DNA of 64,000 nt from Haliotis cracherodii (taxonomy: Eukaryota): positions 4,030,001 through 4,094,000 of the forward strand of contig NW_027266283.1 in assembly GCF_022045235.1 (NCBI RefSeq). Reading direction: 5' to 3'. The notes beneath the pieces are model-generated. The model searched no databases and was not told where the DNA came from. It was given only the letters and a program-made list of their open reading frames with translations. Position 1 is the first letter of the stretch; the number at the start of each line of letters is the position of its first letter. Of the stretch, positions 1-64,000 are shown in pieces. Made by a program: the position numbers and the translations under genes.

Positions 1-199
1 TTTGATGGGTTGGTAGGAGTTGCCTTCTTCAATGTTCACCTGTTCGTTTTGTTTTGTGAAATATGTTGTATCAACATGTATTACTTACTCTCGTCCAGGT
101 GCCCTGTGCATAGATGAAATCAACTGATGTATACAGCCCATTATGCATTTGGGTCTTCAAGATGTGTAGATAGGGATTCCATGCTTCCCTCTGTTTCAG

Positions 200-298
200 A
201 TTGTGGAGGACGCATCTGTCAGTGGAGAGGACGTCTTCAGCCTAGCACCTGTAGTTGTAGCTGCCCGAAACTTACTTCTGGAAAAAGTTGCGGAAAAC
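200..298 (+). CDS. Exon: single EGF-like module
   Basis: tttcag|A..C|gtaag, 99 bp; DCGGRICQWRGRLQPSTCSCSCPKLTSGKSCGK. Confidence 0.85.
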
Positions 299-3200
299 GT
301 AAGATCTGTCTTGTATACACATGGAAATTAGTTACGCAACACCCGTGTATTCTGAGACTGAGCAACTTTAACGAACTAGTGCATGAAAAAGATTTCCATA
401 CCAAATAAATTATTTAGTGAAAAGAAAGGTTTGGGGAGGAACAAAGCCAAGATTACCATGAAATAATATAATGTGTTTTTTTGGAGATGTTACAGATTTG
501 GAAAATGTTTTAATTTCATCCAAAAAAGTTACGAATGTCACTTTGGTTGCACAGTCTTAACTGTCAGTACCATGCACACTTCTTGTTTACGGAATTGACG
601 AACAATGTCCTGCAAGTCCAAATTTTGACTTCCATCAGTATCTTGTGTAACCTCCCTGAACCCGAACAACTGCTTCAAGACACCACCTCATTCTTTGGGT
701 AAATCTCTGGATTTGATTCTGAGGAATTCTGCCCCATTCTGTTCCCATTTTAGACTGTTGTGTTCGACAAAGAGACCCACCTGTCCATACCCTCAGTGAA
801 GTGACTGCTGCTTTGCATGAGATGGGACAGAATTCCTCAACCCAATCCATATCCATGTATAGTATGCATCAAGATCGTCTAATCTAGCCATTCACAATCG
901 CCGAAGAGATGGCATCACAATAGATCGACAACACTGAGATATGTCACAAATATTAAGTTATCTTGGTGCCGTTGTACAAAGCGAACTTGGCCCTAAGGTG
1001 ATCAAAACTCCCATATCTTAGCATTGACTTACGCAATCGTTGGGCTTAGTTTGTTTTGTACAACGGCGCCCTGATCAATAGGCGGACTTCAGGGTAGTCT
1101 GTTGGCCAAAGCCTCGGGTATTCTTGAATTTTATCTGATATAATGTATTACTTTCTTTTCGTTTGTTGTTTAACACCGCACTCGGCGCAATATTCCAGCT
1201 ACATGACAGCGGTCTGTAAATTATCGAATCTGGACCACACAATCCATTGATTGGTATTATGAGCATCGATCCATGCAATTGTTTCGATGACATGCATCAA
1301 CCAAGTCGGCGAGCTTAACCACACCGACAAGCATAGTCGCCATCAACGACATCAACGACAACAACGCCACCTTGCCTGTTACATTAAACGTCGGTTGCTG
1401 AAGACCTCTTGTGACCCGGATCTTCACGGGTGCATTACATTTGTATTAACTGTGGAAATCCACCTCCGTCGTCTAGTCGATGGCCGTCTGTCCGTACTGC
1501 GGAAGCTCTGGGTTCGATCCTTTGTCGTATCCCACAAACCACGTTACAAGATGTTACTTGTTGTAGCCCTGCCTGGCACTCTGTATCAATGGGACAAAAT
1601 AAGAACTGGTCGGATCGGTGTCTTTTCTGTGACCGAGTCGGTTATCCATGTTAAAACCATCTATGAAACTCGTATTTTTTCCGCATTTACAAAAGTCACC
1701 CCTGCATGCACCTCGCTATTGGTGAAATAATCATGAACACAACTTTCAAACCCTTCTTCACAATGTCATACTTTCTCCAACAGTTAATTGCCCAGTGGAA
1801 GAGCCTGCACATTGTTCGAAGCCCAATTGCCGTTTTTTCCCGCTGTCTTGTCCGATATCCTGTGGCGTGTGTCCGAAATCTCCAGGTAGGTTACAACACA
1901 AACAGTATCTATCAACTCAAGTTCTGCCCCTTCGACATGCCAGAAGCGTGTGATCATGGGTTCGAATCTCGGTTCGTCCTGATTCTTTTTTATTTTATAG
2001 GCTGTCGGCACCATACCCGTGCTCGAGGGTTAATACAAAACGTCTAAGGGCTTGCATCACTTCGAACTTTCTTTCAACATCATCCTGAATAGTTAAACAA
2101 CTGAAGAGAAGTGATTTTCAGTGAAACTGTGCACATTTTGAAATGTGGTTCAAGTTAAAGCATAAATACTTATTCTTAACGAACATTTCTGGCTGTTTTC
2201 CTTTTGTACAAAATTCGGTATCGAGTTATCCCAATTGGACATGTTGCAGCTACGTCTACGGAGAAACCAACGACGACGCCAACGACGACGCCAACGACGA
2301 CGCCAACGACGACGCCAACGACGACGCCAACGACGACGCCAACGACGACGCCTACGACGACGCCTACGACCACGCCTACGACCACGCCTACGACCACGCC
2401 CGCTTGCACCCTCAAATGCCCAAACAATAGTGTGCTGGATCTAAAGGAATGCGAGTGTAATTGTAATCCAGGCTGGTACGGAAATCAGTGTGGTAAGTAT
2501 GGTTCTGGCTATGTGGACCGCCTCCGCGGTCTAGTGGTAGAGCGTAGGTCCGGGGTTCGATACCCGGCCGCGACAAAACGTTAAAAGATGGTACTTGCTG
2601 TTACCCTGTCTGGCGCTCGGCATGAAGGGGCTAAAACAAGGAATGGTCGGTATTCTGTGTCCGAGTGGTGTATTCATGTTAAATTGCGGCATGGTATCTT
2701 AGTGTGCTAGCACTATAAATCGGCATCAGTCCGGACTAGTACAAGCAGCCACACACCCCCACATACGCACGCACGCACACACCCCACACCCCACACCCAC
2801 ACAAGTGCAATAATCTTGGACGCGACGTTAAACCCAATAGACCTTACTCTGGCTATGTGGAATCTACAATCAGATTATTGACTTAATAGATGTCGTTGTC
2901 AGACCGGACGATTTGTGGTCGTAAGTGCCTGAAGTTTAAATATGGATTGAAATTGATGAAATTGTTGAAGTTAGTGATTCAGGGTCCACATTGGATAACC
3001 ACGTGCACACCTTACTATCGTAAGAGGCGACTAACGGCTTTCTAACTTGGTTCATTCATGTCATCGTATCCCAATTGCGTGGAACGATGCTCATGATATC
3101 AATCACTGGACACGATTACTTACAGACCGCCGTCACACAGCTCGAATATTGCGGCGTTAAACATACAATCAAAGCCATACTGACGTTTCGTATTTCATTC

Positions 3201-6200
3201 AGATTGCAACCTCAAGTGTGCAAACGGAGGCATCCTGGACAAGCTAAGGTGTGAGTGTAAATGTGTTGAGGGCTACCGGGGATCGGACTGCAGCAAACCT
3301 CCGTGTAACCCCAAGGACTGCGTCAATGGGAGCCTGGACAAGACAACGTGCGCCTGCAAGTGCCTACCAAACTGGCATGGCCCTAAGTGCGGTATGTGGT
3401 ATAACTTTAATCCAACCTTAACCAAACAGTCTGGTATGTTTCGACGGTCGTAGATGGTATTTGGAAGACAATGAACAGGGGGAAGAGGGCGAGGTTCAAG
3501 TGGGTCGTGAGGTCGGGAGACTGGTTTGGGAGACTGGATTTGTGAGACTGGAGTGTGGATACGCCGTCAACAATTAACCCTGTGCATACTTAATTTCAGA
3601 CTGTGATCTTGCTTGTAAGAATGGAGGTACCTTGGACGGGGCAAGATGTCAGTGTATGTGCAGCGGTGGCCACAGAGGTCAGGATTGCAGCAAGCCTCCA
3701 TGCAAGACCTCCTGCATCAGTGGGAAGGTCAACCAGGAGACCTGTGCTTGCGAGTGTGAAAAAGGCTGGAGTGGCCCTTCCTGTGGTAAGATATAGGCAA
3801 ATAGATGGGGTGGCCTTGTACTGAATCTGTTGGCCCGTCACTTCGAAGACCCGTTTTGCTTTCACCCACATTTCCCACGATATGTGGAGCCCATTTGTGA
3901 CACCTGGTTTTAACTGTTGTCAATTACAGAATACGATTCGATGACCTAGATTCCTTGAACCCATTTGGCTAAAACTGACATATTTTTTAACAACCACATA
4001 CTTTCATCGAAAATGAATGCCTAATCCAAATCGAGAGACCATTCGCCCCATCCATGGGCACGGAGAAACATCTGATGGGTTCGAATCCCTGTGCGCCCTG
4101 ATTGTTTTATATGCATTATATCCGTGAACGGCTTTCCCTAAGAGCTACTACATTTGGGACTTTCCTCTCATCGAACTGGGGGCGATCGGGTAGCCTAGTG
4201 ATTAAAGCGTTCGCTCGTCATGCCGAAGACCTGGGTTCGATTCCCTACAAGGGTACAATGTGTGAAGCCCATTTGTGGTGTCCCCCCGCCATGATATTGC
4301 TGGAATATTGCTGGAATATTGCTAAAAGCTGCGTGAGGCCATAATCACTCACTCACATAAGTTAACACGCGATAACTGCTGTTCCAGACTGCAGCCTAAA
4401 ATGCGCCAACGGTGGCACGGTGGACGGGGCGCAGTGTGACTGCACCTGTGTCGGGGGCTTCAGGGGGCTGGATTGCAGTAAGCCACCTTGCCAGACCAAG
4501 TGTATCAATGGCAAGGTCAACCAGGACAACTGTGCTTGCGTGTGCACAGAAGGCTGGAGTGGTTCTTCTTGCGGTGAGTTTGCCAGTTGTATTGCCAGTT
4601 GTATTGCCAGTTGTATTGCCAGTTGTGTTCATTGGGAACTGGCATCACGCTAGGCACAAATATTTTGAATGCTATAGTATTGGCTGTAGAACGAAACGAT
4701 TTAGTCATTTTAGTAAACTTTAGAATGTTTGAATGTACAAAATCCTTTTGCCAGGTTAATATGTCTATGTGAATGCATTCGACACCTAAGAGATGTTACA
4801 ATACTGCAAACGAATCTTGGCTTTTCATGTTTGCTTCCCAATGCTGAAGTCATCCCAATTACTGTAGCGTTACCGCAGGAGAGAAAATGAACATCTCTCC
4901 CGTGAAGATCGGTTAGAATTGATCTTCAGTAACCCATTCTTGTCCCAAGAGGCACTGACAGGAAATATGCGGTCGGGTAGCCTTGTGGTGAAAGTGTTCG
5001 CTCGTCACACCGCAGATCCGGGTTCGACTCCCCTCAAGGGTACAATGTCTGAAGCTTATTTCTGGTGTCCCCCGCCGTGATATTGCTGTAATATTGCTAA
5101 AAGCGGCGTAAAACCACACTCACTCATGGTATCCAACTTGCGCCAGTCGATACTTGTGATGTAAACCATTGAATTGTCTTGTTCCGCATTCCGCCATCAT
5201 ATAGCAGGAAGGCAGTGTTAAACATCCGTGCGGCTTCTGGGTCAGAATAGTTTCTCGAATAGGCACGGTAGTAAGGCAGCATTCTGCTGATTGTGTCACT
5301 GCATCCATCATCACAATGACGTGTTCAAGCACTGATAGAATGGAGGGTAAGATTTCTTTGAGCAGATTACTAATGTTGATGGACCCGACTTTTCAGAATG
5401 CAGTCTCCAATGCAAGAATGGAGGCAAACTGGATGGAGATGCATGTCAATGCTCATGCGTGGACGGTTACAAAGGTTCCGATTGCAGCAAGCCTCCGTGC
5501 AAGACGGCATGTGTCAACGGGAAGGTCAACCAGGAGACCTGTGCCTGCGAGTGTACTGCTGGGTGGAGTGGTCCCAAGTGTGGTACGTACCAATAGCTAG
5601 AGCGGTTATGTGACAGATCTTTCGAAACGTATACTAGAAACCCCATTCTCGGGTTATTGAAGATAAAACAATCATTTACAGTAGACTGCGGTTATAACGA
5701 ACTCAAAGGGACCACTATTTTTAGTTCGTAATAACCTTAGTTCGTTATAAGCATATATACAGCATGTATACAACAAATGGCCGGGACTTTAACATAAGTA
5801 CGTAATATCGGTCAGTACCTTATAAGCGTGTTCGTTATAAACGTAGTTTACTGTATACATGTGACATATAATGAACGTGTGGATGTAATACAACGTGAGT
5901 TGTTGCGATAGCATTAATCCTGTTTAACGCCGCACACAGCAATATTCCAGCTTGATAGCGGTGGTCTGAAAATAATAGTCTGGACGAGACAATGTAGTGA
6001 TTGACATGAGCATCGATCCACGCAATTGGGATACGATGATATTCATCAACCAAGTCAGCGACCCTGACCATCCGATCCCGTTAGTCTCCTCTTACAATCA
6101 TTGTTTGCTTAAGACATATTCTACCCGGAATCTTCACGGGTGGGAGAGTCTAAAGCGCATTAGGTAATCCTCTACTTGACTCTTGAACACTTTTGGCAGA

Positions 6201-9200
6201 TTGCAGCCTGAAGTGTGCCAATGGAGGAAGTTTGCAGAAAGACACGTGTCGGTGTACATGCATTGGGGGCTATCGTGGTACAGACTGCAAGACGTCACCG
6301 TGTACCACTGTATGTGTTAATGGCAAGGTGAACCAGACGAACTGCTCCTGTGAATGTACCGAGGGCTGGACTGGTCCCAAGTGCGGTGAGTACAGAATCT
6401 GTCACTATCAGGGGCCCTCATTTTATGTATGTGAGCATGCGCATGGTTCCATGAGGGCTGACGTAGATAGTGATATGATTGTGTAAGTTAGATGGTTGCG
6501 GATGCATGTTTTAAGGTGTGATTATAGATACACGGGAGGACTTGGGGTTGGGGGACCGGGTGTGCCAATACTGATGTCATATTTTTAAAACTCAGTGTTT
6601 CCTTTTAATTTAATATTTTACGCATTTTAATTTAGTGTCATAGATCATACTGGACGGACTTAGCACACGAACTACGTAGCAATTTGTATGCTGTACAATG
6701 CGTGACACTAATAGAAAATTCTTCAATTGAGATTCGTTAACATGAAACAATTAATGTGACTATGCGTGCCTTCTGTAAATGATATCACATTTAGAAGTGA
6801 TACATAAAACAAATTGTTAGCTTAAGTCACCTGAAGGAACTCCGAAAAGGTATGTTCCTCGCAATAAAGAAGTTGACATCGATACCCGATGATAGTGGTA
6901 GGGCGTCCACCCGGAGAGCGAAAGGTCCGGGGTTCGATCCCCGTCATACCAAAAGACGTTTAAACATGGTACTCGTTTTTACCCTGTTTGGCGCTCGGCA
7001 TTTATGGGCTAAAACAAAGACTCGTCGGCATGGAGTCAATATACTGTGTCTAAGTGGGTATTCATGTTAAACTGCGGCATGGTATCTCAGTGGGCTTGCA
7101 CTATAAATCGGCATCAGTCGGGACTAGTACAAGCTGCTACACACACGTGTGCATGCTACAGAAGTGCAATAATCTTTGAACGCGACGTTAACCCCTATTT
7201 CACCTCACTTCGCCTGATACTGCGAGAATATGGCTCCAACTCACTCGCTCTGCTGTATTTTAGATTGTAATCTGGAATGTCAGAATGGCGGCACGTTGGA
7301 TCAAGCCAAGTGTCGGTGCGCGTGTGCCGGTGGGTACCGCGGCGCTGTCTGTAGCCTGCCGCCTTGTACGACCCCGTGTATCAACGGCAAGGTGAACCAG
7401 GAGAACTGTGCTTGTGAATGCAGCGAGGGATGGAGTGGACCCAAGTGTGGTACGTACATTGTAATTCGATTTTGTCCTTGAAGGTTTATCTACCTTTGTT
7501 TGTTAATAACAAATGTTTCAAAAATCAACTCTGAACATCTTCAAATTTTACAGGACTCTTTAAATTTTAACTCACTCATCATTCAACATTAAAGTTGCAT
7601 CGGCATTATTTCATCCATATAGCGACGTTGAATTGTGATAAACTAGTCAGTTGTGCCGACTCAAGTCTCTTCTTTAGTTTAGACAGAAATATCTGTAATT
7701 TCGTTACTTGATTCGATTTTTGAAAATCATCTCTATAATACAATATAACAAGAGTATTAAATACTGCTCGATTTAAGTCGATGTAAGCTTATAATGTATT
7801 ATCCTTCAACCCTCACCCGTTATTCTCAATAATACAAAGACAAATATATAATTTCATACCCTTATCAACGTATAGGTTTGAACAGGTCTGGATGAGTATT
7901 TATGCAGTATAAAATTCCAAATATCGATACTGGCTCGCTTGAATTGATATTCCACAAGGAGATTCAGATTTAAAGGGGCCTTCTTTACCACTCGTCATTG
8001 ACACCGTCTCGTTTTCATTTTAAAAATTGCTAAATGCTCTACAACATTTAATGTTATCTGTAGGTCATTTGAGAAAAGTGAAGGATTTTTTTGTACACGT
8101 TTTCAGATTGTAAGCTAAAGTGCTTGAACGGAGGATCGTTGCAGACGTTAACCTGTGAATGCAAATGTGTTGGTGGCTATAGGGGAGCCGACTGTGGTTT
8201 ACCACCATGCAAGCCAGGCTGTGTCAATGGCAAGGTCAACCAGACGGATTGTGCTTGCAAGTGTTCGGAGGGCTGGACAGGGTCCAAATGCGGTGAGTCA
8301 TTTTTCCAACATGGACATAACACATCAACGCCAGTCTCGATTATCTGGCGAAAGAGGACCGGCTCCTTGGTCTTTGGTAGAGCGTCCGCCCGGAGAGCGG
8401 AAGGTCCGAGGTCTCATCCCCGACCGCGTGATAACAAAAGACGTTAAAAGATGGTACTTGTTGTTACCCTGTCTGGCGCTCGGCATTAAGGGGCTAAAAC
8501 AAGGACTGGTCGGCTCGGAGTCGGTATACTGTGTCTGAGTGGGGTATTCATGTTAAACTGCGTCATGGTATCTCAGTGAGCTAGCACTATAAATCGGCAT
8601 CAGTCCGGTCTAACACAAGCAGCCACACACACACACACGTACATGCACGTCGCTATATAAGTGCAATAATCTTTGACGTGACGTTAAACCCCATTTCACC
8701 TCACCTCACCTCACATCACGAAAGAGATTCCATTGTCTGTGATGATTATGTGAATGGATCAATGGAATGGATGTGAATGGAACGGATGTGAAGGGAACAC
8801 CGAGTGTTCGTGAAATGTATAAACATGACCTGCTCCACATGGTTTGTTATTTAATGCCGCACTCCGCAATGTTCCAGCTATATGACGGCGGTCTGTAAAT
8901 AATCGAGTCTGGACCAGACAATCCTGTGATTGATATCATGAGCATCGATCTATGCAACTGAATTTTGTGATTACAAAGTGTTATTCTTGAGTGATCGGTA
9001 AATGTTCACTTTTTGGATGGTAATGTATGTTGTGCTACTTACTTCAACTGGACCATTTAGTGAACAAAAACAGTTTTGGGGATGTTCTGTAGTGGATACT
9101 GAGCAGACAATTTCGCAAAATAAATCCTTAAATAATCCCGAACCTTTTTTAGATCAGTATATTTCATCAGTTTTACAATATCCCTTAACGCTGCACGTAA

Positions 9201-12200
9201 TTATCAAACTTTAAATAGGATTGGGCGTCACAAGTACTGAACACGTGATCGTTGGTTCGAATCCTAGAGTCACCAGATAATGTTTCCTGGTTTGGACACA
9301 TCGTGATGTAGCCGAAACAAAAAAGTATTTAAATCTGCGTTAAAACAAATAAGGTGTTGGTTATTGTTTGCTTACGCCTTCATATCAGTCGGATATGTGT
9401 AACTTGTGTACCACCAGGAGAACCTGACATTTCGGTAGAATATAGGTCTTCAGCAACCCATGCTTGTCCTAACAAGCGACTATGCTTCTCGGAAGAGGCG
9501 ACTTACGGGATCAGGTGGTAAGACTCGCTGACTTGGTTGAAGCATGTCATCGATCCCAATTGCGTGGATTGATGCTCATGATGTCAATCACTGGGTTGTC
9601 TGGCCCAGACTCGATTATTTACAGACCACCGTCAACTAGGTGGAATATTGATGAGAACGGCGAAATACAACCAACCAACCAATCAATCCTTTGTTTCAGA
9701 CTGCAGTCTTAAATGCGCCAATGGAGGAGCCTTGGACAAGGAGAAGTGTGAATGTGCCTGTGCTGGTGGTTACCGAGGTGCCGACTGTACACTTCCCCCG
9801 TGTAAGACGGTCTGTGTTAACGGGACAGTCAACCAGAAGAACTGTGCCTGCGAGTGTACTGAAGGATGGACTGGTGCCAAGTGTGGCAAGTCTTTCTTAT
9901 TCCATTAAAATTACTTTTCAAAGTACGCATAGAAAACACATGATCTGCGTTTGCTCGAACTGAATATGTATGACTATGGTGGACTCCGTTTTGGCATTCG
10001 TAACATGTCAGTATTAGCTAACAGCTACATTTTGTCTAAGCCTATATTCCACAAAATTGCCAAGTGGTCACGTGTCACACTTTTTGCAGAGTTGTCTACC
10101 CTTTCAGCCTGATTGTGAATCTTTACTTTTCAACTCTGGATATTCCCAGTCTTTCGTTCCACCTTTAGCCAAAAACACCTTGTCATATAACTGAAATACT
10201 GTTAAGCACAACTAACACCCAACCCACGTGCATTTTATAAACAAGAATCGGCGATGGTTGTCCTTGGTTTACAATGGTGGAATTCAGTGGATAATACTTG
10301 GCTCATAGGCAACATCTGTTTTACCTGGTTGAATGTTGCCTTCTAAAGTCTTATGTTGGAATGGCGTGATTTTTTTGTGATACTTGCCAAACATATTCAG
10401 ATTCAATACGCTAATGGAGGTACCTTAGACCAGGAGAAATCAGCGTTGCATGTAATGCTCAGTGAAATCTGTTTCGGCAGATAATAATCATTTTCTTGCG
10501 TTAACATTGTGTATTTAATTGATATTACAGACTGTCAACTAACATGCAAAAATAACGGGACGCTGGACAGCGACAAGTGCGAATGCACGTGTACTGGTGG
10601 CTACCGAGGAGCCGACTGTAGTCTCCCCCCATGTAAGACAGTCTGTGTCAATGGAAAGGTCAACCAGAAGAATTGTGCCTGCGAGTGTACCGAAGGCTGG
10701 AGTGGTGCCAAGTGTGGTGAGTTATAACATAACAGATCCTTCATCCTGTATCAGTGGCAGTGGGGTAGCCTAGTAGTTAAAGTGTTTGCTCGTGATCATG
10801 ACGAGGATCCGGGTTCGATTCCCCACATGGGTACAATGTGTGAAGCCCATTTCTGGTGTCCCCCCGCCGTGATATTGCTGGAATATTGCTAAAAGCGGCG
10901 TAAAACCATACTCACTCATCCTGTTTCCAGACAATCTATTGTACTTGTCGGCATGTCATTGGTGTCTCCCGTAGTCTTATGTGAACATGCGTTTTTCAAA
11001 CGGAACATCTTTAAATCTCAAGTAATAAGCAAGAGCAAATAATTATATTGTGCATATGTGTCATTACGATGTTTTTTAGATTGCGGTCGCAAGTGCGGCA
11101 ATAATGGCACCTTGAATGCGGACAAATGTGAATGTACGTGTGTTGGTGGTCACCGCGGTGTCAACTGTACCAAGCCTCCATGTACGACGGCATGTGTCAA
11201 TGGCAAGGTCAACCAGAAGAACTGTGACTGCGAGTGTACAGCCGGGTGGAGTGGTCCCAAGTGCGGTAGGTTTCTTGTGGTTTCAACAGAACCACAAATA
11301 TATACTTGCATATCGTTCGTTAATGTATGTTACGTGCAGGTAATAACTTACATTCTGATAAACAACGCATTTTGACAGTTTTGTTATTTGAGCATATTTT
11401 AATGGTATGTCTGCACCACGCTTGTGATTGTTTCACGAAAATTGTAAAGTAGTACTCCCTCAGTATTTAGTACTTGGCCTTGGTCTGTCGTATGGGGGCT
11501 GTGGGGTAGTGTAGTGATTATAACGCTCCCTCGTCAGGCCGAAGCCCATTTCCTCAATACCACCCACTTCCATCCCTACAATGATATTGCTTGAATATTG
11601 CTAAAAGAGGCGTAAAACTGTACTCCCTTACTCTTGATATCAGGGCGGTCGGATGGCCTAATGGTTAAAGCGTTCGCTCGTCACGCCGACCCGGGTTCGA
11701 TTCCAGACATGGGTACAATGTCTGAAGCTCATTTGTGGTGTCCTCCGCCGTGATATTGCTGGAATATTTCTTAAAAATCGGCGTAATACTATACTCCCTC
11801 ACTATTGTCCTCGCTATAAACAGACACTAGTTCCTGTTTCCGAATCAGATTGCAGCCTTACCTGTGCCAATGGAGGAACCTTGGATAAAATCAACTGTCG
11901 GTGCGCTTGTGCCGGTGGCTACCGTGGTTCCGATTGTTCCAAGCCTCCGTGCAAAACCGAGTGTGTCAATGGGAAAATCAATCAGGAGAATTGTGCCTGC
12001 GAGTGTACCAAAGGATGGAATGGCCCCAAGTGCGGTGAGTTGAATCAGTTTATGAGAGACCCGTGAAGGTGTTCTTGATCAGCAACCCATGCTTGTGGCA
12101 AGAAGCGACTAACGGGATTGGGTGGTCAGACTCGCTGACTTGGTTGATGCATGTCGTCGCATCCCATTTGCGTGGATCGATGCTCATTATGTCAATCACT

Positions 12201-15200
12201 GGATTGTCTGGTCCAGACTAGATTATTTACAGACCGCCGTCATATAGCTGTAATATTGCTGAGTGCGGCGTCAAACAACAAACATGTTAATGTCACAATG
12301 GTGGTTGACTACGAGTACTTTTGTTCCAGATTGTGATCTGCAGTGTGAAAACGGCGGCAGTTTGAACAAAGAAACGTGTAAATGTACATGTGCCGGTGGA
12401 TACCGAGGTGCAGACTGTACACAAGATCCATGCACCACAGTATGTGTCAACGGCAAGGTCAACCAGGCCAACTGCGCCTGCGAATGCACGACAGGCTGGA
12501 CTGGTCCAAAATGCGGTATGCAAATTGAAGCTTACGTGTGCATTGGTTGTGATCTGCATGTATGTACCTTTTCTAATGTAACGATTTTGAGTGACCTGTA
12601 AAACTCCATACATGCTGTGTCGGTTGCGATCGGATATGGGGGCACGGGTGGCCCAGTCGTCGAAGGCGCCGCAATTCGCTGTGCAGAGTAGTCCCTTGGG
12701 CACACCAGAAACCTATGATTGTGGGTTCGAATCGAGCTTCGTCCCGATTGTGTTTGTCAGCACCATACCGTGCTCGTGGGTTTCACGGAAGTGGTAAAAG
12801 TCTGAGAACTGTATCACTTCGGGCTTTTCCCCCACATTAAGCTAACACACCGTAATACAATTGGAATACTGTGAAACGCAGCGTTTAACCCATCTAACTC
12901 ACTGCGTTCGGATATGAGTTACTTTGAATGACTTTCGTTTTAATTTTAACCAAATCAGATAATGCGCTATCACGGGATTCTGGTGCATCACTGGGTTGTT
13001 TAGTCCACTGGCGTCGGGGAGGAGTACTAATGCGAGATGTTTGGCAATATATACTACTCAAAACAAGTTAAGGAACACCCACAATTGGAAGGCTGGGTGT
13101 TGCAAGACCAACCAGCCATGATAGAGTAACTGTAGTCATATACAAAAAGTGTGTATTCTTAAACTTCTTTTGAGTAGTATACATAATGATTAATGTGAAT
13201 TGAGTGGCGGGCGTTACCGGTACAGCAGCACAAGTTTACCCTTTTCGCGAAAACCTGTCATCATTCGGTGATCTATTGGTATATTTTTCATCACTTTTAT
13301 GCAAGTTACGCTTAATTAACTGTTTCGGCAGATAATCGAGGCATTTCTAACGTTAACATTTTGTATTTGATATTACAGACTGTCAACTAACATGCAAAAA
13401 TAACGGGACGCTGGACAGTGCCAAATGTGAATGCACGTGTGCTGGTGGTCACCGAGGTGCCGACTGCAGCAAGCCCCCGTGTACGACGGCATGTGTCAAC
13501 GGGAAGGTCAACCAGGAGAACTGTGCCTGCGAGTGTACGGAAGGCTGGAGTGGTCCCAAGTGTGGTATGTAGTTCTTGTTGGTACACATTTCAAACGATC
13601 CAAACCTGAAGGCGACTTCGCAGGGACAACATAACCTTGCAAACACAATTTGGCTAACCAAAAATCTGTTTTCGCACGACATATGTTGATACTTAGCTCC
13701 TTCAGCTCTCTCGAATGCCAACGCAATTCTTGCAGCCGATGTAAGATAATATAGTTACTAGTATATCAACGAAATGTCTGATTTGTAAGAAGCGACCAGC
13801 GTATATATGTTTCACAACCCTAACAGTCCGAGGACGGTGAGGTTTTGGCCAAAATACTTAGACCGATGTTATTTCATGCCAAAAGATTGTCTGACTATTA
13901 GAAAAACAGTTTGTGAAGTACTTTACGAATTTTTTACTTGGTTTTTAGACATCGGCAATCTCAGTTTCGTCTTGAGAAACATGTTTTTTTGCATCCCTTG
14001 TTTACTCATTCTACTTCTACCCAATGCATTTATCCCCCCCCCCCCCCCCCCCCCCGCTACGAAATGGGAGGGTGCCGCAGGATGGAGTTTTTCCGTCCAT
14101 TTCTCAAAGGGGACAAATTCTGAAACTATTTAAGTCTGAGAATGAAATTTTACAGTAACTGATCTTGATCCAAAATGAGTTCGAAAATTGGCGTTATGGC
14201 CCTTGATCCATGTTTTACTTGGTGCAGAGTGTCTGCAATGGGGACAAGTTTTCTCAGAAACTACTGAAAGTTACATGATTGAAGCTCTGCACGCATATCT
14301 AAGAGATACTTATCAATTTGTTCTATAAATTAATTTTCCCAGAGAAGGTGCCTTTTGTTAAGTTAGCATTTAATATTTTTCCTGATGCCATAAAGCGGCC
14401 AAAATGACTAAATGCTTTATATAGGACTCTTTTCTCATAGTTAATATTCATAGTTTATATTCACTACTATATGAAAAAACAAAATTCTAATGTGCCCTAA
14501 AGTATGACTGATTGAATAGACTGAAATTACAGAAACAATGTTTTCACTTGATGTTATTATTTGCGCAATTTTCAAGCAACTCGCATAAAGTGATACTGAA
14601 TTTACACTAACGAAGTATTCAATGTTTGTGCAGTTTGCAAGCATCTCGTCATGAAAGGAAACAGAAAAGAAAACCGAATATGAAATTTATCAACATGTTC
14701 ATGTTTAGTGAGGACAAACATGGCAAATGAATTGTTTTATTAAAAAGTTTTATTAAAAAGTTTTATTAAGATTTAAGCATAATCTTAACGTGTAAACAAT
14801 ACATTTTTCATAATACATAGATGTTTGTCCACATGGAATATATGATTTATTTTTACAGTGTGGTATAGTCTGAGAAACTGTAATACTATCAATAAGAAAA
14901 GCCATCATCGCTTGTGAAGTTCACTAACATGTCACCAGCTGGAATTTGTCACAGACGAACACTGATTCTAACCAAGCCAGGTCGTCTTTGACATAGAATG
15001 CATGTACTGGTTGAGGGACTTCCCACAGATAGGATTAACCCCAAAATCCAAAATCCTCAAGTCATCCTATCTAAATAGTGTTCAGTAATCATTGCCAGAT
15101 TTCTCCAATAATTAACTGTGAACGCTATTACCCCCAAACCACCAATACTCAGTGTGGTCATTGGGCAATTGTAGAAATCACAAATACATAAGATCTTGTC

Positions 15201-18200
15201 TACATGGTCGCCTCCAATGATTAAGAACATCTTCATTCAGACAACATGAGTCTATGTGCATTTGCACCGCCTCCTTGGTCGGAGAGCGGAAGGTCCGAGG
15301 TCTCATCCCCGACCGCGTCATACCCAAAGACGTTAAAAGATGGTACTTGTTGTTACCCTGTCTGGCGCTCGGCATTAAGGGGCTAAAACAAGGACTGGTC
15401 GGCTCGGAGTCGGTATACTGTGTCTGAGTGGGGTATTCATGTTAAACTGCAACATGGTATCTCAGTGAGCTAGCACTATAAATCGGCATCAGTCCGGACA
15501 AGTACAAGCATCCACACATCATACACGTACATGCACGTCGCTATATAAGTGGGTTAATCTTGGACGCGACATTAAACCCCGTTTCACCTCACCTATATGC
15601 ATTTGCAATATCCTGTTATAAATAGTGGTATATGATAGAAAACGCATTCTGAATAGACATCTATAGTCGTCCACTAAACTTCCTTTTACTAATTCTTAGG
15701 AATCAATCGTTTGATAATCGTGGATTTTATCGAAACTAATAAATTGTTTGAAATTATTAAAAACATTATGCTTCAGACTGTTGAAAAAAACTTGTCCGCC
15801 ATTATAATTACATTGTTGCAGGGTGTATTTAATAGTGTGCCCATCGTTTTAATTAAAAAGATATATTTGGTTTTGCTTGTGTTACTGCAAAAAAATATAC
15901 TCTCCAGACAAAATGACGTTCGGTCGCCACGCCGAAGACCTGGGTTCGATTCCCGACATAGGTACAATGTGTGAAGCCCATTTCTGGTATCCCCCGCCGT
16001 GATATTGTTTGGTTTTATGTCGCCTTCATGAATATTCATTTTTAGTTGCCAAGTCATGTTGATACACAATGATGCGAGGTCTCCCTTGGACACTTATCCT
16101 GCCATCGCCAATAGTTTGCTATATTGTCTATTATTCACTCTGGCATTAAATCCAGTTACTGGATGAAGACATCGGTATTGTAACTTACCCTGCAAACTTT
16201 TGAACCATAATCGCGTGCGCAAATGCTGGTTAGAATCGAACCTTTAGTATTATATAATTTCTATGTATTGTAGACTGTAGCCTGAAGTGCCAGAACGAAG
16301 GAACCTTGGACAACGCTGCCTGCAAATGTGCATGTGCTGGAGGTTATCGTGGACGTGACTGCAGTAAGCCTCCCTGCACAACGGAATGTGTCAACGGAAA
16401 GGTCAGCCAAGAGAACTGTGCTTGCGAGTGTAACGAAGGATGGACTGGCCCAACGTGTGGTGAGTTTATTTATTATAATTTATATTTAACTATCGACTGA
16501 AATGTTGAAGGCTGATAATGGATGAAACAAATTAACGCGCTAACTGTTTTTACTTCGCCCTTTCAGCCTGTAATTTGAAATGTCAGAATGGCGGCACGTT
16601 GGATCAAGCCAAGTGTCGGTGCGCGTGTGCCGGTGGGTACCGCGGCGCTGCCTGCAGCCTGCCGCCTTGTACGACCCCGTGTATCAACGGCAAGGTGAAC
16701 CAGGAGAACTGTGCTTGCGAATGCAGCGAGGGATGGAGTGGACCAAAGTGTGGTACGTACATTGTAATTCGATTTTGTTCTTCATGGTTCACTTGCCTTT
16801 AAATTAATGTGAATAACAAATGTTTCAAAGATAAACTGTGTACATCTTCAAATTTAAAGTGATATTTTTTACTTGTTTGTTTATGTACTATTATATTAGC
16901 TTCATGGAGCTAATCATTCTGATACTTCAGGGGCGGTTGGGTAGCCTAGTGGTTAAAGCGTTCGCTCGCCACGCCGAAGACCCAGGCTAGATTACCCACA
17001 TGGGTAAATTGTGTGAAGTCCATTTCTGTTCTGCCCCTACGTGATATAACTTGAATACTGCTAAAATCGGCGTATATCCATACTCGCTCAAAAATAGTAC
17101 TATTGCTTGCAAAAATGAAAAGTTTAAATCTGTATATAGAACAGTTTCAATGCTCGCATTTTAGACTGCAGTCTTAAATGCGCCAACGTGGGTTCTTTGG
17201 ACAAAGACAGCTGTACATGTACCTGCGCGGGTGGATATCGAGGAGCCGACTGTACACAACCCCCTTGCAAGACGGAGTGCATCAATGGGAAGGTCAGCCA
17301 GAAGAACTGTGCTTGCGAGTGTACCAAAGGATGGTATGGTCCTAAATGTGGTGAGTTGGTTGGTGGGTTCTTCTAAAAGTTTGATACTTCTACAGAAGCA
17401 ATTTCTGGTAAATGACTTCAATGTGGCGATTTGTTTCACGTTGATGAATGGCAATATGACCATTTATTCGCTTTTTAAGATACATTCAATATTGTCCATA
17501 TTTACAGACTGCAGTCTTGTGTGTCAGAACGGAGGCACTTTAAACACCGAGAATTGTCAGTGTGCATGTACTGGCGGTTATCGGGGAAACGATTGTGGTC
17601 TTCCACCATGCAAGACGGATTGTGTTAATGGCAATGTCAACCAGAAGAACTGTGTGTGCGAGTGTTCAGAAGGCTGGAATGGTCCAAAATGCGGTTAGTT
17701 TTTAAAAGCATATTTATTCATATTTTGAAACTTTCCTCCAGGTCTTTACCAAATGTTACAAAAACATTTACAGCTTATTCGTTAATGTCAATGTCATTTG
17801 TATAACATGATGACACTTACTGCCAGTGATATATTCTGAACTTCTTTGTACTTAATGTAAGAGTCTGCCTCCCATGGAGAGCTGCACCTGCCCGGAGACC
17901 GGAAGGTCATTGGTTTGATGCCCTGGCTGCGTCATACAAAAAGGCAGGGTGTGGGGTGGGTGATATTTTCAGTAAAACGAGGGTGATATTTTCAGTAAAA
18001 CGAGGGTGATATGCTCATTAAAACTGGCGTGATAAGCTCAGTAAAACTGGCGTGATATCCTCATTAAAACGGGCGTGATATCCTCATTAAACGCAGAGCT
18101 TAATTAACCCGGAAATTCGTACGTTGATAACTACATTGTCAAATCAGATGACCAAAATCAATGAATACTTAAGAAATTATATTGAAACATATAAGGTTGT

Positions 18201-21200
18201 AAATCATAAAATGCAATTCAATGGATCAAATTAGCACCAATACCTAACTGATCCTATGTCAATGTACTCACAAAAGTCCAGGGTGCCATCTTCAAATGTC
18301 TTGAATTCACTTTCTGCAAGTCAGCCGAAGTGGAAACCGTCACATCACAATACTGCGCAAGGATCAAGTCTCATGTTCAGCCACAATATCATTCTACATT
18401 TTACGCGCAATTCTTATACTTATTTTTAAGATTTGATACGTTTGTTTATTCGCTTTTTCGTGTTTTTCATCGGCTCCCTTTCAAATTGAGTAGAATTTTA
18501 TACTTCTTTCAATACACAATCGTCTGTGTGACGAGTGTCAACGATCCATATTGAAGCATTCTCGTTTCGTCCCTAATACTTTCATAAATAACTAGGTCTG
18601 AAATATCTTTTACAGTTAATTCATAACAATTAATAGTGTTGCGTAGCTGTCCACTAAGCGATCTTAAGCGCTACGACTGGCACAATTCCAATAACAATGA
18701 CTTATGATCGTCAGTGCAAGGAAGGAAGTCTTGGTGGAACACGACCATCAATTTATAGTAGCTGTCTAGTTCCAAAAGTCTTCTCCTTGAACAGCCGATT
18801 ATTTCGTCAAATATTATATTGTGAGACAGTTATGAAAATTACTACACTGCTCCAGATTGCAACCTCAAATGTTTGAATGGTGGAACCTTGGACAAAGACA
18901 ACTGCACGTGCGCGTGTGCGGGTGGCTATCGGGGAAATGATTGTAGCAAGCCTCCATGTACGACAACCTGCGTAAATGGAAAAGTGGACCAGGAGACCTG
19001 TGCTTGCAAGTGTACAGAAGGCTGGACTGGGCCAAAGTGTGGTGAGTTCAAGTTTCCAGACAAATACTCCCAAGTGACCCGAGGGGGATGTAAAGCAAGG
19101 GTATTCAAAACAGGCCAATATGGATGTTAATACTTATGGAGGAACAGTTTCGGAGTATATGCTAACTTCAACAGGTGAATGAATGTTGGATGCAGAAAAC
19201 ATGCATGTACCTATAAGATAACAAAGGTAGAACTTGACAAGGAAGCCAACAGTTAATGGGCACTGATTGGTGATTAGCAATGGACAAATGGAAACCAGCC
19301 TGATTAGTCTTGATGGGGAGATAATGCAACAGATATATGGTACAGATTAATTAAATCAGTCGTGAACCACTGCTAATTAACACCCCTGCCTTCCATTTGT
19401 CCATTGGTTATTACCTGCCCGTGCTAATTGAACTATGTAAGCATACACTCCGAAACGTTGTTCCACAATATAAAGAAGTTGACATAAATATATTCTCACG
19501 TTTCACTTCTAAATGCCATTCAAAGACTTGAATATATTTGTGTCAAACGGAAGGCTGCATCTTTATGATTATGTACTGACTATTAAATTATGTGAATTTA
19601 CCATTTAGATTGCGGTCGTCAGTGCGGCAATAATGGCACCTTGAATGCGGACAAATGTGAATGCACGTGTGTTGGTGGTCACCGCGGTGCCAACTGTACC
19701 AAACCTCCCTGTACGACGGCATGTGTCAATGGCAAGGTCAACCAGGAGAACTGTGACTGCGAGTGTACAGCCGGGTGGAGTGGTCCCAAGTGCGGTAGGT
19801 TGCCTTCACCTTGTCACGAAATTTGGAAATTATAACTATTAAATATTGTCAAAAAATCGTAAATACTTAATCAAAACCTTACACAATTACGTTTAGTAGG
19901 AGATAGGAGCATGACACTATTTTATGGCTGGCTCTACTGCAAGCACTTGATAAGATATTTTAGATAAAGTATGTATCTCTGAATATTAGGCAGGTAACGT
20001 AACATAATAGTGCAATGGGGCTTTTCGTTTCCAAGATTGCAAGCTGAGCTGCGCCAATGGAGGGGCCTTGGACAAGGAAAAGTGTGAATGTGCCTGTGCT
20101 GGTGGTTACCGAGGTGCCGACTGTACACTTCCCCCGTGTAAGACGGACTGTGTCAACGGGAAGGTCAACCAGAAGAACTGTACCTGCGAGTGTAGCGAAG
20201 GCTGGAGTGGCCCTAAGTGTGGTAAGTATGGCAAATGATGATGCATTCTGATTTTCAAACTTTTGATATATCTGCAGATGTCGGACCAAGCAAACTTGGA
20301 TTCTATGTATAAAAGTTTAACAAAATTGTCCTAAGTAACGTTTTATTGATCCATAAAATGTCTTCTATGACACGGATTATGAAAAAAATAAATTAATGTG
20401 CACAACGTTCTTGGGCGACATCTTGCCCCTTTTTATGAGGCGAATGATAGGGTGGGAGAGCAAGCCACATCAAGTCTGTAATGTAAGACAGCCAAGGGCG
20501 TAAAACTCTGAACCACGGGTGCAGACGGCCATCCTCAGCGCTCAATAGTTTGGGAACGCCTCGGTCGTTTGCTACTGATAATCTTTAGAAAATAACAACG
20601 TAATAGATACGAATGAAGATGCACCAACTTTGTTTCCCTTTGTGGAAAATATTCGTTTAAGATGAGTCATAATGGTAAGTTAGTCTTCATTACCCTTTGT
20701 TTGCTTAATTCTACTTTTTGTACAATTTAATACTTCTATAGCTTAAAGAATGTTTTAAAAGATGCTTGATTATGTTGCAATGTACGAGGTCCCTTATACC
20801 TTCATACATCCCATTAAGGGAGTATCAGTTGGTTACATGGCACTCCTGTGGTATTGACCATTGAATCTCTCGAATACTGGTTTATCTGGTCCAGACTCGA
20901 TCTGAAGCAGATAAAATAGCAGGGAGAGTGGCCACTGCACCGTTAATTAACATCCCTCACTGGAAATGATCACAATCAGTTTATACAATGACAGATTTGT
21001 CTTTGCTTATTACCCAAGTAATACAGATAATATTTAATAATTATGAAATTGTTATTCACTGGTTTTTGGAGAAAGTAAAGCCATTACAAGATGCCATATT
21101 ACTCCTGTGTGCCTTGTCCTCTTCATCACATACTAGCATCAAGATTCATAACGGTGCAAATTTCCAAATTGTAATAACAGAATGCAACTCTATTTTGAAT

Positions 21201-24200
21201 GGGGATAACAATCGCTGATCTGGAGAGTGTAGTTAGCACATCGACTAAACACGGTGTGGTCACCTCGTTTCAACTGGGACATGTATGTCTAAAATATAAG
21301 CAACTGGTTTCCCGACCAGTGTACGTGACTGTCCACAACTGCTGTAGATGTTGGATAGAATTCAAATGTTGATGTAAGTTTCATTGGTGTCATCAACCAA
21401 AAACATAGTTAATATTGCTCTTAAACCTGTTAAAGAACGTCTGAAAACACAGACATGCTTGATAAGCAGTTGTTTGAAGCACATCAACACCAATGATAGA
21501 AGCTGCGGTCATGACGTCATGATAGTCAAGCTGAAACATTGTTCAAAGTGGCCTTCAGCCAGACTCGCTCACGACAATGAACTTACCAGTAGTTTGTGGC
21601 AATGTACACCCATAAATTTATTGATAACTGAAAGTTAAAAAGGCTCCACTGACCCTTCTTTTACACAGCATATCAAGGCAGGACAGGGTTCTTTGGGTAT
21701 CGCTGTTTAAAAGTGATTTGGCGTTAAAAAGAAAGTGACGCAAATAACCTCTTCCGTGGCCAAGTGAATACAGCTTCATACTGATCAGATGGTACTTGTT
21801 ACCATGCCTGGCGCTAAAAACAAGGCTCGATTGTCTCGGAATAAGTAGACTGTCTGTGTGGGGTATCCATGTTAAACGGCAGCATGGTAATTCCGGGATC
21901 TAGAACTATATAGCCGGCATTAACCTTGCACGCACGCTGAACACAATGAAGACCAAAGTTCAGTCCATTTCATTTTGATGTACATCTCTAATGGAGCCTG
22001 AAAATAAGCAAACCTTTCACCGGGACCTGTGTATCAAACGAACGAACGAAATGCAATGCAGAATTTGAATTGTGGTTTTGTTTTTTGTTTTGTTTTTGTC
22101 TTTTTTCGCCCTGAGATCACACATGAAAAAAATAGAACATGATCAGATACTGGTGTACATCAACTAGGATATGTATGAAATAGTAACAATTGTTTCAAAC
22201 GTATAAATAAATGCCAACACATGTATAGTATTGTAATTGCAGACTGTGAACTCAAATGTGCCAATAACGGTACCCTAAACAAGGACACCTGTAAATGTGC
22301 CTGTGTTGGTGGCTACCGCGGAGCTGACTGTGCACAGCCTCCCTGCAAGACAGCATGTGTCAACGGGAAGATCAACCAGAAGACGTGTGCCTGTGAATGC
22401 ACAGAAGGCTGGACTGGTCCCAAGTGTGGTTCGTGTTAAGCGTGGTCTTTCTCGGATACAGTGTCTTTCTAAAAGCTAACCGCTATTTGTTTCGAATAGA
22501 AACTTTTGGAATGACTGAAATTATATTCCTGTAGACGTTTGGGCAATTGACATTTCAGACTGCCAACTTGCTTGCAAAAACGGTGGGACCTAAGACAAGT
22601 TGAAGTGCCGTTTCATACATGCATAACATAAATTTGATAGTTTGACCTCTAAAAAGCCTAATCTGTGTCAGTTAGGATGGGCCAGATTAGGTACATTTGC
22701 GAAATATTTATTTCCCTATGATTTGTATTCATCAAATGAAGGGGGCGGTCGGGTAGCCTAGTGGTTAAAGCGTTCGCTCGTCACGCCGAAGACCAGGGTT
22801 CGAATCCCCACATGGGTACAATGTGTGAAGCCCATTTCTGGTTTCCCCCCGCCTTTTAGGCCTATTACAAAGGATGTTAAGGAGCTGTTTAAATTTTCAG
22901 ATTGCAGTTTAAAATGTGCAAATGGAGGAACACTTGACAAGGACAAATGTGAATGCACCTGCGATGATGAATACAGGGGTGCGGATTGCACCAAGCCCCC
23001 GTGTACGACGGTCTGTGTTAACGGGAAGGTCAACCAGGAGAACTGTGCCTGCGAGTGTAGCGAAGGCTGGAGTGGCCCCAAGTGTGGTGAGTAAAGATGT
23101 TTTGGAGTGGACCAACTTGTAAGTTGTGGCAAGTGTATGAACGATCTGCCGATCACTTCACACACGATTTAGCCGAATTTTAATTTAAACAAAATTTAAA
23201 GAAATTTTGAATGAAATTAATGAAATGGGTTACAAACATTATTCTAGATATACAACTAACACTTTTTGTAACCAGACAGTGTAATTACAAGATTACATTG
23301 TGTACCCTAGTACAGATTTGTTGACATGGTATTTCCGGTGTTACTCATTGCCAATGACTGTACGTGCTGACGGTAATGTCTTTGCGTTGGGGGGAGAAAC
23401 ATCAAAACTCATTATGGCGTGTATGATGCGCACCCCCTTAACACAGCTGTGTCTTTTTCGGAAAAAAGTGCGCATTATACTCAAGAAAATATGGTAGTTC
23501 CAATGTGATCCATCATAGATTTCAAGAAAAATCATAAAAAAACTACAATGAAAACTATGAAAGTAATAAGTAATATGCTAGTGTATTCCCGAATTGAAAC
23601 AATGTTAACCCAGAAATCCGTACGTACATCGTATGACTTTGTGTGAAACCAACAAACAACCAACAAATGGAATACAATCAACAAATGTATTACGAAATTA
23701 ACTAGGTTTACAAATCAATACAAATTACTTTACAGCAACTACAATGGCAGTACACAATAGTGGCAGTACAATATTCAATGACAGGATTTGATAATATGGC
23801 AGTGGTCAGTATCAAATACGAAAGCTGGTGTATATGTAATGAAATGTGTTAAATACGAATGACAGGCTCTCCTCCCCATATTAACAGTCTAACTAACTTC
23901 TGGAAATTTCCACACAGTGACATCACATCACCAAATATTCCACATGTTTCCATAACACTATCAGTCCACGGTATTCCATTCCGGAAGTGTACACATCACA
24001 CTAACATCTAAATATAGGAACTTCCACAAAACTGCTTACATTAAATAGTACTAAATTCCTGACTACTAATCACTGTCAAAATACAATACAACGAGCTTCT
24101 ACCGAATCTCAACAGAAATAATGTAATACAGTTACAATCACTGTGTAACAATAAAATACACTGACACCTAACAGTATATTGAACTCTATATGGGGCTAAA

Positions 24201-27200
24201 AAATAAGTCTTGGTTCTCAGGCACTGCCCTGATCATCATAAGGTTCATTGCACGTTTCGTTTGTTTCCATTTTCATTTTTTGTGTGCATTGATTTTTATT
24301 TCCATTTTCATTTCCATTTTCAAAAATATATACCAAAATCCTAATACTTAAACACAAACATGCTGCAGACATTATGATGATGCGGGTGGTGCCTGAGAAC
24401 CAAGACTATTGTTTTTTTCGCCTGGACTTCGGCATTGTATTCCCATACTTAAAACATACATTACCAAGACTTTACAAAGAGCTTTCATTTTGATTTTCTA
24501 CTGCGCTCCTGCACATAAATATTTGTCAAATTAACAATGCTGATTGCAGTCTGAAATCCGAATGATAGTACTCAATACGAACCTTATCTTTGAATCAGAT
24601 TGCAGTCTTAAATGCGCCAATGGAGGATCGCTGGACAAGGAGAAGTGTGAATGTGCCTGTGCTGGTGGTTACCGAGGTGCCGACTGTACGAAGCCGCCAT
24701 GTAAGACAGAATGTGCAAATGGAAAGGTCAGTCAGGAAACCTGTCTCTGCGAATGTACACACGGCTGGACTGGACCCAAGTGTGGTAAGTGGATGGGCGG
24801 AGTTTTTAACGAAAGTGTTCAGTTGGTCCTCTAACTGACCTCTAGTTACCATATGCAACCTCGTTCTTATATGAATGAGGAGAAAACCGACGGCTTTTTT
24901 ATTCATACCTTGTTACCATCACTAATACTACTCAAAATGTTTGACGTGCACGCAGTTATTTCATGTCATATTCTATTGAGTAGTATTGAGTATGAAATAG
25001 CCCCACAAGGATCAGGGGAATAGGTCTTCAGCAACCCATGCTTGCCGTAATTGGCAACTATGCTTGTCATCGGTGACTAACAGGATCGGTTGGTCAAGCT
25101 CGCTGACTTGGTTGATGTAGATCCTCGCAATCGGGATACGATGACATGCATGTATGCTCATGATATCCATCACTGGATTGTCTGGTCAAGGCTTGATTAT
25201 TCAGACCGCCGTCATATAGCTTGAATATTGCTGAGTGCAGAATTAAACAACAAATAAACGAATCAGAATGAAATGATATATTTCGATTTTGATTTATTCA
25301 TACAACTGATTTCTATCTGCATGAGCATCAGTGTGAACCTTAACTATTGTGGAATTGTTTTAAAATTATGTAGATTGCAACCTTAGCTGTAAAAACGGAG
25401 GAACATTGAACGAAAAAACATGTCAGTGCGCATGTAATGGCGGCTACCGTGGGGCCGACTGCAGTCTTCCTCCCTGCAAGACAAAATGTGTCAATGGCAA
25501 GGTCAACCAGAAGAACTGTGCCTGTGAATGCACAGCCGGATGGACTGGCCCTGCCTGTGGTAAGCATAGTTGTATTGCAAATAGTAGTAAATAGGCAGGT
25601 GAATAATTGACTTACCTTCGCAAGTGTTTGTGACGGTGCCATCGGTGGTACAGCATGTGCTAACTTTTGCAGAGTGGTGGTGGGGTAGCAGAGTGGTGGT
25701 GGGGTAGCAGAGTGGTGGTGGGGTAGCAGAGTGGTGGTGGGGTAGCAGAGTGGTGGTGGAGTAGCAGGGTGGTGGTGGGGTAGCAGAGTGGTGGTGGGGT
25801 AGCAGAGTGGTGGTGGGGTAGCAGAGTGGTGGTGGGGTAGCAGAGTGGCGGTGGGGTAGCAGAGTGGCGGTGGGGTAGCAGAGTGGCGGTTTGGGTAGCA
25901 GAGTGGCGGTTTGGGTAGCAGAGTGGCGGTTTGGGTAGCAGAGTGGTGGTTTGGGTAGCAGAGTGGTGGTGGGGTAGCAGAGTGGTTAAGTGTTCATCCG
26001 TAAAGCCAAAGGCCCTGATTCGATTCCCCATATGTACCATGGGTGAAGCAATTATTGGTGCACATCCATACTGATGGAATACTGTTGAAAGCGGCATTTA
26101 AACAATACTCGCTCATCTTTTCGCGAACACCTTGTACCATCACCATTTCATAAGGCATGTCTATGATATAGTGTGATCTTACAATGTACTCTGCTTTTAG
26201 CAGAGATTTATCATTATGAACAGTTTTATTGCCAAGCAGAACGATTAAACTGACTGGCACTTTTCCTGAGGATCAGGATGTTGGTGCCCCTAAGCAGTAT
26301 GCTTGATAAGCAGTTTTAAATGGTTGGAGTGACAATTTTGGAAGATATTGCGAATCATGTCATCATCATTGTCATAAGGGCATTATCAGGCGTTACAGCC
26401 GTAGAATACAAACGGTATCTAGATCTACAGCTGTAGTTGGGGCTCACACTAGGTGACCTTAACATAGGATTGTCATCGTTTTGTATATCATTGTCCAAAA
26501 AACCTGCTTCATGGCACATTACATTTTCGTTTCAGATTGCAGTCTGAAATGTGAGAATGCAGGTACTCTTGACAAGGAGAAATGCGAGTGCAGTTGTTCC
26601 GGAGGCTACCGCGGAAATGATTGTACCCTTCCACCATGCAAGACGGATTGTGTCAATGGCAAAGTCAACCAGCAGAACTGCGTATGTGATTGTACGCAAG
26701 GTTGGAGTGGTGCGAAATGCGGTAAGTGTTCTTCAGTGTTATCATTTATGCCCTCATACTGTTGGCACATAATTTGATGTCGTCCTTGATGCGTACATAT
26801 ATTTACTTCATTTCATTGGAGGAGGCACGGGTGGCCCAGTCGTCTAATGCTCCGCGATTCCCTGTGCAGAGTTGCGTCCCTTGGGCACACCTGAAACCTA
26901 TGATTGTGGGTTCGAATCCTTGTTCGCCCCGATTGTTTCGAGATTTGTCAGCACCACACCCATGCTCGTGCATCACTTCGGGCTTTCCTCCCACATTAAG
27001 CTGTCACGCCATGATATAACTGGAATAATGCTAAAAGCGGCGTTAATTCCAACTCGCTCATTTCATTGGAACAAGCCAAATTTCATATGTTAGCATTTGA
27101 TCACAAGTCATGGGTGTGAGATTCTATCACAAGTTCAAATGTTTAACAGGATTCAGGTGCACGATCCAAAGCTTCCTTACAAAGGTATCGGAATGCTGGA

Positions 27201-30200
27201 AAGATTCATTTTGCCCGTTAAGACAAGATAATGTTTCACAGTATATCACGGTAGTTCAGTCAATTTACAAGGCAAAATAGATCAGTCAAATGAGGGAAGA
27301 CTAAAACGGAACATAAAAAATATACGCCTGCAACTCTATGATAATAATCATGTAGTATTTATAAAACATCTAATCCACAAACACAAATCTGTCGGAGAAA
27401 TTCAAGATGTGCATCTTAGAAAATAAGAAAATGACGCTGCACTTGTTGACACTGCTCCCATGATGCATTTTACATTACACGTGCGTAGCCATGGTGCATG
27501 TTGCATTACACGTGCGTAGCCATGGTACACCACATGGAGTCTGTACTAGGAAATGAATACAAGTTATTTACACTTGAAAGGGAAGCCATTTATTAGTTTA
27601 GATAGTGTCCAAGCTCGGGGGCTTTCATACCAACAAATCTACGGTATGATACATAAAACAAAGTGGTTGTCTCAAAACCAAAACCGGGACGTAAAAGGAT
27701 ACTAGTCTGCTTTGATACAGGGGTGATTAGGCGTACAGCTTGGAGCTGATGGTATGCCAACTTGTAGTAGATTACGTGAGGAAATTAAAGAAACAATTTG
27801 TTTCCTGGACTACATTAATTATTGCTCCATATGAGATGGGTTATTGATTCACTGCACGTGGCAATGACTGAGCAGTTTTCAGGTGAAATATTCCATTCTG
27901 TCTGTGGTCACATTATCAACTCACCGTTCATGACTATCGCAGTCAGGCTTTCCAGATCATTATCGGTCTGTAAATAATGGAGTCTGGACCAGACAATCCA
28001 GTCATTGATAACATGAGCATCGACCCACGCGATTGGGATCGATGACATGCATCAACCAAGTCAGCGAGCCGAACCACCCGATCCCGTTAGTCGCCTTTTA
28101 CGGCAAGCATGGGTTGCTGAAGACCTATTCTACCCCGGATCTTCACGGGCCGGGTAGCCTAGTGGTTAAAGCGTTCGCTCATGTCGAAGACATGGGTTCA
28201 TATTGCTAGAATATTGCTTGAAGCGGCGTAAAATCATAATCGCTCACTCAATGAAATACAGTAACATGATTATCTTGAGACCACGCCAACTCAGATGACA
28301 TTAACACCTGTGAAATCACCTCAGAACAGGTGTTAGGTAATTACCCCAGTATGTAGGCCGTTTCATACATGTATGACAGAAGTTTGATAGTTTTACCTCT
28401 AAAAATACCTTTTTTAGCCTAACCGGTGTCAGTTAGGATATGGGGGGCACGGGTGGCCCAGTCGTCGAAGGCGCCGCGATTCGCTGTGCAGAGTTGCGTC
28501 CTTTGGGAACGCCAGGATCCTATGATTATTGGTTCGAATTCCGATTCGCCCCGATTACGTTTCTAGGTTTGTCAGCACCATACCCGTGCTCGTGTAGTAG
28601 TAGTAAACGTCTGAGACCTGCATCACTTCGGGCTTTCCTCCCACATTAAGCTGACACGCTGTGATAAAACTGGAATACTGTTAAAAGCGCCGTTAAACCC
28701 AACTCACTCACTCAGTTAGGATAGGCCTGATTAGGTAGATTTGCAAAATATTTATTTCCCTATGATTTGTATTCATCAAATGAAGCCAAAAGAAAACTTT
28801 TTAGCATTTTCCGACTGTATTATAGGCCTATTACAAAGGATGTTAAGGAGCTGTTTAAATTTTCAGATTGCAGTTTAAAATGTGCAAATGGGGGAACACT
28901 TGACAAGGACAAATGTGAATGCACCTGCGCTGATGGATACAGGGGTGCGGATTGCACCAAGCCTCCATGTACGACGGTCTGTGTCAATGGGAAGGTCAAC
29001 CAGGAGAACTGTGCCTGCGAGTGTAGCGAAGGCTGGAGTGGCCCCAAGTGTGGTAAGTATGGCAAATGGTTTTACATTCACATTACCAAACTTTGAGACC
29101 TCAAGTCAATTCAGAACAGCTTTTAGAACTTTAGGGACCTTAAGTACTTGCCCTTGCTGATGTTTGATCTGGGCTGTGATAGAACAGCAGCGCAACCAGT
29201 ATTTGCATAAACATAGCAGAAGGAACATGTATTAACGTTGCAGATTACATTTCGCATGGAACCTGTATTCATTTGTGCATTTCTCAAGCTCTTTTTGTAA
29301 AATTGTGATCGAACATTATTTCATGTAGTTAATGTTACAAGCAAACCTGCGAAACTTTCCAAAGTGTTGTGATGGTATGGAGAAGATATGTAGCTTAATT
29401 GGATGTTTATTTGTGTGTAAATACTCCATTTATCACACATGAGGTATGGTTGTAGCAGTTGTGCTTTCTACTTCTTCGGATTTAACAGCGTGTTTATTAT
29501 TCCAGATTGCAGCCTCACATGTTCAAATGGGGGAACTTTGGACAAGGACAAGTGTCAGTGCGCATGTGTAGGGGGACACCGTGGAGCGGACTGTACCAAA
29601 CCTCCGTGTACAACCGACTGTGTCAACGGGAAGGTCAACCAGGCGAACTGTGCCTGTGAATGTAATAAAGGATGGAGCGGGGCCAAATGCAGTAAGTTAT
29701 TTAGAAGTATAGCCTTTATTTGGTCGTGTTGCATAGTTTACGTAGATTGCCAAAGCACTCGCATTCCTTCCATACGTATCTGAGTAAAATGACTGAAGTA
29801 TCTTTTTATTGCTTGGAAGATGAAAAGCACAGTGTCTGGTGGCATTAGTTGGGTAGTGTGATCAATGGTAACACATTCATTCATTCGGATATTGTATGCA
29901 AGACTCGCCTTTCTGTGGCATTTGTGGGATATAGGTTTGCGTTCACAAATGAGACAGCAATGGAAGTTTTAATTGCCTCGGTCAACTCTTCCATGAATAG
30001 ACTTTAACAAGTGTCTGATGCAGACTGCATGACTTGCATATAAATGCAATATCATGTGAATTTACCATTTAGATTGCGGTCGTCAGTGCGGCAATAATGG
30101 CACCTTGAATGCGGACAAATGTGAATGCACGTGTGTTGGTGGTCACCGCGGTGTCAACTGTACCAAGCCTCCATGTACGACGGCATGTGTCAATGGCAAG

Positions 30201-33200
30201 GTTAACCAGGAAAACTGCGCCTGCGAGTGTACAGCTGGGTGGAGTGGTCCCAAGTGCGGTAGGTGTTTATACTTACTACAAACCTCTGGCATGTATTCCT
30301 TGGATTTAGTAGCTTAAAAGTAGTATAAACATGTTCAATATATACGGTCACACCAATGTTTAACCCGCATCTGTGTCGGAGAATAAAAACCTTATGGTTA
30401 CTTGAAGGATTGCAAATCATTGCATCTAGCTGACAGAATGTGTCTGTATACAGTAAACTACATTTATAACGAACATTCTTATAAAAAAAATGACCGATAT
30501 AACAAACATTGCAGGCCATTTGTTTTATATATAATGTTTATATGCTTATAACGAACTACGGTTGTTACGAACTAAAATTAGTGGTCCCTTTGAGGTCATG
30601 ATAACCATAGTTTACTGTAGTCCTCAAAAGAAGCTAAGAGACCTGATTCAGTCATAATCTATCCTGCCAAGACATTAACTATAGTAATATGAACGAATCA
30701 GGGGTTTTTTGTCCTTAACTTTGTATGAGTAGTATATAAAACGTTTTGAGGGGTAAATGATACAGTGTACATAATATGCGCCATAAAGCGTGTGTGATAT
30801 ACTGGACATGTAGTACACGTAATGCAGAGTATATGGTTGGCGTTATACAGAGTACATGATTGGCGTTATACAGAGTACATGATTGGCGTTATATAGTGTA
30901 CATGCTTGTCGTTTTTCAGAGTGCATAATAGGCGTCATGTAGAGTACACAACAGGCGTTATACAGAGTATGTGACTGGCGTTATGCAGAGTACACAACAG
31001 GCGTTATACATAGTATGTGACTGGCGTTATGCAGAGTACACAACAGGCGTTATACAGAGTATGTGACTTGCGTTATGCAGAGTACACAATAGGCGTTATA
31101 CAGAGTATGTGACTGGCGTTATGCAGAGTACAGAGTACACAACAGGCGTTTTGGTCCCTTTGAGGTCATGATAACCATAGTTTACTGTAGTCCTCAAAAG
31201 AAGCTAAGAGACCTGATTCTGTCATCATCTATCCTGCCAAGACATTAACTATAGTAATATGAACGAATCAGGGTTTTTTTGTCCTTAACTTTGTATGAGT
31301 AGTATATAAAATGTTATGAAATGGACGCTCCCATCACCATGCAGATGACTCTCATTACAAGGAAACATTGTCCATGCAACATAAAGTGGCCACTAGGTAG
31401 TAAGGTTGTTTCGTTTTATAAGGCAAATTCTGTGCTGATAGATCACTTCATTTTCAAGATTGCAAGCTGTCATGTGCAAATGGAGGAAAGTTGGATAGCA
31501 CTAAGTGTGAATGCGCCTGTGTTGGTGGCTACCGAGGAGCTGACTGTAGTCTACCACCGTGTAAGACGGAATGTATCAACGGGAAGGTAAACCAGACGAA
31601 TTGTGCTTGCGAGTGTACAGATGGTTGGACTGGCCCAAAGTGTGGTAAGTGTCATTTTGGAATTGCTCTATTAGAACCTGGTATCATTTTTTTAGAGGCC
31701 GGATCGGGTGGTCAGATACGCTGACTTGGTTGATGCGGGTCATCGTATCCCAATTGCGTAGATCGATGCTCATGATGTCGATCACTGGATTGTCTGGTCT
31801 TGATTTGGTTATTTATGGACCGCCATCATATAGCTGAAATATTTCTGAGTGCTGCGTGAAACAACAAATAACTTATGGGGCTGCTTCTTCAGACTGTGAC
31901 ATGGCTAAGGTATTGGGCCCCGAAGCCAATGGGAATTGCTTCCACACTCACAGCTTACCCTGGTCTTTGTATTACAGGCAGCAATGATATTTCAATGATC
32001 AAGAGCGCCTCCATGGTCTAGTGGTAGTGTCCGCCCGGAGAGGGAAAGGTCTGGGGTTCGATCCCCGGCCGGGTCATGATAAAAGACGTTACTAGACGGT
32101 ACTTGTTAACCTGTCTGGCGCTCTGCATTTAGTGTCTAAAACAAGGGCTGGTTGGCTCGGAGTCAGTATACTGTGTCTGAGTGGGGTTAAACTGCCGCAT
32201 GGTATCTCGGTGAGCTAGCAATATAAATTGGCATCAGTCCGGACTAGCGGCACGTACGCCGCTATATAAGTGCAAAAATCTTGAATGAAGCGTTAAAAAT
32301 TTCGTCTCACCTCACCAGTGGTCATACTTACTGATTAAGTACGTGAATAACTGATTTAGTTTCATCTGATCCTTGTGTTTGTGTAGTTGAAAGAACTTGT
32401 ATTCCCAACATTTATTGCAACTATTACAGATTGTGACCTCAAATGTGCCAATAACGGTACCCTAAACAAGGACACCTGTAAATGTGCCTGTGTTGGTGGC
32501 TACCGCGGAGCTGACTGTGCACAGCCTCCCTGCAAGACAGCATGTGTCAACGGGAAGGTCAACCAGAAGACGTGTGCCTGTGAATGCACAGAAGGCTGGA
32601 CTGGTCCCAAGTGTGGTACGTAGTTTGGTTTAAAAAGGAATATTTCTGTAAAAATTAAAAGAAAGGATCTGTATACATGAACTGCATCAGTCCAATTCGA
32701 AATCTGTATCCCTTTCGGGAAACCTAAAGGCTTGATCATATGTAATAAACATCTCTACTTTTGAGGGGGACATTTCTTTTCTTGCAATAACCACAATGTC
32801 ACTATTAAAATTTTAGCTATGTATTTTTATCAATGCCAGACTGTAAACTCATCTGCAAGAACAACGGAAGCTTGGACAGTGCCAAATGTGAGTGCACGTG
32901 TGTTGGTGGTCACCGTGGTGCTGATTGCAGCAAGCCTCCCTGTACGACGGTTTGTGTCAACGGAAAGGTCAACCAAAACAACTGTGCTTGCGAGTGTACT
33001 GAAGGCTGGAGTGGTCCTAAATGTGGTAAGTAATATTAAGGGACGACCTGATCTTTGTTATGTGATATGCAGTGTTGGTGGAATTTCCATTCATTTGGAA
33101 GAGATTGTCACTTACGCGGCAGTGAACCAAAGCCTTTTTTAATGAATAGGAACTACATCGTATTTTACGATTTGGAAAAGGGACATGAATCAAACGATCA

Positions 33201-36200
33201 CAATTTAACAAAATAGAAGTATTCCCATGATTATATTCTGTAACTCATTTACTGTTTACTATTAACGTAAATGATCAAAAACTGTTTCAATTCCTTTTGA
33301 TGTAGATTGCAGCTTGAAATGTGGGAATGGAGGTACCTTGGATAAGGAGAAATGTCAGTGCACCTGTGTCGGTGGCTACCGAGGAAACGACTGTACTCTT
33401 CCTCCATGTAAGACGGATTGTGTCAATGGCAAGGTCAACCAGAAGAACTGTCTGTGTGAATGTACAGAAGGGTGGAGTGGTGCAAAGTGTGGTAAGATTC
33501 TTTGCATAATTTATGATTAGTAATTGTTTTTGTCCGGTTTATTAATCGCATACGCCATACAGGACCAGTAAGTTACATGGAAGATGTTTAGAACCTTGAC
33601 AGGTTGGAAATTTTCCATGGAATTTATGGAAAATCGCCATGAAAAATTGCAATTCACAACTACATGTCAACAGCTGACGCCATGCTGTATATGAGGTAAA
33701 TGTCACATGAATTCAAATTGGCTATCATATGACAACACTTGTTTGAAAAAATATCACCAATTTGGAATTTGAAAATATCTGACTCTCCGCCACCTTTTTA
33801 GCATTTATAAAAACATATAGCATGATTATTTGTATTTTCTCGCCAATGACCGTTTGTCATGTTGATGTTTTCATGACTTCCGAGATACTATGGCAATACA
33901 AAAGAATAAAGTGTTTTGAGGAGAATAAACTATACAACTTCCCTGAGGAAGTGTAAGATTGGTGGATATCTGTAAGTTGTCAATGTATTTCTTAATGACG
34001 CTCAATGTACAATACAATAGGCATCTCTAGTCATGCTTGACATTTATCACCACCTGATCTGCTATTTAGACACTTAAAAAACATAACAATACAGATAAAC
34101 TAAGACATGTTTTGTGTTCGTCATATTCTTTCTGTCATTGCCTTCATATTTTGTAAAATGTTTTCGTTTCATTTATCCAGAATGTTGTCTGTGTTTTTTT
34201 GCTTTGGACGAATTAAATGATCATAGCTATACGTTGAAATCAAACACATAGGCATGCAATGGATATAGGTTACTATGTTGTGGAAGTTGGCGATAATGTG
34301 GTAACCCTTTGTTTTGAAATTACATTTTACAAATTTATTTTAGAAATAGGCAAAACAATCCCAAAATGGCTGTAGTTGCTTTGTAGAACTGGTGTAACTT
34401 CAGACTAGGGAACTATTAATTCCCACATTATTGGACAAGGTAAAACTCTCATTCATCTAACAATGTGAATTTCTACCTCATGCTCCATGTGTGTGTGTGT
34501 ATTTAATTTTCACATTTTGTCCAGATTGCAGTCTTAAATGTGCTAATGGAGGTACTTTAGACAAGGACAAATGTGAGTGCACATGTGCTGGTGGCTACAG
34601 GGGTCCTGGTTGCACCAAGCCTCCATGCAACACGACCTGTGTCAACGGGAAGGTCAACCAAGAGAACTGTGCCTGCATGTGCACGGAAGGTTGGAGTGGC
34701 CCCAAGTGTGGTTAGTATTGTGGAGAATAGTATATATTGAAACAATTCCAGATTAGGTTAATAAATGTGCAGCATATGCGTTAAAAGAGCATGTTGAAGC
34801 ATCTGATATTTTGTTGTAATTATTTCAAGGGTGTTTTTGGTAACGTGTGTTCACAACACATTGATTGTGTATGCATTACTTGCTCTGTAAATTCATTTGA
34901 TGTAGCTGCTGTATGACGTTGATCATCTGTTGACACCATTAACTTAAGTTTTATCCAGCAATATGACCTTTTAGTTGTACTGTCAGGCCAGAAGAGCTGA
35001 ATTCAATACTGTCACGTTTTAGCAGCATTATTTACCCATTTCTGAAATCCTGAAGGATAAATATGGTAGTAGGCACAATGCAATATTTTTTTAATGTTAT
35101 GAATCGTTATATTTTATCCTTACCTTCGATTTATTTTGTGGATAAATCTAAATAACGTTAAATTTGATTAGTTGTTTAATATGTTAAACTATATTTCATG
35201 TGAGCAGTAATTCCTTGAAAGTAACAAATAATTTTTTCTTATTGTTAAAATTACATGTTAGATTGCAGTCGGAAATGTGGCAATGGAGGTACCTTGGATA
35301 ATGCAAAGTGCCAGTGTTCTTGTGTGGGTGGCTACCGTGGGGACGATTGCAGTCTGCCCCCATGCACAGTGGCATGTGTCAATGGCAAGGTCAACCAGAA
35401 GAACTGTGTGTGCGAGTGCACAGAAGGTTGGAAGGGTCCAAAGTGCGGTGAGTGTACAAACTGTGTTCCAGATTTGTTATTTCAAATGGTTATAAACCCC
35501 TTGGAGATAAATTTAAAGATTTGTATAATTTTTAGATTAAGTTAGTATTGTATTTTTCATAATATCCACTGAATGCAGGTAGATCCCAAAACATCTTCCT
35601 TGATTTTGAACCTTGGTGTTCGGGGAAAACTGACGTGGGAACTCTATTTAGTGAGTCCCGAGCATAGGTATCGGGTCCCTATTTACCAACAGCAAATATA
35701 ATACAATATGTGCGATGTCATGTGCTTGTTGTAGATGGGATTTCCTTATTTGAATCAAAGCTTAGTCTTTGGATGAAGGAAGTCTGACCCGGAAATCAGC
35801 TAAATATCGTGTCAAACTGAACTCGCAGTGCATATTATTCCATCAAACCTTTCATTCAAAATGTGACACGTAATATTGGAAGCTTATTCTTATTGTTCAG
35901 TGTTCATGCTTGACTGGACTGGTGTATCTTGTTCAGAATCGTTCATTTCATGGCTCTTTTTATATAGGTGTAATATTCATTACCGGAATATCCATGCTCG
36001 ATCGTAGCACCACCAGTAGCTGTTATCCCTTCGATATCCCTCTTATTGGCAATCAGATTCCGCCTTTCATATCACTTGCATTTGCTTAAAACAAAATGGC
36101 TGCTCCCAGACGATGTGATCGATAATCAAGATCTATATTGTAATAAAACTGGTCTTTTCCCGCAAAGTGCATCAAATCCACTTGAGCACCTTGATAAAAA

Positions 36201-39200
36201 AACATGAAAAGATTTGCAAATCCATCAGTCGACCGAAACCTGCACGTTGAAATCATTTTTGACGAACCGGATGTCTTCATTACGCCATTTTGATTGGACT
36301 ATGCATGGACTCGTTGGTCCAGCCAAAATATAACTCCGGAATTCCTGCCAAGTTCCTTGCCTCGGGAAGTATTACAAGGGAGGTTAGGAATTGTTAATTT
36401 TTTTCAGATTGCAGTCTTAAATGCGGAAATGGAGGTACACTTGACAAGGACAAATGCGAATGCACATGTGTTGGTGGATACAGGGGTGCGGATTGCAGCA
36501 AACCTCCATGTACGACAGCATGTGTCAATGGAAAGGTCAACCAAGAGAACTGTGCCTGCGTGTGTACGGAAGGCTGGAGTGGCCCAAAGTGTGGTGAGTG
36601 ACAGCGTATCATTCAGTCGGACAAGTATTAGATTACAATGCATGCTCTTAAACAGTGTTTTTATAATCTAAAATAGATAGTTTAATAATTTTAATTTGCA
36701 GGAAGAAATAAACCAGGTCTTTTCCAAACAGGAGATAACAAATATGCTCTGTAATAAGCACTATTTGTATAACCCTAGGAACCGAAGTAAGAATATAGCA
36801 ATTTAACTAAATATGTAAATGTTGTTTCTTGACTCTTTATAAATATGCTTTCTTCATTACTATGTTTTTTGAAAAATTTGGTATTTGGGCTTGGTGACAC
36901 TAACCAGTTTTGCTCGTTCTGGTTTTTTTCTGCATGTTCTGTGGCGTTTCAGACTGCAGCCTCAAATGTCAGAATGGTGGCACACTTGACAAGGACAAGT
37001 GTACATGTACATGCGCCGGTGGCTACCGAGGTGCAGATTGCAGCAAGCCACCATGTACGACAGCTTGTATCAACGGAAAGGTCAACCAGGAGAACTGTGC
37101 CTGTGTATGTATGGAAGGCTGGAGTGGTCCCAAGTGCGGTAGGTTGAAAACTGTATTCTCGTAAGTAGAGTATTTTGAACTCGTCACCCATGTCTCCTTA
37201 TTAATTAAATCTCCAACTTTCGTTTCCTGCTGATACGGAGCGAGTGTTTTCCACAACACATTTGGCATACCCTTTAATATGTATCTGTGTAAAATAGTTC
37301 ATAATAAGTGGAACTAATACCATGTGCATGTGGATTAACAAATCTGGTTGAACTTTTCTACTCGGAAAAGAGTCAAGATTTCAAAGTTCATGTCTGTCAA
37401 AACATTTGATTTTTCAACTTTGTACACCACTACCCCATGACAATTTAGTGAAAACTTTGTTCCTCGATCTATGGGGTATTTGATGACCTTAGATGTAGTG
37501 GCATATCTATCTTTAGAGGTTCAGGACAATTTGTCAAAAATGAAAGCAAGTGCCATTAGACGTTTACTAAGAACAGAATGGGAAATTGCCGGACTTCCTC
37601 TTAGACACGATCTGTCAAATGAGCAAAATCAAAATTGGCCAAGAAGGAATACTTCAGCTTCTGCTTCGTTGATGATCTGATATTGTTCAATAAACATCAA
37701 ATAGCCAGTTCACTTCCTCTGCTTTACCCATCTGAACAAGAACGGTGATATTCTACATTCCTGTACCCACATCCACGAGGAAGCTATATGTGAAATCAAC
37801 GTAGGCCCACGCATAGACTGATTGTAAAGAAAACATTCAGAAGGTTAAGAGCTTTCATGGAAAGAATAATTGTTTGCTACTTTCTGTGCGTGTCGGACAG
37901 ACGTAATTCAAAATGAACATAGTATTTCGTTTCAACAATCATTAAATTCGCTTCCGTGTAACTGGATTTCTGGTCCATCAATTGATTGTCTAGCTTAATA
38001 TACCGCTAATATTTTGCCTTTTACTCCCAATGGAATCAGAATCGTGGGGTAATCCAGACTGGTTATTCTTTGTTGTTGACGTTTTATATTTATTCGATAA
38101 GTCATAGAGCTTTTCTTAAATATATTTACTATTTTTCACTTGAACAGTTCCGAGCATGAGTTTATAGAATAGTTTACCAAATCCCTGTGATATTTGTAAC
38201 AATTAGGTGCCCATCTGTATCGATTCTTTTAAGAATGCTGCAGCAGTAAGGAGGCATTGCACTTGGCAAAGATAACTGAGGCATAATTTTATTTGTTATA
38301 TATCAGATTGCGGTCGTCAGTGTGGCAATAATGGCACCTTGAATGCGGACAAATGTGAATGCACGTGTGTTGGTGGTCACCGCGGTGCCAACTGTACGGA
38401 ACCTCCATGTACGACGGCATGTGTCAATGGCAAGGTCAACCAGAAGAACTGTGACTGCGAGTGTACAGCCGGGTGGAGTGGTCCCAAGTGCGGTAGGTCC
38501 CATCTTTTAAGTTCCCTAGTTCCAATTGTAATTTCAAGCGATTGGATTCATTTGGATTCTAATACATCGGTTCCGTACTGTTTCCTGTGTTTGTCAAAGA
38601 GTGTGATGAACTACGAATTATAGACCGTCATACAGCTGGAATATTGCCGCTTGGGAGATTAAACAACAAATAAACGAGTTCATGGTTTCTTTTCTGTAAT
38701 TACGACCGCCTCCATAGTCTTGTGGTGTCTGCCCGAAGGTGGGAAGGCCGGCTGCGTCATACCAAAAGACGTGAAAAGATGTATTGTGCTCGGCATTAAG
38801 GGGCTAACACAAGGACTTGTCGGCTCAGTCAGTATATTGTGTCTAAGAGGGGAATTCATGTTAAACTGCGGCATGGTATCTCGGTGGGCTAGCACCATGA
38901 TTTGGCATCAGTCCGTACTAGCACTATAAATCGGCAGCAGTCCGGACAAGTACGAACAGCCACACACACGCGTGAATACACGTCGCTAGAAAAGTGCAAT
39001 ATTCTTAGATGCGACGTTAATCCCCATTTCCCCTCCCTCCCTCTTTTCTGTATTATCAGGGGGCCACGGGTGGCCCAGTCGTCTAAGGCGCCGCGATTCG
39101 CTGTGCAGAGTTGCGTCCCCTGGACACGCCAGAAACCTATTATTGTGGGTTCGAATCCTGGTTCGCCCCAATCCTGGATCACCCCAATCCTGGTTCGCCC

Positions 39201-42200
39201 CAATCCTGGTTCGCCCCAATCCTGGTTCGCCCCAATCCTGGTTCGCCCCAATCCTGGTTCGCCCCAATCCTGGTTCACCCCAATCCTGGTTCTAGGTTTG
39301 TCAGCACCATACCCGTGCTCATGGGTTTCACCGAAGTGGTAAACGTCTGAGACCTGCATCACTTCGGGCTTTCCTCCCATATTAAGCTTTCACGCCGTGA
39401 TATAACTGGAATAATGTTAAAAGCAGCGTTAAACCCAACTCACTCACTCACTCTGTATTATCACATAACATATCATTTCTTGTACATGGCACAGATTGCA
39501 ACCAAACGTGTGCCAATGGAGGAAGCCTTGACAAGGAAAAGTGTCAGTGCACCTGTGTTGGTAGCTACCGAGGTCCTGACTGTAAGAAGCCTCCATGTAC
39601 GACGGCCTGTGTCAACGGAAAGGTCAACCAAGAAAACTGTGCCTGTGTGTGTACAGAAGGCTGGAAGGGTTCCAAGTGTGGTAGGTGTTATTTCGGCGTA
39701 GCTCAATAGAAACCGTGGTTAGAATAGGCATCATCACCCTATTTGTGGTTGTGACAGGCGATTACAATGTGGCTGAACAGGCAAAACCACTGCAGCCTTG
39801 CGCTAACAAACCATAGGAATGCCTCGGTCTACAGGAAAGTGTCAATTGAAAGCTTCATTAATAGTGATACTGGCTGGTTAAATACATGTGTACTAAATTC
39901 CTTATTCTGATCCCCGTGCTATTGTGTAGCTGTTTCTGTGTTTATTGCAACTATTACAGATTGTGACCTCAAATGTGCCAATAACGGTACCCTAAACAAG
40001 GACACCTGTAAATGTGCCTGTGTTGGAGGCTACCGCGGAGCTGACTGTGCACAGCCTCCCTGCAAGACAGCATGTGTCAACGGGAAGGTCAACCAGAAGA
40101 CGTGTGCCTGTGAATGCACAGAAGGCTGGACTGGTCCCAAGTGTGGTACGTAGTTTTATTTAATCTTAACAGAAATAGTCCTTTTTAAAATCAAAGGATC
40201 TGTATACATGAACTGCATCAGTCCAATTCGAAATCTGTATTTCTTTCGGGAAACCTAAAAAGGCTTGATCATATGTAATAAACATCTCTACTTTTGAGGG
40301 GGACATTTCTTTTCTTGCAATAACCACAATGTCACTATTAAAATTTTAGCTATGTATTTTTATCAATGCCAGACTGCAAACTCATCTGCAAAAACAACGG
40401 AAGCTTGGACAGTGCCAAATGTGAGTGCACGTGTGTTGGTGGTCACCGTGGTGCTGATTGCAGCAAGCCTCCCTGTACGACGGTCTGTGTCAACGGAAAG
40501 GTCAACCAAAACAACTGTGCTTGCGAGTGTACTGAAGGCTGGAGTGGGCCAAAGTGTGGTGGGTAGTTTTAAATTTGTTTGATATCGGTAATAAGAACTG
40601 GAAGACTTGTCAACAGATTTTAGCAAATGTTGCCAAACTGCAGCAGAAGTGTAGTAAATCATTCATATAAGCTAGTGTTTGTTGTTTAACGCTGCACTTG
40701 GTAATATTCCGGCTATATGACAGCTGTCCGTAAATAAGTCTGGACCAGACAATTCAGGGATTGACATGAACATCGATCCATGCAATTGAGACCGATGACA
40801 TAGACCTATGGTTCATTTTTATTATATAAAGCAAGGTAAGCATACCTCTAGAATTTCCGACGGTACTTTAGTTTTTCTTCACAGTAAACCATTTCATTTC
40901 GCTTTTGCAGACTGCAGTTTGAAATGTGACAACGGTGGCTCCTTGGACAAGGCCAAATGTCTGTGCACCTGTACTGGTGGCTATCGAGGAGCTGATTGTA
41001 GTCTCCCTCCATGCAAAACAGACTGTGTCAATGGCACGGTCAACCAGAAGAACTGTGCCTGTGAGTGTTCGAAAGGCTGGTCTGGTCCCAAGTGTGGTAA
41101 GTTACTTTGAATTGCCTCTTGTATGTCATGTTTGTTCACAGAATTCTGTAAAAATTACTGTTTCGAGTGCAAATTTGAATATATCGCCCTAACCCCATTA
41201 AATGTTTCAGATTGCAGTCTTAAGTGTGCCAATGGTGGAACATTAGATTCGAGCACCTGCGCGTGTTCTTGTATTGGTGGATACCGAGGTGCTGATTGCA
41301 ACAAGGAACCATGCAAGACGGATTGTATCAACGGCAATGTTAACCAGAAGGATTGTGCTTGCGTGTGTACAAAGGGCTGGAGTGGACCCAAATGCGGCAA
41401 GTTATACCTTATATCCAGATAATGTCATAGGTGTCAGAGGCAGCTAAATTATAGCTAAACTATGGTTGATGAAGTGTCATCTCACCATACATTGATTGAT
41501 GCATTGCTCACAATATCACTGGTCTTTTGTCCTATTATATAGCTGGAATATTGCAGTGTTAGACACAAACAAGTGCGCGCCATCGTGACATTAACATTAT
41601 TTGCAATCTGTGTTATATACCTAGTGAAATACCTTACCCTCATTTGACCCTTGAAGATTCCGGGATAGAATAGGTCTTCAGCAACCCATGCTTGCCTTAA
41701 AGGCGACTTACCGGATCTTGAGGTCAGGCTCGCTGACTTGGTTGATGCATGTCATCAATTCCAATTGCGGGGATCGATGTTCATAATGTCAATGACTTGA
41801 TCGTCTGGTCCGGACTCGATTATTTACAGACCGCCGTCATGTAGCTGGAATATTGCTGGGTGCGGCGTTAAACAACGATCAATCACTACATAAGTGCAAT
41901 AATCTTGAACGCGACGTTAAACCCTATTTCACCTCGCCTCATTTGTTTCATTACATGTGTAGTGGCACTTCTCAAGCGTGTATATAATCGTGTGGTGTTA
42001 ACCATTCCAGACTGTAGTCTTCAGTGCGAAAATGGAGGCACTCTGGATAAAGCCAAGTGTCAGTGCGCATGTACTGGCGGCTACCGCGGTGCCGACTGCA
42101 GTCTTCCTCCATGCAAGACGGAGTGTATCAATGGCAAGGTCAACCAGAAGAACTGTGCCTGCGAATGTACTGAAGGCTGGAACGGTCCTAAGTGTGGTAA

Positions 42201-45200
42201 TATTTCGATTACTACTCAGCCAAATGACTTGCTCTTCTCTTCTCACTGTCCACGCCTGTACCTATCAACCATGTCAAGTAAGGCCATCCCAAGAGACCCA
42301 TAAAGCTACTAAAAGGCGACTATGCTTGTCGTAAAAGGCGACTAACGGGTTCGGGTGATCAGGCTCACAGACTTGGTTGATGCATATCATCGTATCCCAA
42401 TGCGTGGATCGATGCTCATGATGTCAATCACTGGACTACCTGGTCCAGACTCGATTATTTACAGACCGCCGAAGAAAGCTGGAATATTGCTGAGTGCGGC
42501 GTAAAACAACCAACCGTGTAGCTACCCACATACAAGTATTGAGGGTAAGGTACTGAGGCTGGCGCCACGGTTCCACTTTGGTGCTCCTTGGAATTCCAAG
42601 TTCTAAGGAAAATGCATAGACCCTGATATAAAGGAAACGCTCCTTGATTAAAATTATATGGAGCTGTACTGAACCCAAAAAGTTAAGGATGGTGGATATT
42701 TTTTTAGATTTTTTTAGATTTCTTTTATCAAATGTCATGCATCATGTAATCTGCATCTTTGAGCCATTTTAGTGTATGTTCTTTGGGATGGCATTAATTC
42801 CAGACTAATCTTGATTTCCCGACATCCTTCTTGAAACGCGCCATCTTTTTGTTACCAAAATTGCATCACTGCCAAAAGCTTTGAAGAAGGCTACAAATTG
42901 TATCATTGTTAACTGTTTAAATAGACTGCCAACTGAAGTGTTCTAACGGAGGAACACTGGACAAGGCAAAGTGTCAGTGCGCATGTGCAGGAGGCTATAG
43001 AGGAGCGGATTGCACCAAGCCTCCGTGCAAGACGGAATGTGTCAAGGGAAAGGTCAACCAGGAGAACTGTGCCTGCGAGTGTGCGGAAGGATATGTTGGT
43101 TCCAAGTGCGGTGAGTTTGTTCTCTTCTCATCGGAATTCGGAAGGTACCCTTTGTCTTTGTTAGTGCTCGACAAACGCTAAACGAAGATACTTTCCCTGA
43201 TAGTCTAATAGAGACGCTAACTGAGACGTCTTAGTTTAGCTTGATAGGTTCGATTAAATGAACACACTGTCACTCTTGAAGTGAACATCCAGCGAAAACA
43301 GCTTGATTTACAAAGTCCTAACATGTTACAGACTGTAATCTCAAGTGTACAAATGGAGGTAAACTGGATCCGAGCACCTGCAAGTGCGCATGTACTGGTG
43401 GCTACCGTGGTGCCGACTGCAGTCTTCCTCCATGCAAGACGGAGTGTATCAATGGCAAGGTCAACCAGAAAGACTGTGCCTGTGAATGTACAGAAGGCTG
43501 GAACGGTCTTAAGTGTGGTAAGATCTCGATTAGTATACAGCCAAATGTTTACTCGTGAAGATTCCGGGGATCTGGTGGTCAGGTTGATGCATGTCATCAA
43601 TCCCAAGAATGGTCAAGAATTGATTATTTACAGACCGCCGACAGATAGCTGGAATATTGCTGCGTAAAACAACAAACCTACAACCAACCGTGAAGCTACA
43701 CATACTAGTATTGATGGTAATGGTACTAAGGCTGGCACCACTGTTCCACTTTGGTGGTCCTTGGAATTCCAAGTGCTGAGGAAAATGGTGGGCACGGGTG
43801 GCCCTGTCGTCGAAGGCGCCGCGATTCGCTGTGCAGAGTTGCGTCCCTTGGGCACCCCAGAAACCTATGATTGAGGGTTCGAATCCCGGTTCTCCCCGAT
43901 TACGTTTCTAGGTTTGTCAGCACCATACACGTGCTCTGGGGTTTCACCGAAGTGGTAAACGTCTAAGACTTGCATCACTTTGGGCTTTCCTCCCACATTA
44001 AGCTGACACGCCGCGATATAACTGGAATACGGTTAAAAGCAGCGTAAAACCCAACTCAATCACTCTAAGGAAAATGTATAGACCCTGATTTAAAGGAAAC
44101 GCTCCTTGATTAAAAGATATGGAGCTGTACAGAACAACAACAAAATCAGGATCGTGGATATTTTTTTTAGATTTCTTTATCAAATGTCATGCATCATGTA
44201 ATCTGCATCTTTGAGCCATTTTAGTGTATGTTCTTTGGGATAGCATTAATTCCAGACTAATCTTGATTTCCCGACATTGTCCTTTTTGTTAACAAAATTG
44301 CTTCACTGCTAAAAGCTTTGAAGAAGGCTACAATTTGTATCATTGTTGACTGTTTGACTAGACTGCCAACTGAAGTGTTCTAACGGAGGAACACTGGACA
44401 AGGCAAAGTGTCAGTGCGCATGTGCAGGAGGCTATAGAGGAGCGGATTGCACCAAGCCTCCGTGCAAGACGGAATGTGTCAAGGGAAAGGTCAACCAGGA
44501 GAACTGTGCCTGCGAGTGTGCGGAAGGATATGTTGGTTCCAAGTGCGGTGAGTTTGTTCTCTTCTCATCGGAATTCGGAAGGTACCCTTTGTCTTTGTTA
44601 GTGCTCGACAAACGCTAAACGAAGATACTTTCCCTGATAGTCTAATAGAGACGCTAACTGAGACGTCTTAGTTTAGCTTGATAGGTTCGATTAAATGAAC
44701 ACACTGTCACTCTTGAAGTGAACATCCAGCGAAAACAGCTTGATTTACAAAGTCCTAACATGTTACAGACTGTAATCTCAAGTGTACAAATGGAGGTAAA
44801 CTGGATCCGAGCACCTGCAAGTGCGCATGTACTGGTGGCTACCGTGGTGCCGACTGCAGTCTTCCTCCATGCAAGACGGAGTGTATCAATGGCAAGGTCA
44901 ACCAGAAAGACTGTGCCTGTGAATGTACAGAAGGCTGGAACGGTCCTAAGTGTGGTAAGATTTCGATAAGTATACAGCCAAATGTGGATCCGTTAAAGAT
45001 TCCGGGGAAGAATAGGTCTTCAACCCATGCTTGCCGTGAAAGGCAACTAATGGGATGAGGTGGTCAGGTTCATGCATTTCATCAATCCCAATTTCGTCGA
45101 TCGATGTTCATGATGTCAATCACTGGATCGTCTGGTCCAGACTCTATTGTTTACAGACCGCCGACGGATAGCTGGAATATTGCTGCGTAAAACAACAAAT

Positions 45201-48200
45201 CAACCAACAACCAACCGTGAAGCTACACATACTAGTATCGATGGTAATGGTACTAAGGCTGGCACCACGGTTCCTTTTGGTGGTCCTTGGAATTCCAAGT
45301 TCTGAGGAAAATGAGGGGCACGGGTGGCCCTGTCGTCGAGGGCGCCGCGATTCGCTGGACAGAATTGCGTCCCTTGGGCATGCCAGAAACCTATGATTGT
45401 GGGTTCGAATCCCGGTTCGCCCCGATTACGTTTCTAGGTTTGTCAGCACCATACCCGCGCTCGTTGGTTTCACCGAAGTGTTAAACGTCCGAGACATGCA
45501 TCACTTCGGGCTTTCCTCCTTCATTAAGCTGACACGCCGTGATATAACTGGAATACTGTTAGAAGCGGCGTTAAACCCAACTCACTCATTCTAAGGAAAA
45601 TGTATAGACCCTGATTTAAAGGAAACGCTCCTTGATTAAACGATATGGAGCTGTACTGAACTAAAGTTCAGGATCGTGGATATTTTTTAGATTTCTTTAT
45701 CAAATGTCGTGCATCATGTAATCTGCATCTTTGAGCCATTTTAGTGTATGTTCTTTGGGATAGCATTAATTCCAGACTAATCTTGATTTCCCGACATTGT
45801 TCTTTTTGTTACCAAAATTGCATCACTGCCAAAAGCTTTGAAGAATGTTACAATTTGTATCATTGACTGTTTATATAGACTGCCAACTGAAGTGTTCTAA
45901 CGGAGGAACACTGGACAAGGCAAAGTGTCAGTGCGCATGTGCAGGAGGCTATAGAGGAGCGGATTGCACCAAGCCTCCGTGCAAGACGGAATGTGTCAAG
46001 GGAAAGGTCAACCAGGAGAACTGTGCCTGCGAGTGTGCGGAAGGATATGTTGGTTCCAAGTGCGGTGAGTTTGTTCTCTTCTCATCGGAATTCGGAAGGT
46101 ACCCTCTGTCTTTGTTAGTGCTCGACAAACGCTAAACGAAGATACTTTCCCTGATAGTCTAATAGAGACGCTAACTGAGACGTCTTAGTTTAGCTTGATA
46201 GGTTCGATTAAATGAACACACTGTCACTCTTGAAGTGAACATCCAGCGAAAACAGCTTGATTTACAAAGTCCTAACATGTTACAGACTGTAATCTCAAGT
46301 GTACAAATGGAGGTAAACTGGATCCGAGCACCTGCAAGTGCGCATGTACTGGTGGCTACCGTGGTGCCGACTGCAGTCTTCCTCCATGCAAGACGGAGTG
46401 TATCAATGGCAAGGTCAACCAGAAAGACTGTGCCTGTGAATGTAACTTCGGTTGGAAGGGACCAAAATGCGGTACGTGACCCGTTAATCGATTACCTTTT
46501 TAATTGAAATGCTCAATACGTGACTGCAGTGATTGCATAATTTGCAAATTGATATACTACTCAAAACAAGTTAAGGAACACCCATTTCGAAGGCTGTGTG
46601 TTGCAAGACCAACCGGCAATGGCAGATTAACTTTAGTCATATAAAAAAAATCGGGTGTTCTTTAACTTCTTTTGAGTAGTATATGTAGGAAGGTGATTGA
46701 GATATCTTGTTCACAACATCCGGAACTACCTGTCAAGATCCGGGTTAGAATTCATCTTCAGCAATCTATGCTTGCCGTATCAGGCGACTACCGGGAGCGG
46801 GTGGTCAGGCTCGCTGACTTGGTTGATGTTTCATCGTATCTGTACTGCGTAGACTGATGCTCATGATATCAGTCACTTGATTGTCTGGTGCAGACTCGAT
46901 TATTTACAAACCGCCGTCATATAGCTCGAATATTGCTGATTGAGGCGTTAAACAACAAACAAACATCCGAAGCAATGACATGGTTGAAGTATTTGACTGA
47001 TCACGAGGAAAGCTACAATGACAAATTGTATGGATGCAAATATAAGACAATACAATTGTATTTATGTTGCAAAATTGCTTGTAAACTATCGCAATCCTAT
47101 ACACGATGGATGTCCCTAACAACGGTCGCCAAACCCAAGTAATGGGGTCATTGCAGGCATTGACCAATCGCATGTATGTACCACATTTTACCGTAAATCA
47201 GATGTTCCCAAAACCTGTCATTCTGGCCTGTAGATTGCAAGCGGCAGTGCAGAAACGGAGGTGTGCTGAATCCGGAAACTTGTGAGTGCGCATGCGTGAA
47301 AGGCTACCGCGGCGCCCTGTGTGGCCTTGACCCCTGCACCACCAAGTGCATCAATGGCAAGGTCAATCAGCCGAACTGCAAGTGTGAGTGTCTGGAAGGA
47401 TGGAGCGGTCCGTCTTGTGGTGAGTGGTTAGATGAGGTTAACTTGTAAAACTGACATTATTAGACAGGGATTAGAAACGGTACCCAGCAAACTTATGTTA
47501 AGATTCATGTTGATACTAAATTTATAGTGTGGTCAGACAGTGCCTTGGTTGCGTCACGGCACCGATATGATGTATGTTCCTGTCATATCGTCATGACTGG
47601 ACTGGACCCGTGAAGATCCGGAGTAGAATAGATCTTCAGCATCCAATGCATGCTGTAAATGGTGACTGTGCTTGTCGTAAGAGGCGACAAACGGGATCGG
47701 GTGGTCAGGCTCACTGACTTGGTTGATGCATGTCATCGTACCCCAATTGCGTGGATCGACGTTCATGATGTCAATCACTGGATTATCTGGTCCAGACTCG
47801 ATTATTTACTGACCGTAGTCATATAGCTGGAATATTGCTGAGTGCAAAATCTGAAACATAACTGGACTATTGACTTTTGCTTTAAACACTTAAAACAGTG
47901 ATCCTGCAAACATTCTGCAAAATGAAACTTTCATCACATTTGTCACAATTACCCACGTGTGAGAGGAAGGGGTGCAGTCAAGTGGTTAAAACATTCGGTT
48001 ATCACACCGAAGGCTTCAATTCCCCGCATTGGTATGATGCGTGAAGGCTATTGCAGATGTCCCCCTGTTTTATATTGATGGAATATATTTCTAAAAGCGG
48101 AGACAAACCTTACTCGCTCATGTTTGGGATTACGTGTTATTGGAAATTGAAATACTGTTGTCAGATTTGTTTATGGCGGGGATCGGTGGAGGGGCGGGGA

Positions 48201-51200
48201 TCGGTGGAGGGGCGGGGATCGGTGGAGGGGCGGGGATCGGTGGAGGGTCGGTGATCGGTGGAGTGACATAGTGGCTTAACCATTTCATTAGCTCTGTGAA
48301 TTCCTTGTTTTATCTCCATATTAATAGATTATGTGTAAACATTGGTGTCGGACATCGCGATACTGCAGTCAAGGCAGGAGCGGGCATTCACACTCGTCGC
48401 CACAAATTTATATTTACAAACACATCCATCGATACTCCAGGGTCGTATGTCTATTCTATTATGATGGATACCTCACGGCAGCTTGAATAAACTGTCACGC
48501 TGCAAATAACCGAATACAGAATACATCCAGACGAGGGACTTTCGGAAAGATGTTACTCATTGGAGATGAAGTTTCCACCGAAGTGAAACTGACAGCGAAA
48601 GGGTATAGGGTACTTGTCGTAATATAAAGGAGAATATAATACACTGGGTTATCGAGCATGAACGATACCAGACGGCCGTTCAAGAGGAAGAAGATGGCAT
48701 CCTCCCGTCATGAGGCAGCGGCCCGTGGAGCACCAATAGTTCTCATAAACAATAATGCCGACCGCCTCCGTGGTCTAGTGGTAGAGCGTCCGCCCGGAGA
48801 GTGGAAGGTCCGGGGTTCGATCCCCGACCGCGTCATACCAAAAGACGTTAAAAGATGGTACTTGTTGTTACCCTGTCTGGCGCTCGGCATTAAGGGGCTA
48901 AAACAAGGACTGGTCGGCTCGGAGTCAGTATGCTGTGTCTGAGTGGGGTATTCATGTGGCATTGTATCTCAGTGAGCTAGCACTATACATCGGCATCAGT
49001 CCGGACTAGTGCACGCACGCACGCACGCATGCAGTCGCTATATATGTGCAATAATCTTGGACGCAACGTTAAAACCCCATTTCACTGCACTTATATTAGT
49101 ACAGCTCCTGCTTTAGTGGCACTGCTCCTGCTGTAGTAGTAGTTCTGCTCCTGCTATAGTCTTACTTTGGGAAGGCTTCACAAATGCTCTAGACTTTCTA
49201 GAATCTTGACATGCATCTTAAGGTACGTTCTCAGAAAATATTGTATTTGAATACAGAATGCGGGCTGAAGTGTAACAATGGCGGCACCCTGTTAACGCGA
49301 TACTGCCGATGCATGTGCGCCAACGGCTACCGTGGCGACTCCTGCAGCGACCCCCCGTGTACGACGGAGTGTGTGCGCGGCCGGGTCAACAAGCGCACCT
49401 GTGAATGTGTCTGCAGAAAATATTGGTCCGGACCCAAATGTGGTAGGTATATCGTGACGGTATTGTATTTATTTTGAAACTTTAAGACTAAACTGTCGGA
49501 TGCACGTCGTACGTCAGAAGGCGTGATTGTTGCTCTTGCTATCGACCACTAGCTCTTGTCTTACAGGACCACACTCGTTCACAGAAAGTTAGAATATCGT
49601 TCATTGCGACTTAAAAATCCACTCACGATGTTTTTAGTCAATCAAAATGTTTAAGATATTCTTTCAGGGCATCGCCGCGAATAGCTGCAAGATTGCTGGT
49701 GCGATTGAGCAATAATTATTTGCAATCTCCCCAGGCAAGTGGGTAGCTAATGTTTGATATGCCATATACATGAAATAGTTACTTAAATATTAATAAGTTG
49801 TATGAATAACATGGTAAACAAAACGGACTATTAGCCATATGTTTGAATAAAACGAGGGAAAATGATGTAACTATTCAATTCGGCAGATCGGAGTTAGAAT
49901 AGGTCTTCAGCAACCCATGCTTGTCGTAAGAGGCGACAAACGGGATGGGGTGGTCAGGCTCGCTGACTTGGTTGATGCATGTCATCGATCCCAATTGCGT
50001 GGATCGATGCTCATTATATCAATCACTGGATTGTCTGGTCCAGACTCGATTATTTACTGACCGTAGTCATATAGCTGGAATATTGCTGAGTGCGGCATCA
50101 ACAAACAAACAAACGTATGTATAATAAAGCTATTAATACTCGTCCTGATGACTTACTGTTTTGCTTCTTAAAGACAGGATAATAATAACTTTCTGCAGGT
50201 TGCAGCACTACTGTATATCGGCATATAAAAATGACGTTTGACTTTAGGTAGCGTTCCATGATACAAACTGTTTCCCGTGCAGAGTTTCTTCCCTTGGGAG
50301 TGCCAGGATCCTTTGATAGTGGGGTCGCATCCTAAATTATCACTGATTAGTATCCATGGTTTCTCGGCACCAAACCCAAGGGCGACGTTTTTACCAAAGT
50401 GGTAAACGTCTAAGACCTGCATCACTCCGAGATTTCCTCCACATCAAGCTGACACTCCGGATATAGCCGACACGACGTTGAAAGCCAGGCTCAGCGTGAA
50501 TCCCTGTTGGTTGAAATCCTATCAAACGCTGGTTAGAATATATATTTATTTATTTTTGGTCTCGCCGTTTATTTTCAGACTGTAACCTTAACTGCCGGAA
50601 TGGTGGCGTCCTTGACCCCAACAAGTGTTCCTGTACGTGTGTCAATGGCTTCCGAGGAGCCGCATGTGGCCTGCCTCCGTGTAAGAGCCCCTGCATCAAC
50701 GGAAAACACAACCCCAAGAGCTGTGCCTGCGAATGCTCAGAAGGATGGAGTGGCTCGAAATGCGGTGAGAACAACTTTGTGGAACTGTAGCCTGGCCACA
50801 CAGTTCAGATCATCTGATGTACTTCCTAACAGATTTTAACTGCTACTAAATTAGTAGCAGCCTTGTTACACGGGAATAACTGTTTAGGTTTAAGTCCAAT
50901 GATATTTAGAACAGGGTGTTCAGGGTGGAAACAATACTTTGATGGAAAGTCCAGTGGACACGCTTGCCTCAGGAAGATGAGTTTTGCCCGACTTTCACCA
51001 GGTTCACATACCTTCAAGGTTATTTACAATAAGATATGACGTTAAATAAGGTTTGGGTTACACTTTCGCAAAGTACTGATGCCTTTATCACTAACTTAGT
51101 ACTCAGTTTCTCAAAGATGAGGCCTTGCTGTGGAACGGATTTGTTCAAAATAGCTGGAAGGTCAAGGTCGACGTTCAGAATTTGCATTACATGTTTTCTA

Positions 51201-54200
51201 CATTCTCTTTTGAGGCAAAGCAATTAGCATGAAATATAATATTTGCATCTATCTACAAATATCCCAAGTCATATGTCGGTGCTATGTCTATCAAAGGTCA
51301 TATTTGCGGTTTTCTTGAAAAGTGTGGGAAGAAATGTGTAATTTTTGTTGCAACTTCAAAAGTTATTTTAATTACAACCAAGGTCGCTGTCAGTATCACA
51401 GTATTGGAGTCATGGCATGTGGATCCCTCATATGAACGCTACAATGTTTGTCTGAAAGCTACATGTCTGTATATTGATAAGGCCGACAAGTTTCATTTGA
51501 GTCATGTATTTATACATTCTTAAACAGGGAGTGGCGTAAGATTGACATTTCATATTCCTTAAAGCTAGGTATGTGTATGCAAACGTTGGGCCTTTTCGTT
51601 GTGTATTAATATTACCTTGCCTCCATATCAAAATGATGATCCGATTGGTTCACGTGATCTTGATAAAATGTTACGTATCCCTCCGGGGAAGGAAATACGA
51701 CCCTTAAAGCCCCGCACCTATAAATTCCTTGACATTAACGCATTCAGACAGCAGAGATATAAATGCTGTGATAAAAAAAAAAACATTCAAAAAAGGAAAT
51801 AAACTTCTTCTTTTTTAATTTGTGTGAAAGGGCCAGTGTCTGTATTTTGGCCCTTTTTTACCCTCAGGCATTTGCATGAGATTTACCATGTGAGATTGAT
51901 AAACTACTACTAAAAGTACAAACACATGCTATTGAAGTACTTTTAAATGATTTAGACTAATGACAACTTTGATGAAATAGTTGAAATATGATAAGGTTCC
52001 AAACTTTCAAAATCTCTCTCAGACAACCAGTCTCAGGCCCACATGGAAATGAGAGCTAAAAGGGCCAAAATCTAACGAAGTGACTTTGGCCCTTTTATAG
52101 AATTTTAAGTAGCAATATTTCAATAACGCATCAATAAAATTCATACAATTTTTCTTCTACAGGTAGACAAGAACTGATAGATGTTATTTATGCAATAATA
52201 TGCAAAAAAGGCCAAAGTGCATTTTTGGCCCCTTGTAGCTCTAAGCTCTTCATATATTCCACGTGATACTCTTACATGACCATGTTCTCCTTCAGACTGT
52301 AACCTCACGTGTGACAATGGCGGGATCCTGGACGGGAACCGGTGTGAGTGTTCTTGTATCAATAAGTACCGTGGGAAGACATGCAGCAAACCCCCATGCA
52401 CTACCCCATGTGTTGAAGGTCGCGTCAACCAAGACAACTGTGCCTGTGAATGTTTCCTGGGGTGGAGCGGCGCCAAGTGTGGTAAGTTAGAACAGCATTG
52501 TTCAAATCAGATTATTCGCAAACCCATTTATCTGGTCTGCCGGCACCGTGGAAGAATAGGTCTTCAGCAACCCATGCTTGCCATAAAAGGTGACTATGCT
52601 TATCGTAAGAGGCGACTAACGGGATCGGGTGGTCAGGCTCGCTGACTTGGTTGATGCATGTAATCATATCCCAATTGCGTGGATCGATGCTCAAGGTCTT
52701 CAATCACTGGATCGTCTGTTCCAGACGCGATTATATTAGCTGGAGTATTGCTAAGTGCGGCGTTAAACAACAGTCGGCACCGTTCATTTGTAGGCTATCT
52801 GGCTCTCAGGTTAGATAAACCCGTGAAGATCCGGGGTAGAATAGGTCTTCAGCAACCCATGCTTGCCGTATAAGGTGACTATGCTTCTCGTAAGAGGCGA
52901 CTAACGGGATCGGGTGGTCAGGCTCGCTGACTTGGTTGATGCATGTCATCATATCCCAATTGCGTGGATCGATGCTCATATTAATCACCGGATTTTCTGG
53001 TCCAGACTCGATTATTTACAGACCGCCGTCATATAGCTGGAATATTGCTGAGTGCGGCGTTAAACAACAAACCAGCCAACCAACTCAGATTAGATGGAAG
53101 CGTACCATCCCTACAATAGTGATGCAATGGGGAGATTGTTCTGCGCAAGTGGACACAGCAAACCATCTACAATTACTGTAAATCCTTAGGATCGCGATGT
53201 TTTCACACAGGTCCGCCTTTCGTTCGTTCGTCATGATTGACGACAATGGGGCGAATAACACATCGTTATTAGCTTAACCTCGTCTGTCAGCACTGAGTTC
53301 TTGCTCAGAGAAATTGCTTATTTTCTGGAGACATGACTGACAGATTAACAGTCAACCGCACGCAGCAATGAATCGTCTTCCTGGTGCTGCAAGGAAGGAA
53401 GGTCACTCCACACCGTAACCAATGACGCGTGACTAAGTGTTTTTTTTAACCTCCATCGTTGAAGAGTTTGTTCTAAGCTAAGATCGCGATCTTAAATCTA
53501 AGCCGTTTTACAATCGCGCTAAGATCTGTTTGTGCAAATGGAATTGGACAATTGTATGTTTGATTGTAGCTGATTTGCAGGCGCCTAAGATCGATTGTAA
53601 ATGAGATTGTTCTGTGCAAATGGGCCTTGGTCTGTAAGGATCTGAGACTCGTGTCTCCTTTGGATTCCATCCCCGTGAGGATTCGTACGAGGCGACTTGG
53701 TCGATTTGCGTATCGTCGTCACCCAACTGCGTGAATCGTTGATCATAATGGAAATCACTGGGTCGTTCAGTCAAAACTCGATGATATACAAGCTAAACTT
53801 GTTTAACGCCGCACTCGGCAATATTCCAGCTTCATGGAAATAATGCAGTCTGGACCAGACATCCAATCTCATTGCTGTGGGTGGGTAACCTGATGTTTTA
53901 AGCGTTTGCTCAACACGCCGAATACCCGGTTTCGATTCCCGACATGGGTACAATGTGTGAAGCCCATTTCTGGTGTCCTCTGCCGTGATATTGCTGGAAT
54001 ATTGCTAAAAGCGGCGTAAACACTCGCTCACTCCATATGGCTGTAGTACCGCGTTAAAGGAACCAAACTTGTCCAAGGGCACAACCGGACAGTGTGGGGC
54101 GTGTTTGCAGTAAATAGGTTTTCTGAAATGTCTGGCTTTGCGTGCCATTTCTCGTAGACTGAAAAGGTTTCTAATATTAAAGTATTTCAATGACAACTGA

Positions 54201-57200
54201 TTTTGAAAGTCATTTTGGGCCATTGATTGACATGTTTTGGAGATTACCGGACGGGATGTGTGTGGTTGGGCTTCAAATCTGATCTCTTTTGTGGAAGGTT
54301 TTGTCAGAATTCAGGTAGTTTCAAGGCGGTGAGCCTTGTGGTTAGATGGAAACATCTCGACCTATGCCCTGTAAACATATTTTATTTTTCATTTGTTTTT
54401 GCCTATTTTAGGTTAGTGTGGAACTCGTTTAATAGTGTATTCGTCGACCTTTCAGTCCAAACAATTCGAACCGAAGACCGTCTCCGTGGTCTAGTGGCAA
54501 TGCGTCTGCCCAGAGAGCGGAAGGTCTGGTGTACGCTGCCCAGCAGCGTCATAAAAGACGTTTAAAAAATGGTGGTTGTTACCCTGCCTCGCGCTTGGCA
54601 TTAAGGGGCAAAGACTGTCTGCTCGAAGTCCATTTACTGTCTGAGTTTGGTGTTCCAGTGAAACTGCAGCATGGTATCTCAGTGGGCCAGTACTATAAAA
54701 TCGGCTTCAGTCCACACCCCCACCTCCACACCCCCACCTCCATACCCCCACACCCCCACCTCCATACCCCCACACACCCACATCCCCATACCCCCACACC
54801 CCCACCTCCATACCCCCACACACCCACATCCCCATACCCCCACACCCCCACCTCCATACCCCCACACACCCACATCCCCATACCCCCACACACCCACATC
54901 CCCACACACCCACATCCCCACACACCCACATCCCCCACATCCCCACATCCCCACACACCCACATCCCCCACATCCCCACACCCCCACACCCCCACACACC
55001 CACATCCCCACACCCCCACACACCCACACACCCACATCCCCACACACCCACATCCCCACACACCCACATCCCCACACACCCACATCCCCACACACCCACA
55101 TCCCCACACACCCACATCCCCACATCCCCACACACCCACATCCCCACACACCCACATCCCCACACACCCACATCCCCACATCCACACCCACACACCCCCC
55201 CACACCCTAACCCACACCCTAACCCACACCCTAACCCACACCCTAACCCACAACCTAACCCACAACCTAACCCACACCCTAACCCACACCCTAACCCACA
55301 CCCTAACCCACACCCTAACCCACACCCTAACCCACAACCTAACCCACACCCTAACCCACAACCTAACCCACAACCTAACCCACAACCTAACCCACAACCT
55401 AACCCACCGCTATATAAGTGTATCAGTCTTGAACACGATGTTAAACCCTATTTTACCTCACCTCAGGTAGGTTGTCAGCATTTCCATAGAAACTGGATAA
55501 TTTAGGAATCGATGACAGTTTCAGATTAGTTATCCTTTCTGGAATTAGTATGTTCACCAGTAAGTCGTAGAAACAGTACAACTGCTGAATTATTCTTTGT
55601 AGACTGCAAACAGCTGTGCAACAACAACGGGACTCTGGATGTGGCCAATTGCAAGTGCGACTGCACGGGGGCATTCTACGGGAAGAGCTGCTGTAAGTGT
55701 CGCAAACGAATCATGTCATATTGTGCAATTTGAGCTCACGGTCCTATTGCTCCTGTTTGCGGTCATGGACCCGTGAAGATCTTCAAGTCTTCAGCAACCG
55801 ATGCTTGCCATCAATGGCGACAATGCTTGTAACAGGGGCGGTCGGTAAGCCTAGTGGTTAAAGCGTTAGCTCGTCAAGCCGAAGACCCGGGTTCGATTCC
55901 CGACATGGATCCAATGTGTGAAGCCTATTTCTGGTGTCCCCCGCCGTGATATTGCTGGAATATTGCTAAAAGCGGCGTAAATCCATACTCACTCACTATG
56001 CTTGTAACAGGCGACTAACGGGGTCGGATGGTCAGGCTCGCTGTCTTGGTTGATGCATGTCATCGTATGCCAACTGCATAGATCGATGCTCATGTCAATG
56101 ACTGGATTGCCTGGTCCAGACTCGATTATTTACAGACCGCCATCATATAGCTGGAATATTGCTGAGTGCGGTGTTAAACAATAAACCAACCAAATGTGGC
56201 GATGCAGCTCAACCTGTTCATAAACAAACATGCTTTTATGACTGCTGTTGATTGCCACTGCCCGAATTACAAACAGTATTACAGAATACAGCTTTAGGGA
56301 ATTGAGGGATATTAAGTGGCCCACTGGGAGTCGGCAAGCACTAGTACTCAATACCTGTCTTGCAGGCGACTGGTATGGTCATAAATGGCTTATGTAACTG
56401 GGATAAATGACCAACAGTGTGAGCAATTATCCACGCCATCTCCTGTCGGTTCTGGTCACCGAAAGGATACTGCGAACAGCTGCAGTGATGTGGACCACAG
56501 CGACAAACTTACTGATTCACATTTTTCTCTTTCAGCAAAATGTCGGCGGAAATGTGAATCCCCACAAGTCATCTCGCCAGCTTCATGTTCATGTCAAGGT
56601 ATGACTTTTCCTAACGTTGTCCAACATCGGTCGTTTCTGAAACATAGACCAGTGCTTAGTAAGCAGGGGTGGATAGGGGACTTCTTTGAGAGGCATTTTG
56701 AAGATGGAGTTTTTAGTAAGGATAAGAAATGTGGATGGACGACTTCTTTAATCCAATTAGAGCAACGTTTCGGTGTAGGTTCTAACACCATTATCAAGCA
56801 TGTTAATACAGAATATGATTGACAAGTATATATGCAGGTATGAAGCAATGATGAACCAGTTGAAAACGGACACTTATTTTGATTAATGTATTAAAGAATA
56901 TGACATTTAGTAAGTACCGAATTTAATGATATTTCAATTTTTGTCCTTTGTCTGACCTTGACACAATGGTCCATCGTCCTATAGTCTGTCAATTTCTCCC
57001 CTCAGAACCATCTTGCATAGCTTGCTGGACAGGGCTTTCGTTCAGATCATGTGAAGTCTTTTCATTTTGTCCTCGGACATGTTGCCGGTCCTCTGCTTCT
57101 TTACTCAGTCTTTCTCAGTCTGATCCATCTGTCATCCGGGCGCTCAAATTACTTAACAGATCCTACATAACGTCCTCTGTTTCCAGACTTGCCGCCCTGC

Positions 57201-60200
57201 ACTAAAACCTGTTCTGGTCCAACGGTCCTCTACAAGCGAACCTGCTCCTGTGTGCCGAACACTGGTATGTGATATGTCTGCTTGAGTTGTATCAGGACTT
57301 ATATCATTAATACCTCTGGCTTACCCCAAGAGTCGATAATATCGATCGTGTGCTGAGGCTCCGTGATCTGCCCGACTTAGTGTCACCGTGTGCTGATGAC
57401 GGGGATATGTACTCCAGCATGGTCGGGTCATAACAAAAAACGTTAAAAGATGGTATTTGTTTTTACCCTGCCTGTCGCTCGGCATATAGGGCTCAAACAA
57501 GGACTGGTCGGCTCGTAGTCAGTATACTGTGTCCGAGTAGTGTATTCATGTTAAACTGGGACGTGGTATCTCAGTGGGCTAGCACTATAAATCGGCATTA
57601 GTCTTGACTAGTACACGCAGCCACACACACGTGTGCATGCACGTTGCTATATAAGTGCAATAATCTTGGACGCGACGTTAAACCCCATTTCACCTCACAT
57701 CGCACACTGCCGAGTTCTGCGGTCGTCAGTAATTGGATGGACACTGTCATAAAGTGGAAACCCACCTCTCTCGTACGGCTTGTAAACATTCATATGCCTT
57801 TCCAATTATTCACATTTGTTTGCGTAATCCTAAATATGTGAACGTTTACTAAAACACCTTCGTGTCGTAATGGGCCTGCTGATGCAACACTTGTTTATTA
57901 CTTTCATACTAACGTTTAAGGTTGCATGGGTAACGCCTGTTCCGTAGATCCACAGTAACGGGACATACTTGTCGATGCCCATAAAACCCTTTCGGTGTGA
58001 CCTGGCAGTGCCTGTTCCCGACTGCATAGCGTGGCTCAAACTCCATTCAAAGGCAGCCGTGAAAAAGCTTCAATACTGCTCACTGTCATGTAAGACCCAG
58101 GGTAGAATAGGTCTTCAGCAACGAATGCTTTTCGTAAAAGGCGCCTATGCTTTTCGTAAAAGGCGCCTATGCTTGTCGTAAAAGGCGCCTATGCCTGTCG
58201 TAAAAGGCGCCTATGCCTGTCGTAAAAGGCGCCTATGCTTGTCGTAAATCACTGGATTGTCTGGTCCAGACTCGATTATTTACAGACCGCCGTCTTATAG
58301 CTAGAATATTCCTGAGTGGGCGTTAAACAACAAACCAACCAACGATACCCATTAAACGTTTTCGGTGTGACCTGGCAATGCCTGTTCCCGACTGCGTTGA
58401 TCAACAACTGCGTAGCCTGGCTCAAACTTTAGTTAAGGCAGCCGTGATAAAGCTTTAATACTGCTCACTGTCCTGTAAAACATTCACAACGTGTGTTGCC
58501 CTGTTCAGTGAACTGCGCCCAGTTTGACGGCGCCAAGTGTAAGAAGGTAGTCGACGGCAACTTCTGTGGAACACCTGCCTCTAATGCCGATTGTCCTCAA
58601 GGATGCGGACTCTGTGGTGAGTACAGACACTACACTAGCAGTAAACTATGCTTGTAGAAGGCAAATAAATCGCATGGTGGTCACGGCTTGGTTAATTGTG
58701 TGGTTGCGTACCCCGACGACGTGGGACGTTGTCCATTATATCAACTACTGGTTTGTCGAACTCGATTTACAGCCTGCTCTGACATCGTCCAATCATGGTA
58801 TCCTGGGATTATATTGTCACATCCCTTACACTGGTATCAACCCAATCCGGGTTAAAATAGGTCTTCATCTTCAGCAACCCTTGCTTGCTGTAAGAGTTCC
58901 GTCGTGTTCGATGGTCATTGCTTGCCAGGGGCCCAGGGAGCCCAGTCGCCGCGATTCGCTATGCAGAGTTGCGTCCCTTGGGTACGCCAGAAACCCATGA
59001 TTGTGGGTTCGAATCCCTGTTCGCCCCAATTGTTTCTAGGTTTGTCAGCACCATACCCGTGCTCGTAGGTTTCACCGAAGTGGTAAACGTCTGAGACCTG
59101 CATCACTTCGGGCTTTCCTCCCACATTAAGCAGACACGCCGCGTTATAACTGTAATACTGTTACAAGCGGCGTTAAACCCAACTCACTCACTCTCATGTT
59201 TCATGTGCATTGACTAGCCTTTGCATGTGTTTGTGATAGGTGCATGGTAGCAGAACACGTTCACCTGGTACCCCTACTATTTGATAGTACTTTATAAACA
59301 CATGCTTGTGATTATAGTCGGAGCTTACAATCAACTGTTTGTCAATTTATGATTTTGGAAAAGGTTTCGCCAATTTTTTTTGCGGACAGACGGTATAGTC
59401 CAAAACTCACTGTAGACAGTTGTCCCTTGTGTGACACCCGCACCCCCACCCCCACATCCTCGTCCCCACCACCACCCCCACGTCCTCGTCCCCACCCCCA
59501 CCCCCACGTCCTCGTCCCCACCCCCACCCCCACGTCCTCGTCCCCACCCCCACGTCCTCGTTCCCACCCCCACGTCCTCGTCCCCACCCCCACGTCCTCG
59601 TCCCCACCCCCACGTCCTCGTCCCCACCCCCACGTCCTCGTCCCCACCCCCACGTCCTCGTCCCCACCCCCACCTCCTCGTCCCCACCCCCACCTCCTCG
59701 TCCCCACCCTCACATCCTCGTCCCCATCCCCACCCCCACATCATCGCCCCCACCCCCACATCCTCGCCCCCACCCCCACCTCCTCCTCCTCGTCACCCTC
59801 AGCTGTATACAATCCGTGTGATTCCGAGTGACATTCATCCCGGTAACCATGCTTGTGAAACACAACTGAAATCTGATCTTGTTTGTTTGACATTGTGAAC
59901 AATTTGTGGTACTGTGTCACACAATCACTGGATTCTCAGGTTAATTACATGCCGTCGTCATTTAACTGGAATATTGTTGGCGGCGCTAACCACATTCCTG
60001 AACACTTGTCATTTGAGCGTTTGAGTAGAGAATAATCCATAATGTTTTTGTTCAGAGAATGACTTCACTCCGCCGCCAAAGGATGACAAACCCAAGGCAC
60101 ACATTGACGATGAGGAGGAAAATCCTTTCGGTAAGTAATACCAAGACATCCTTAAGACATTGCTCCGTCGTGTTCGATGGTCATTGCTTGCCGGGGGCCC

Positions 60201-63200
60201 AGGGGGCCCAGTCTAAGGTGCAGCGATTCGCTATGCAGAGTTGCGTCCCTTAGGTACGCCAGAAACCCATGATTGTGGGTTCGAATCCCTGTTCGCCCCG
60301 ATTGTTTCTAGGTTTGTCGGCCCCATACCCGTGCTCGTGGTTTTCATCGAAGTGGTAAACGTCTGAGACCTGCATGACTTCGGGCTTTCTTCCCACATTA
60401 AGCTGACACGCCGCGATATAACTGGAATACTGTTAAAAGCGGCGTTAAACCAAACTCACTCATTGCTTGTCATGCGGAGATACTTCCCCTTGGCTCAACC
60501 AGGAGCCCTACACCTGCGATTTCCACCAAATAGGTAAATGTCTGAATCGGCTTCACGTTACCTAAGGCGCTGCCATATAAACATTTCACAAAGTGATGGC
60601 AGCGTTGTGGGCGGTAGCAAGTCATGCAACCACTACAATACTGCTACGACCGACCCTGAAAATCCCAGTTAGAATAGGTCTTCAGAAACCCATGCTTCCC
60701 GTAAGAGGCGACTATGCTTGTAAGAGGCGACTTACGGGATCGGGCTCGCTGACTTGTATGATGCACGTCATCGTATTCCAAGTACGTAGATCATGAACAT
60801 CGGATTGTCTGGTGCAGACTCGATTATTTACAGACTGCCGTCATATGCATGCAGCTGGAATACTGTTGGGTGCAGCGTGAAACAAACAAACCACTATGGC
60901 CACTCTGTGAAACATCGCCGAGTTGTAACCAGGAAAGGATTTTTTCTTTAGGCGCCAATACTTGTCACCGTATCCCAACGGCGCGGATCGTTGCTAAAAA
61001 AAACCAAACACTGGATTGTCTGGTCCATACTCACTTTGTAGGCATCCGTCATGTAGCTTGAAAATGAAACATGAATACAATACTAAGTAAACCCATAACT
61101 TTATGTGTTGTTATTAGGGGTGACTATTGGTCTGGAAATCACTATTGCAATAACTATTGATAGATATTGCAAGCAACTATCGCGATAAATATCGATAGTT
61201 TTCAGTGTATCATTTTAGATGGATTTTAGAGTTAAATTAAACCTTGGAACTGAAGTGAATGTGATAACCATAGCAACAAATGAGTAAAGTTTGAGATATG
61301 ACTGTTTTTTCTTTACCCTAATAATTTAAGAAAAAGACACCTCCACATTATCATGTGTGAATTACTCTTACTCATGATCAAAAGAAAAACAAATTCGAAA
61401 AGCATTGCATGTATTTTATTGATATGGTAAATACAATTGAAACTTCCGATATTCCTAACTGAAATCGATACTACTGATCAGAAACTGATTTAACATTCGA
61501 TTTATTGACTTTAAGTGCTTACCAATAGCAATAGATCGATATTTCAATTTATCGTGACGCCCCTATCTGTTATCACTTGCAGCAAGTGGGTGTGGCAAGA
61601 AGCCGGATGTGGCCAATGCCAACTACACCCAGTACGGTGACGGGTCCGTGATGACTGTCCTCATCTTCGCTTGTCTCCCCGGCTTCACTAAGGCCGGGTC
61701 AGGCATCAGTCAGTGCCAGGAGGACGGCACCTGGTCGGAATTCGAGTTCACCTGTACAGGTAAGTGTAGTCATACCTCTACCAGAAGTGGGAATGGATGT
61801 CGCGCCAGAAACCTATGATTGTGGTTTCGAATCCCGGTTCGCCCCGATTGTTTCTAGGTTTGTCAGCACCAGACCCGTGCTCGTGGGTTTCACCGAAGTG
61901 GTAAACGTCTGAGACCTGCATCACTTCGGGCTTTCCTCCCACATTAAGCTGACACACCGTGATATAACTCCACTCACTGTGTGCAGGGTGACGACATATG
62001 TAATAGTAGCATAAGGGTCGTAGTTCCAGTTTTGCAATAGCATAAAACGCCATTGCCGCAGAATGTATAATATCATGTTTTCGTAACGCATCCTGTTCTA
62101 CTTTTAGCTCGTAATAAATCCCTTTGGTTTTTATGTGAAACGCCATTGATTTTGAAAACTGAATTTATTCGTTCTTTTCGTATTCGTAAAACCCTTCTCG
62201 CCTACAACGTCGGAAAATCTTTACTTTGTTATGCAGCAGCCAAGCCCAAGAGGAGTATTGGTGGATGTGGGCCCCCTCCTGACCTGAATGGAATGACTGT
62301 CTCCTACTACAACACCACCACGGAAGGGGCAACTGCGATGTACCAGTGCTTAAAGGGATACACCGGATCTGGGTTTGGTCTGTCAGAGTGCACGCGTTAC
62401 CAGCAGTGGACACGGCCCACACTCACATGCTCAGGTCAGGTCACTATAAAAAAATTTAACCCAGATCAGAATCATTAGTGCGTGATTATGGGCGAGTGAA
62501 TTAACGAACATAATTTGTTCCAGATTAAAAAGTAATCTGAGGGTTCAAACAATACTGTATGCCTGCTCCTTTTAGGGCAATGTTTTATGTCTTAGAAAAT
62601 ATTTTGTCCTTCACTTTCTTTTCAACAATTCTAAGGGTAGCTAAGAGCTGAGCCACTTGCACAAAACGATCATAGTGCTAAGACTATTGTAAGCCTATGT
62701 TAAAGTATGTGAGTTAAGATCGCTTTGTGCAAATTGGCCCTGTTGGCCACTGCCTGAAACAATTAACTCCACCCACAACTGATTTTCAGACTAATTCAAA
62801 CACGTTTCGAAGACAATCAGCAGTCAATATTTTGAGCCATAAATAGCAAATGGCGAATGTGACGCGATAATACTTTTGTGAAGGAATCTATACAAACAAT
62901 GGGTTTAAAGTCAACATTTCACTTCGAACAACTAAGTAATAATTTAAATTATTCGTTGTAGAAATGCATAGCTGTATGTCACATTCGTTTTTTGTACTTG
63001 CAGCACGATCGAGCTCTTGGATACAGATGGGGGAAGCGTTGCAATCACACAATCCCCAGTTCTACTCAATCGTGCATAATCTCTTCTGGGAGTCGTGTTC
63101 CCCAACCATGTCGGTGTCGGTGACCATGGGACCAGACAAGTTGTTGTTCTATCTCCACAACGTCGGATGGGACGGGTCTGACATCTGGGGACAGTCTGTT

Positions 63201-64000
63201 CTAAGGCTGACCAAACAAGACTGGGATACGTTCTCGTTAAGACCAAAGCGTGAGTTCAACACGTTCCTGACCAACTCGGACTGGAACATCCTTGTCGTTG
63301 GCGATGACGGAGTTTATGAAAGGAAGACCCGGCGGTCGAACCTCGGTTGGTCGTACAAGAATGATTCCTGCCTGGTGCATGTGGGCTCTGATTCGGATGC
63401 TGTTCTGGCAGGACTTCTCGATGGAAGTAGTCTTCACCAAAGGGACGTAACTCACTTTGAGGGCCAACTATTTGCCACTCAACAAAGTAAAAGTGTGTCC
63501 GATTTTAATAATCGAGAAACAGGTTGGCATACCAACAAAGAGTTATCAAACGGTGTTAAAAAAATAATCCGTTGGCACCCGAACAAAGCAATGGTGACTG
63601 CAAGCAATGATGACGAGAGACCTCAATGGTGCCTGGACACGTGTTGGCACGAAGTATCCTTAACCAAGAATACGGCTCAACTGATCAAAGGAATCGAAGC
63701 TGGACACAATATTCTCATAAAATCTGGCAATATATTGGCTGCTGCCCGAGACATCGTAGTGTACGAAGGTCAGGTGACTGCAACCCTCAGGGAGCATTGG
63801 TCCCCGTCTGACCAATCATCATTCTCAGAACATTCGGAACAAGTGTGGCAGTCCGTTTCGTCCCAAGGGGAGGTAACCTCATGCAAACACAAACCGGAAT
63901 CGTCAACAGTTACATCCTACACGAGAGAGTATCTCCCAAGTAGGTGGTTCCTCGACAGTCGGTCATGGAGAATGATTCTATCCATTGATTCTAAAGGAAC
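200..64000 (+). CDS. Giant multi-exon extracellular protein, 5'- and 3'-incomplete: EGF-like, (PTTT)11, ~108 further EGF-like modules, 2 four-Cys modules, ShKT, linker, 2 sushi/CCP, unknown C-terminal region
   Basis: 63 exons with AG acceptors and GT (or GC) donors, all introns phase 1, splice into one stop-free frame of ~11,990 nt. No start codon, signal peptide or stop codon inside the window. Single-gene status is inferred from frame and phase compatibility. Confidence 0.85.
635..840 (-). mobile_element. Tc1/mariner transposase C-terminal remnant, internally rearranged
   Basis: Minus strand WGRIPQNQIQRFTQRMR..LEAVVRVQGGYTRY* matches Tc1 C-termini. Plus strand 750-840 reads LDCCVRQRDPPVHTLSEVTAALHE, the segment that normally precedes it. 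Confidence 0.7.
965..1070. mobile_element. MITE
   Basis: Terminal inverted repeats GGTGCCGTTGTACAAA / TTTGTACAACGGCGCC; a similar element lies at ~62651-62740. Confidence 0.6.
1160..1430 (-). mobile_element. SINE family C (non-tRNA head), degenerate, antisense
   Basis: Reverse complement of ACCCGTGAAGATCCGGG...GCTGGAATATTGC..AGTGCGG.GTTAAACAACAAAC. Confidence 0.75.
2250..2492 (+). CDS. Exon: mucin-like (PTTT)11 linker plus single EGF-like module
   Basis: ttgcag|C..G|gtaag, 243 bp; TSTEK(PTTT)11PACTLKCPNNSVLDLKECECNCNPGWYGNQC. Confidence 0.9.
2516..2840 (+). mobile_element. SINE family B (tRNA-like head, MetaSINE/MESC-like core, (CA)n spacer)
   Basis: GACCGCCTCC.CGGTCTAGTGG..GGTTCGATACC..AAAAGATGGTACTTG..CTGGCGCTCGGCAT..CGACGTTAAACCC; about a dozen copies or fragments in window. 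Confidence 0.8.
3203..3391 (+). CDS. Double EGF-like cassette exon 1 (189 bp)
   Basis: DCNLKCANGGILDKLRCECKC...WHGPKC; AG/GT, phase 1-1. Confidence 0.92.
3600..3785 (+). CDS. Double EGF-like cassette exon 2
   Basis: 186 bp; DCDLACKNGGTLDGARCQCMC...; AG/GT. Confidence 0.92.
4178..4356 (+). mobile_element. SINE family A (short, tRNA-Asp-like head)
   Basis: A box TAGCCTAGTG, B box GGTTCGATTCC, tail GATATTGCTGGAATATTGCTAAAAGC..ACTCACTCAC. Confidence 0.8.
4388..4573 (+). CDS. Double EGF-like cassette exon 3
   Basis: 186 bp; DCSLKCANGGTVDGAQCDCTC...; AG/GT. Confidence 0.92.
4580..4628. repeat. 12-bp tandem repeat (TTGCCAGTTGTA) x4
   Basis: Visible just after the exon 3 donor. Confidence 0.85.
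4968..5125 (+). mobile_element. SINE family A
   Basis: Same head and tail as the 4178 copy. Confidence 0.75.
5397..5582 (+). CDS. Double EGF-like cassette exon 4
   Basis: 186 bp; ECSLQCKNGGKLDGDACQCSC...; AG/GT. Confidence 0.92.
5679..5853. mobile_element. pogo/Tc1-mariner-type MITE
   Basis: TA|CAGTAGACTGCGGTTATAACGAAC...GTTCGTTATAAACGTAGTTTACTG|TA; a related copy is inverted at 30451-30617. Confidence 0.8.
5921..6140 (-). mobile_element. SINE family C, antisense
   Basis: Reverse complement of family C, ending ...TCTTCACGGGT. Confidence 0.78.
6200..6385 (+). CDS. Double EGF-like cassette exon 5
   Basis: 186 bp; DCSLKCANGGSLQKDTCRCTC... Confidence 0.92.
6893..7210 (+). mobile_element. SINE family B
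   Basis: Family B core and CACCTCAC tail. Confidence 0.78.
7264..7449 (+). CDS. Double EGF-like cassette exon 6
   Basis: 186 bp; DCNLECQNGGTLDQAKCRCAC...; near-identical to exon 15. Confidence 0.92.
8107..8292 (+). CDS. Double EGF-like cassette exon 7
   Basis: 186 bp; DCKLKCLNGGSLQTLTCECKC... Confidence 0.92.
8357..8718 (+). mobile_element. SINE family B, full length
   Basis: Head, core, (CA)n and (CACCT)n tail. Confidence 0.82.
9430..9685 (+). mobile_element. SINE family C
   Basis: TAGGTCTTCAGCAACCCATGCTTGTC...AGAGGCGAC...CAACCAACCAATC; ends immediately before the exon 8 acceptor. Confidence 0.75.
9700..9885 (+). CDS. Double EGF-like cassette exon 8 (GC donor)
   Basis: 186 bp; DCSLKCANGGALDKEKC...; followed by GCAAGT at the homologous donor position. 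Confidence 0.88.
10401..10440 (+). pseudogene. Decayed cassette-exon remnant
   Basis: ttcag|ATTCAATAC GCT AAT GGA GGT ACC TTA GAC CAG GAG AAA = ANGGTLDQEK; Cys codons and 3' part lost. Confidence 0.6.
10531..10716 (+). CDS. Double EGF-like cassette exon 9
   Basis: 186 bp; DCQLTCKNNGTLDSDKC... Confidence 0.92.
10761..10918 (+). mobile_element. SINE family A
   Basis: A box, B box and family A tail. Confidence 0.8.
11080..11265 (+). CDS. Double EGF-like cassette exon 10 (CGR type)
   Basis: 186 bp; DCGRKCGNNGTLNADKC... Confidence 0.92.
11643..11802 (+). mobile_element. SINE family A (a degenerate copy precedes it at ~11495-11630)
   Basis: A box, B box and family A tail. Confidence 0.78.
11849..12034 (+). 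CDS. Double EGF-like cassette exon 11
   Basis: 186 bp; DCSLTCANGGTLDKINCRCAC... Confidence 0.92.
12058..12283 (+). mobile_element. SINE family C
   Basis: GACCCGTGAAG...AAACAACAAAC. Confidence 0.78.
12330..12515 (+). CDS. Double EGF-like cassette exon 12
   Basis: 186 bp; DCDLQCENGGSLNKETC... Confidence 0.92.
12637..12902 (+). mobile_element. SINE family D (widely spaced A and B boxes)
   Basis: GGGGCACGGGTGGCCCAGTCG...GGTTCGAATC...; flanking TSD TGCG(A/T)TCGGATATG. Confidence 0.82.
13052..13179. mobile_element. Tc1/mariner-type MITE
   Basis: TA|TACTACTCAAAA...TTTTGAGTAGTA|TA; second copy at 46555-46681. Confidence 0.78.
13379..13564 (+). CDS. Double EGF-like cassette exon 13
   Basis: 186 bp; DCQLTCKNNGTLDSAKC... 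Confidence 0.92.
15265..15594 (+). mobile_element. SINE family B
   Basis: Near-identical to the 8357 copy, including the variant B box GGTCTCATCCC. Confidence 0.82.
16274..16459 (+). CDS. Double EGF-like cassette exon 14
   Basis: 186 bp; DCSLKCQNEGTLDNAAC... Confidence 0.92.
16567..16752 (+). CDS. Double EGF-like cassette exon 15
   Basis: 186 bp; ACNLKCQNGGTLDQAKC... Confidence 0.92.
16930..17090 (+). mobile_element. SINE family A
   Basis: Family A head and tail. Confidence 0.75.
17165..17350 (+). CDS. Double EGF-like cassette exon 16
   Basis: 186 bp; DCSLKCANVGSLDKDSC... Confidence 0.92.
17508..17693 (+). CDS. Double EGF-like cassette exon 17
   Basis: 186 bp; DCSLVCQNGGTLNTENC... Confidence 0.92.
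17960..18092. repeat. ~23-bp minisatellite (GTGATATTTTCAGTAAAACGAGG-like) x5-6
   Basis: Directly visible. Confidence 0.8.
18856..19041 (+). CDS. Double EGF-like cassette exon 18
   Basis: 186 bp; DCNLKCLNGGTLDKDNC... Confidence 0.92.
19609..19794 (+). CDS. Double EGF-like cassette exon 19 (CGR type)
   Basis: 186 bp; DCGRQCGNNGTLNADKC... Confidence 0.92.
20036..20221 (+). CDS. Double EGF-like cassette exon 20
   Basis: 186 bp; AAG acceptor; DCKLSCANGGALDKEKC... Confidence 0.9.
22243..22428 (+). CDS. Double EGF-like cassette exon 21
   Basis: 186 bp; DCELKCANNGTLNKDTC... Confidence 0.92.
22559..22611 (+). pseudogene. Truncated pseudo-exon with in-frame stop
   Basis: tttcag|AC TGC CAA CTT GCT TGC AAA AAC GGT GGG ACC TAA GAC AAG TTG AAG TGC = DCQLACKNGGT*DKLKC; TAA at 22591-22593. 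Confidence 0.85.
22741..22852 (+). mobile_element. SINE family A, 3'-truncated
   Basis: Intact A and B boxes; absent from the paralogous intron near 28785. Confidence 0.8.
22901..23086 (+). CDS. Double EGF-like cassette exon 22
   Basis: 186 bp; DCSLKCANGGTLDKDKCECTCDDEY... Confidence 0.92.
24192..24423. mobile_element. MITE
   Basis: Inverted termini GGC.AAAAAATAAGTCTTGGTTCTCAGGCAC / GTGCCTGAGAACCAAGACTATT..TTTTTCGCC. Confidence 0.7.
24599..24784 (+). CDS. Double EGF-like cassette exon 23
   Basis: 186 bp; DCSLKCANGGSLDKEKC... Confidence 0.92.
25008..25258 (+). mobile_element. SINE family C
   Basis: Family C body and tail. Confidence 0.75.
25374..25559 (+). CDS. Double EGF-like cassette exon 24
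   Basis: 186 bp; DCNLSCKNGGTLNEKTC... Confidence 0.92.
25669..25985. repeat. 19-bp G-rich minisatellite (GCAGAGTGGTGGTGGGGTA) x~16
   Basis: Directly visible; runs into a degenerate family A SINE ending near 26115. Confidence 0.92.
26536..26721 (+). CDS. Double EGF-like cassette exon 25
   Basis: 186 bp; DCSLKCENAGTLDKEKC... Confidence 0.92.
26821..27060 (+). mobile_element. SINE family D
   Basis: TSD TCATTTCATTGGA (26808-26820 / 27058-27070). Confidence 0.82.
27965..28149 (-). mobile_element. SINE family C, antisense, abutting a family A fragment
   Basis: Reverse complement of family C, ending GGATCTTCACGGG. Confidence 0.78.
28441..28713 (+). mobile_element. SINE family D
   Basis: TSD TCAGTTAGGATA (28429-28440 / 28712-28723); empty paralogous site at 22668-22679. 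Confidence 0.85.
28867..29052 (+). CDS. Double EGF-like cassette exon 26
   Basis: 186 bp; DCSLKCANGGTLDKDKCECTCADGY...; paralogue of exon 22. Confidence 0.92.
29506..29691 (+). CDS. Double EGF-like cassette exon 27
   Basis: 186 bp; DCSLTCSNGGTLDKDKC...; ends A|gtaag. Confidence 0.9.
30073..30258 (+). CDS. Double EGF-like cassette exon 28 (CGR type)
   Basis: 186 bp; CGRQCGNNGTLNADKC... Confidence 0.92.
30451..30617. mobile_element. pogo/Tc1-mariner-type MITE
   Basis: TA|CAGTAAACTA...TAGTTTACTG|TA; homologous to 5679-5853. Confidence 0.75.
30820..31150. repeat. 23-bp minisatellite with 46-bp dimer structure
   Basis: GGCGTTATGCAGAGTACACAACA alternating with GGCGTTATACAGAGTATGTGACT; bracketed by a ~160-bp direct repeat (30582-30741, 31152-31311). 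Confidence 0.85.
31459..31644 (+). CDS. Double EGF-like cassette exon 29
   Basis: 186 bp; AAG acceptor; DCKLSCANGGKLDSTKC... Confidence 0.9.
32005..32315 (+). mobile_element. SINE family B
   Basis: Family B head, core and tail. Confidence 0.75.
32430..32615 (+). CDS. Double EGF-like cassette exon 30
   Basis: 186 bp; DCDLKCANNGTLNKDTC... Confidence 0.92.
32840..33025 (+). CDS. Double EGF-like cassette exon 31
   Basis: 186 bp; DCKLICKNNGSLDSAKC... Confidence 0.92.
33306..33491 (+). CDS. Double EGF-like cassette exon 32
   Basis: 186 bp; DCSLKCGNGGTLDKEKC... Confidence 0.92.
34525..34710 (+). CDS. Double EGF-like cassette exon 33
   Basis: 186 bp; DCSLKCANGGTLDKDKC...GPGC... Confidence 0.92.
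35262..35447 (+). CDS. Double EGF-like cassette exon 34
   Basis: 186 bp; DCSRKCGNGGTLDNAKC...YRGDDC... Confidence 0.92.
36408..36593 (+). CDS. Double EGF-like cassette exon 35
   Basis: 186 bp; DCSLKCGNGGTLDKDKC... Confidence 0.92.
36953..37138 (+). CDS. Double EGF-like cassette exon 36
   Basis: 186 bp; DCSLKCQNGGTLDKDKC... Confidence 0.92.
38307..38492 (+). CDS. Double EGF-like cassette exon 37 (CGR type)
   Basis: 186 bp; DCGRQCGNNGTLNADKC... Confidence 0.92.
38704..39030 (+). mobile_element. SINE family B with an internal duplication
   Basis: Family B head and tail; CTAGCAC..GGCA.CAGTCCG segment present twice. Confidence 0.75.
39059..39452 (+). mobile_element. SINE family D containing a 16-bp tandem expansion
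   Basis: TSD TCTGTATTATCA; (CCTGGTTCGCCCCAAT) x~8 at 39157-39292. Confidence 0.85.
39495..39680 (+). CDS. Double EGF-like cassette exon 38
   Basis: 186 bp; DCNQTCANGGSLDKEKC... Confidence 0.92.
39960..40145 (+). CDS. Double EGF-like cassette exon 39
   Basis: 186 bp; same peptide as exon 30. Confidence 0.92.
40373..40558 (+). CDS. Double EGF-like cassette exon 40
   Basis: 186 bp; same peptide as exon 31. Confidence 0.92.
40911..41096 (+). CDS. Double EGF-like cassette exon 41
   Basis: 186 bp; DCSLKCDNGGSLDKAKC... Confidence 0.92.
41211..41396 (+). CDS. Double EGF-like cassette exon 42 (GC donor)
   Basis: 186 bp; DCSLKCANGGTLDSSTC...; followed by GCAAGT. Confidence 0.88.
41647..41876 (+). 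mobile_element. SINE family C
   Basis: Family C head to tail. Confidence 0.78.
42011..42196 (+). CDS. Double EGF-like cassette exon 43
   Basis: 186 bp; DCSLQCENGGTLDKAKC... Confidence 0.92.
42925..43110 (+). CDS. Double EGF-like cassette exon 44
   Basis: 186 bp; DCQLKCSNGGTLDKAKC...GYVGSKC. Confidence 0.92.
43332..43517 (+). CDS. Double EGF-like cassette exon 45
   Basis: 186 bp; DCNLKCTNGGKLDPSTC... Confidence 0.92.
43788..44064 (+). mobile_element. SINE family D
   Basis: TSD CT(G/A)AGGAAAATG; empty site at 42601-42614. Confidence 0.85.
44362..44547 (+). CDS. Double EGF-like cassette exon 46
   Basis: 186 bp; copy of exon 44. Confidence 0.9.
44769..44954 (+). CDS. Double EGF-like cassette exon 47
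   Basis: 186 bp; copy of exon 45. Confidence 0.9.
45314..45590 (+). mobile_element. SINE family D (duplicated with its flanks)
   Basis: Same insertion site and TSD as the 43788 copy. Confidence 0.85.
45879..46064 (+). CDS. Double EGF-like cassette exon 48
   Basis: 186 bp; copy of exon 44. Confidence 0.9.
46286..46471 (+). CDS. Double EGF-like cassette exon 49
   Basis: 186 bp; exon 45-like with a distinct end (CNFGWKGPKC). Confidence 0.9.
46555..46681. mobile_element. Tc1/mariner-type MITE
   Basis: TA|TACTACTCAAAA...TTTTGAGTAGTA|TA. Confidence 0.78.
46728..46963 (+). mobile_element. SINE family C
   Basis: Family C head to tail. Confidence 0.75.
47234..47419 (+). CDS. Double EGF-like cassette exon 50
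   Basis: 186 bp; DCKRQCRNGGVLNPETC... Confidence 0.92.
47605..47845 (+). mobile_element. SINE family C
   Basis: GACCCGTGAAGATCCGG...GCTGGAATATTGCTGAGTGC. Confidence 0.8.
48176..48262. repeat. 18-bp G-rich repeat (GGCGGGGATCGGTGGAGG) x4
   Basis: Directly visible. Confidence 0.85.
48760..49085 (+). mobile_element. SINE family B, full length
   Basis: Intact A box TGGTCTAGTGG and B box GGTTCGATCCC. Confidence 0.85.
49257..49442 (+). CDS. Double EGF-like cassette exon 51 (Arg-rich, contains RGDS)
   Basis: 186 bp; ECGLKCNNGGTLLTRYCRCMCANGYRGDSC... Confidence 0.92.
49886..50113 (+). mobile_element. SINE family C
   Basis: Family C head to (AAAC)n tail. Confidence 0.8.
50579..50764 (+). CDS. Double EGF-like cassette exon 52
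   Basis: 186 bp; DCNLNCRNGGVLDPNKC... Confidence 0.92.
52296..52481 (+). CDS. Double EGF-like cassette exon 53
   Basis: 186 bp; DCNLTCDNGGILDGNRC... Confidence 0.92.
52546..53082 (+). mobile_element. Two tandem family C SINEs (52546-52771 and 52819-53082)
   Basis: Second copy is full length: ACCCGTGAAGATCCGGGGTAG...GCGGCGTTAAACAACAAACC. Confidence 0.82.
53878..54033 (+). mobile_element. SINE family A
   Basis: Family A body and tail. Confidence 0.75.
54476..55463 (+). mobile_element. SINE family B interrupted by a ~690-bp C/A-rich expansion
   Basis: Head and core 54476-54712; tail CGCTATATAAGTG...CACCTC 55408-55463. Confidence 0.75.
54713..55406. repeat. Compound minisatellite: CCCCACACACCCACAT-type units, then (CACACCCTAACC/CACAACCTAACC) x~17
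   Basis: Directly visible; source of the spurious PHT/VWG ORFs. Confidence 0.92.
55603..55692 (+). CDS. Exon: single EGF-like module
   Basis: 90 bp; DCKQLCNNNGTLDVANCKCDCTGAFYGKSC; tag|A..T|gtaag. Confidence 0.88.
55768..56192 (+). mobile_element. SINE family C with a nested family A SINE (55834-55997)
   Basis: 14-bp TSD ATGCTTGTAACAGG at 55823-55836 and 55998-56011. Confidence 0.85.
56536..56598 (+). CDS. Exon: 4-Cys mini-module
   Basis: 63 bp; KCRRKCESPQVISPASCSCQ; strong polypyrimidine acceptor, AAG|gtatg. Confidence 0.8.
57187..57264 (+). CDS. Exon: 4-Cys mini-module
   Basis: 78 bp; DLPPCTKTCSGPTVLYKRTCSCVPNT; ttccag|..G|gtatg. Confidence 0.8.
57415..57700 (+). mobile_element. SINE family B, 5'-degenerate
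   Basis: Family B core and tail. Confidence 0.75.
58095..58343 (+). mobile_element. SINE family C with a 22-bp internal expansion
   Basis: (AAAAGGCGCCTATGCTTGTCGT)-like x5 at 58125-58247. Confidence 0.78.
58509..58616 (+). CDS. Exon: ShKT-like domain
   Basis: 108 bp; NCAQFDGAKCKKVVDGNFCGTPASNADCPQGCGLC; six Cys with the C-P-x-x-C-G-L-C ShKT ending. Confidence 0.82.
58927..59195 (+). mobile_element. SINE family D
   Basis: Family D body; shares its 5' flank with the 60191 copy. Confidence 0.8.
59436..59800. repeat. 20-bp C-rich minisatellite (TCCCCACCCCCACGTCCTCG)n
   Basis: Directly visible. Confidence 0.9.
60056..60130 (+). CDS. Exon: Pro/acidic linker
   Basis: 75 bp, phase 1-1; ENDFTPPPKDDKPKAHIDDEEENPF; ttcag|..G|gtaagt. 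Confidence 0.72.
60191..60460 (+). mobile_element. SINE family D
   Basis: TSD TCATTGCTTG (60181-60190 / 60460-60469). Confidence 0.82.
60651..60892 (+). mobile_element. SINE family C
   Basis: Family C head to tail. Confidence 0.72.
61115..61565. mobile_element. hAT-like MITE
   Basis: Termini TAGGGGTG / CGCCCCTA, ATCGAT-rich subtermini, 8-bp flanks gttgttat / tctgttat. Confidence 0.6.
61583..61759 (+). CDS. Exon: sushi/CCP domain 1
   Basis: 177 bp; CGKKPDVANA...FACLPGF...SQCQEDGTWSEFEFTC; four Cys plus conserved G-x-W. Confidence 0.9.
61801..61977 (+). mobile_element. SINE family D, 5'-truncated
   Basis: CGCCAGAAACCTATGATTGTGG...ACTCACT. Confidence 0.78.
62237..62434 (+). CDS. Exon: sushi/CCP domain 2
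   Basis: 198 bp (CAGCAG acceptor, alternative start 62240); AKPKRSIGGCGPPPDLNG...YQCLKGY...ECTRYQQWTRPTLTC. Confidence 0.9.
63004..64000 (+). CDS. Large exon encoding an unrecognised C-terminal region, open to the window edge
   Basis: ttttgtacttgcag acceptor, phase 1; ~332 stop-free codons RSSSWIQMGEALQ...WFLDSRSWRMILSIDSKG; absent from the ORF track because it has no stop. Confidence 0.85.

What the first reader, a model, noticed from the sequence alone, without database searches (positions are those of the whole stretch)
200..64000. Giant secreted-type protein with ~109 EGF-like modules, ShKT, sushi and an unknown domain
Seen: 63 phase-compatible exons give at least ~4,000 aa, with about 19% Cys across the array. 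Known: Notch has 36 EGF repeats, fibrillin 47 and mussel foot protein-2 about 11; I know of no characterised protein with this architecture. Inference: a very long disulfide-stiffened extracellular rod with effector domains at its ends, possibly a mucus, adhesive or fibre component, an egg-coat or gamete-recognition protein, or an immune tether. Function cannot be read from sequence alone.
Basis: partly seen in the sequence, partly recalled or inferred. Interest (0 to 1): 0.85.

Follow-up and report, generated by a model that had tools for sequence, protein, structure and literature searches.

The report
Giant abalone CAP–EGF rod protein
The window holds one real, expressed black-abalone gene for a secreted protein of about 4,100 to 4,700 residues, built from 109 disulfide-locked EGF modules with binding-type domains at both ends; it is probably a long structural rod or tether, and the public annotation cuts it into small mis-named fragments.

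Summary
On the + strand, 64 exons (window 200 to 64334) have AG acceptors and GT or GC donors. They join into one open frame of 4,140 aa with 109 EGF modules and 19.4% Cys across the array. Third codon positions vary 2.5 times more than first and second, so the peptide is under selection.

RNA contigs from four Haliotis species show GT..AG joints for the 3' part. They also revealed two exons my own first pass had missed.

- The genome is Haliotis cracherodii. RefSeq splits the locus into fragments named "wnt inhibitory factor 1-like" and "protein shifted-like".
- Upstream of the window lie a signal-peptide exon and two CAP–hinge–EGF–ShKT units of the known molluscan "CAP-ShK type II" kind. They are in phase with the array, giving a conceptual 4,723 aa. 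This join is inferred.
- The "unknown domain" is four ~110-aa repeats of a mollusc family without a Pfam model. A confident model has no clear solved relative.

The most likely function is a secreted structural rod or tether, by analogy with octovafibrin and Dumpy. The tissue is unknown. I class it as a new variant of known kinds. The scan had already noted this C-terminal region on this window; another note describes a PAN-EGF-Sushi protein elsewhere in the genome, possibly a paralogue.

The parts
200..298 (+). Single EGF-like exon of CAP unit B, phase 1-1, 99 nt. It is not the first exon of the gene.
   Evidence: Splice sites read. Paralogous to the EGF exon of upstream unit A. HMM match E 0.01.
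1784..1885 (+). ShKT-like exon 1 (six Cys, ...CPISCGVC), phase 1-1.
   Evidence: Pfam PF01549, E 0.03, 15.3 bits, below the 20.9 cut-off. 65% identical to the ShKT exon of unit A.
2250..2492 (+). Mucin-like (TTTP)x11 linker followed by one EGF module, in one exon.
   Evidence: Tandem repeat 2267-2400. Translation, splice sites, EGF HMM E 9.5e-6.
3203..3391 (+). Variant double-EGF exon, 189 nt.
   Evidence: HMM E 2.8e-24. Pfam EGF_TEN and EGF_Teneurin. Splice sites.
3600..52481 (+). Array of 52 canonical 186-nt double-EGF exons (104 modules). Introns in the whole 64-exon model run 107-3121 nt. Exon starts are listed in the full report.
   Evidence: 18 invariant columns including all 12 Cys. RefSeq fragments P0001 and P0003 join consecutive exons exactly as read here.
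55603..55692 (+). Single EGF-like exon, 90 nt, phase 1-1. Predicted only.
   Evidence: HMM E 2.5e-6. Splice sites.
56536..56598 (+). Four-Cys half-EGF exon (C-x3-C-x10-C-x-C), 63 nt, phase 1-1. Predicted only.
   Evidence: Sequence and splice sites. Same Cys pattern as exon 57187-57264. No Pfam match.
57187..57264 (+). Four-Cys half-EGF exon, 78 nt. RNA shows it joined to ShKT2.
   Evidence: In RNA contig X2 the last 30 letters before the ShKT2 exon equal window 57234-57263 exactly, next to a GT donor.
58509..58616 (+). ShKT-like exon 2 (six Cys, spacing 7/8/8/3/2, ...CPQGCGLC).
   Evidence: Joint 58616>60056 in RNA contigs X1, X2 and X6. No Pfam match. Weak alignment to a ShKT-like module of P0014.
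60056..60130 (+). Acidic linker exon of 75 nt (ENDFTPPPKDDKPKAHIDDEEENPF). Found only through the RNA contigs.
   Evidence: GT..AG joints 58616>60056 (X1, X2, X6) and 60130>61583 (all four runs). Translation.
61583..61759 (+). Sushi/CCP domain 1.
   Evidence: Pfam PF00084, E 8.4e-9. Joints on both sides in RNA contigs.
62237..62434 (+). Sushi/CCP domain 2.
   Evidence: Pfam PF00084, E 5.3e-8. Joints 61759>62237 and 62434>63004.
63004..64000 (+). Terminal exon for the 442-aa C-terminal domain of four ~110-aa repeats. It continues to the stop at window-equivalent 64332-64334 (L004:332-334).
   Evidence: 97%-identical transcript-derived protein P0152. Repeats shown by hhalign, 93-99% probability for five of six pairs, 65% for r2-r3. 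Model pLDDT 81.

Best explanation
This is a single gene of Haliotis cracherodii for a giant secreted glycoprotein.

Shown:
- 64 in-phase exons in and just past the window encode, in order: EGF, a ShKT-like module, a (TTTP)11 mucin-like linker, 108 compact EGF modules without the calcium-binding motif (tenascin/teneurin/WIF-1 type; 106 of them in 53 two-module exons), two 4-Cys half modules, a ShKT-like module, an acidic linker, two Sushi domains, and a 442-aa domain of four repeats, then a stop. There is no transmembrane segment.
- The 3' third is transcribed and spliced in four abalone species.
- The exons are under purifying selection.

Inferred:
- The gene starts 16.5 kb upstream of the window with a signal-peptide exon and two CAP–hinge–EGF–ShKT units of the molluscan CAP-ShK type II kind. 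All are in phase with the array, giving a conceptual 4,723 aa, about 499 kDa, with 721 Cys.
- Mechanism: three disulfides per 31-residue module, with almost no inter-module linker, should make a thin stiff rod. I estimate roughly 0.2-0.3 micrometre from general knowledge of about 2-3 nm per EGF module. O-glycosylated hinges sit near the N-terminus.
- The CAP heads and the Sushi plus four-repeat tail would attach the rod to other matrix components or to further copies. The protein would then work as a load-bearing or spacing fibre or tether in a secreted material (mucus or adhesive, mantle or periostracal matrix, or egg investment). Octovafibrin, fibropellins and Dumpy work this way.
- Which secretion it belongs to is unknown.
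For: - Exon anatomy, phases and a single open frame.
- Purifying selection (codon-position differences 0.20/0.20/0.51) and exons more alike than their introns in recent duplicates.
- No D-x-[DN]-E-C calcium-binding motif anywhere.
- EGF subtype: Pfam EGF_Teneurin and EGF_TEN. The closest solved chain by sequence is WIF-1 EGF, E 3.8e-9.
- RNA: GT..AG joints 58616>60056>61583, 61759>62237 and 62434>63004, in up to four species. One contig carries 1,100 nt upstream of ShKT2, and its last 30 nt equal exon 57187-57264. Contig depth is about 2,600-3,300 in run X2 against 3-30 in the others.
- The transcript-derived protein P0152 ends at the same stop.
- The RefSeq fragments join consecutive array exons as read here.
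- CAP identity of the upstream exons: PDB matches to PR-1 and CRISPs, E 1.4e-4, and 49% identity to the Pfam-verified CAP domain of Babylonia P0014.
- Proteins with CAP plus the same EGF type exist in Babylonia, Lingula and Asterias. The type II family is described in PMC6409789.
- The upstream 15 exons all have AG/GT sites and keep one frame from the ATG to the final stop. No other signal-peptide-like first exon lies between the units, or between the array and the 3' cassette.
- Structural analogues: octovafibrin and Dumpy.
Against: - No read or contig was laid across the array itself, across the 52481>55603 junction, or across any upstream junction. Full-length continuity therefore rests on phases, on the absence of alternative first or last exons, and on contig length.
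- The 1,100 nt in run X2 fit the model only roughly. From this genome's exon 48 I expected about 1,030 nt.
- After unit A's ShKT exon and after the following spacer exon, read-through meets a stop within a few codons. An AATAAA follows the latter. A short CAP-ShK product, or a separate gene A, is therefore possible.
- All internal exons are symmetric, so exon skipping could yield much shorter products.
- The structural role is by analogy only. No tissue, proteomic or binding data were available. The homodimer prediction gave no verdict.
Confidence: 0.55

Rival explanations
1. The locus is several transcription units, as the public annotation implies: one or two ordinary CAP-ShK type II genes upstream, an EGF-array gene, and a separate ShKT–Sushi–four-repeat gene like the PAN–Sushi paralogues.
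For: RefSeq models cut the array into pieces. There is a stop plus AATAAA just after the spacer exon that follows unit A. Paralogues carry the Sushi plus four-repeat cassette behind a different front end, PAN. No RNA was laid across the array or the upstream junctions.
Against: Every internal exon lacks a start and a stop, and all are phase-compatible. RefSeq fragment P0001 starts with an out-of-frame Met, which looks like a prediction artefact. No signal-peptide-like exon was found between the units or between exon 52 and the 3' cassette. The RNA contig reaches 1,100 nt upstream of ShKT2, and its first stretch is exon 57187-57264.
Confidence: 0.15
2. The array is a bank of cassette exons. Because all 53 double-EGF exons are symmetric (phase 1-1), splicing picks subsets, and the real products are shorter rods of variable length or composition rather than one 109-module protein.
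For: All array exons are 186 or 189 nt and phase 1-1. Some acceptors (aag) and donors (GC, GTTAG, GTTCG) are weak. Near-identical exons recur with a period of nine exons.
Against: The only spliced models available join consecutive exons: 13-14-15 and 38-39 in H. cracherodii, and best matches to exons 22 and 23, in that order, in H. rubra. These are gene predictions, not reads. Purifying selection acts on all exons. There is no direct evidence of skipping.
Confidence: 0.2
3. It is a soluble bioactive or defensive CRISP-like effector, or an immune recognition tether. The CAP/ShKT heads (ion-channel or lipid binding) or the Sushi plus four-repeat tail (ligand recognition) carry the function, and the EGF array is only a spacer.
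For: CAP-ShK proteins are venom or salivary components in some gastropods, and CRISPs block ion channels. Sushi domains are common in recognition proteins. The four-repeat family has expanded in tandem in this genome.
Against: An effector has no evident need for a 3,300-residue conserved rod. ShKT-like modules of this kind are poorly conserved. Oyster type II genes are mantle-specific rather than venom-related. There are no dibasic processing sites at module junctions; the junction reads ...KCG|DC....
Confidence: 0.1
4. It is a decaying or non-functional exon-satellite expansion: an assembly or duplication artefact without a protein product.
For: Recent tandem duplications lie at 42.6-46.4 kb, with three copies of a 1.4-1.5 kb two-exon unit at 94-95% identity. 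Such repeats are prone to assembly error.
Against: There are no stops or frameshifts in 53 exons. Substitutions are biased to third positions. The locus is expressed in four species. The exon order is conserved in H. rubra.
Confidence: 0.02

Closest known systems
Molluscan CAP-ShK type II proteins (Gerdol et al. 2019, PMC6409789; includes Conus Tex31 and Mr30)
   Same: Signal peptide, a low-complexity spacer before the CAP domain, then CAP, then a C-terminal Cys-rich region that mixes EGF-like modules with poorly recognisable ShKT-like modules. The upstream units A and B have exactly this order.
   Different: Described members are 295-452 aa with a few Cys modules. Here there are two CAP units in tandem, 109 EGF modules, and an added Sushi plus four-repeat tail. 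The CAP-to-array join is inferred, not shown.
Octovafibrin (Octopus bimaculoides egg-tether protein, PMC10336842)
   Same: A molluscan secreted protein: an uninterrupted run of non-calcium-binding EGF modules flanked by binding domains at both ends, working as a load-bearing fibre.
   Different: It has 29 EGF modules with a different Cys spacing, C-type lectins at both ends, and 135 kDa. No sequence relationship was tested. Abalone lay no tethered eggs.
Drosophila Dumpy
   Same: A giant extracellular protein made mostly of EGF modules (308) that forms tension-bearing filaments (cited).
   Different: Its EGF modules are interleaved with DPY modules. From my own knowledge it has a ZP domain and a membrane anchor. 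It has no CAP, Sushi or four-repeat domain.
Tenascin/teneurin-type and WIF-1 EGF repeats
   Same: Module subtype: about 31 residues, six Cys, no calcium-binding motif, packed head to tail. Pfam EGF_Teneurin and EGF_TEN match, and WIF-1 is the best PDB match.
   Different: The C3-x-C4-x-C5 spacing is tighter than in classical EGF. Those proteins carry 5-14 such repeats. The RefSeq names 'WIF-1-like' and 'shifted-like' reflect only this module similarity; no WIF domain was seen.
Vertebrate CRISPs
   Same: CAP domain, a four-Cys hinge, then a ShKT-fold (ICR) domain. The CAP exons match solved CRISPs.
   Different: An EGF module sits between the hinge and the ShKT-like module, and the molecule continues for more than 4,000 residues.
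Haliotis PAN–Sushi x5–four-repeat proteins (P0159) and stand-alone ~510-aa four-repeat secreted proteins of gastropods and bivalves (P0153-P0158)
   Same: Homologous over the whole 442-aa C-terminal domain, at 35% and about 20% identity. The Sushi plus four-repeat cassette is shared.
   Different: None of them carries an EGF array or CAP. All are uncharacterised.

Membership tests
EGF-like domain (tenascin/teneurin type; Pfam PF23106, PF25024, PF07974) | Six cysteines in about 30-40 residues with a G-[FYW]-x-G motif before C6, and a profile match | tested here: met
   All 12 Cys are invariant in 53 double modules, and G(Y/H)RG and GW(S/T)G are conserved. PF23106 scores 32 bits, above its 24.3 cut-off, for exon 22903-23085. 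Other exons fall below threshold individually. The PDB profile match to WIF-1 EGF has E 3.8e-9.
Calcium-binding EGF (fibrillin/Notch type) | N-terminal D-x-[DN]-E-C consensus | tested here: not met
   Zero occurrences in the 4,140-aa model.
CAP superfamily (PF00188) | CAP domain with the HNxxR, G(E/Q)N(I/L), GHYTQ and C-NY motifs, and a profile match | tested here: inconclusive
   Single exons give no Pfam match. Exon 3 matches PR-1 and CRISP chains in register at E 1.4e-4. Exon 1 matches weakly, E 0.13. Exon 3 is 49% identical to the Pfam-verified CAP domain of P0014. The motifs are visible. The joined domain was not sent to Pfam. These exons lie outside the window.
Molluscan CAP-ShK type II | Signal peptide, low-complexity spacer, CAP, then a mixed EGF-like and degenerate ShKT-like C-terminal region | tested here: met
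   The order of conserved exons is the same in units A and B and fits the description in PMC6409789. No CAP-domain phylogeny was made.
ShKT / ShK domain-like (PF01549) | Six Cys ending C-x3-C-x2-C, and a profile match above 20.9 bits | tested here: inconclusive
   ShKT1 scores 15.3 bits, E 0.03, below the cut-off. ShKT2 has no match at E up to 10. Both have the Cys pattern. ShKT2 aligns weakly to a module of P0014, E 0.05.
Sushi/CCP (PF00084) | Four Cys, a conserved Trp, and a profile match above 20.7 bits | tested here: met
   36.1 and 33.6 bits.
   A scan of all Pfam-A with the C-terminal domain and three paralogues at E up to 1 returns no GON match.
VirK-like fold (PDB 5xta, lpg1832) | Structural superposition of one repeat on the 120-residue VirK chain | tested here: inconclusive
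Membrane-anchored EGF receptors (Notch, MEGF, teneurin) | A transmembrane segment | tested here: not met
   The frame ends ...VVSIDWFVY-stop without a hydrophobic stretch. The signal-peptide candidate is the only N-terminal hydrophobic run. No predictor was run.

The most novel reading that the evidence does not exclude
The gene encodes a previously unrecognised half-megadalton fibre-forming protein of an abalone secretion (pedal adhesive or mucus, periostracum, or egg coat). The mollusc-specific four-repeat C-terminal domain would be a new assembly or ligand-binding module. The nine-exon super-periodicity of near-identical exons (9/18/27/36, 20/29/38, 30/39, 5/14) would place recurring sites along a rod of about 0.25 micrometre. 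The symmetric exons might also allow length-variable isoforms.
Probability: 0.2. Interest if true: 0.75.

Novelty: new variant of a known kind. Interest (0 to 1): 0.5.

Why it matters
If the full-length product exists, it would be among the longest uninterrupted EGF arrays that I know of. It would be a natural test case for how intramolecular disulfide 'staples' set the mechanics of extracellular fibres, a question opened by octovafibrin. It is also a candidate component of abalone adhesion, shell or egg-coat materials in an endangered species. It extends the poorly understood CAP-ShK type II family from small secreted proteins to a giant matrix protein. It points to an uncharacterised four-repeat domain family shared by gastropods and bivalves. 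In practical terms, the RefSeq annotation of this locus is fragmented and mis-named, which will mislead expression and proteomic studies.

Tried and rejected
- Structure of the C-terminal domain with a two-sequence alignment: pLDDT 31, unusable.
- Foldseek against the PDB with the good model: only noise, TM about 0.1.
- ESM Atlas look-alikes for the C-terminal domain and for the bivalve homologue P0156: nothing usable.
- Complex prediction on two copies of the C-terminal domain: no answer. It gives no support and no evidence against, the alignment was not used, and the fold was uncertain in the run. It is not used as evidence.
- Pfam on single CAP exons and on the 4-Cys, acidic and ShKT2 exons: no matches.
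I redid the step with coordinates only.
- I tried to explain the 1,100-nt upstream reach of the X2 contig by where exon 48 becomes identical to exons 44 and 46. The fit is only approximate, about 1,030 against 1,100 nt, so it is not used as proof.
- Search for a second signal-peptide exon between units A and B, between ShKT1 and the array, and between exon 52 and the 3' cassette: none credible. The candidate at 54346 has a stop after 21 codons and a poor donor. The candidate at 1937 lies in a dispersed repeat.
- More CAP or EGF units in the 30 kb upstream of unit A: none. A '4-Cys' hit at L002:4840 also occurs on the other strand, so I take it for a repeat element.
- Polyprotein-precursor idea: rejected, because there are no dibasic sites at module junctions.
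- Literature searches for abalone EGF, ShK, mucus, shell-matrix or 'wnt inhibitory factor' proteins gave nothing on this gene.
- Joined model: no search, family scan or fold was run on the joined spliced model. All searches were exon by exon, by reference. Joining was done only locally, to check frame, length and composition.

Full report
**Where the window comes from.** The window is G000:C20:4030001-4094000, + strand, in a 1.18-Gb genome. Two database proteins are 100% identical to consecutive window exons. They are RefSeq models of Haliotis cracherodii on a contig of 5,819,777 bp, the length of C20. One is XP_071111778.1 'wnt inhibitory factor 1-like' (244 aa, exons at 16274, 16567 and 17165). 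The other is XP_071111781.1 'protein shifted-like' (148 aa, exons at 39960 and 40373). So the public annotation cuts this locus into small pieces. The first of these models begins with an out-of-frame Met.

**Checking the observation.**
- A six-frame scan shows dozens of Cys-rich open segments, all on the + strand.
- A cysteine-pattern search finds 52 segments of exactly 61 codons. Each is preceded by ag|AY and followed by G|gt, so the introns are phase 1 and the exons are 186 nt.
- The 52 exon starts are 3600, 4388, 5397, 6200, 7264, 8107, 9700, 10531, 11080, 11849, 12330, 13379, 16274, 16567, 17165, 17508, 18856, 19609, 20036, 22243, 22901, 24599, 25374, 26536, 28867, 29506, 30073, 31459, 32430, 32840, 33306, 34525, 35262, 36408, 36953, 38307, 39495, 39960, 40373, 40911, 41211, 42011, 42925, 43332, 44362, 44769, 45879, 46286, 47234, 49257, 50579 and 52296. 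Each ends 185 nt later.
- An HMM built from them finds one more double exon (3203-3391) and three single modules (200-298, in 2250-2492, and 55603-55692). It finds nothing on the minus strand.
- In the alignment all 12 Cys, plus N7, G9, G26, P33, G41 and G58, are invariant.
- Pfam assigns the modules to teneurin/tenascin-type EGF. The closest solved chain by sequence is the EGF region of WIF-1, which explains the RefSeq names.
- The calcium-binding EGF motif is absent.

**The gene model inside the window.**
- From the sequence and RNA (below) I read 64 exons. All have AG acceptors; 61 donors are GT and 2 are GC.
- Joined locally, they give one frame of 4,140 aa with a single stop at the end. 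Cys is 16.6% overall and 19.35% across the array.
- The joined model was used only for this bookkeeping. Every search was done exon by exon, by reference.

**Evidence that the exons code for a constrained protein.**
- Among the 52 canonical exons, mean pairwise differences at codon positions 1, 2 and 3 are 0.20, 0.20 and 0.51.
- Median nucleotide identity between exons is 70%. The last four exons are the most divergent.
- There are recent segmental duplications. A 1.4-1.5 kb two-exon unit occurs three times at 42.6-46.4 kb, and 32411-33027 matches 39941-40560. In these, exons are 97-100% alike. Their flanking introns are 90-91% alike in two comparisons and 99.5-100% in two others.
- Near-identical exons also recur at offsets of 9, 18 and 27 exons: 9/18/27/36, 20/29/38, 30/39 and 5/14. 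I cannot explain this higher-order pattern.
- In the whole genome, all 53 matches to the exon profile at E below 1e-8 lie in this locus.

**RNA evidence.** A search with the terminal exon found holders in six coded organisms. I laid contigs of four runs (four organisms) on 58401-64000.
- Contigs skip introns with GT..AG ends at 58616>60056, 60130>61583, 61759>62237 and 62434>63004, so these runs contain RNA.
- The joints confirm the predicted ShKT2, Sushi 1, Sushi 2 and terminal exons. They also reveal a 75-nt acidic linker exon (60056-60130) that I had missed.
- Run X1 has 0-2 differences per piece, so it is presumably the window's species. It shows the first two joints at low depth.
- In run X2 the contigs have depth of about 2,600-3,300, against about 10 and 29 in X6 and X10. 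That suggests strong dependence on tissue or condition.
- The X2 contig carries 1,100 nt upstream of ShKT2. Its last 30 letters equal window 57234-57263, which ends at a GT donor. This defines a further exon, 57187-57264, a 4-Cys half module.
- A similar predicted exon lies at 56536-56598.
- The three small exons sum to 231 nt, so about 870 nt more of upstream exon sequence sit on that contig. This is compatible with exons 49-52 plus part of exon 48, but the fit is only approximate.
- I did not see the 52481>55603 junction, nor any junction inside the array.

**Upstream of the window.**
- Exon 200-298 starts in phase 1, so the gene must begin upstream. I fetched 40 kb.
- Two paralogous units, A and B, share the same series of conserved exons: four CAP exons, a 4-Cys hinge, an EGF exon and a ShKT-like exon. 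Each unit is preceded by a Thr/Pro-rich spacer exon.
- CAP identity: exon 3 matches PR-1 P14a and snake CRISPs in register (E 1.4e-4). It is 49% identical to the Pfam-verified CAP domain of a Babylonia protein.
- Unit B's EGF and ShKT exons are the window's 200-298 and 1784-1885.
- A signal-peptide-like exon (MTRTMSFAVVLGLLVALLPAVTS...) lies at window -16503 to -16422, with a phase-1 donor.
- With coordinates only, the 15 upstream exons all have AG/GT sites. Together with the 64 exons they keep one frame of 4,723 aa, about 499 kDa, with 721 Cys.
- No second signal-peptide exon exists between the units.
- Read-through after unit A's ShKT exon, or after the next spacer exon, hits a stop within a few codons. 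An AATAAA follows the latter. A short product or a separate gene A cannot be excluded.
- The order signal peptide, low-complexity spacer, CAP, EGF-like module, degenerate ShKT is exactly that described for molluscan CAP-ShK type II proteins. That group includes Tex31 and Mr30, and its oyster members are mantle-specific (PMC6409789).
- A profile search of 1.84 billion representative proteins with the double-EGF exon found only 443 hits. None had more than 34 matched stretches. Among the hits are CAP plus EGF proteins of 563-671 aa from Babylonia, Lingula and Asterias; two of the three also carry ShKT-like modules.
- So the kind is known, and its scale here is not.

**The C-terminal 'unknown domain'.**
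- The terminal exon (63004 to the stop at 64332-64334) encodes 442 aa without any Pfam match.
- A word-based search found only a 97%-identical transcript-derived Haliotis protein.
- The genome holds paralogues: five full-length tandem copies and one partial copy on C11 (34-35% identity for the full copies) and more distant ones on C23 and C67.
- The distant ones are stand-alone secreted proteins of about 510 aa. They are also present in the bivalves Mya and Dreissena, and all are uncharacterised.
- A H. rubra protein of this family, matching at 34% like the C11 copies, is PAN plus five Sushi plus this domain.
- The domain consists of four homologous ~110-aa repeats. hhalign gives 93-99% probability for five of the six pairs and 65% for r2-r3.
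- With a 15-sequence alignment AlphaFold2 gives pLDDT 81 and pTM 0.84.
- Foldseek finds nothing.

**How it most likely works.**
- Shown: it is a secreted-type polypeptide with no membrane anchor, an enormous uninterrupted run of compact triple-disulfide modules, a mucin-like linker, and non-EGF domains at the C-terminal end. It is expressed, and strongly so in some samples.
- Inferred: CAP heads at the N-terminus, a stiff extended rod, and attachment through both ends. The role would be a structural fibre, spacer or tether in a secreted matrix.
- The closest working models are octovafibrin, Dumpy and fibropellins. [quoted passage not shown] Dumpy has 308 EGF modules.
- I put about 0.8 on 'one array-to-C-terminus gene', about 0.65 on the CAP units being part of it, and about 0.45 on the structural-rod role. 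Which secretion it belongs to is open.

**Limits.** The single read-laying run covered only 58401-64000. The homodimer prediction gave no verdict.

Noticed in passing
window 58775-59335, 60084-61018, 61767-62140 (also many other introns, e.g. 52486-53180, 56008-56250): A dispersed SINE-like element recurs in the introns and in upstream loci. Its six-frame translations repeatedly read ...GLQQPMLA...RLTGSGGQAR... and ...CGFESRFAPIVSRFV.... In all four RNA runs it draws summed contig depths of 10^5 or more, with hundreds of spurious 'joints'.
   Followed up: partly
window 54712-55407 and 59435-59794: Long CACCC-rich low-complexity tracts lie inside introns. GC skew turns negative over 52-60 kb. 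They create long spurious ORFs on both strands.
   Followed up: no
window 25669-25986, 30818-31132, 39154-39292, 17960-18091, 48175-48263, 58125-58248: Intronic minisatellites with 16-46 bp units and 5-17 copies.
   Followed up: no
double-EGF exons 5/14, 9/18/27/36, 20/29/38, 30/39 (e.g. 11080, 19609, 30073, 38307): Exons 94-99.5% identical recur at offsets of 9, 18 and 27 exons, while their neighbours are about 70% alike. Long intron homology was found only for 32411-33027 against 39941-40560. This could be an old nine-exon super-repeat with patchy conversion, or selection for a periodic variant module.
   Followed up: partly
G000:C11:5511108-5845020 (L007-L012); C23:16938339-17037274 (L013, L014); C67:1789125-1799171 (L015): On C11 there is a cluster of five full-length copies and one partial copy of the four-repeat domain; these probably belong to PAN–Sushi–four-repeat genes. 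Further clusters of stand-alone four-repeat genes lie on C23 and C67. Together they form an uncharacterised, lineage-expanded mollusc family.
   Followed up: partly
L002:399-1407 (window -19601 to -18593): An open frame of about 250 aa, followed by an overlapping frame of about 120 aa, reads like a DDE/Tc1-mariner-type transposase. It lies upstream of the proposed first exon. It was not scanned against Pfam.
   Followed up: no
window 62234-62240: The Sushi 2 acceptor is a tandem cagcag (NAGNAG). Either site keeps the frame. The RNA joints are reported with a 3-nt ambiguity, so usage cannot be told.
   Followed up: no
L003:3385-3610 (window -6615 to -6390): After unit A's ShKT exon, and again after the next spacer exon, read-through meets a stop within 2-5 codons. 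An AATAAA lies about 25 nt after the second stop. This is a possible short CAP-ShK isoform ending.
   Followed up: partly

What the first reader, a model, noticed from the sequence alone, without database searches (positions are those of the whole stretch)
3203..52481. 53 symmetric 186-bp cassette exons: a possible length- and sequence-variable isoform generator
Seen: each exon is a multiple of 3, phase 1-1, with intact splice sites and no stop, so any subset splices in frame. Variation clusters at surface positions between invariant Cys/Gly. Known: Dscam exon clusters and oyster bindin F-lectin repeats diversify by splicing and recombination. Inference: exon skipping or allelic copy-number change could tune rod length or binding surface. 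Caveat: I saw no docking/selector-type intronic motif, and the shortest introns (107 and 114 bp) do not force mutual exclusion, so constitutive inclusion is equally plausible.
Basis: partly seen in the sequence, partly recalled or inferred. Interest (0 to 1): 0.8.

Follow-up and report, generated by a model that had tools for sequence, protein, structure and literature searches.

The report
Giant abalone EGF-repeat gene
The 53 equal-sized exons are real and belong to one huge, strongly expressed black-abalone gene that RefSeq splits into small models; it encodes a rod of about 110 EGF-like domains, and the RNA data available show each exon spliced to its neighbour, so it looks like an ordinary constitutive repeat protein, not a splicing-based diversity generator.

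Summary
There are 53 plus-strand exons at 3203-52481. The first is 189 bp and the other 52 are exactly 186 bp. All are phase 1-1 with AG acceptors, 51 have GT donors and 2 have GC donors, and none has a stop. Each encodes two 31-aa non-calcium-binding EGF-like domains. The genome is Haliotis cracherodii, and this array is the only one of its kind in it.

The exons sit inside one mosaic gene of about 81 kb: candidate signal peptide, EGF/ShK-like pairs, Thr-Pro mucin stretch, the array, EGF, ShK-like, two Sushi domains, and an orphan 442-aa C-terminal exon. RefSeq splits the locus into short "WIF-1-like" and "shifted-like" models.

Spliced contigs from three RNA-like runs join 37>38>39 and 40>41>42>43>44>45 exactly at the predicted sites, including one GC donor. 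A DNA run has none of these joints. No exon-skipping joint was among the best-supported ones.

Most exons are old duplicates (dS saturated) under purifying selection (pN/pS 0.22). There is a significant 9-exon super-repeat and a recently homogenised 2-exon unit present three times.

I read this as constitutive exons of a giant secreted EGF rod built by tandem exon duplication. The isoform-generator idea is unsupported but not excluded, because contigs miss rare isoforms. Copy-number variation remains plausible.

The parts
200..298 (+). upstream single EGF-like exon (99 nt, phase 1-1)
   Evidence: AG/GTAAGA boundaries; peptide CGGRICQWRGRLQPSTCSCSCPKLTSGKSCGK. Not confirmed by RNA.
1784..1885 (+). 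ShK-like six-Cys exon (102 nt, phase 1-1)
   Evidence: Pfam ShK is below threshold (E 0.029, 15.3 bits against cut-off 20.9).
2250..2492 (+). exon encoding a (TTTP)11 mucin-like stretch plus one EGF-like domain (243 nt, phase 1-1)
   Evidence: Its donor G|gtaagt feeds exon 1 of the array.
3203..3391 (+). array exon 1 (189 nt)
3600..3785 (+). array exon 2 (186 nt)
4388..4573 (+). array exon 3
5397..5582 (+). array exon 4
6200..6385 (+). array exon 5
7264..7449 (+). array exon 6 (95.7% identical to exon 15)
8107..8292 (+). array exon 7
9700..9885 (+). array exon 8 (GC donor gcaagt)
10531..10716 (+). array exon 9
11080..11265 (+). array exon 10 (family 10/19/28/37, 94-97% identical)
11849..12034 (+). 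array exon 11
12330..12515 (+). array exon 12
13379..13564 (+). array exon 13
16274..16459 (+). array exon 14
   Evidence: Spliced 14>15>16 in RefSeq model P0002.
16567..16752 (+). array exon 15 (follows the 107-bp intron)
17165..17350 (+). array exon 16
17508..17693 (+). array exon 17
18856..19041 (+). array exon 18
19609..19794 (+). array exon 19
20036..20221 (+). array exon 20 (AAG acceptor)
22243..22428 (+). array exon 21 (family 21/30/39, 98-99.5% identical)
22557..22611 (+). decayed exon remnant in intron 21: intact acceptor, in-frame TAA, homology ends after about 55 nt
22901..23086 (+). array exon 22
24599..24784 (+). array exon 23 (best match of unit 2 of the H. rubra fragment, 87% aa)
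25374..25559 (+). array exon 24 (joint best match, with exon 9, of H. rubra unit 3, 80% aa)
26536..26721 (+). array exon 25 (best match of H. rubra unit 4, 83% aa)
28867..29052 (+). array exon 26
29506..29691 (+). array exon 27 (the only exon ending in A)
30073..30258 (+). array exon 28
31459..31644 (+). array exon 29 (AAG acceptor)
32430..32615 (+). array exon 30
   Evidence: Segment 32411-33039 is 94.7% identical to 39941-40572.
32840..33025 (+). array exon 31
33306..33491 (+). array exon 32
34525..34710 (+). array exon 33
35262..35447 (+). array exon 34
36408..36593 (+). array exon 35
36953..37138 (+). array exon 36
   Evidence: Its tail appears as the loose end before 38306.
38307..38492 (+). 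array exon 37
   Evidence: RNA joint 37>38.
39495..39680 (+). array exon 38
   Evidence: RNA joints 37>38 and 38>39.
39960..40145 (+). array exon 39
   Evidence: RNA joint 38>39; the loose end after 40145 equals the start of exon 40.
40373..40558 (+). array exon 40
   Evidence: RNA joint 40>41.
40911..41096 (+). array exon 41
   Evidence: RNA joints 40>41 and 41>42.
41211..41396 (+). array exon 42 (GC donor, used in RNA)
   Evidence: Joint 41395>42010, which is GC..AG after the 1-base shift.
42011..42196 (+). array exon 43 (weakest donor, gtaata)
   Evidence: RNA joints 42>43 and 43>44.
42925..43110 (+). array exon 44 (identical to exons 46 and 48)
   Evidence: RNA joint 44>45.
43332..43517 (+). 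array exon 45
44362..44547 (+). array exon 46
44769..44954 (+). array exon 47
45879..46064 (+). array exon 48
46286..46471 (+). array exon 49 (first 159 nt identical to exons 45 and 47)
47234..47419 (+). array exon 50 (divergent)
49257..49442 (+). array exon 51 (divergent)
50579..50764 (+). array exon 52 (divergent)
52296..52481 (+). array exon 53 (divergent)
   Evidence: A tail like this exon's last 27 nt is followed by ACT in RNA contigs.
55603..55692 (+). single EGF-like exon (90 nt, phase 1-1), starts ACTGCAAAC
   Evidence: Its start matches the 3 letters that follow the exon-53-like tail in RNA contigs.
56536..56598 (+). candidate half-EGF mini-exon (63 nt, C-x3-C-x10-C-x-C)
   Evidence: AG/GT boundaries, phase 1-1. 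No RNA evidence.
57187..57264 (+). candidate half-EGF mini-exon (78 nt)
   Evidence: AG/GT boundaries, phase 1-1. No RNA evidence.
58509..58616 (+). ShK-like six-Cys exon (108 nt, phase 1-1)
   Evidence: No Pfam hit; assigned by the Cys pattern only.
61583..61759 (+). Sushi/CCP exon 1
   Evidence: Pfam Sushi E 8.4e-9, 36.1 bits; boundaries.
62237..62434 (+). Sushi/CCP exon 2
   Evidence: Pfam Sushi E 5.3e-8, 33.6 bits; boundaries.
63004..64000 (+). last coding exon; its reading frame runs on to window coordinate 64331, outside the window. It encodes 442 aa with no known family.
   Evidence: Acceptor ttgcag|CA in phase 1. The ORF ends at 64331. A 97%-identical 435-aa Logan fragment, P0001, is the only relative found.

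Best explanation
The 53 exons are constitutive coding exons of one very large Haliotis cracherodii gene of about 81 kb and at least 65 exons, predicting at least about 4,100 aa. It encodes a secreted mosaic protein. Each exon encodes a fixed pair of 31-aa, non-calcium-binding EGF-like domains. Both have the pattern C-x3-C-x9/10-C-x-C-x-C-x8-C, in which the third Cys is displaced. The linkers alternate: four residues (S-K-P-P) inside an exon, and one residue (Asp in most exons; Glu, Ala or Asn in a few) across each splice junction. Spliced in order, the exons would give an uninterrupted run of 106 EGF domains, or about 110 with the flanking ones. By analogy with tenascin and WIF-type EGF rods (inference), this would be a thin rod of roughly 0.2-0.3 micrometres. 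The rod is flanked by ShK-like modules, a Thr-Pro mucin stretch, two Sushi domains and an orphan 442-aa C-terminal domain.

The array grew by unequal crossing-over in introns. This included blocks of 9 exons and, recently, a 2-exon unit now present three times. Most copies are old and individually conserved, while a few are kept alike by gene conversion. Phase 1-1 symmetry and the absence of stops are inherited properties of a duplicated EGF module exon under purifying selection. They are not an adaptation for combinatorial splicing.

Shown: exon anatomy, uniqueness in the genome, expression, splicing of neighbours at the predicted sites, selection and periodicity. Inferred: single-transcript continuity over all 53 exons, secretion, rod shape and role as an extracellular scaffold or mucus/adhesive component.
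For: - **Anatomy:** 53 intact phase 1-1 exons, and the only such array in the genome.
- **EGF identity:** Pfam EGF_Teneurin reaches its cut-off for 2 of 7 exons tested (28.2 and 24.4 bits against 24.3). A profile of the exons hits the WIF-1 EGF domains at E 3.8e-9 and fibrillin-1 EGF2-3 at 4e-6 among solved structures. The AF2 model of one exon unit has pLDDT 90 with two beta-hairpins, and its nearest folds are the same EGF pairs.
- **RNA:** spliced contigs in X1, X3 and X4 join 37>38, 38>39, 40>41, 41>42, 42>43 (GC donor), 43>44 and 44>45 exactly at the predicted boundaries. DNA run X17 has none of these joints and has contigs that run through the introns. One 575-nt contig carries 41-42-43. 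Long contigs (up to 3189 nt) start at the 44/48 tail and 45/49 head and are long enough to reach the 3' end. RefSeq P0002 has 14>15>16 and P0004 has 39>40.
- **Flanking exons:** all flanking exons are also phase 1-1 multiples of 3, with two Sushi domains and a candidate signal-peptide exon with a phase-1 donor upstream.
- **Selection:** median dN is 0.21 while dS is saturated in half of the pairs. Pooled pN/pS is 0.22 for the 21 pairs with dS below 0.5.
- **Duplication history:** the period-9 signal has z = 9 and p < 0.0002, and there are segmental copies that include introns.
- **Conservation:** three units of an H. rubra fragment best match exons 23, 24 (tied with exon 9) and 25, in that order.
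- **No regulatory motif:** no k-mer is shared by more than 4 of 52 introns near the splice sites.
Against: - No single molecule spans the array. Only 7 of the 52 internal junctions were seen in RNA contigs, plus 3 more in RefSeq models.
- The RNA runs are labelled only 'RNA?'. Their exons differ from the window by 0-4%, so they may come from another population or a sister species.
- Contigs drop rare variants, so minor skipped isoforms are invisible. 1525 further joints were not listed.
- RefSeq model P0165 joins exon 41 to exon 43.
- RefSeq isoforms of echinoderm proteins with the same EGF subtype differ by whole 31-aa units, so skipping of such exons happens elsewhere.
- The signal peptide, the 5' exons and the function are inferred only.
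Confidence: 0.75

Rival explanations
1. Length tuner: the same gene, but a meaningful share of transcripts skip one or more array exons, and/or alleles differ in exon number, so the rod length varies between tissues or individuals.
For: - Every subset of exons is in frame.
- The three near-identical 2-exon units 44-49, and the 30-31 and 39-40 copies, are ideal substrates for unequal crossing-over.
- RefSeq P0165 joins 41>43.
- Weak sites exist: AAG acceptors at exons 20 and 29, a gtaata donor at exon 43, and two GC donors.
- Echinoderm relatives have RefSeq isoforms that differ by 31-aa steps.
- RNA contigs hold a hybrid last-array exon that is absent from the window. In DNA run X17, k-mer depths for exon-37, -38 and -39-type contigs are 3-6 times those of single-copy intron contigs.
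Against: - All seven GT/GC-AG joints among the best-supported ones are between neighbours, and 41>42>43 is assembled in all three RNA runs.
- P0165 is one of several truncated Gnomon models and reads on into intron 43 after exon 43; sister models P0002 and P0003 carry frame-shifted EGF ends.
- Most exons are old, unique and individually conserved.
- The depth figures are contig sums, and they disagree between X1 and X3.
Confidence: 0.15
2. Recognition repertoire, as in Dscam or bindin: regulated choice among sequence-variable cassette exons gives many binding surfaces.
For: Variation is concentrated at about 18 of the 61 positions between invariant Cys and Gly. The symmetric exons would allow it.
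Against: - Neighbouring exons are joined to each other, so there is no mutual exclusion.
- There is no docking- or selector-type shared intron motif.
- dN is below dS even in the variable columns (0.68 against 1.30).
- Recently duplicated exons are being homogenised, not diversified.
Confidence: 0.03
3. Several small tandem genes, as RefSeq has it (WIF-1-like, shifted-like), and not one gene.
For: RefSeq lists at least three separate short models on this contig: P0002 with 244 aa, P0165 with 163 aa and P0004 with 148 aa.
Against: - No exon in the array has a start context, a stop or a phase break.
- P0002 begins with a frame-shifted reading of an EGF exon, P0003 (the H. rubra fragment) ends in one, and P0165 reads on into intron 43.
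- RNA contigs bridge across the model boundaries, for example 40>41 and 43>44>45.
- No WIF domain was seen in any flanking exon.
Confidence: 0.04
4. Assembly artefact: a shorter array inflated by mis-assembly of repeats.
For: Exons 44, 46 and 48 are 100% identical, and the core of the 44-45 and 46-47 units is 592/593 identical.
Against: Mean exon-exon identity is only about 70%, the introns are unique and dS is saturated. The long introns of the three young units differ (91.8% or less). At most one or two of the units in 44-49 could be affected.
Confidence: 0.03

Closest known systems
EGF I-V of Wnt inhibitory factor 1 / Drosophila Shifted, and fibrillin-1 EGF2-3
   Same: These are the best sequence and fold matches among solved structures (2ygq E 3.8e-9; 2m74 and 5ms9). 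They are back-to-back, non-calcium-binding EGF domains of about 31 aa with the motifs C-x3-C-x-N-G-G and C-x-C-x2-G-[FYW]-x-G-x2-C. RefSeq names the fragments after them.
   Different: No WIF domain was seen here. There are 106 domains in the array instead of 5. The third Cys has moved from the GG-x-C position to give C-x-C-x-C (alignment). The overall architecture is entirely different.
Tenascin and teneurin EGF arrays (Pfam EGF_Teneurin PF23106, EGF_TEN PF25024)
   Same: 31-aa EGF-like repeats packed head to tail into a thin rod. These are the only Pfam models that reach or approach threshold.
   Different: Scores are marginal: 13-28 bits against a cut-off of 24.3, and EGF_TEN 18-25 bits against 65. 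From my own knowledge, vertebrate tenascin EGF repeats lie in one exon, number about 14 and are followed by FN3 and fibrinogen domains, none of which is present here.
Sea-urchin fibropellins (uEGF genes) and other arrays with one EGF domain per exon
   Same: Long runs of EGF modules encoded by symmetric phase-1 exons in a secreted extracellular-matrix protein.
   Different: Here there are two EGF domains per exon, 53 exons of invariant length, and no skipped isoform seen.
Invertebrate proteins with the same displaced-Cys EGF subtype
   Same: The same C-x3-C-x10-C-x-C-x-C-x8-C unit occurs in tandem in Lingula 'MEGF10' P0005, Patella 'Notch' P0007, Gigantopelta 'draper-like' P0008, Branchiostoma 'MEGF6' P0009, Acanthaster 'mucin-4-like' P0010 and Patiria 'notch-like' P0018. 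P0009 also combines it with ShK-like modules and Thr-rich mucin stretches. The Patiria and Acanthaster isoforms differ by steps of about 31 aa.
   Different: These are 8-27 matched stretches in other architectures (CAP, VWA, Ig plus transmembrane, NIDO-AMOP-VWD). None has the 442-aa C-terminal domain or an array approaching 106 domains. Orthology is not implied.
Dscam exon 4/6/9 clusters
   Same: Tandem arrays of duplicated, sequence-variable exons.
   Different: Dscam exons are mutually exclusive, are governed by docking and selector RNA pairing, and encode half Ig domains. Here neighbours are co-included and no shared intron motif exists.
Titin and nebulin super-repeats; the LPA kringle IV-2 copy-number array
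   Same: A higher-order periodicity of module exons (9 exons here), and near-identical multi-exon units that invite unequal crossing-over.
   Different: The module type and biology are different. Copy-number polymorphism is not shown here.

Membership tests
EGF-like domain superfamily | Six Cys in about 30-40 aa with the C-x-C-x2-G-aromatic-x-G-x2-C core and a two-hairpin fold | tested here: met
   There are 12 invariant Cys per exon. Pfam EGF_Teneurin scores 28.2 and 24.4 bits against 24.3 for 2 of 7 exons, with weaker EGF_2, EGF_TEN and EGF_PEAR1L hits. The WIF-1 EGF domains score E 3.8e-9. The AF2 model has pLDDT 90 with strands 10-12/17-19 and 41-43/50-52, and its top fold hits are EGF pairs (Foldseek E is only 6e-3 for this 61-aa query).
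EGF-like domain superfamily | Canonical spacing of the third Cys (G-x-C before the hairpin turn) | tested here: not met
   Position 11 is Leu in at least 90% of units, and a new invariant Cys sits at position 16, giving C-x-C-x-C. This is a variant spacing that many invertebrate proteins share. Disulfide connectivity was not determined.
Calcium-binding EGF (cbEGF) | D/N-x-D/N-E/Q-C1 ... D/N ... Y/F consensus | tested here: not met
   The consensus is absent from the unit consensus sequence, and no EGF_CA hit appeared.
WIF-1 / Shifted family (the RefSeq names) | N-terminal WIF domain followed by five EGF domains | tested here: not met
   No WIF hit in any flanking ORF or exon scanned. There are 106 EGF domains in the array, not five. 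The upstream 20 kb was only inspected by Cys pattern.
Tenascin / teneurin | EGF array followed by FN3 plus a fibrinogen globe (tenascin), or a type II transmembrane protein with a YD-repeat shell (teneurin) | tested here: not met
   The downstream exons are EGF, ShK-like, two Sushi domains and an orphan domain. No FN3, fibrinogen or YD hits appeared.
Mutually exclusive exon cluster (Dscam type) | Only one exon of the cluster is present in each mRNA | tested here: not met
   Contigs carry 38-39, 41-42-43 and 44-45 together. P0002 carries 14-15-16.
Mutually exclusive exon cluster (Dscam type) | Conserved docking and selector intron elements | tested here: not met
   No 9-12-mer is shared by more than 4 of 52 introns within 150 nt of the splice sites. 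RNA pairing was not modelled.
Cassette-exon (skipping) array | Non-adjacent exon-exon junctions in RNA | tested here: inconclusive
   None appeared among the 15 best-supported joints on 38250-44249 in three RNA-like runs. But these data are contigs, 1525 joints were not listed, and only 9 of the 53 exons were laid. RefSeq P0165 has 41>43.
Copy-number-variable exon array (LPA KIV-2 type) | Different unit numbers between alleles or individuals | not testable with these tools
   Only contig depths and one hybrid exon hint at differences.
Sushi/CCP domain (flanking exons) | Pfam PF00084 above its gathering score | tested here: met
   36.1 and 33.6 bits against 20.7.
ShK/SXC domain (flanking exons) | Pfam PF01549 above its gathering score | tested here: not met
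   15.3 bits against 20.9 for 1786-1884, and no hit for 58511-58615. Only the six-Cys spacing ...C-x3-C-x2-C resembles it.

The most novel reading that the evidence does not exclude
The array is a length- and content-variable module. Unequal crossing-over and conversion among the young units (44-49, and the 9-exon blocks) make exon number and exon identity differ between abalone individuals or sister species, and low-level skipping at the weak sites adds isoforms. The result would be a rod of heritable, selectable length in a very abundant secreted protein. The hybrid last-array exon and the excess depth of exon-37 to -40-type contigs in the other organism's data would be the first traces of this.
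Probability: 0.12. Interest if true: 0.65.

Novelty: new member of a known kind. Interest (0 to 1): 0.35.

Why it matters
**Annotation.** A gene that is abundantly expressed in some samples (contig depth about 2,500 in two runs against 15-70 in a third) is split in RefSeq into spurious 'WIF-1-like' and 'shifted-like' genes in a critically endangered species, and apparently also in H. rubra. A profile search of 1.84 billion representative proteins found no full-length model. Expression, selection and orthology analyses on these fragments will mislead.

**Evolution.** This is a clean natural example of how a module-exon array grows. It shows old, individually conserved copies, a 9-exon super-repeat, a dead exon remnant and a young unit still being homogenised, all without a single length change in 52 exons.

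**Biology.** A rod of about 110 EGF domains with mucin, ShK-like and Sushi modules and an orphan end domain is a candidate structural or adhesive component of abalone secretions or matrix. It is worth locating in tissue. It does not open a new principle.

Tried and rejected
**C-terminal 442-aa exon**
- Pfam gave nothing: RuvC_III at E 0.03 is noise.
- The ESM Atlas best score was 0.77, with unnamed clusters.
- The word search found only a 97%-identical Logan fragment.
- AF2 with two sequences gave pLDDT 31, which is unusable, so I made no fold search.

**Collecting transcript fragments to count junctions**
- The word search with RefSeq protein P0002 found only 4 proteins.
- The word search with the exon alignment found none. 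Length limits apply, so these blanks say little.

**Literature**
- I found nothing on this gene in Haliotis.
- The limpet mucus paper PMC7333891 shows that EGF, ShKT and Sushi proteins occur in pedal mucus but has no homologue of this gene. The mucus role is therefore only a guess.
- The fibropellin search did not return the relevant papers.

**Readings rejected**
- Dscam-type choice, separate small genes and an assembly artefact are rejected; see the rivals.
- Depth ratios as copy numbers are rejected because X1 and X3 disagree and the depths are sums over contigs.

Exons were searched singly or as an alignment of single-exon peptides; P0002 and the like are public proteins returned by tools.
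- Read laying received exactly 6,000 letters.
- The window has no N runs.

Full report
**Observation.** A frame-aware pattern scan finds exactly 53 double-EGF coding units on the + strand between 3203 and 52481.
- Exon 1 is 189 bp. The other 52 are all 186 bp, with no indel in any copy.
- All have AG acceptors (38 CAG, 13 TAG, 2 AAG). There are 51 GT donors and two GC donors of the gcaagt type, at exons 8 and 42.
- Each exon begins with two bases of a codon and ends with one, which is phase 1-1. The junction codon is therefore usually Asp, sometimes Glu, Ala or Asn.
- No exon has a stop. Introns range from 107 to 2709 bp, with a median of 616 bp.
- The window contains no N.
- The window is C20:4030001-4094000 of a 1.18-Gb genome. 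A six-frame search of that genome with one exon peptide gives 53 matches at E <= 0.001, all in this window. The array is complete here and unique in the genome.

**What the exons encode.**
- The consensus is C.LKC.NGGTLD..KC.C.C.GGYRGADC..PPCKT.CVNGKVNQ.NCACECTEGWSGPKC. It has 12 invariant Cys plus N7, G9, G26, P33, G41 and G58.
- This is two EGF-like domains of about 31 aa. They are joined by a four-residue linker inside the exon and by a single residue across each splice junction.
- Pfam gives marginal EGF_Teneurin hits (28.2 and 24.4 bits against a cut-off of 24.3 for two of seven exons) and sub-threshold EGF_TEN, EGF_2, EGF_PEAR1L and CXCXC hits.
- A profile of the 53 units hits the EGF domains of WIF-1 (2ygq, E 3.8e-9) and fibrillin-1 EGF2-3 among solved structures.
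- An AlphaFold2 model of one unit, built from the 53-row alignment, has mean pLDDT 90 and two beta-hairpins. Its nearest folds are those same EGF pairs.
- In the alignment to WIF-1, the usual third Cys (GG-x-C) is Leu here. A new invariant Cys five residues later gives C-x-C-x-C. There is no calcium-binding consensus.

**The gene around them.** All flanking coding pieces on the + strand are also AG/GT-bounded, phase 1-1 multiples of three.
- Upstream: an EGF exon (200-298), a ShK-like six-Cys exon (1784-1885; Pfam ShK is sub-threshold), and an exon encoding (TTTP)11 plus one EGF (2250-2492).
- Downstream: a single-EGF exon (55603-55692), two candidate half-EGF mini-exons (56536-56598 and 57187-57264), a ShK-like exon (58509-58616), and two Sushi exons (Pfam E 8e-9 and 5e-8).
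- Last exon: it starts at 63004 and its frame runs to 64331, beyond the window. Its 442 aa have no Pfam, Atlas or sequence relatives except a 97%-identical Logan fragment. A two-sequence AF2 model failed, with pLDDT 31.
- Further upstream: a second EGF plus ShK-like pair at about -7.4 and -6.7 kb, and at about -16.5 kb an ATG exon reading MTRTMSFAVVLGLLVALLPAVTS... that ends in a phase-1 donor. This is a plausible signal-peptide first exon, but it is unconfirmed.
- No transmembrane segment is evident in the last exon.

The picture is a secreted mosaic protein of at least about 4,100 aa, of which the array contributes 3,287.

**Identity and annotation status.**
This fits the published 1.18-Gb HiFi assembly (PMC9709981; listed but not read).
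- RefSeq has only short models here: XP_071111778.1 'wnt inhibitory factor 1-like' (P0002, exons 14-16), XP_071111781.1 'protein shifted-like' (P0004, exons 39-40) and P0165 (exons 41 and 43).
- P0002 begins with a frame-shifted reading of an EGF exon, and P0165 reads on into intron 43 after exon 43.
- A profile search of 1.84 billion representative proteins gave only 443 hits at E <= 0.001. No protein had more than 34 matched stretches. So no full-length model of this gene exists in that collection.
- An H. rubra fragment (P0003, whose C-terminal end is a frame-shifted EGF exon) has three units whose best matches are exons 23, 24 (tied with exon 9) and 25, in that order. This suggests positional orthology of exons across abalone lineages.
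- The same displaced-Cys EGF subtype occurs in tandem in brachiopod, limpet, vent-snail, amphioxus and sea-star proteins with other architectures.

**Expression and splicing.** One run search and one read-laying run were allowed.
- I laid 6,000 letters (38250-44249, exons 37-45) against three runs guessed to be RNA (X1, X3, X4) and one large run that behaves as DNA (X17).
- The RNA-like runs hold contigs that join 37>38, 38>39, 40>41, 41>42, 42>43, 43>44 and 44>45 at exactly the predicted boundaries. The 42>43 joint uses the GC donor.
- The loose ends at 38306, 39494, 39680 and 40145 are the neighbouring exon ends.
- One 575-nt contig carries exons 41-42-43.
- X17 has none of these joints. It has contigs that run through exon-intron boundaries (for example 40772-41461), so the joints are RNA splicing and not processed DNA copies.
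- Contig depth is about 2,400-2,900 in X1 and X4 against 15-70 in X3. Expression is therefore high and sample-dependent.
- No joint between non-neighbouring exons was among the 15 best-supported. The other listed joints lie in intronic repeats.

The limits of this evidence are as follows.
- These are contigs, which drop rare variants.
- 1,525 further joints were not shown.
- Only 9 of the 53 exons were examined.
- The runs' sequences differ from the window by 0-4% in exons and about 4% in introns, so they may come from another population or a sister taxon.

**A detail I could not resolve.** The long contigs (1.7-3.2 kb) that contain the 44/48 tail and the 45/49 head also contain a hybrid exon.
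- Its positions 112-145 equal window exon 43, positions 129-159 equal exon 41, and the last 27 nt equal the tail of exon 53. It is followed by ACT, which is the start of the single-EGF exon.
- The window has no such exon.
- This fits either a converted version of the last array exon in that organism or a different exon content.
- Contig depths of exon-37, -38 and -39-type sequence in X17 (175, 139, 224) are also several times those of single-copy intron contigs (32-44).
- These are hints, not evidence, of array differences between genomes.

**History of the array.**
- Mean exon-exon nucleotide identity is about 70%. Median dN is 0.21, while dS is saturated for half of all pairs. So most copies are ancient.
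- For the 21 pairs with dS below 0.5, pooled pN/pS is 0.22. Even the 18 most variable columns have dN 0.68 against dS 1.30. This is purifying selection, with no sign of diversifying selection.
- Identity peaks at exon offsets 9 and 18 (0.779 and 0.748 against a shuffled mean of 0.716; z = 9.0 and 3.9). The signal is strongest between exons 19-34 and 28-43, which points to an eroded 9-exon (18-EGF) super-repeat.
- Introns are conserved only for exons 30-31 against 39-40 (94.7%) and for three 1.4-kb two-exon units, exons 44-49.
- In those units the exonA-221-bp intron-exonB core is 592/593 identical between units 1 and 2, while the adjoining long intron is 91.8% identical. The short intron is homogenised too, so this is conversion or unequal exchange, not coding constraint.
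- A 55-nt exon remnant with an intact acceptor and an in-frame TAA lies in intron 21. Exons are therefore also lost.

**Interpretation.**
- The simplest account is a constitutive array. A symmetric two-EGF exon was duplicated again and again by unequal crossing-over in introns, and each copy was then kept by selection as part of a long rod. Symmetry, intact splice sites and open frames are what such a history leaves behind, and they need no splicing-based function.
- Against a Dscam-like generator: neighbouring exons are co-included, no shared intron motif exists (at most 4 of 52 introns share any 9-12-mer near the splice sites), and dN is below dS.
- A milder version cannot be excluded. This would be occasional skipping at the weaker sites (AAG acceptors at exons 20 and 29, the gtaata donor at exon 43, the GC donors at exons 8 and 42) or allelic change in unit number in the young 44-49 region. 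Precedents exist in the 31-aa-step RefSeq isoforms of sea-star relatives.
- I give the constitutive reading 0.75 and the length-tuner reading 0.15.
- The physiological role, a rod-like scaffold or mucus/adhesive component, is inferred from the domain types alone. The limpet mucus proteome paper shows the domain types in pedal mucus but no homologue.

- Exons were never joined into a spliced model for a search. They were searched one by one or as an alignment of single-exon peptides, and that joined step is left out.

**Verdict.** The feature is real and striking, and it is a useful annotation correction. It is a new member of a known kind (a giant EGF-repeat extracellular protein built by tandem exon duplication). 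The proposed isoform generator is not supported by the data that could be reached.

Noticed in passing
window 22557-22611 (+), intron 21: Decayed array exon. It has an intact acceptor tttcag|AC and reads CQLACKNGGT*DKLKC with an in-frame TAA. Homology ends after about 55 nt.
   Followed up: partly
window 56536-56598 and 57187-57264 (+): Two candidate phase 1-1 mini-exons (63 and 78 nt) that encode only the first half of an EGF domain (C-x3-C-x10-C-x-C). They lie between the single-EGF exon and the ShK-like exon. There is no RNA evidence. Other scan notes report half-EGF mini-exon arrays elsewhere in this genome.
   Followed up: partly
L001 about 3496-3575 (about 16.5 kb upstream of window base 1); L002 at window coordinates about -7405 and -6710: Candidate first exon with the signal peptide MTRTMSFAVVLGLLVALLPAVTS and a phase-1 donor, plus a further EGF and ShK-like exon pair. 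If these belong to the gene, it spans about 81 kb.
   Followed up: partly
RNA-like contigs of X1, X3 and X4 laid on window 41039-41069, 42122-42155 and 43331-43490: A hybrid array exon (exon-43-like, then exon-41-like, then the exon-53 tail) that is absent from the window. Contig depths for exon-37, -38 and -39-type sequence in DNA run X17 are also 3-6 times higher than for single-copy intron contigs. The array may differ between genomes.
   Followed up: partly
RefSeq proteins P0002, P0003, P0165 (window exons 13-16 and 41-43): The gene models on this locus, and its H. rubra counterpart, begin or end in frame-shifted translations of EGF exons or read into introns. P0165 skips GC-donor exon 42, which RNA contigs include.
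   Followed up: yes
P0018 cluster (Patiria miniata) and P0010 cluster (Acanthaster planci): RefSeq isoforms of sea-star proteins with the same EGF subtype differ by steps of about 31 aa (2244, 2213, 2182 and 2151 aa; 944 and 913 aa). This means whole EGF units, so cassette use of such exons may occur in these genes.
   Followed up: no
P0024 (Haliotis rufescens LOC124110407): An unrelated abalone protein with about 8 identical VWA units and about 35 identical 41-aa EGF units. Its isoforms differ by 41-42 aa. It is another extreme, very young repeat gene.
   Followed up: no
window 54500-55500 and 59300-59900: Long C/A-rich microsatellite-like tracts that read as His/Pro/Thr repeats in all + frames, with strong negative GC skew. 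They lie in introns between the downstream exons and are low-complexity DNA, not coding sequence.
   Followed up: no
window 4180-4330, 4970-5110 and many other introns: tRNA-like SINE copies (...gggtagcctagtg.ttaaagcgttcgctcgtca.gccgaaga...ggttcgattcc...). 14-mers from two repeat families recur in 9 of the 52 introns.
   Followed up: no
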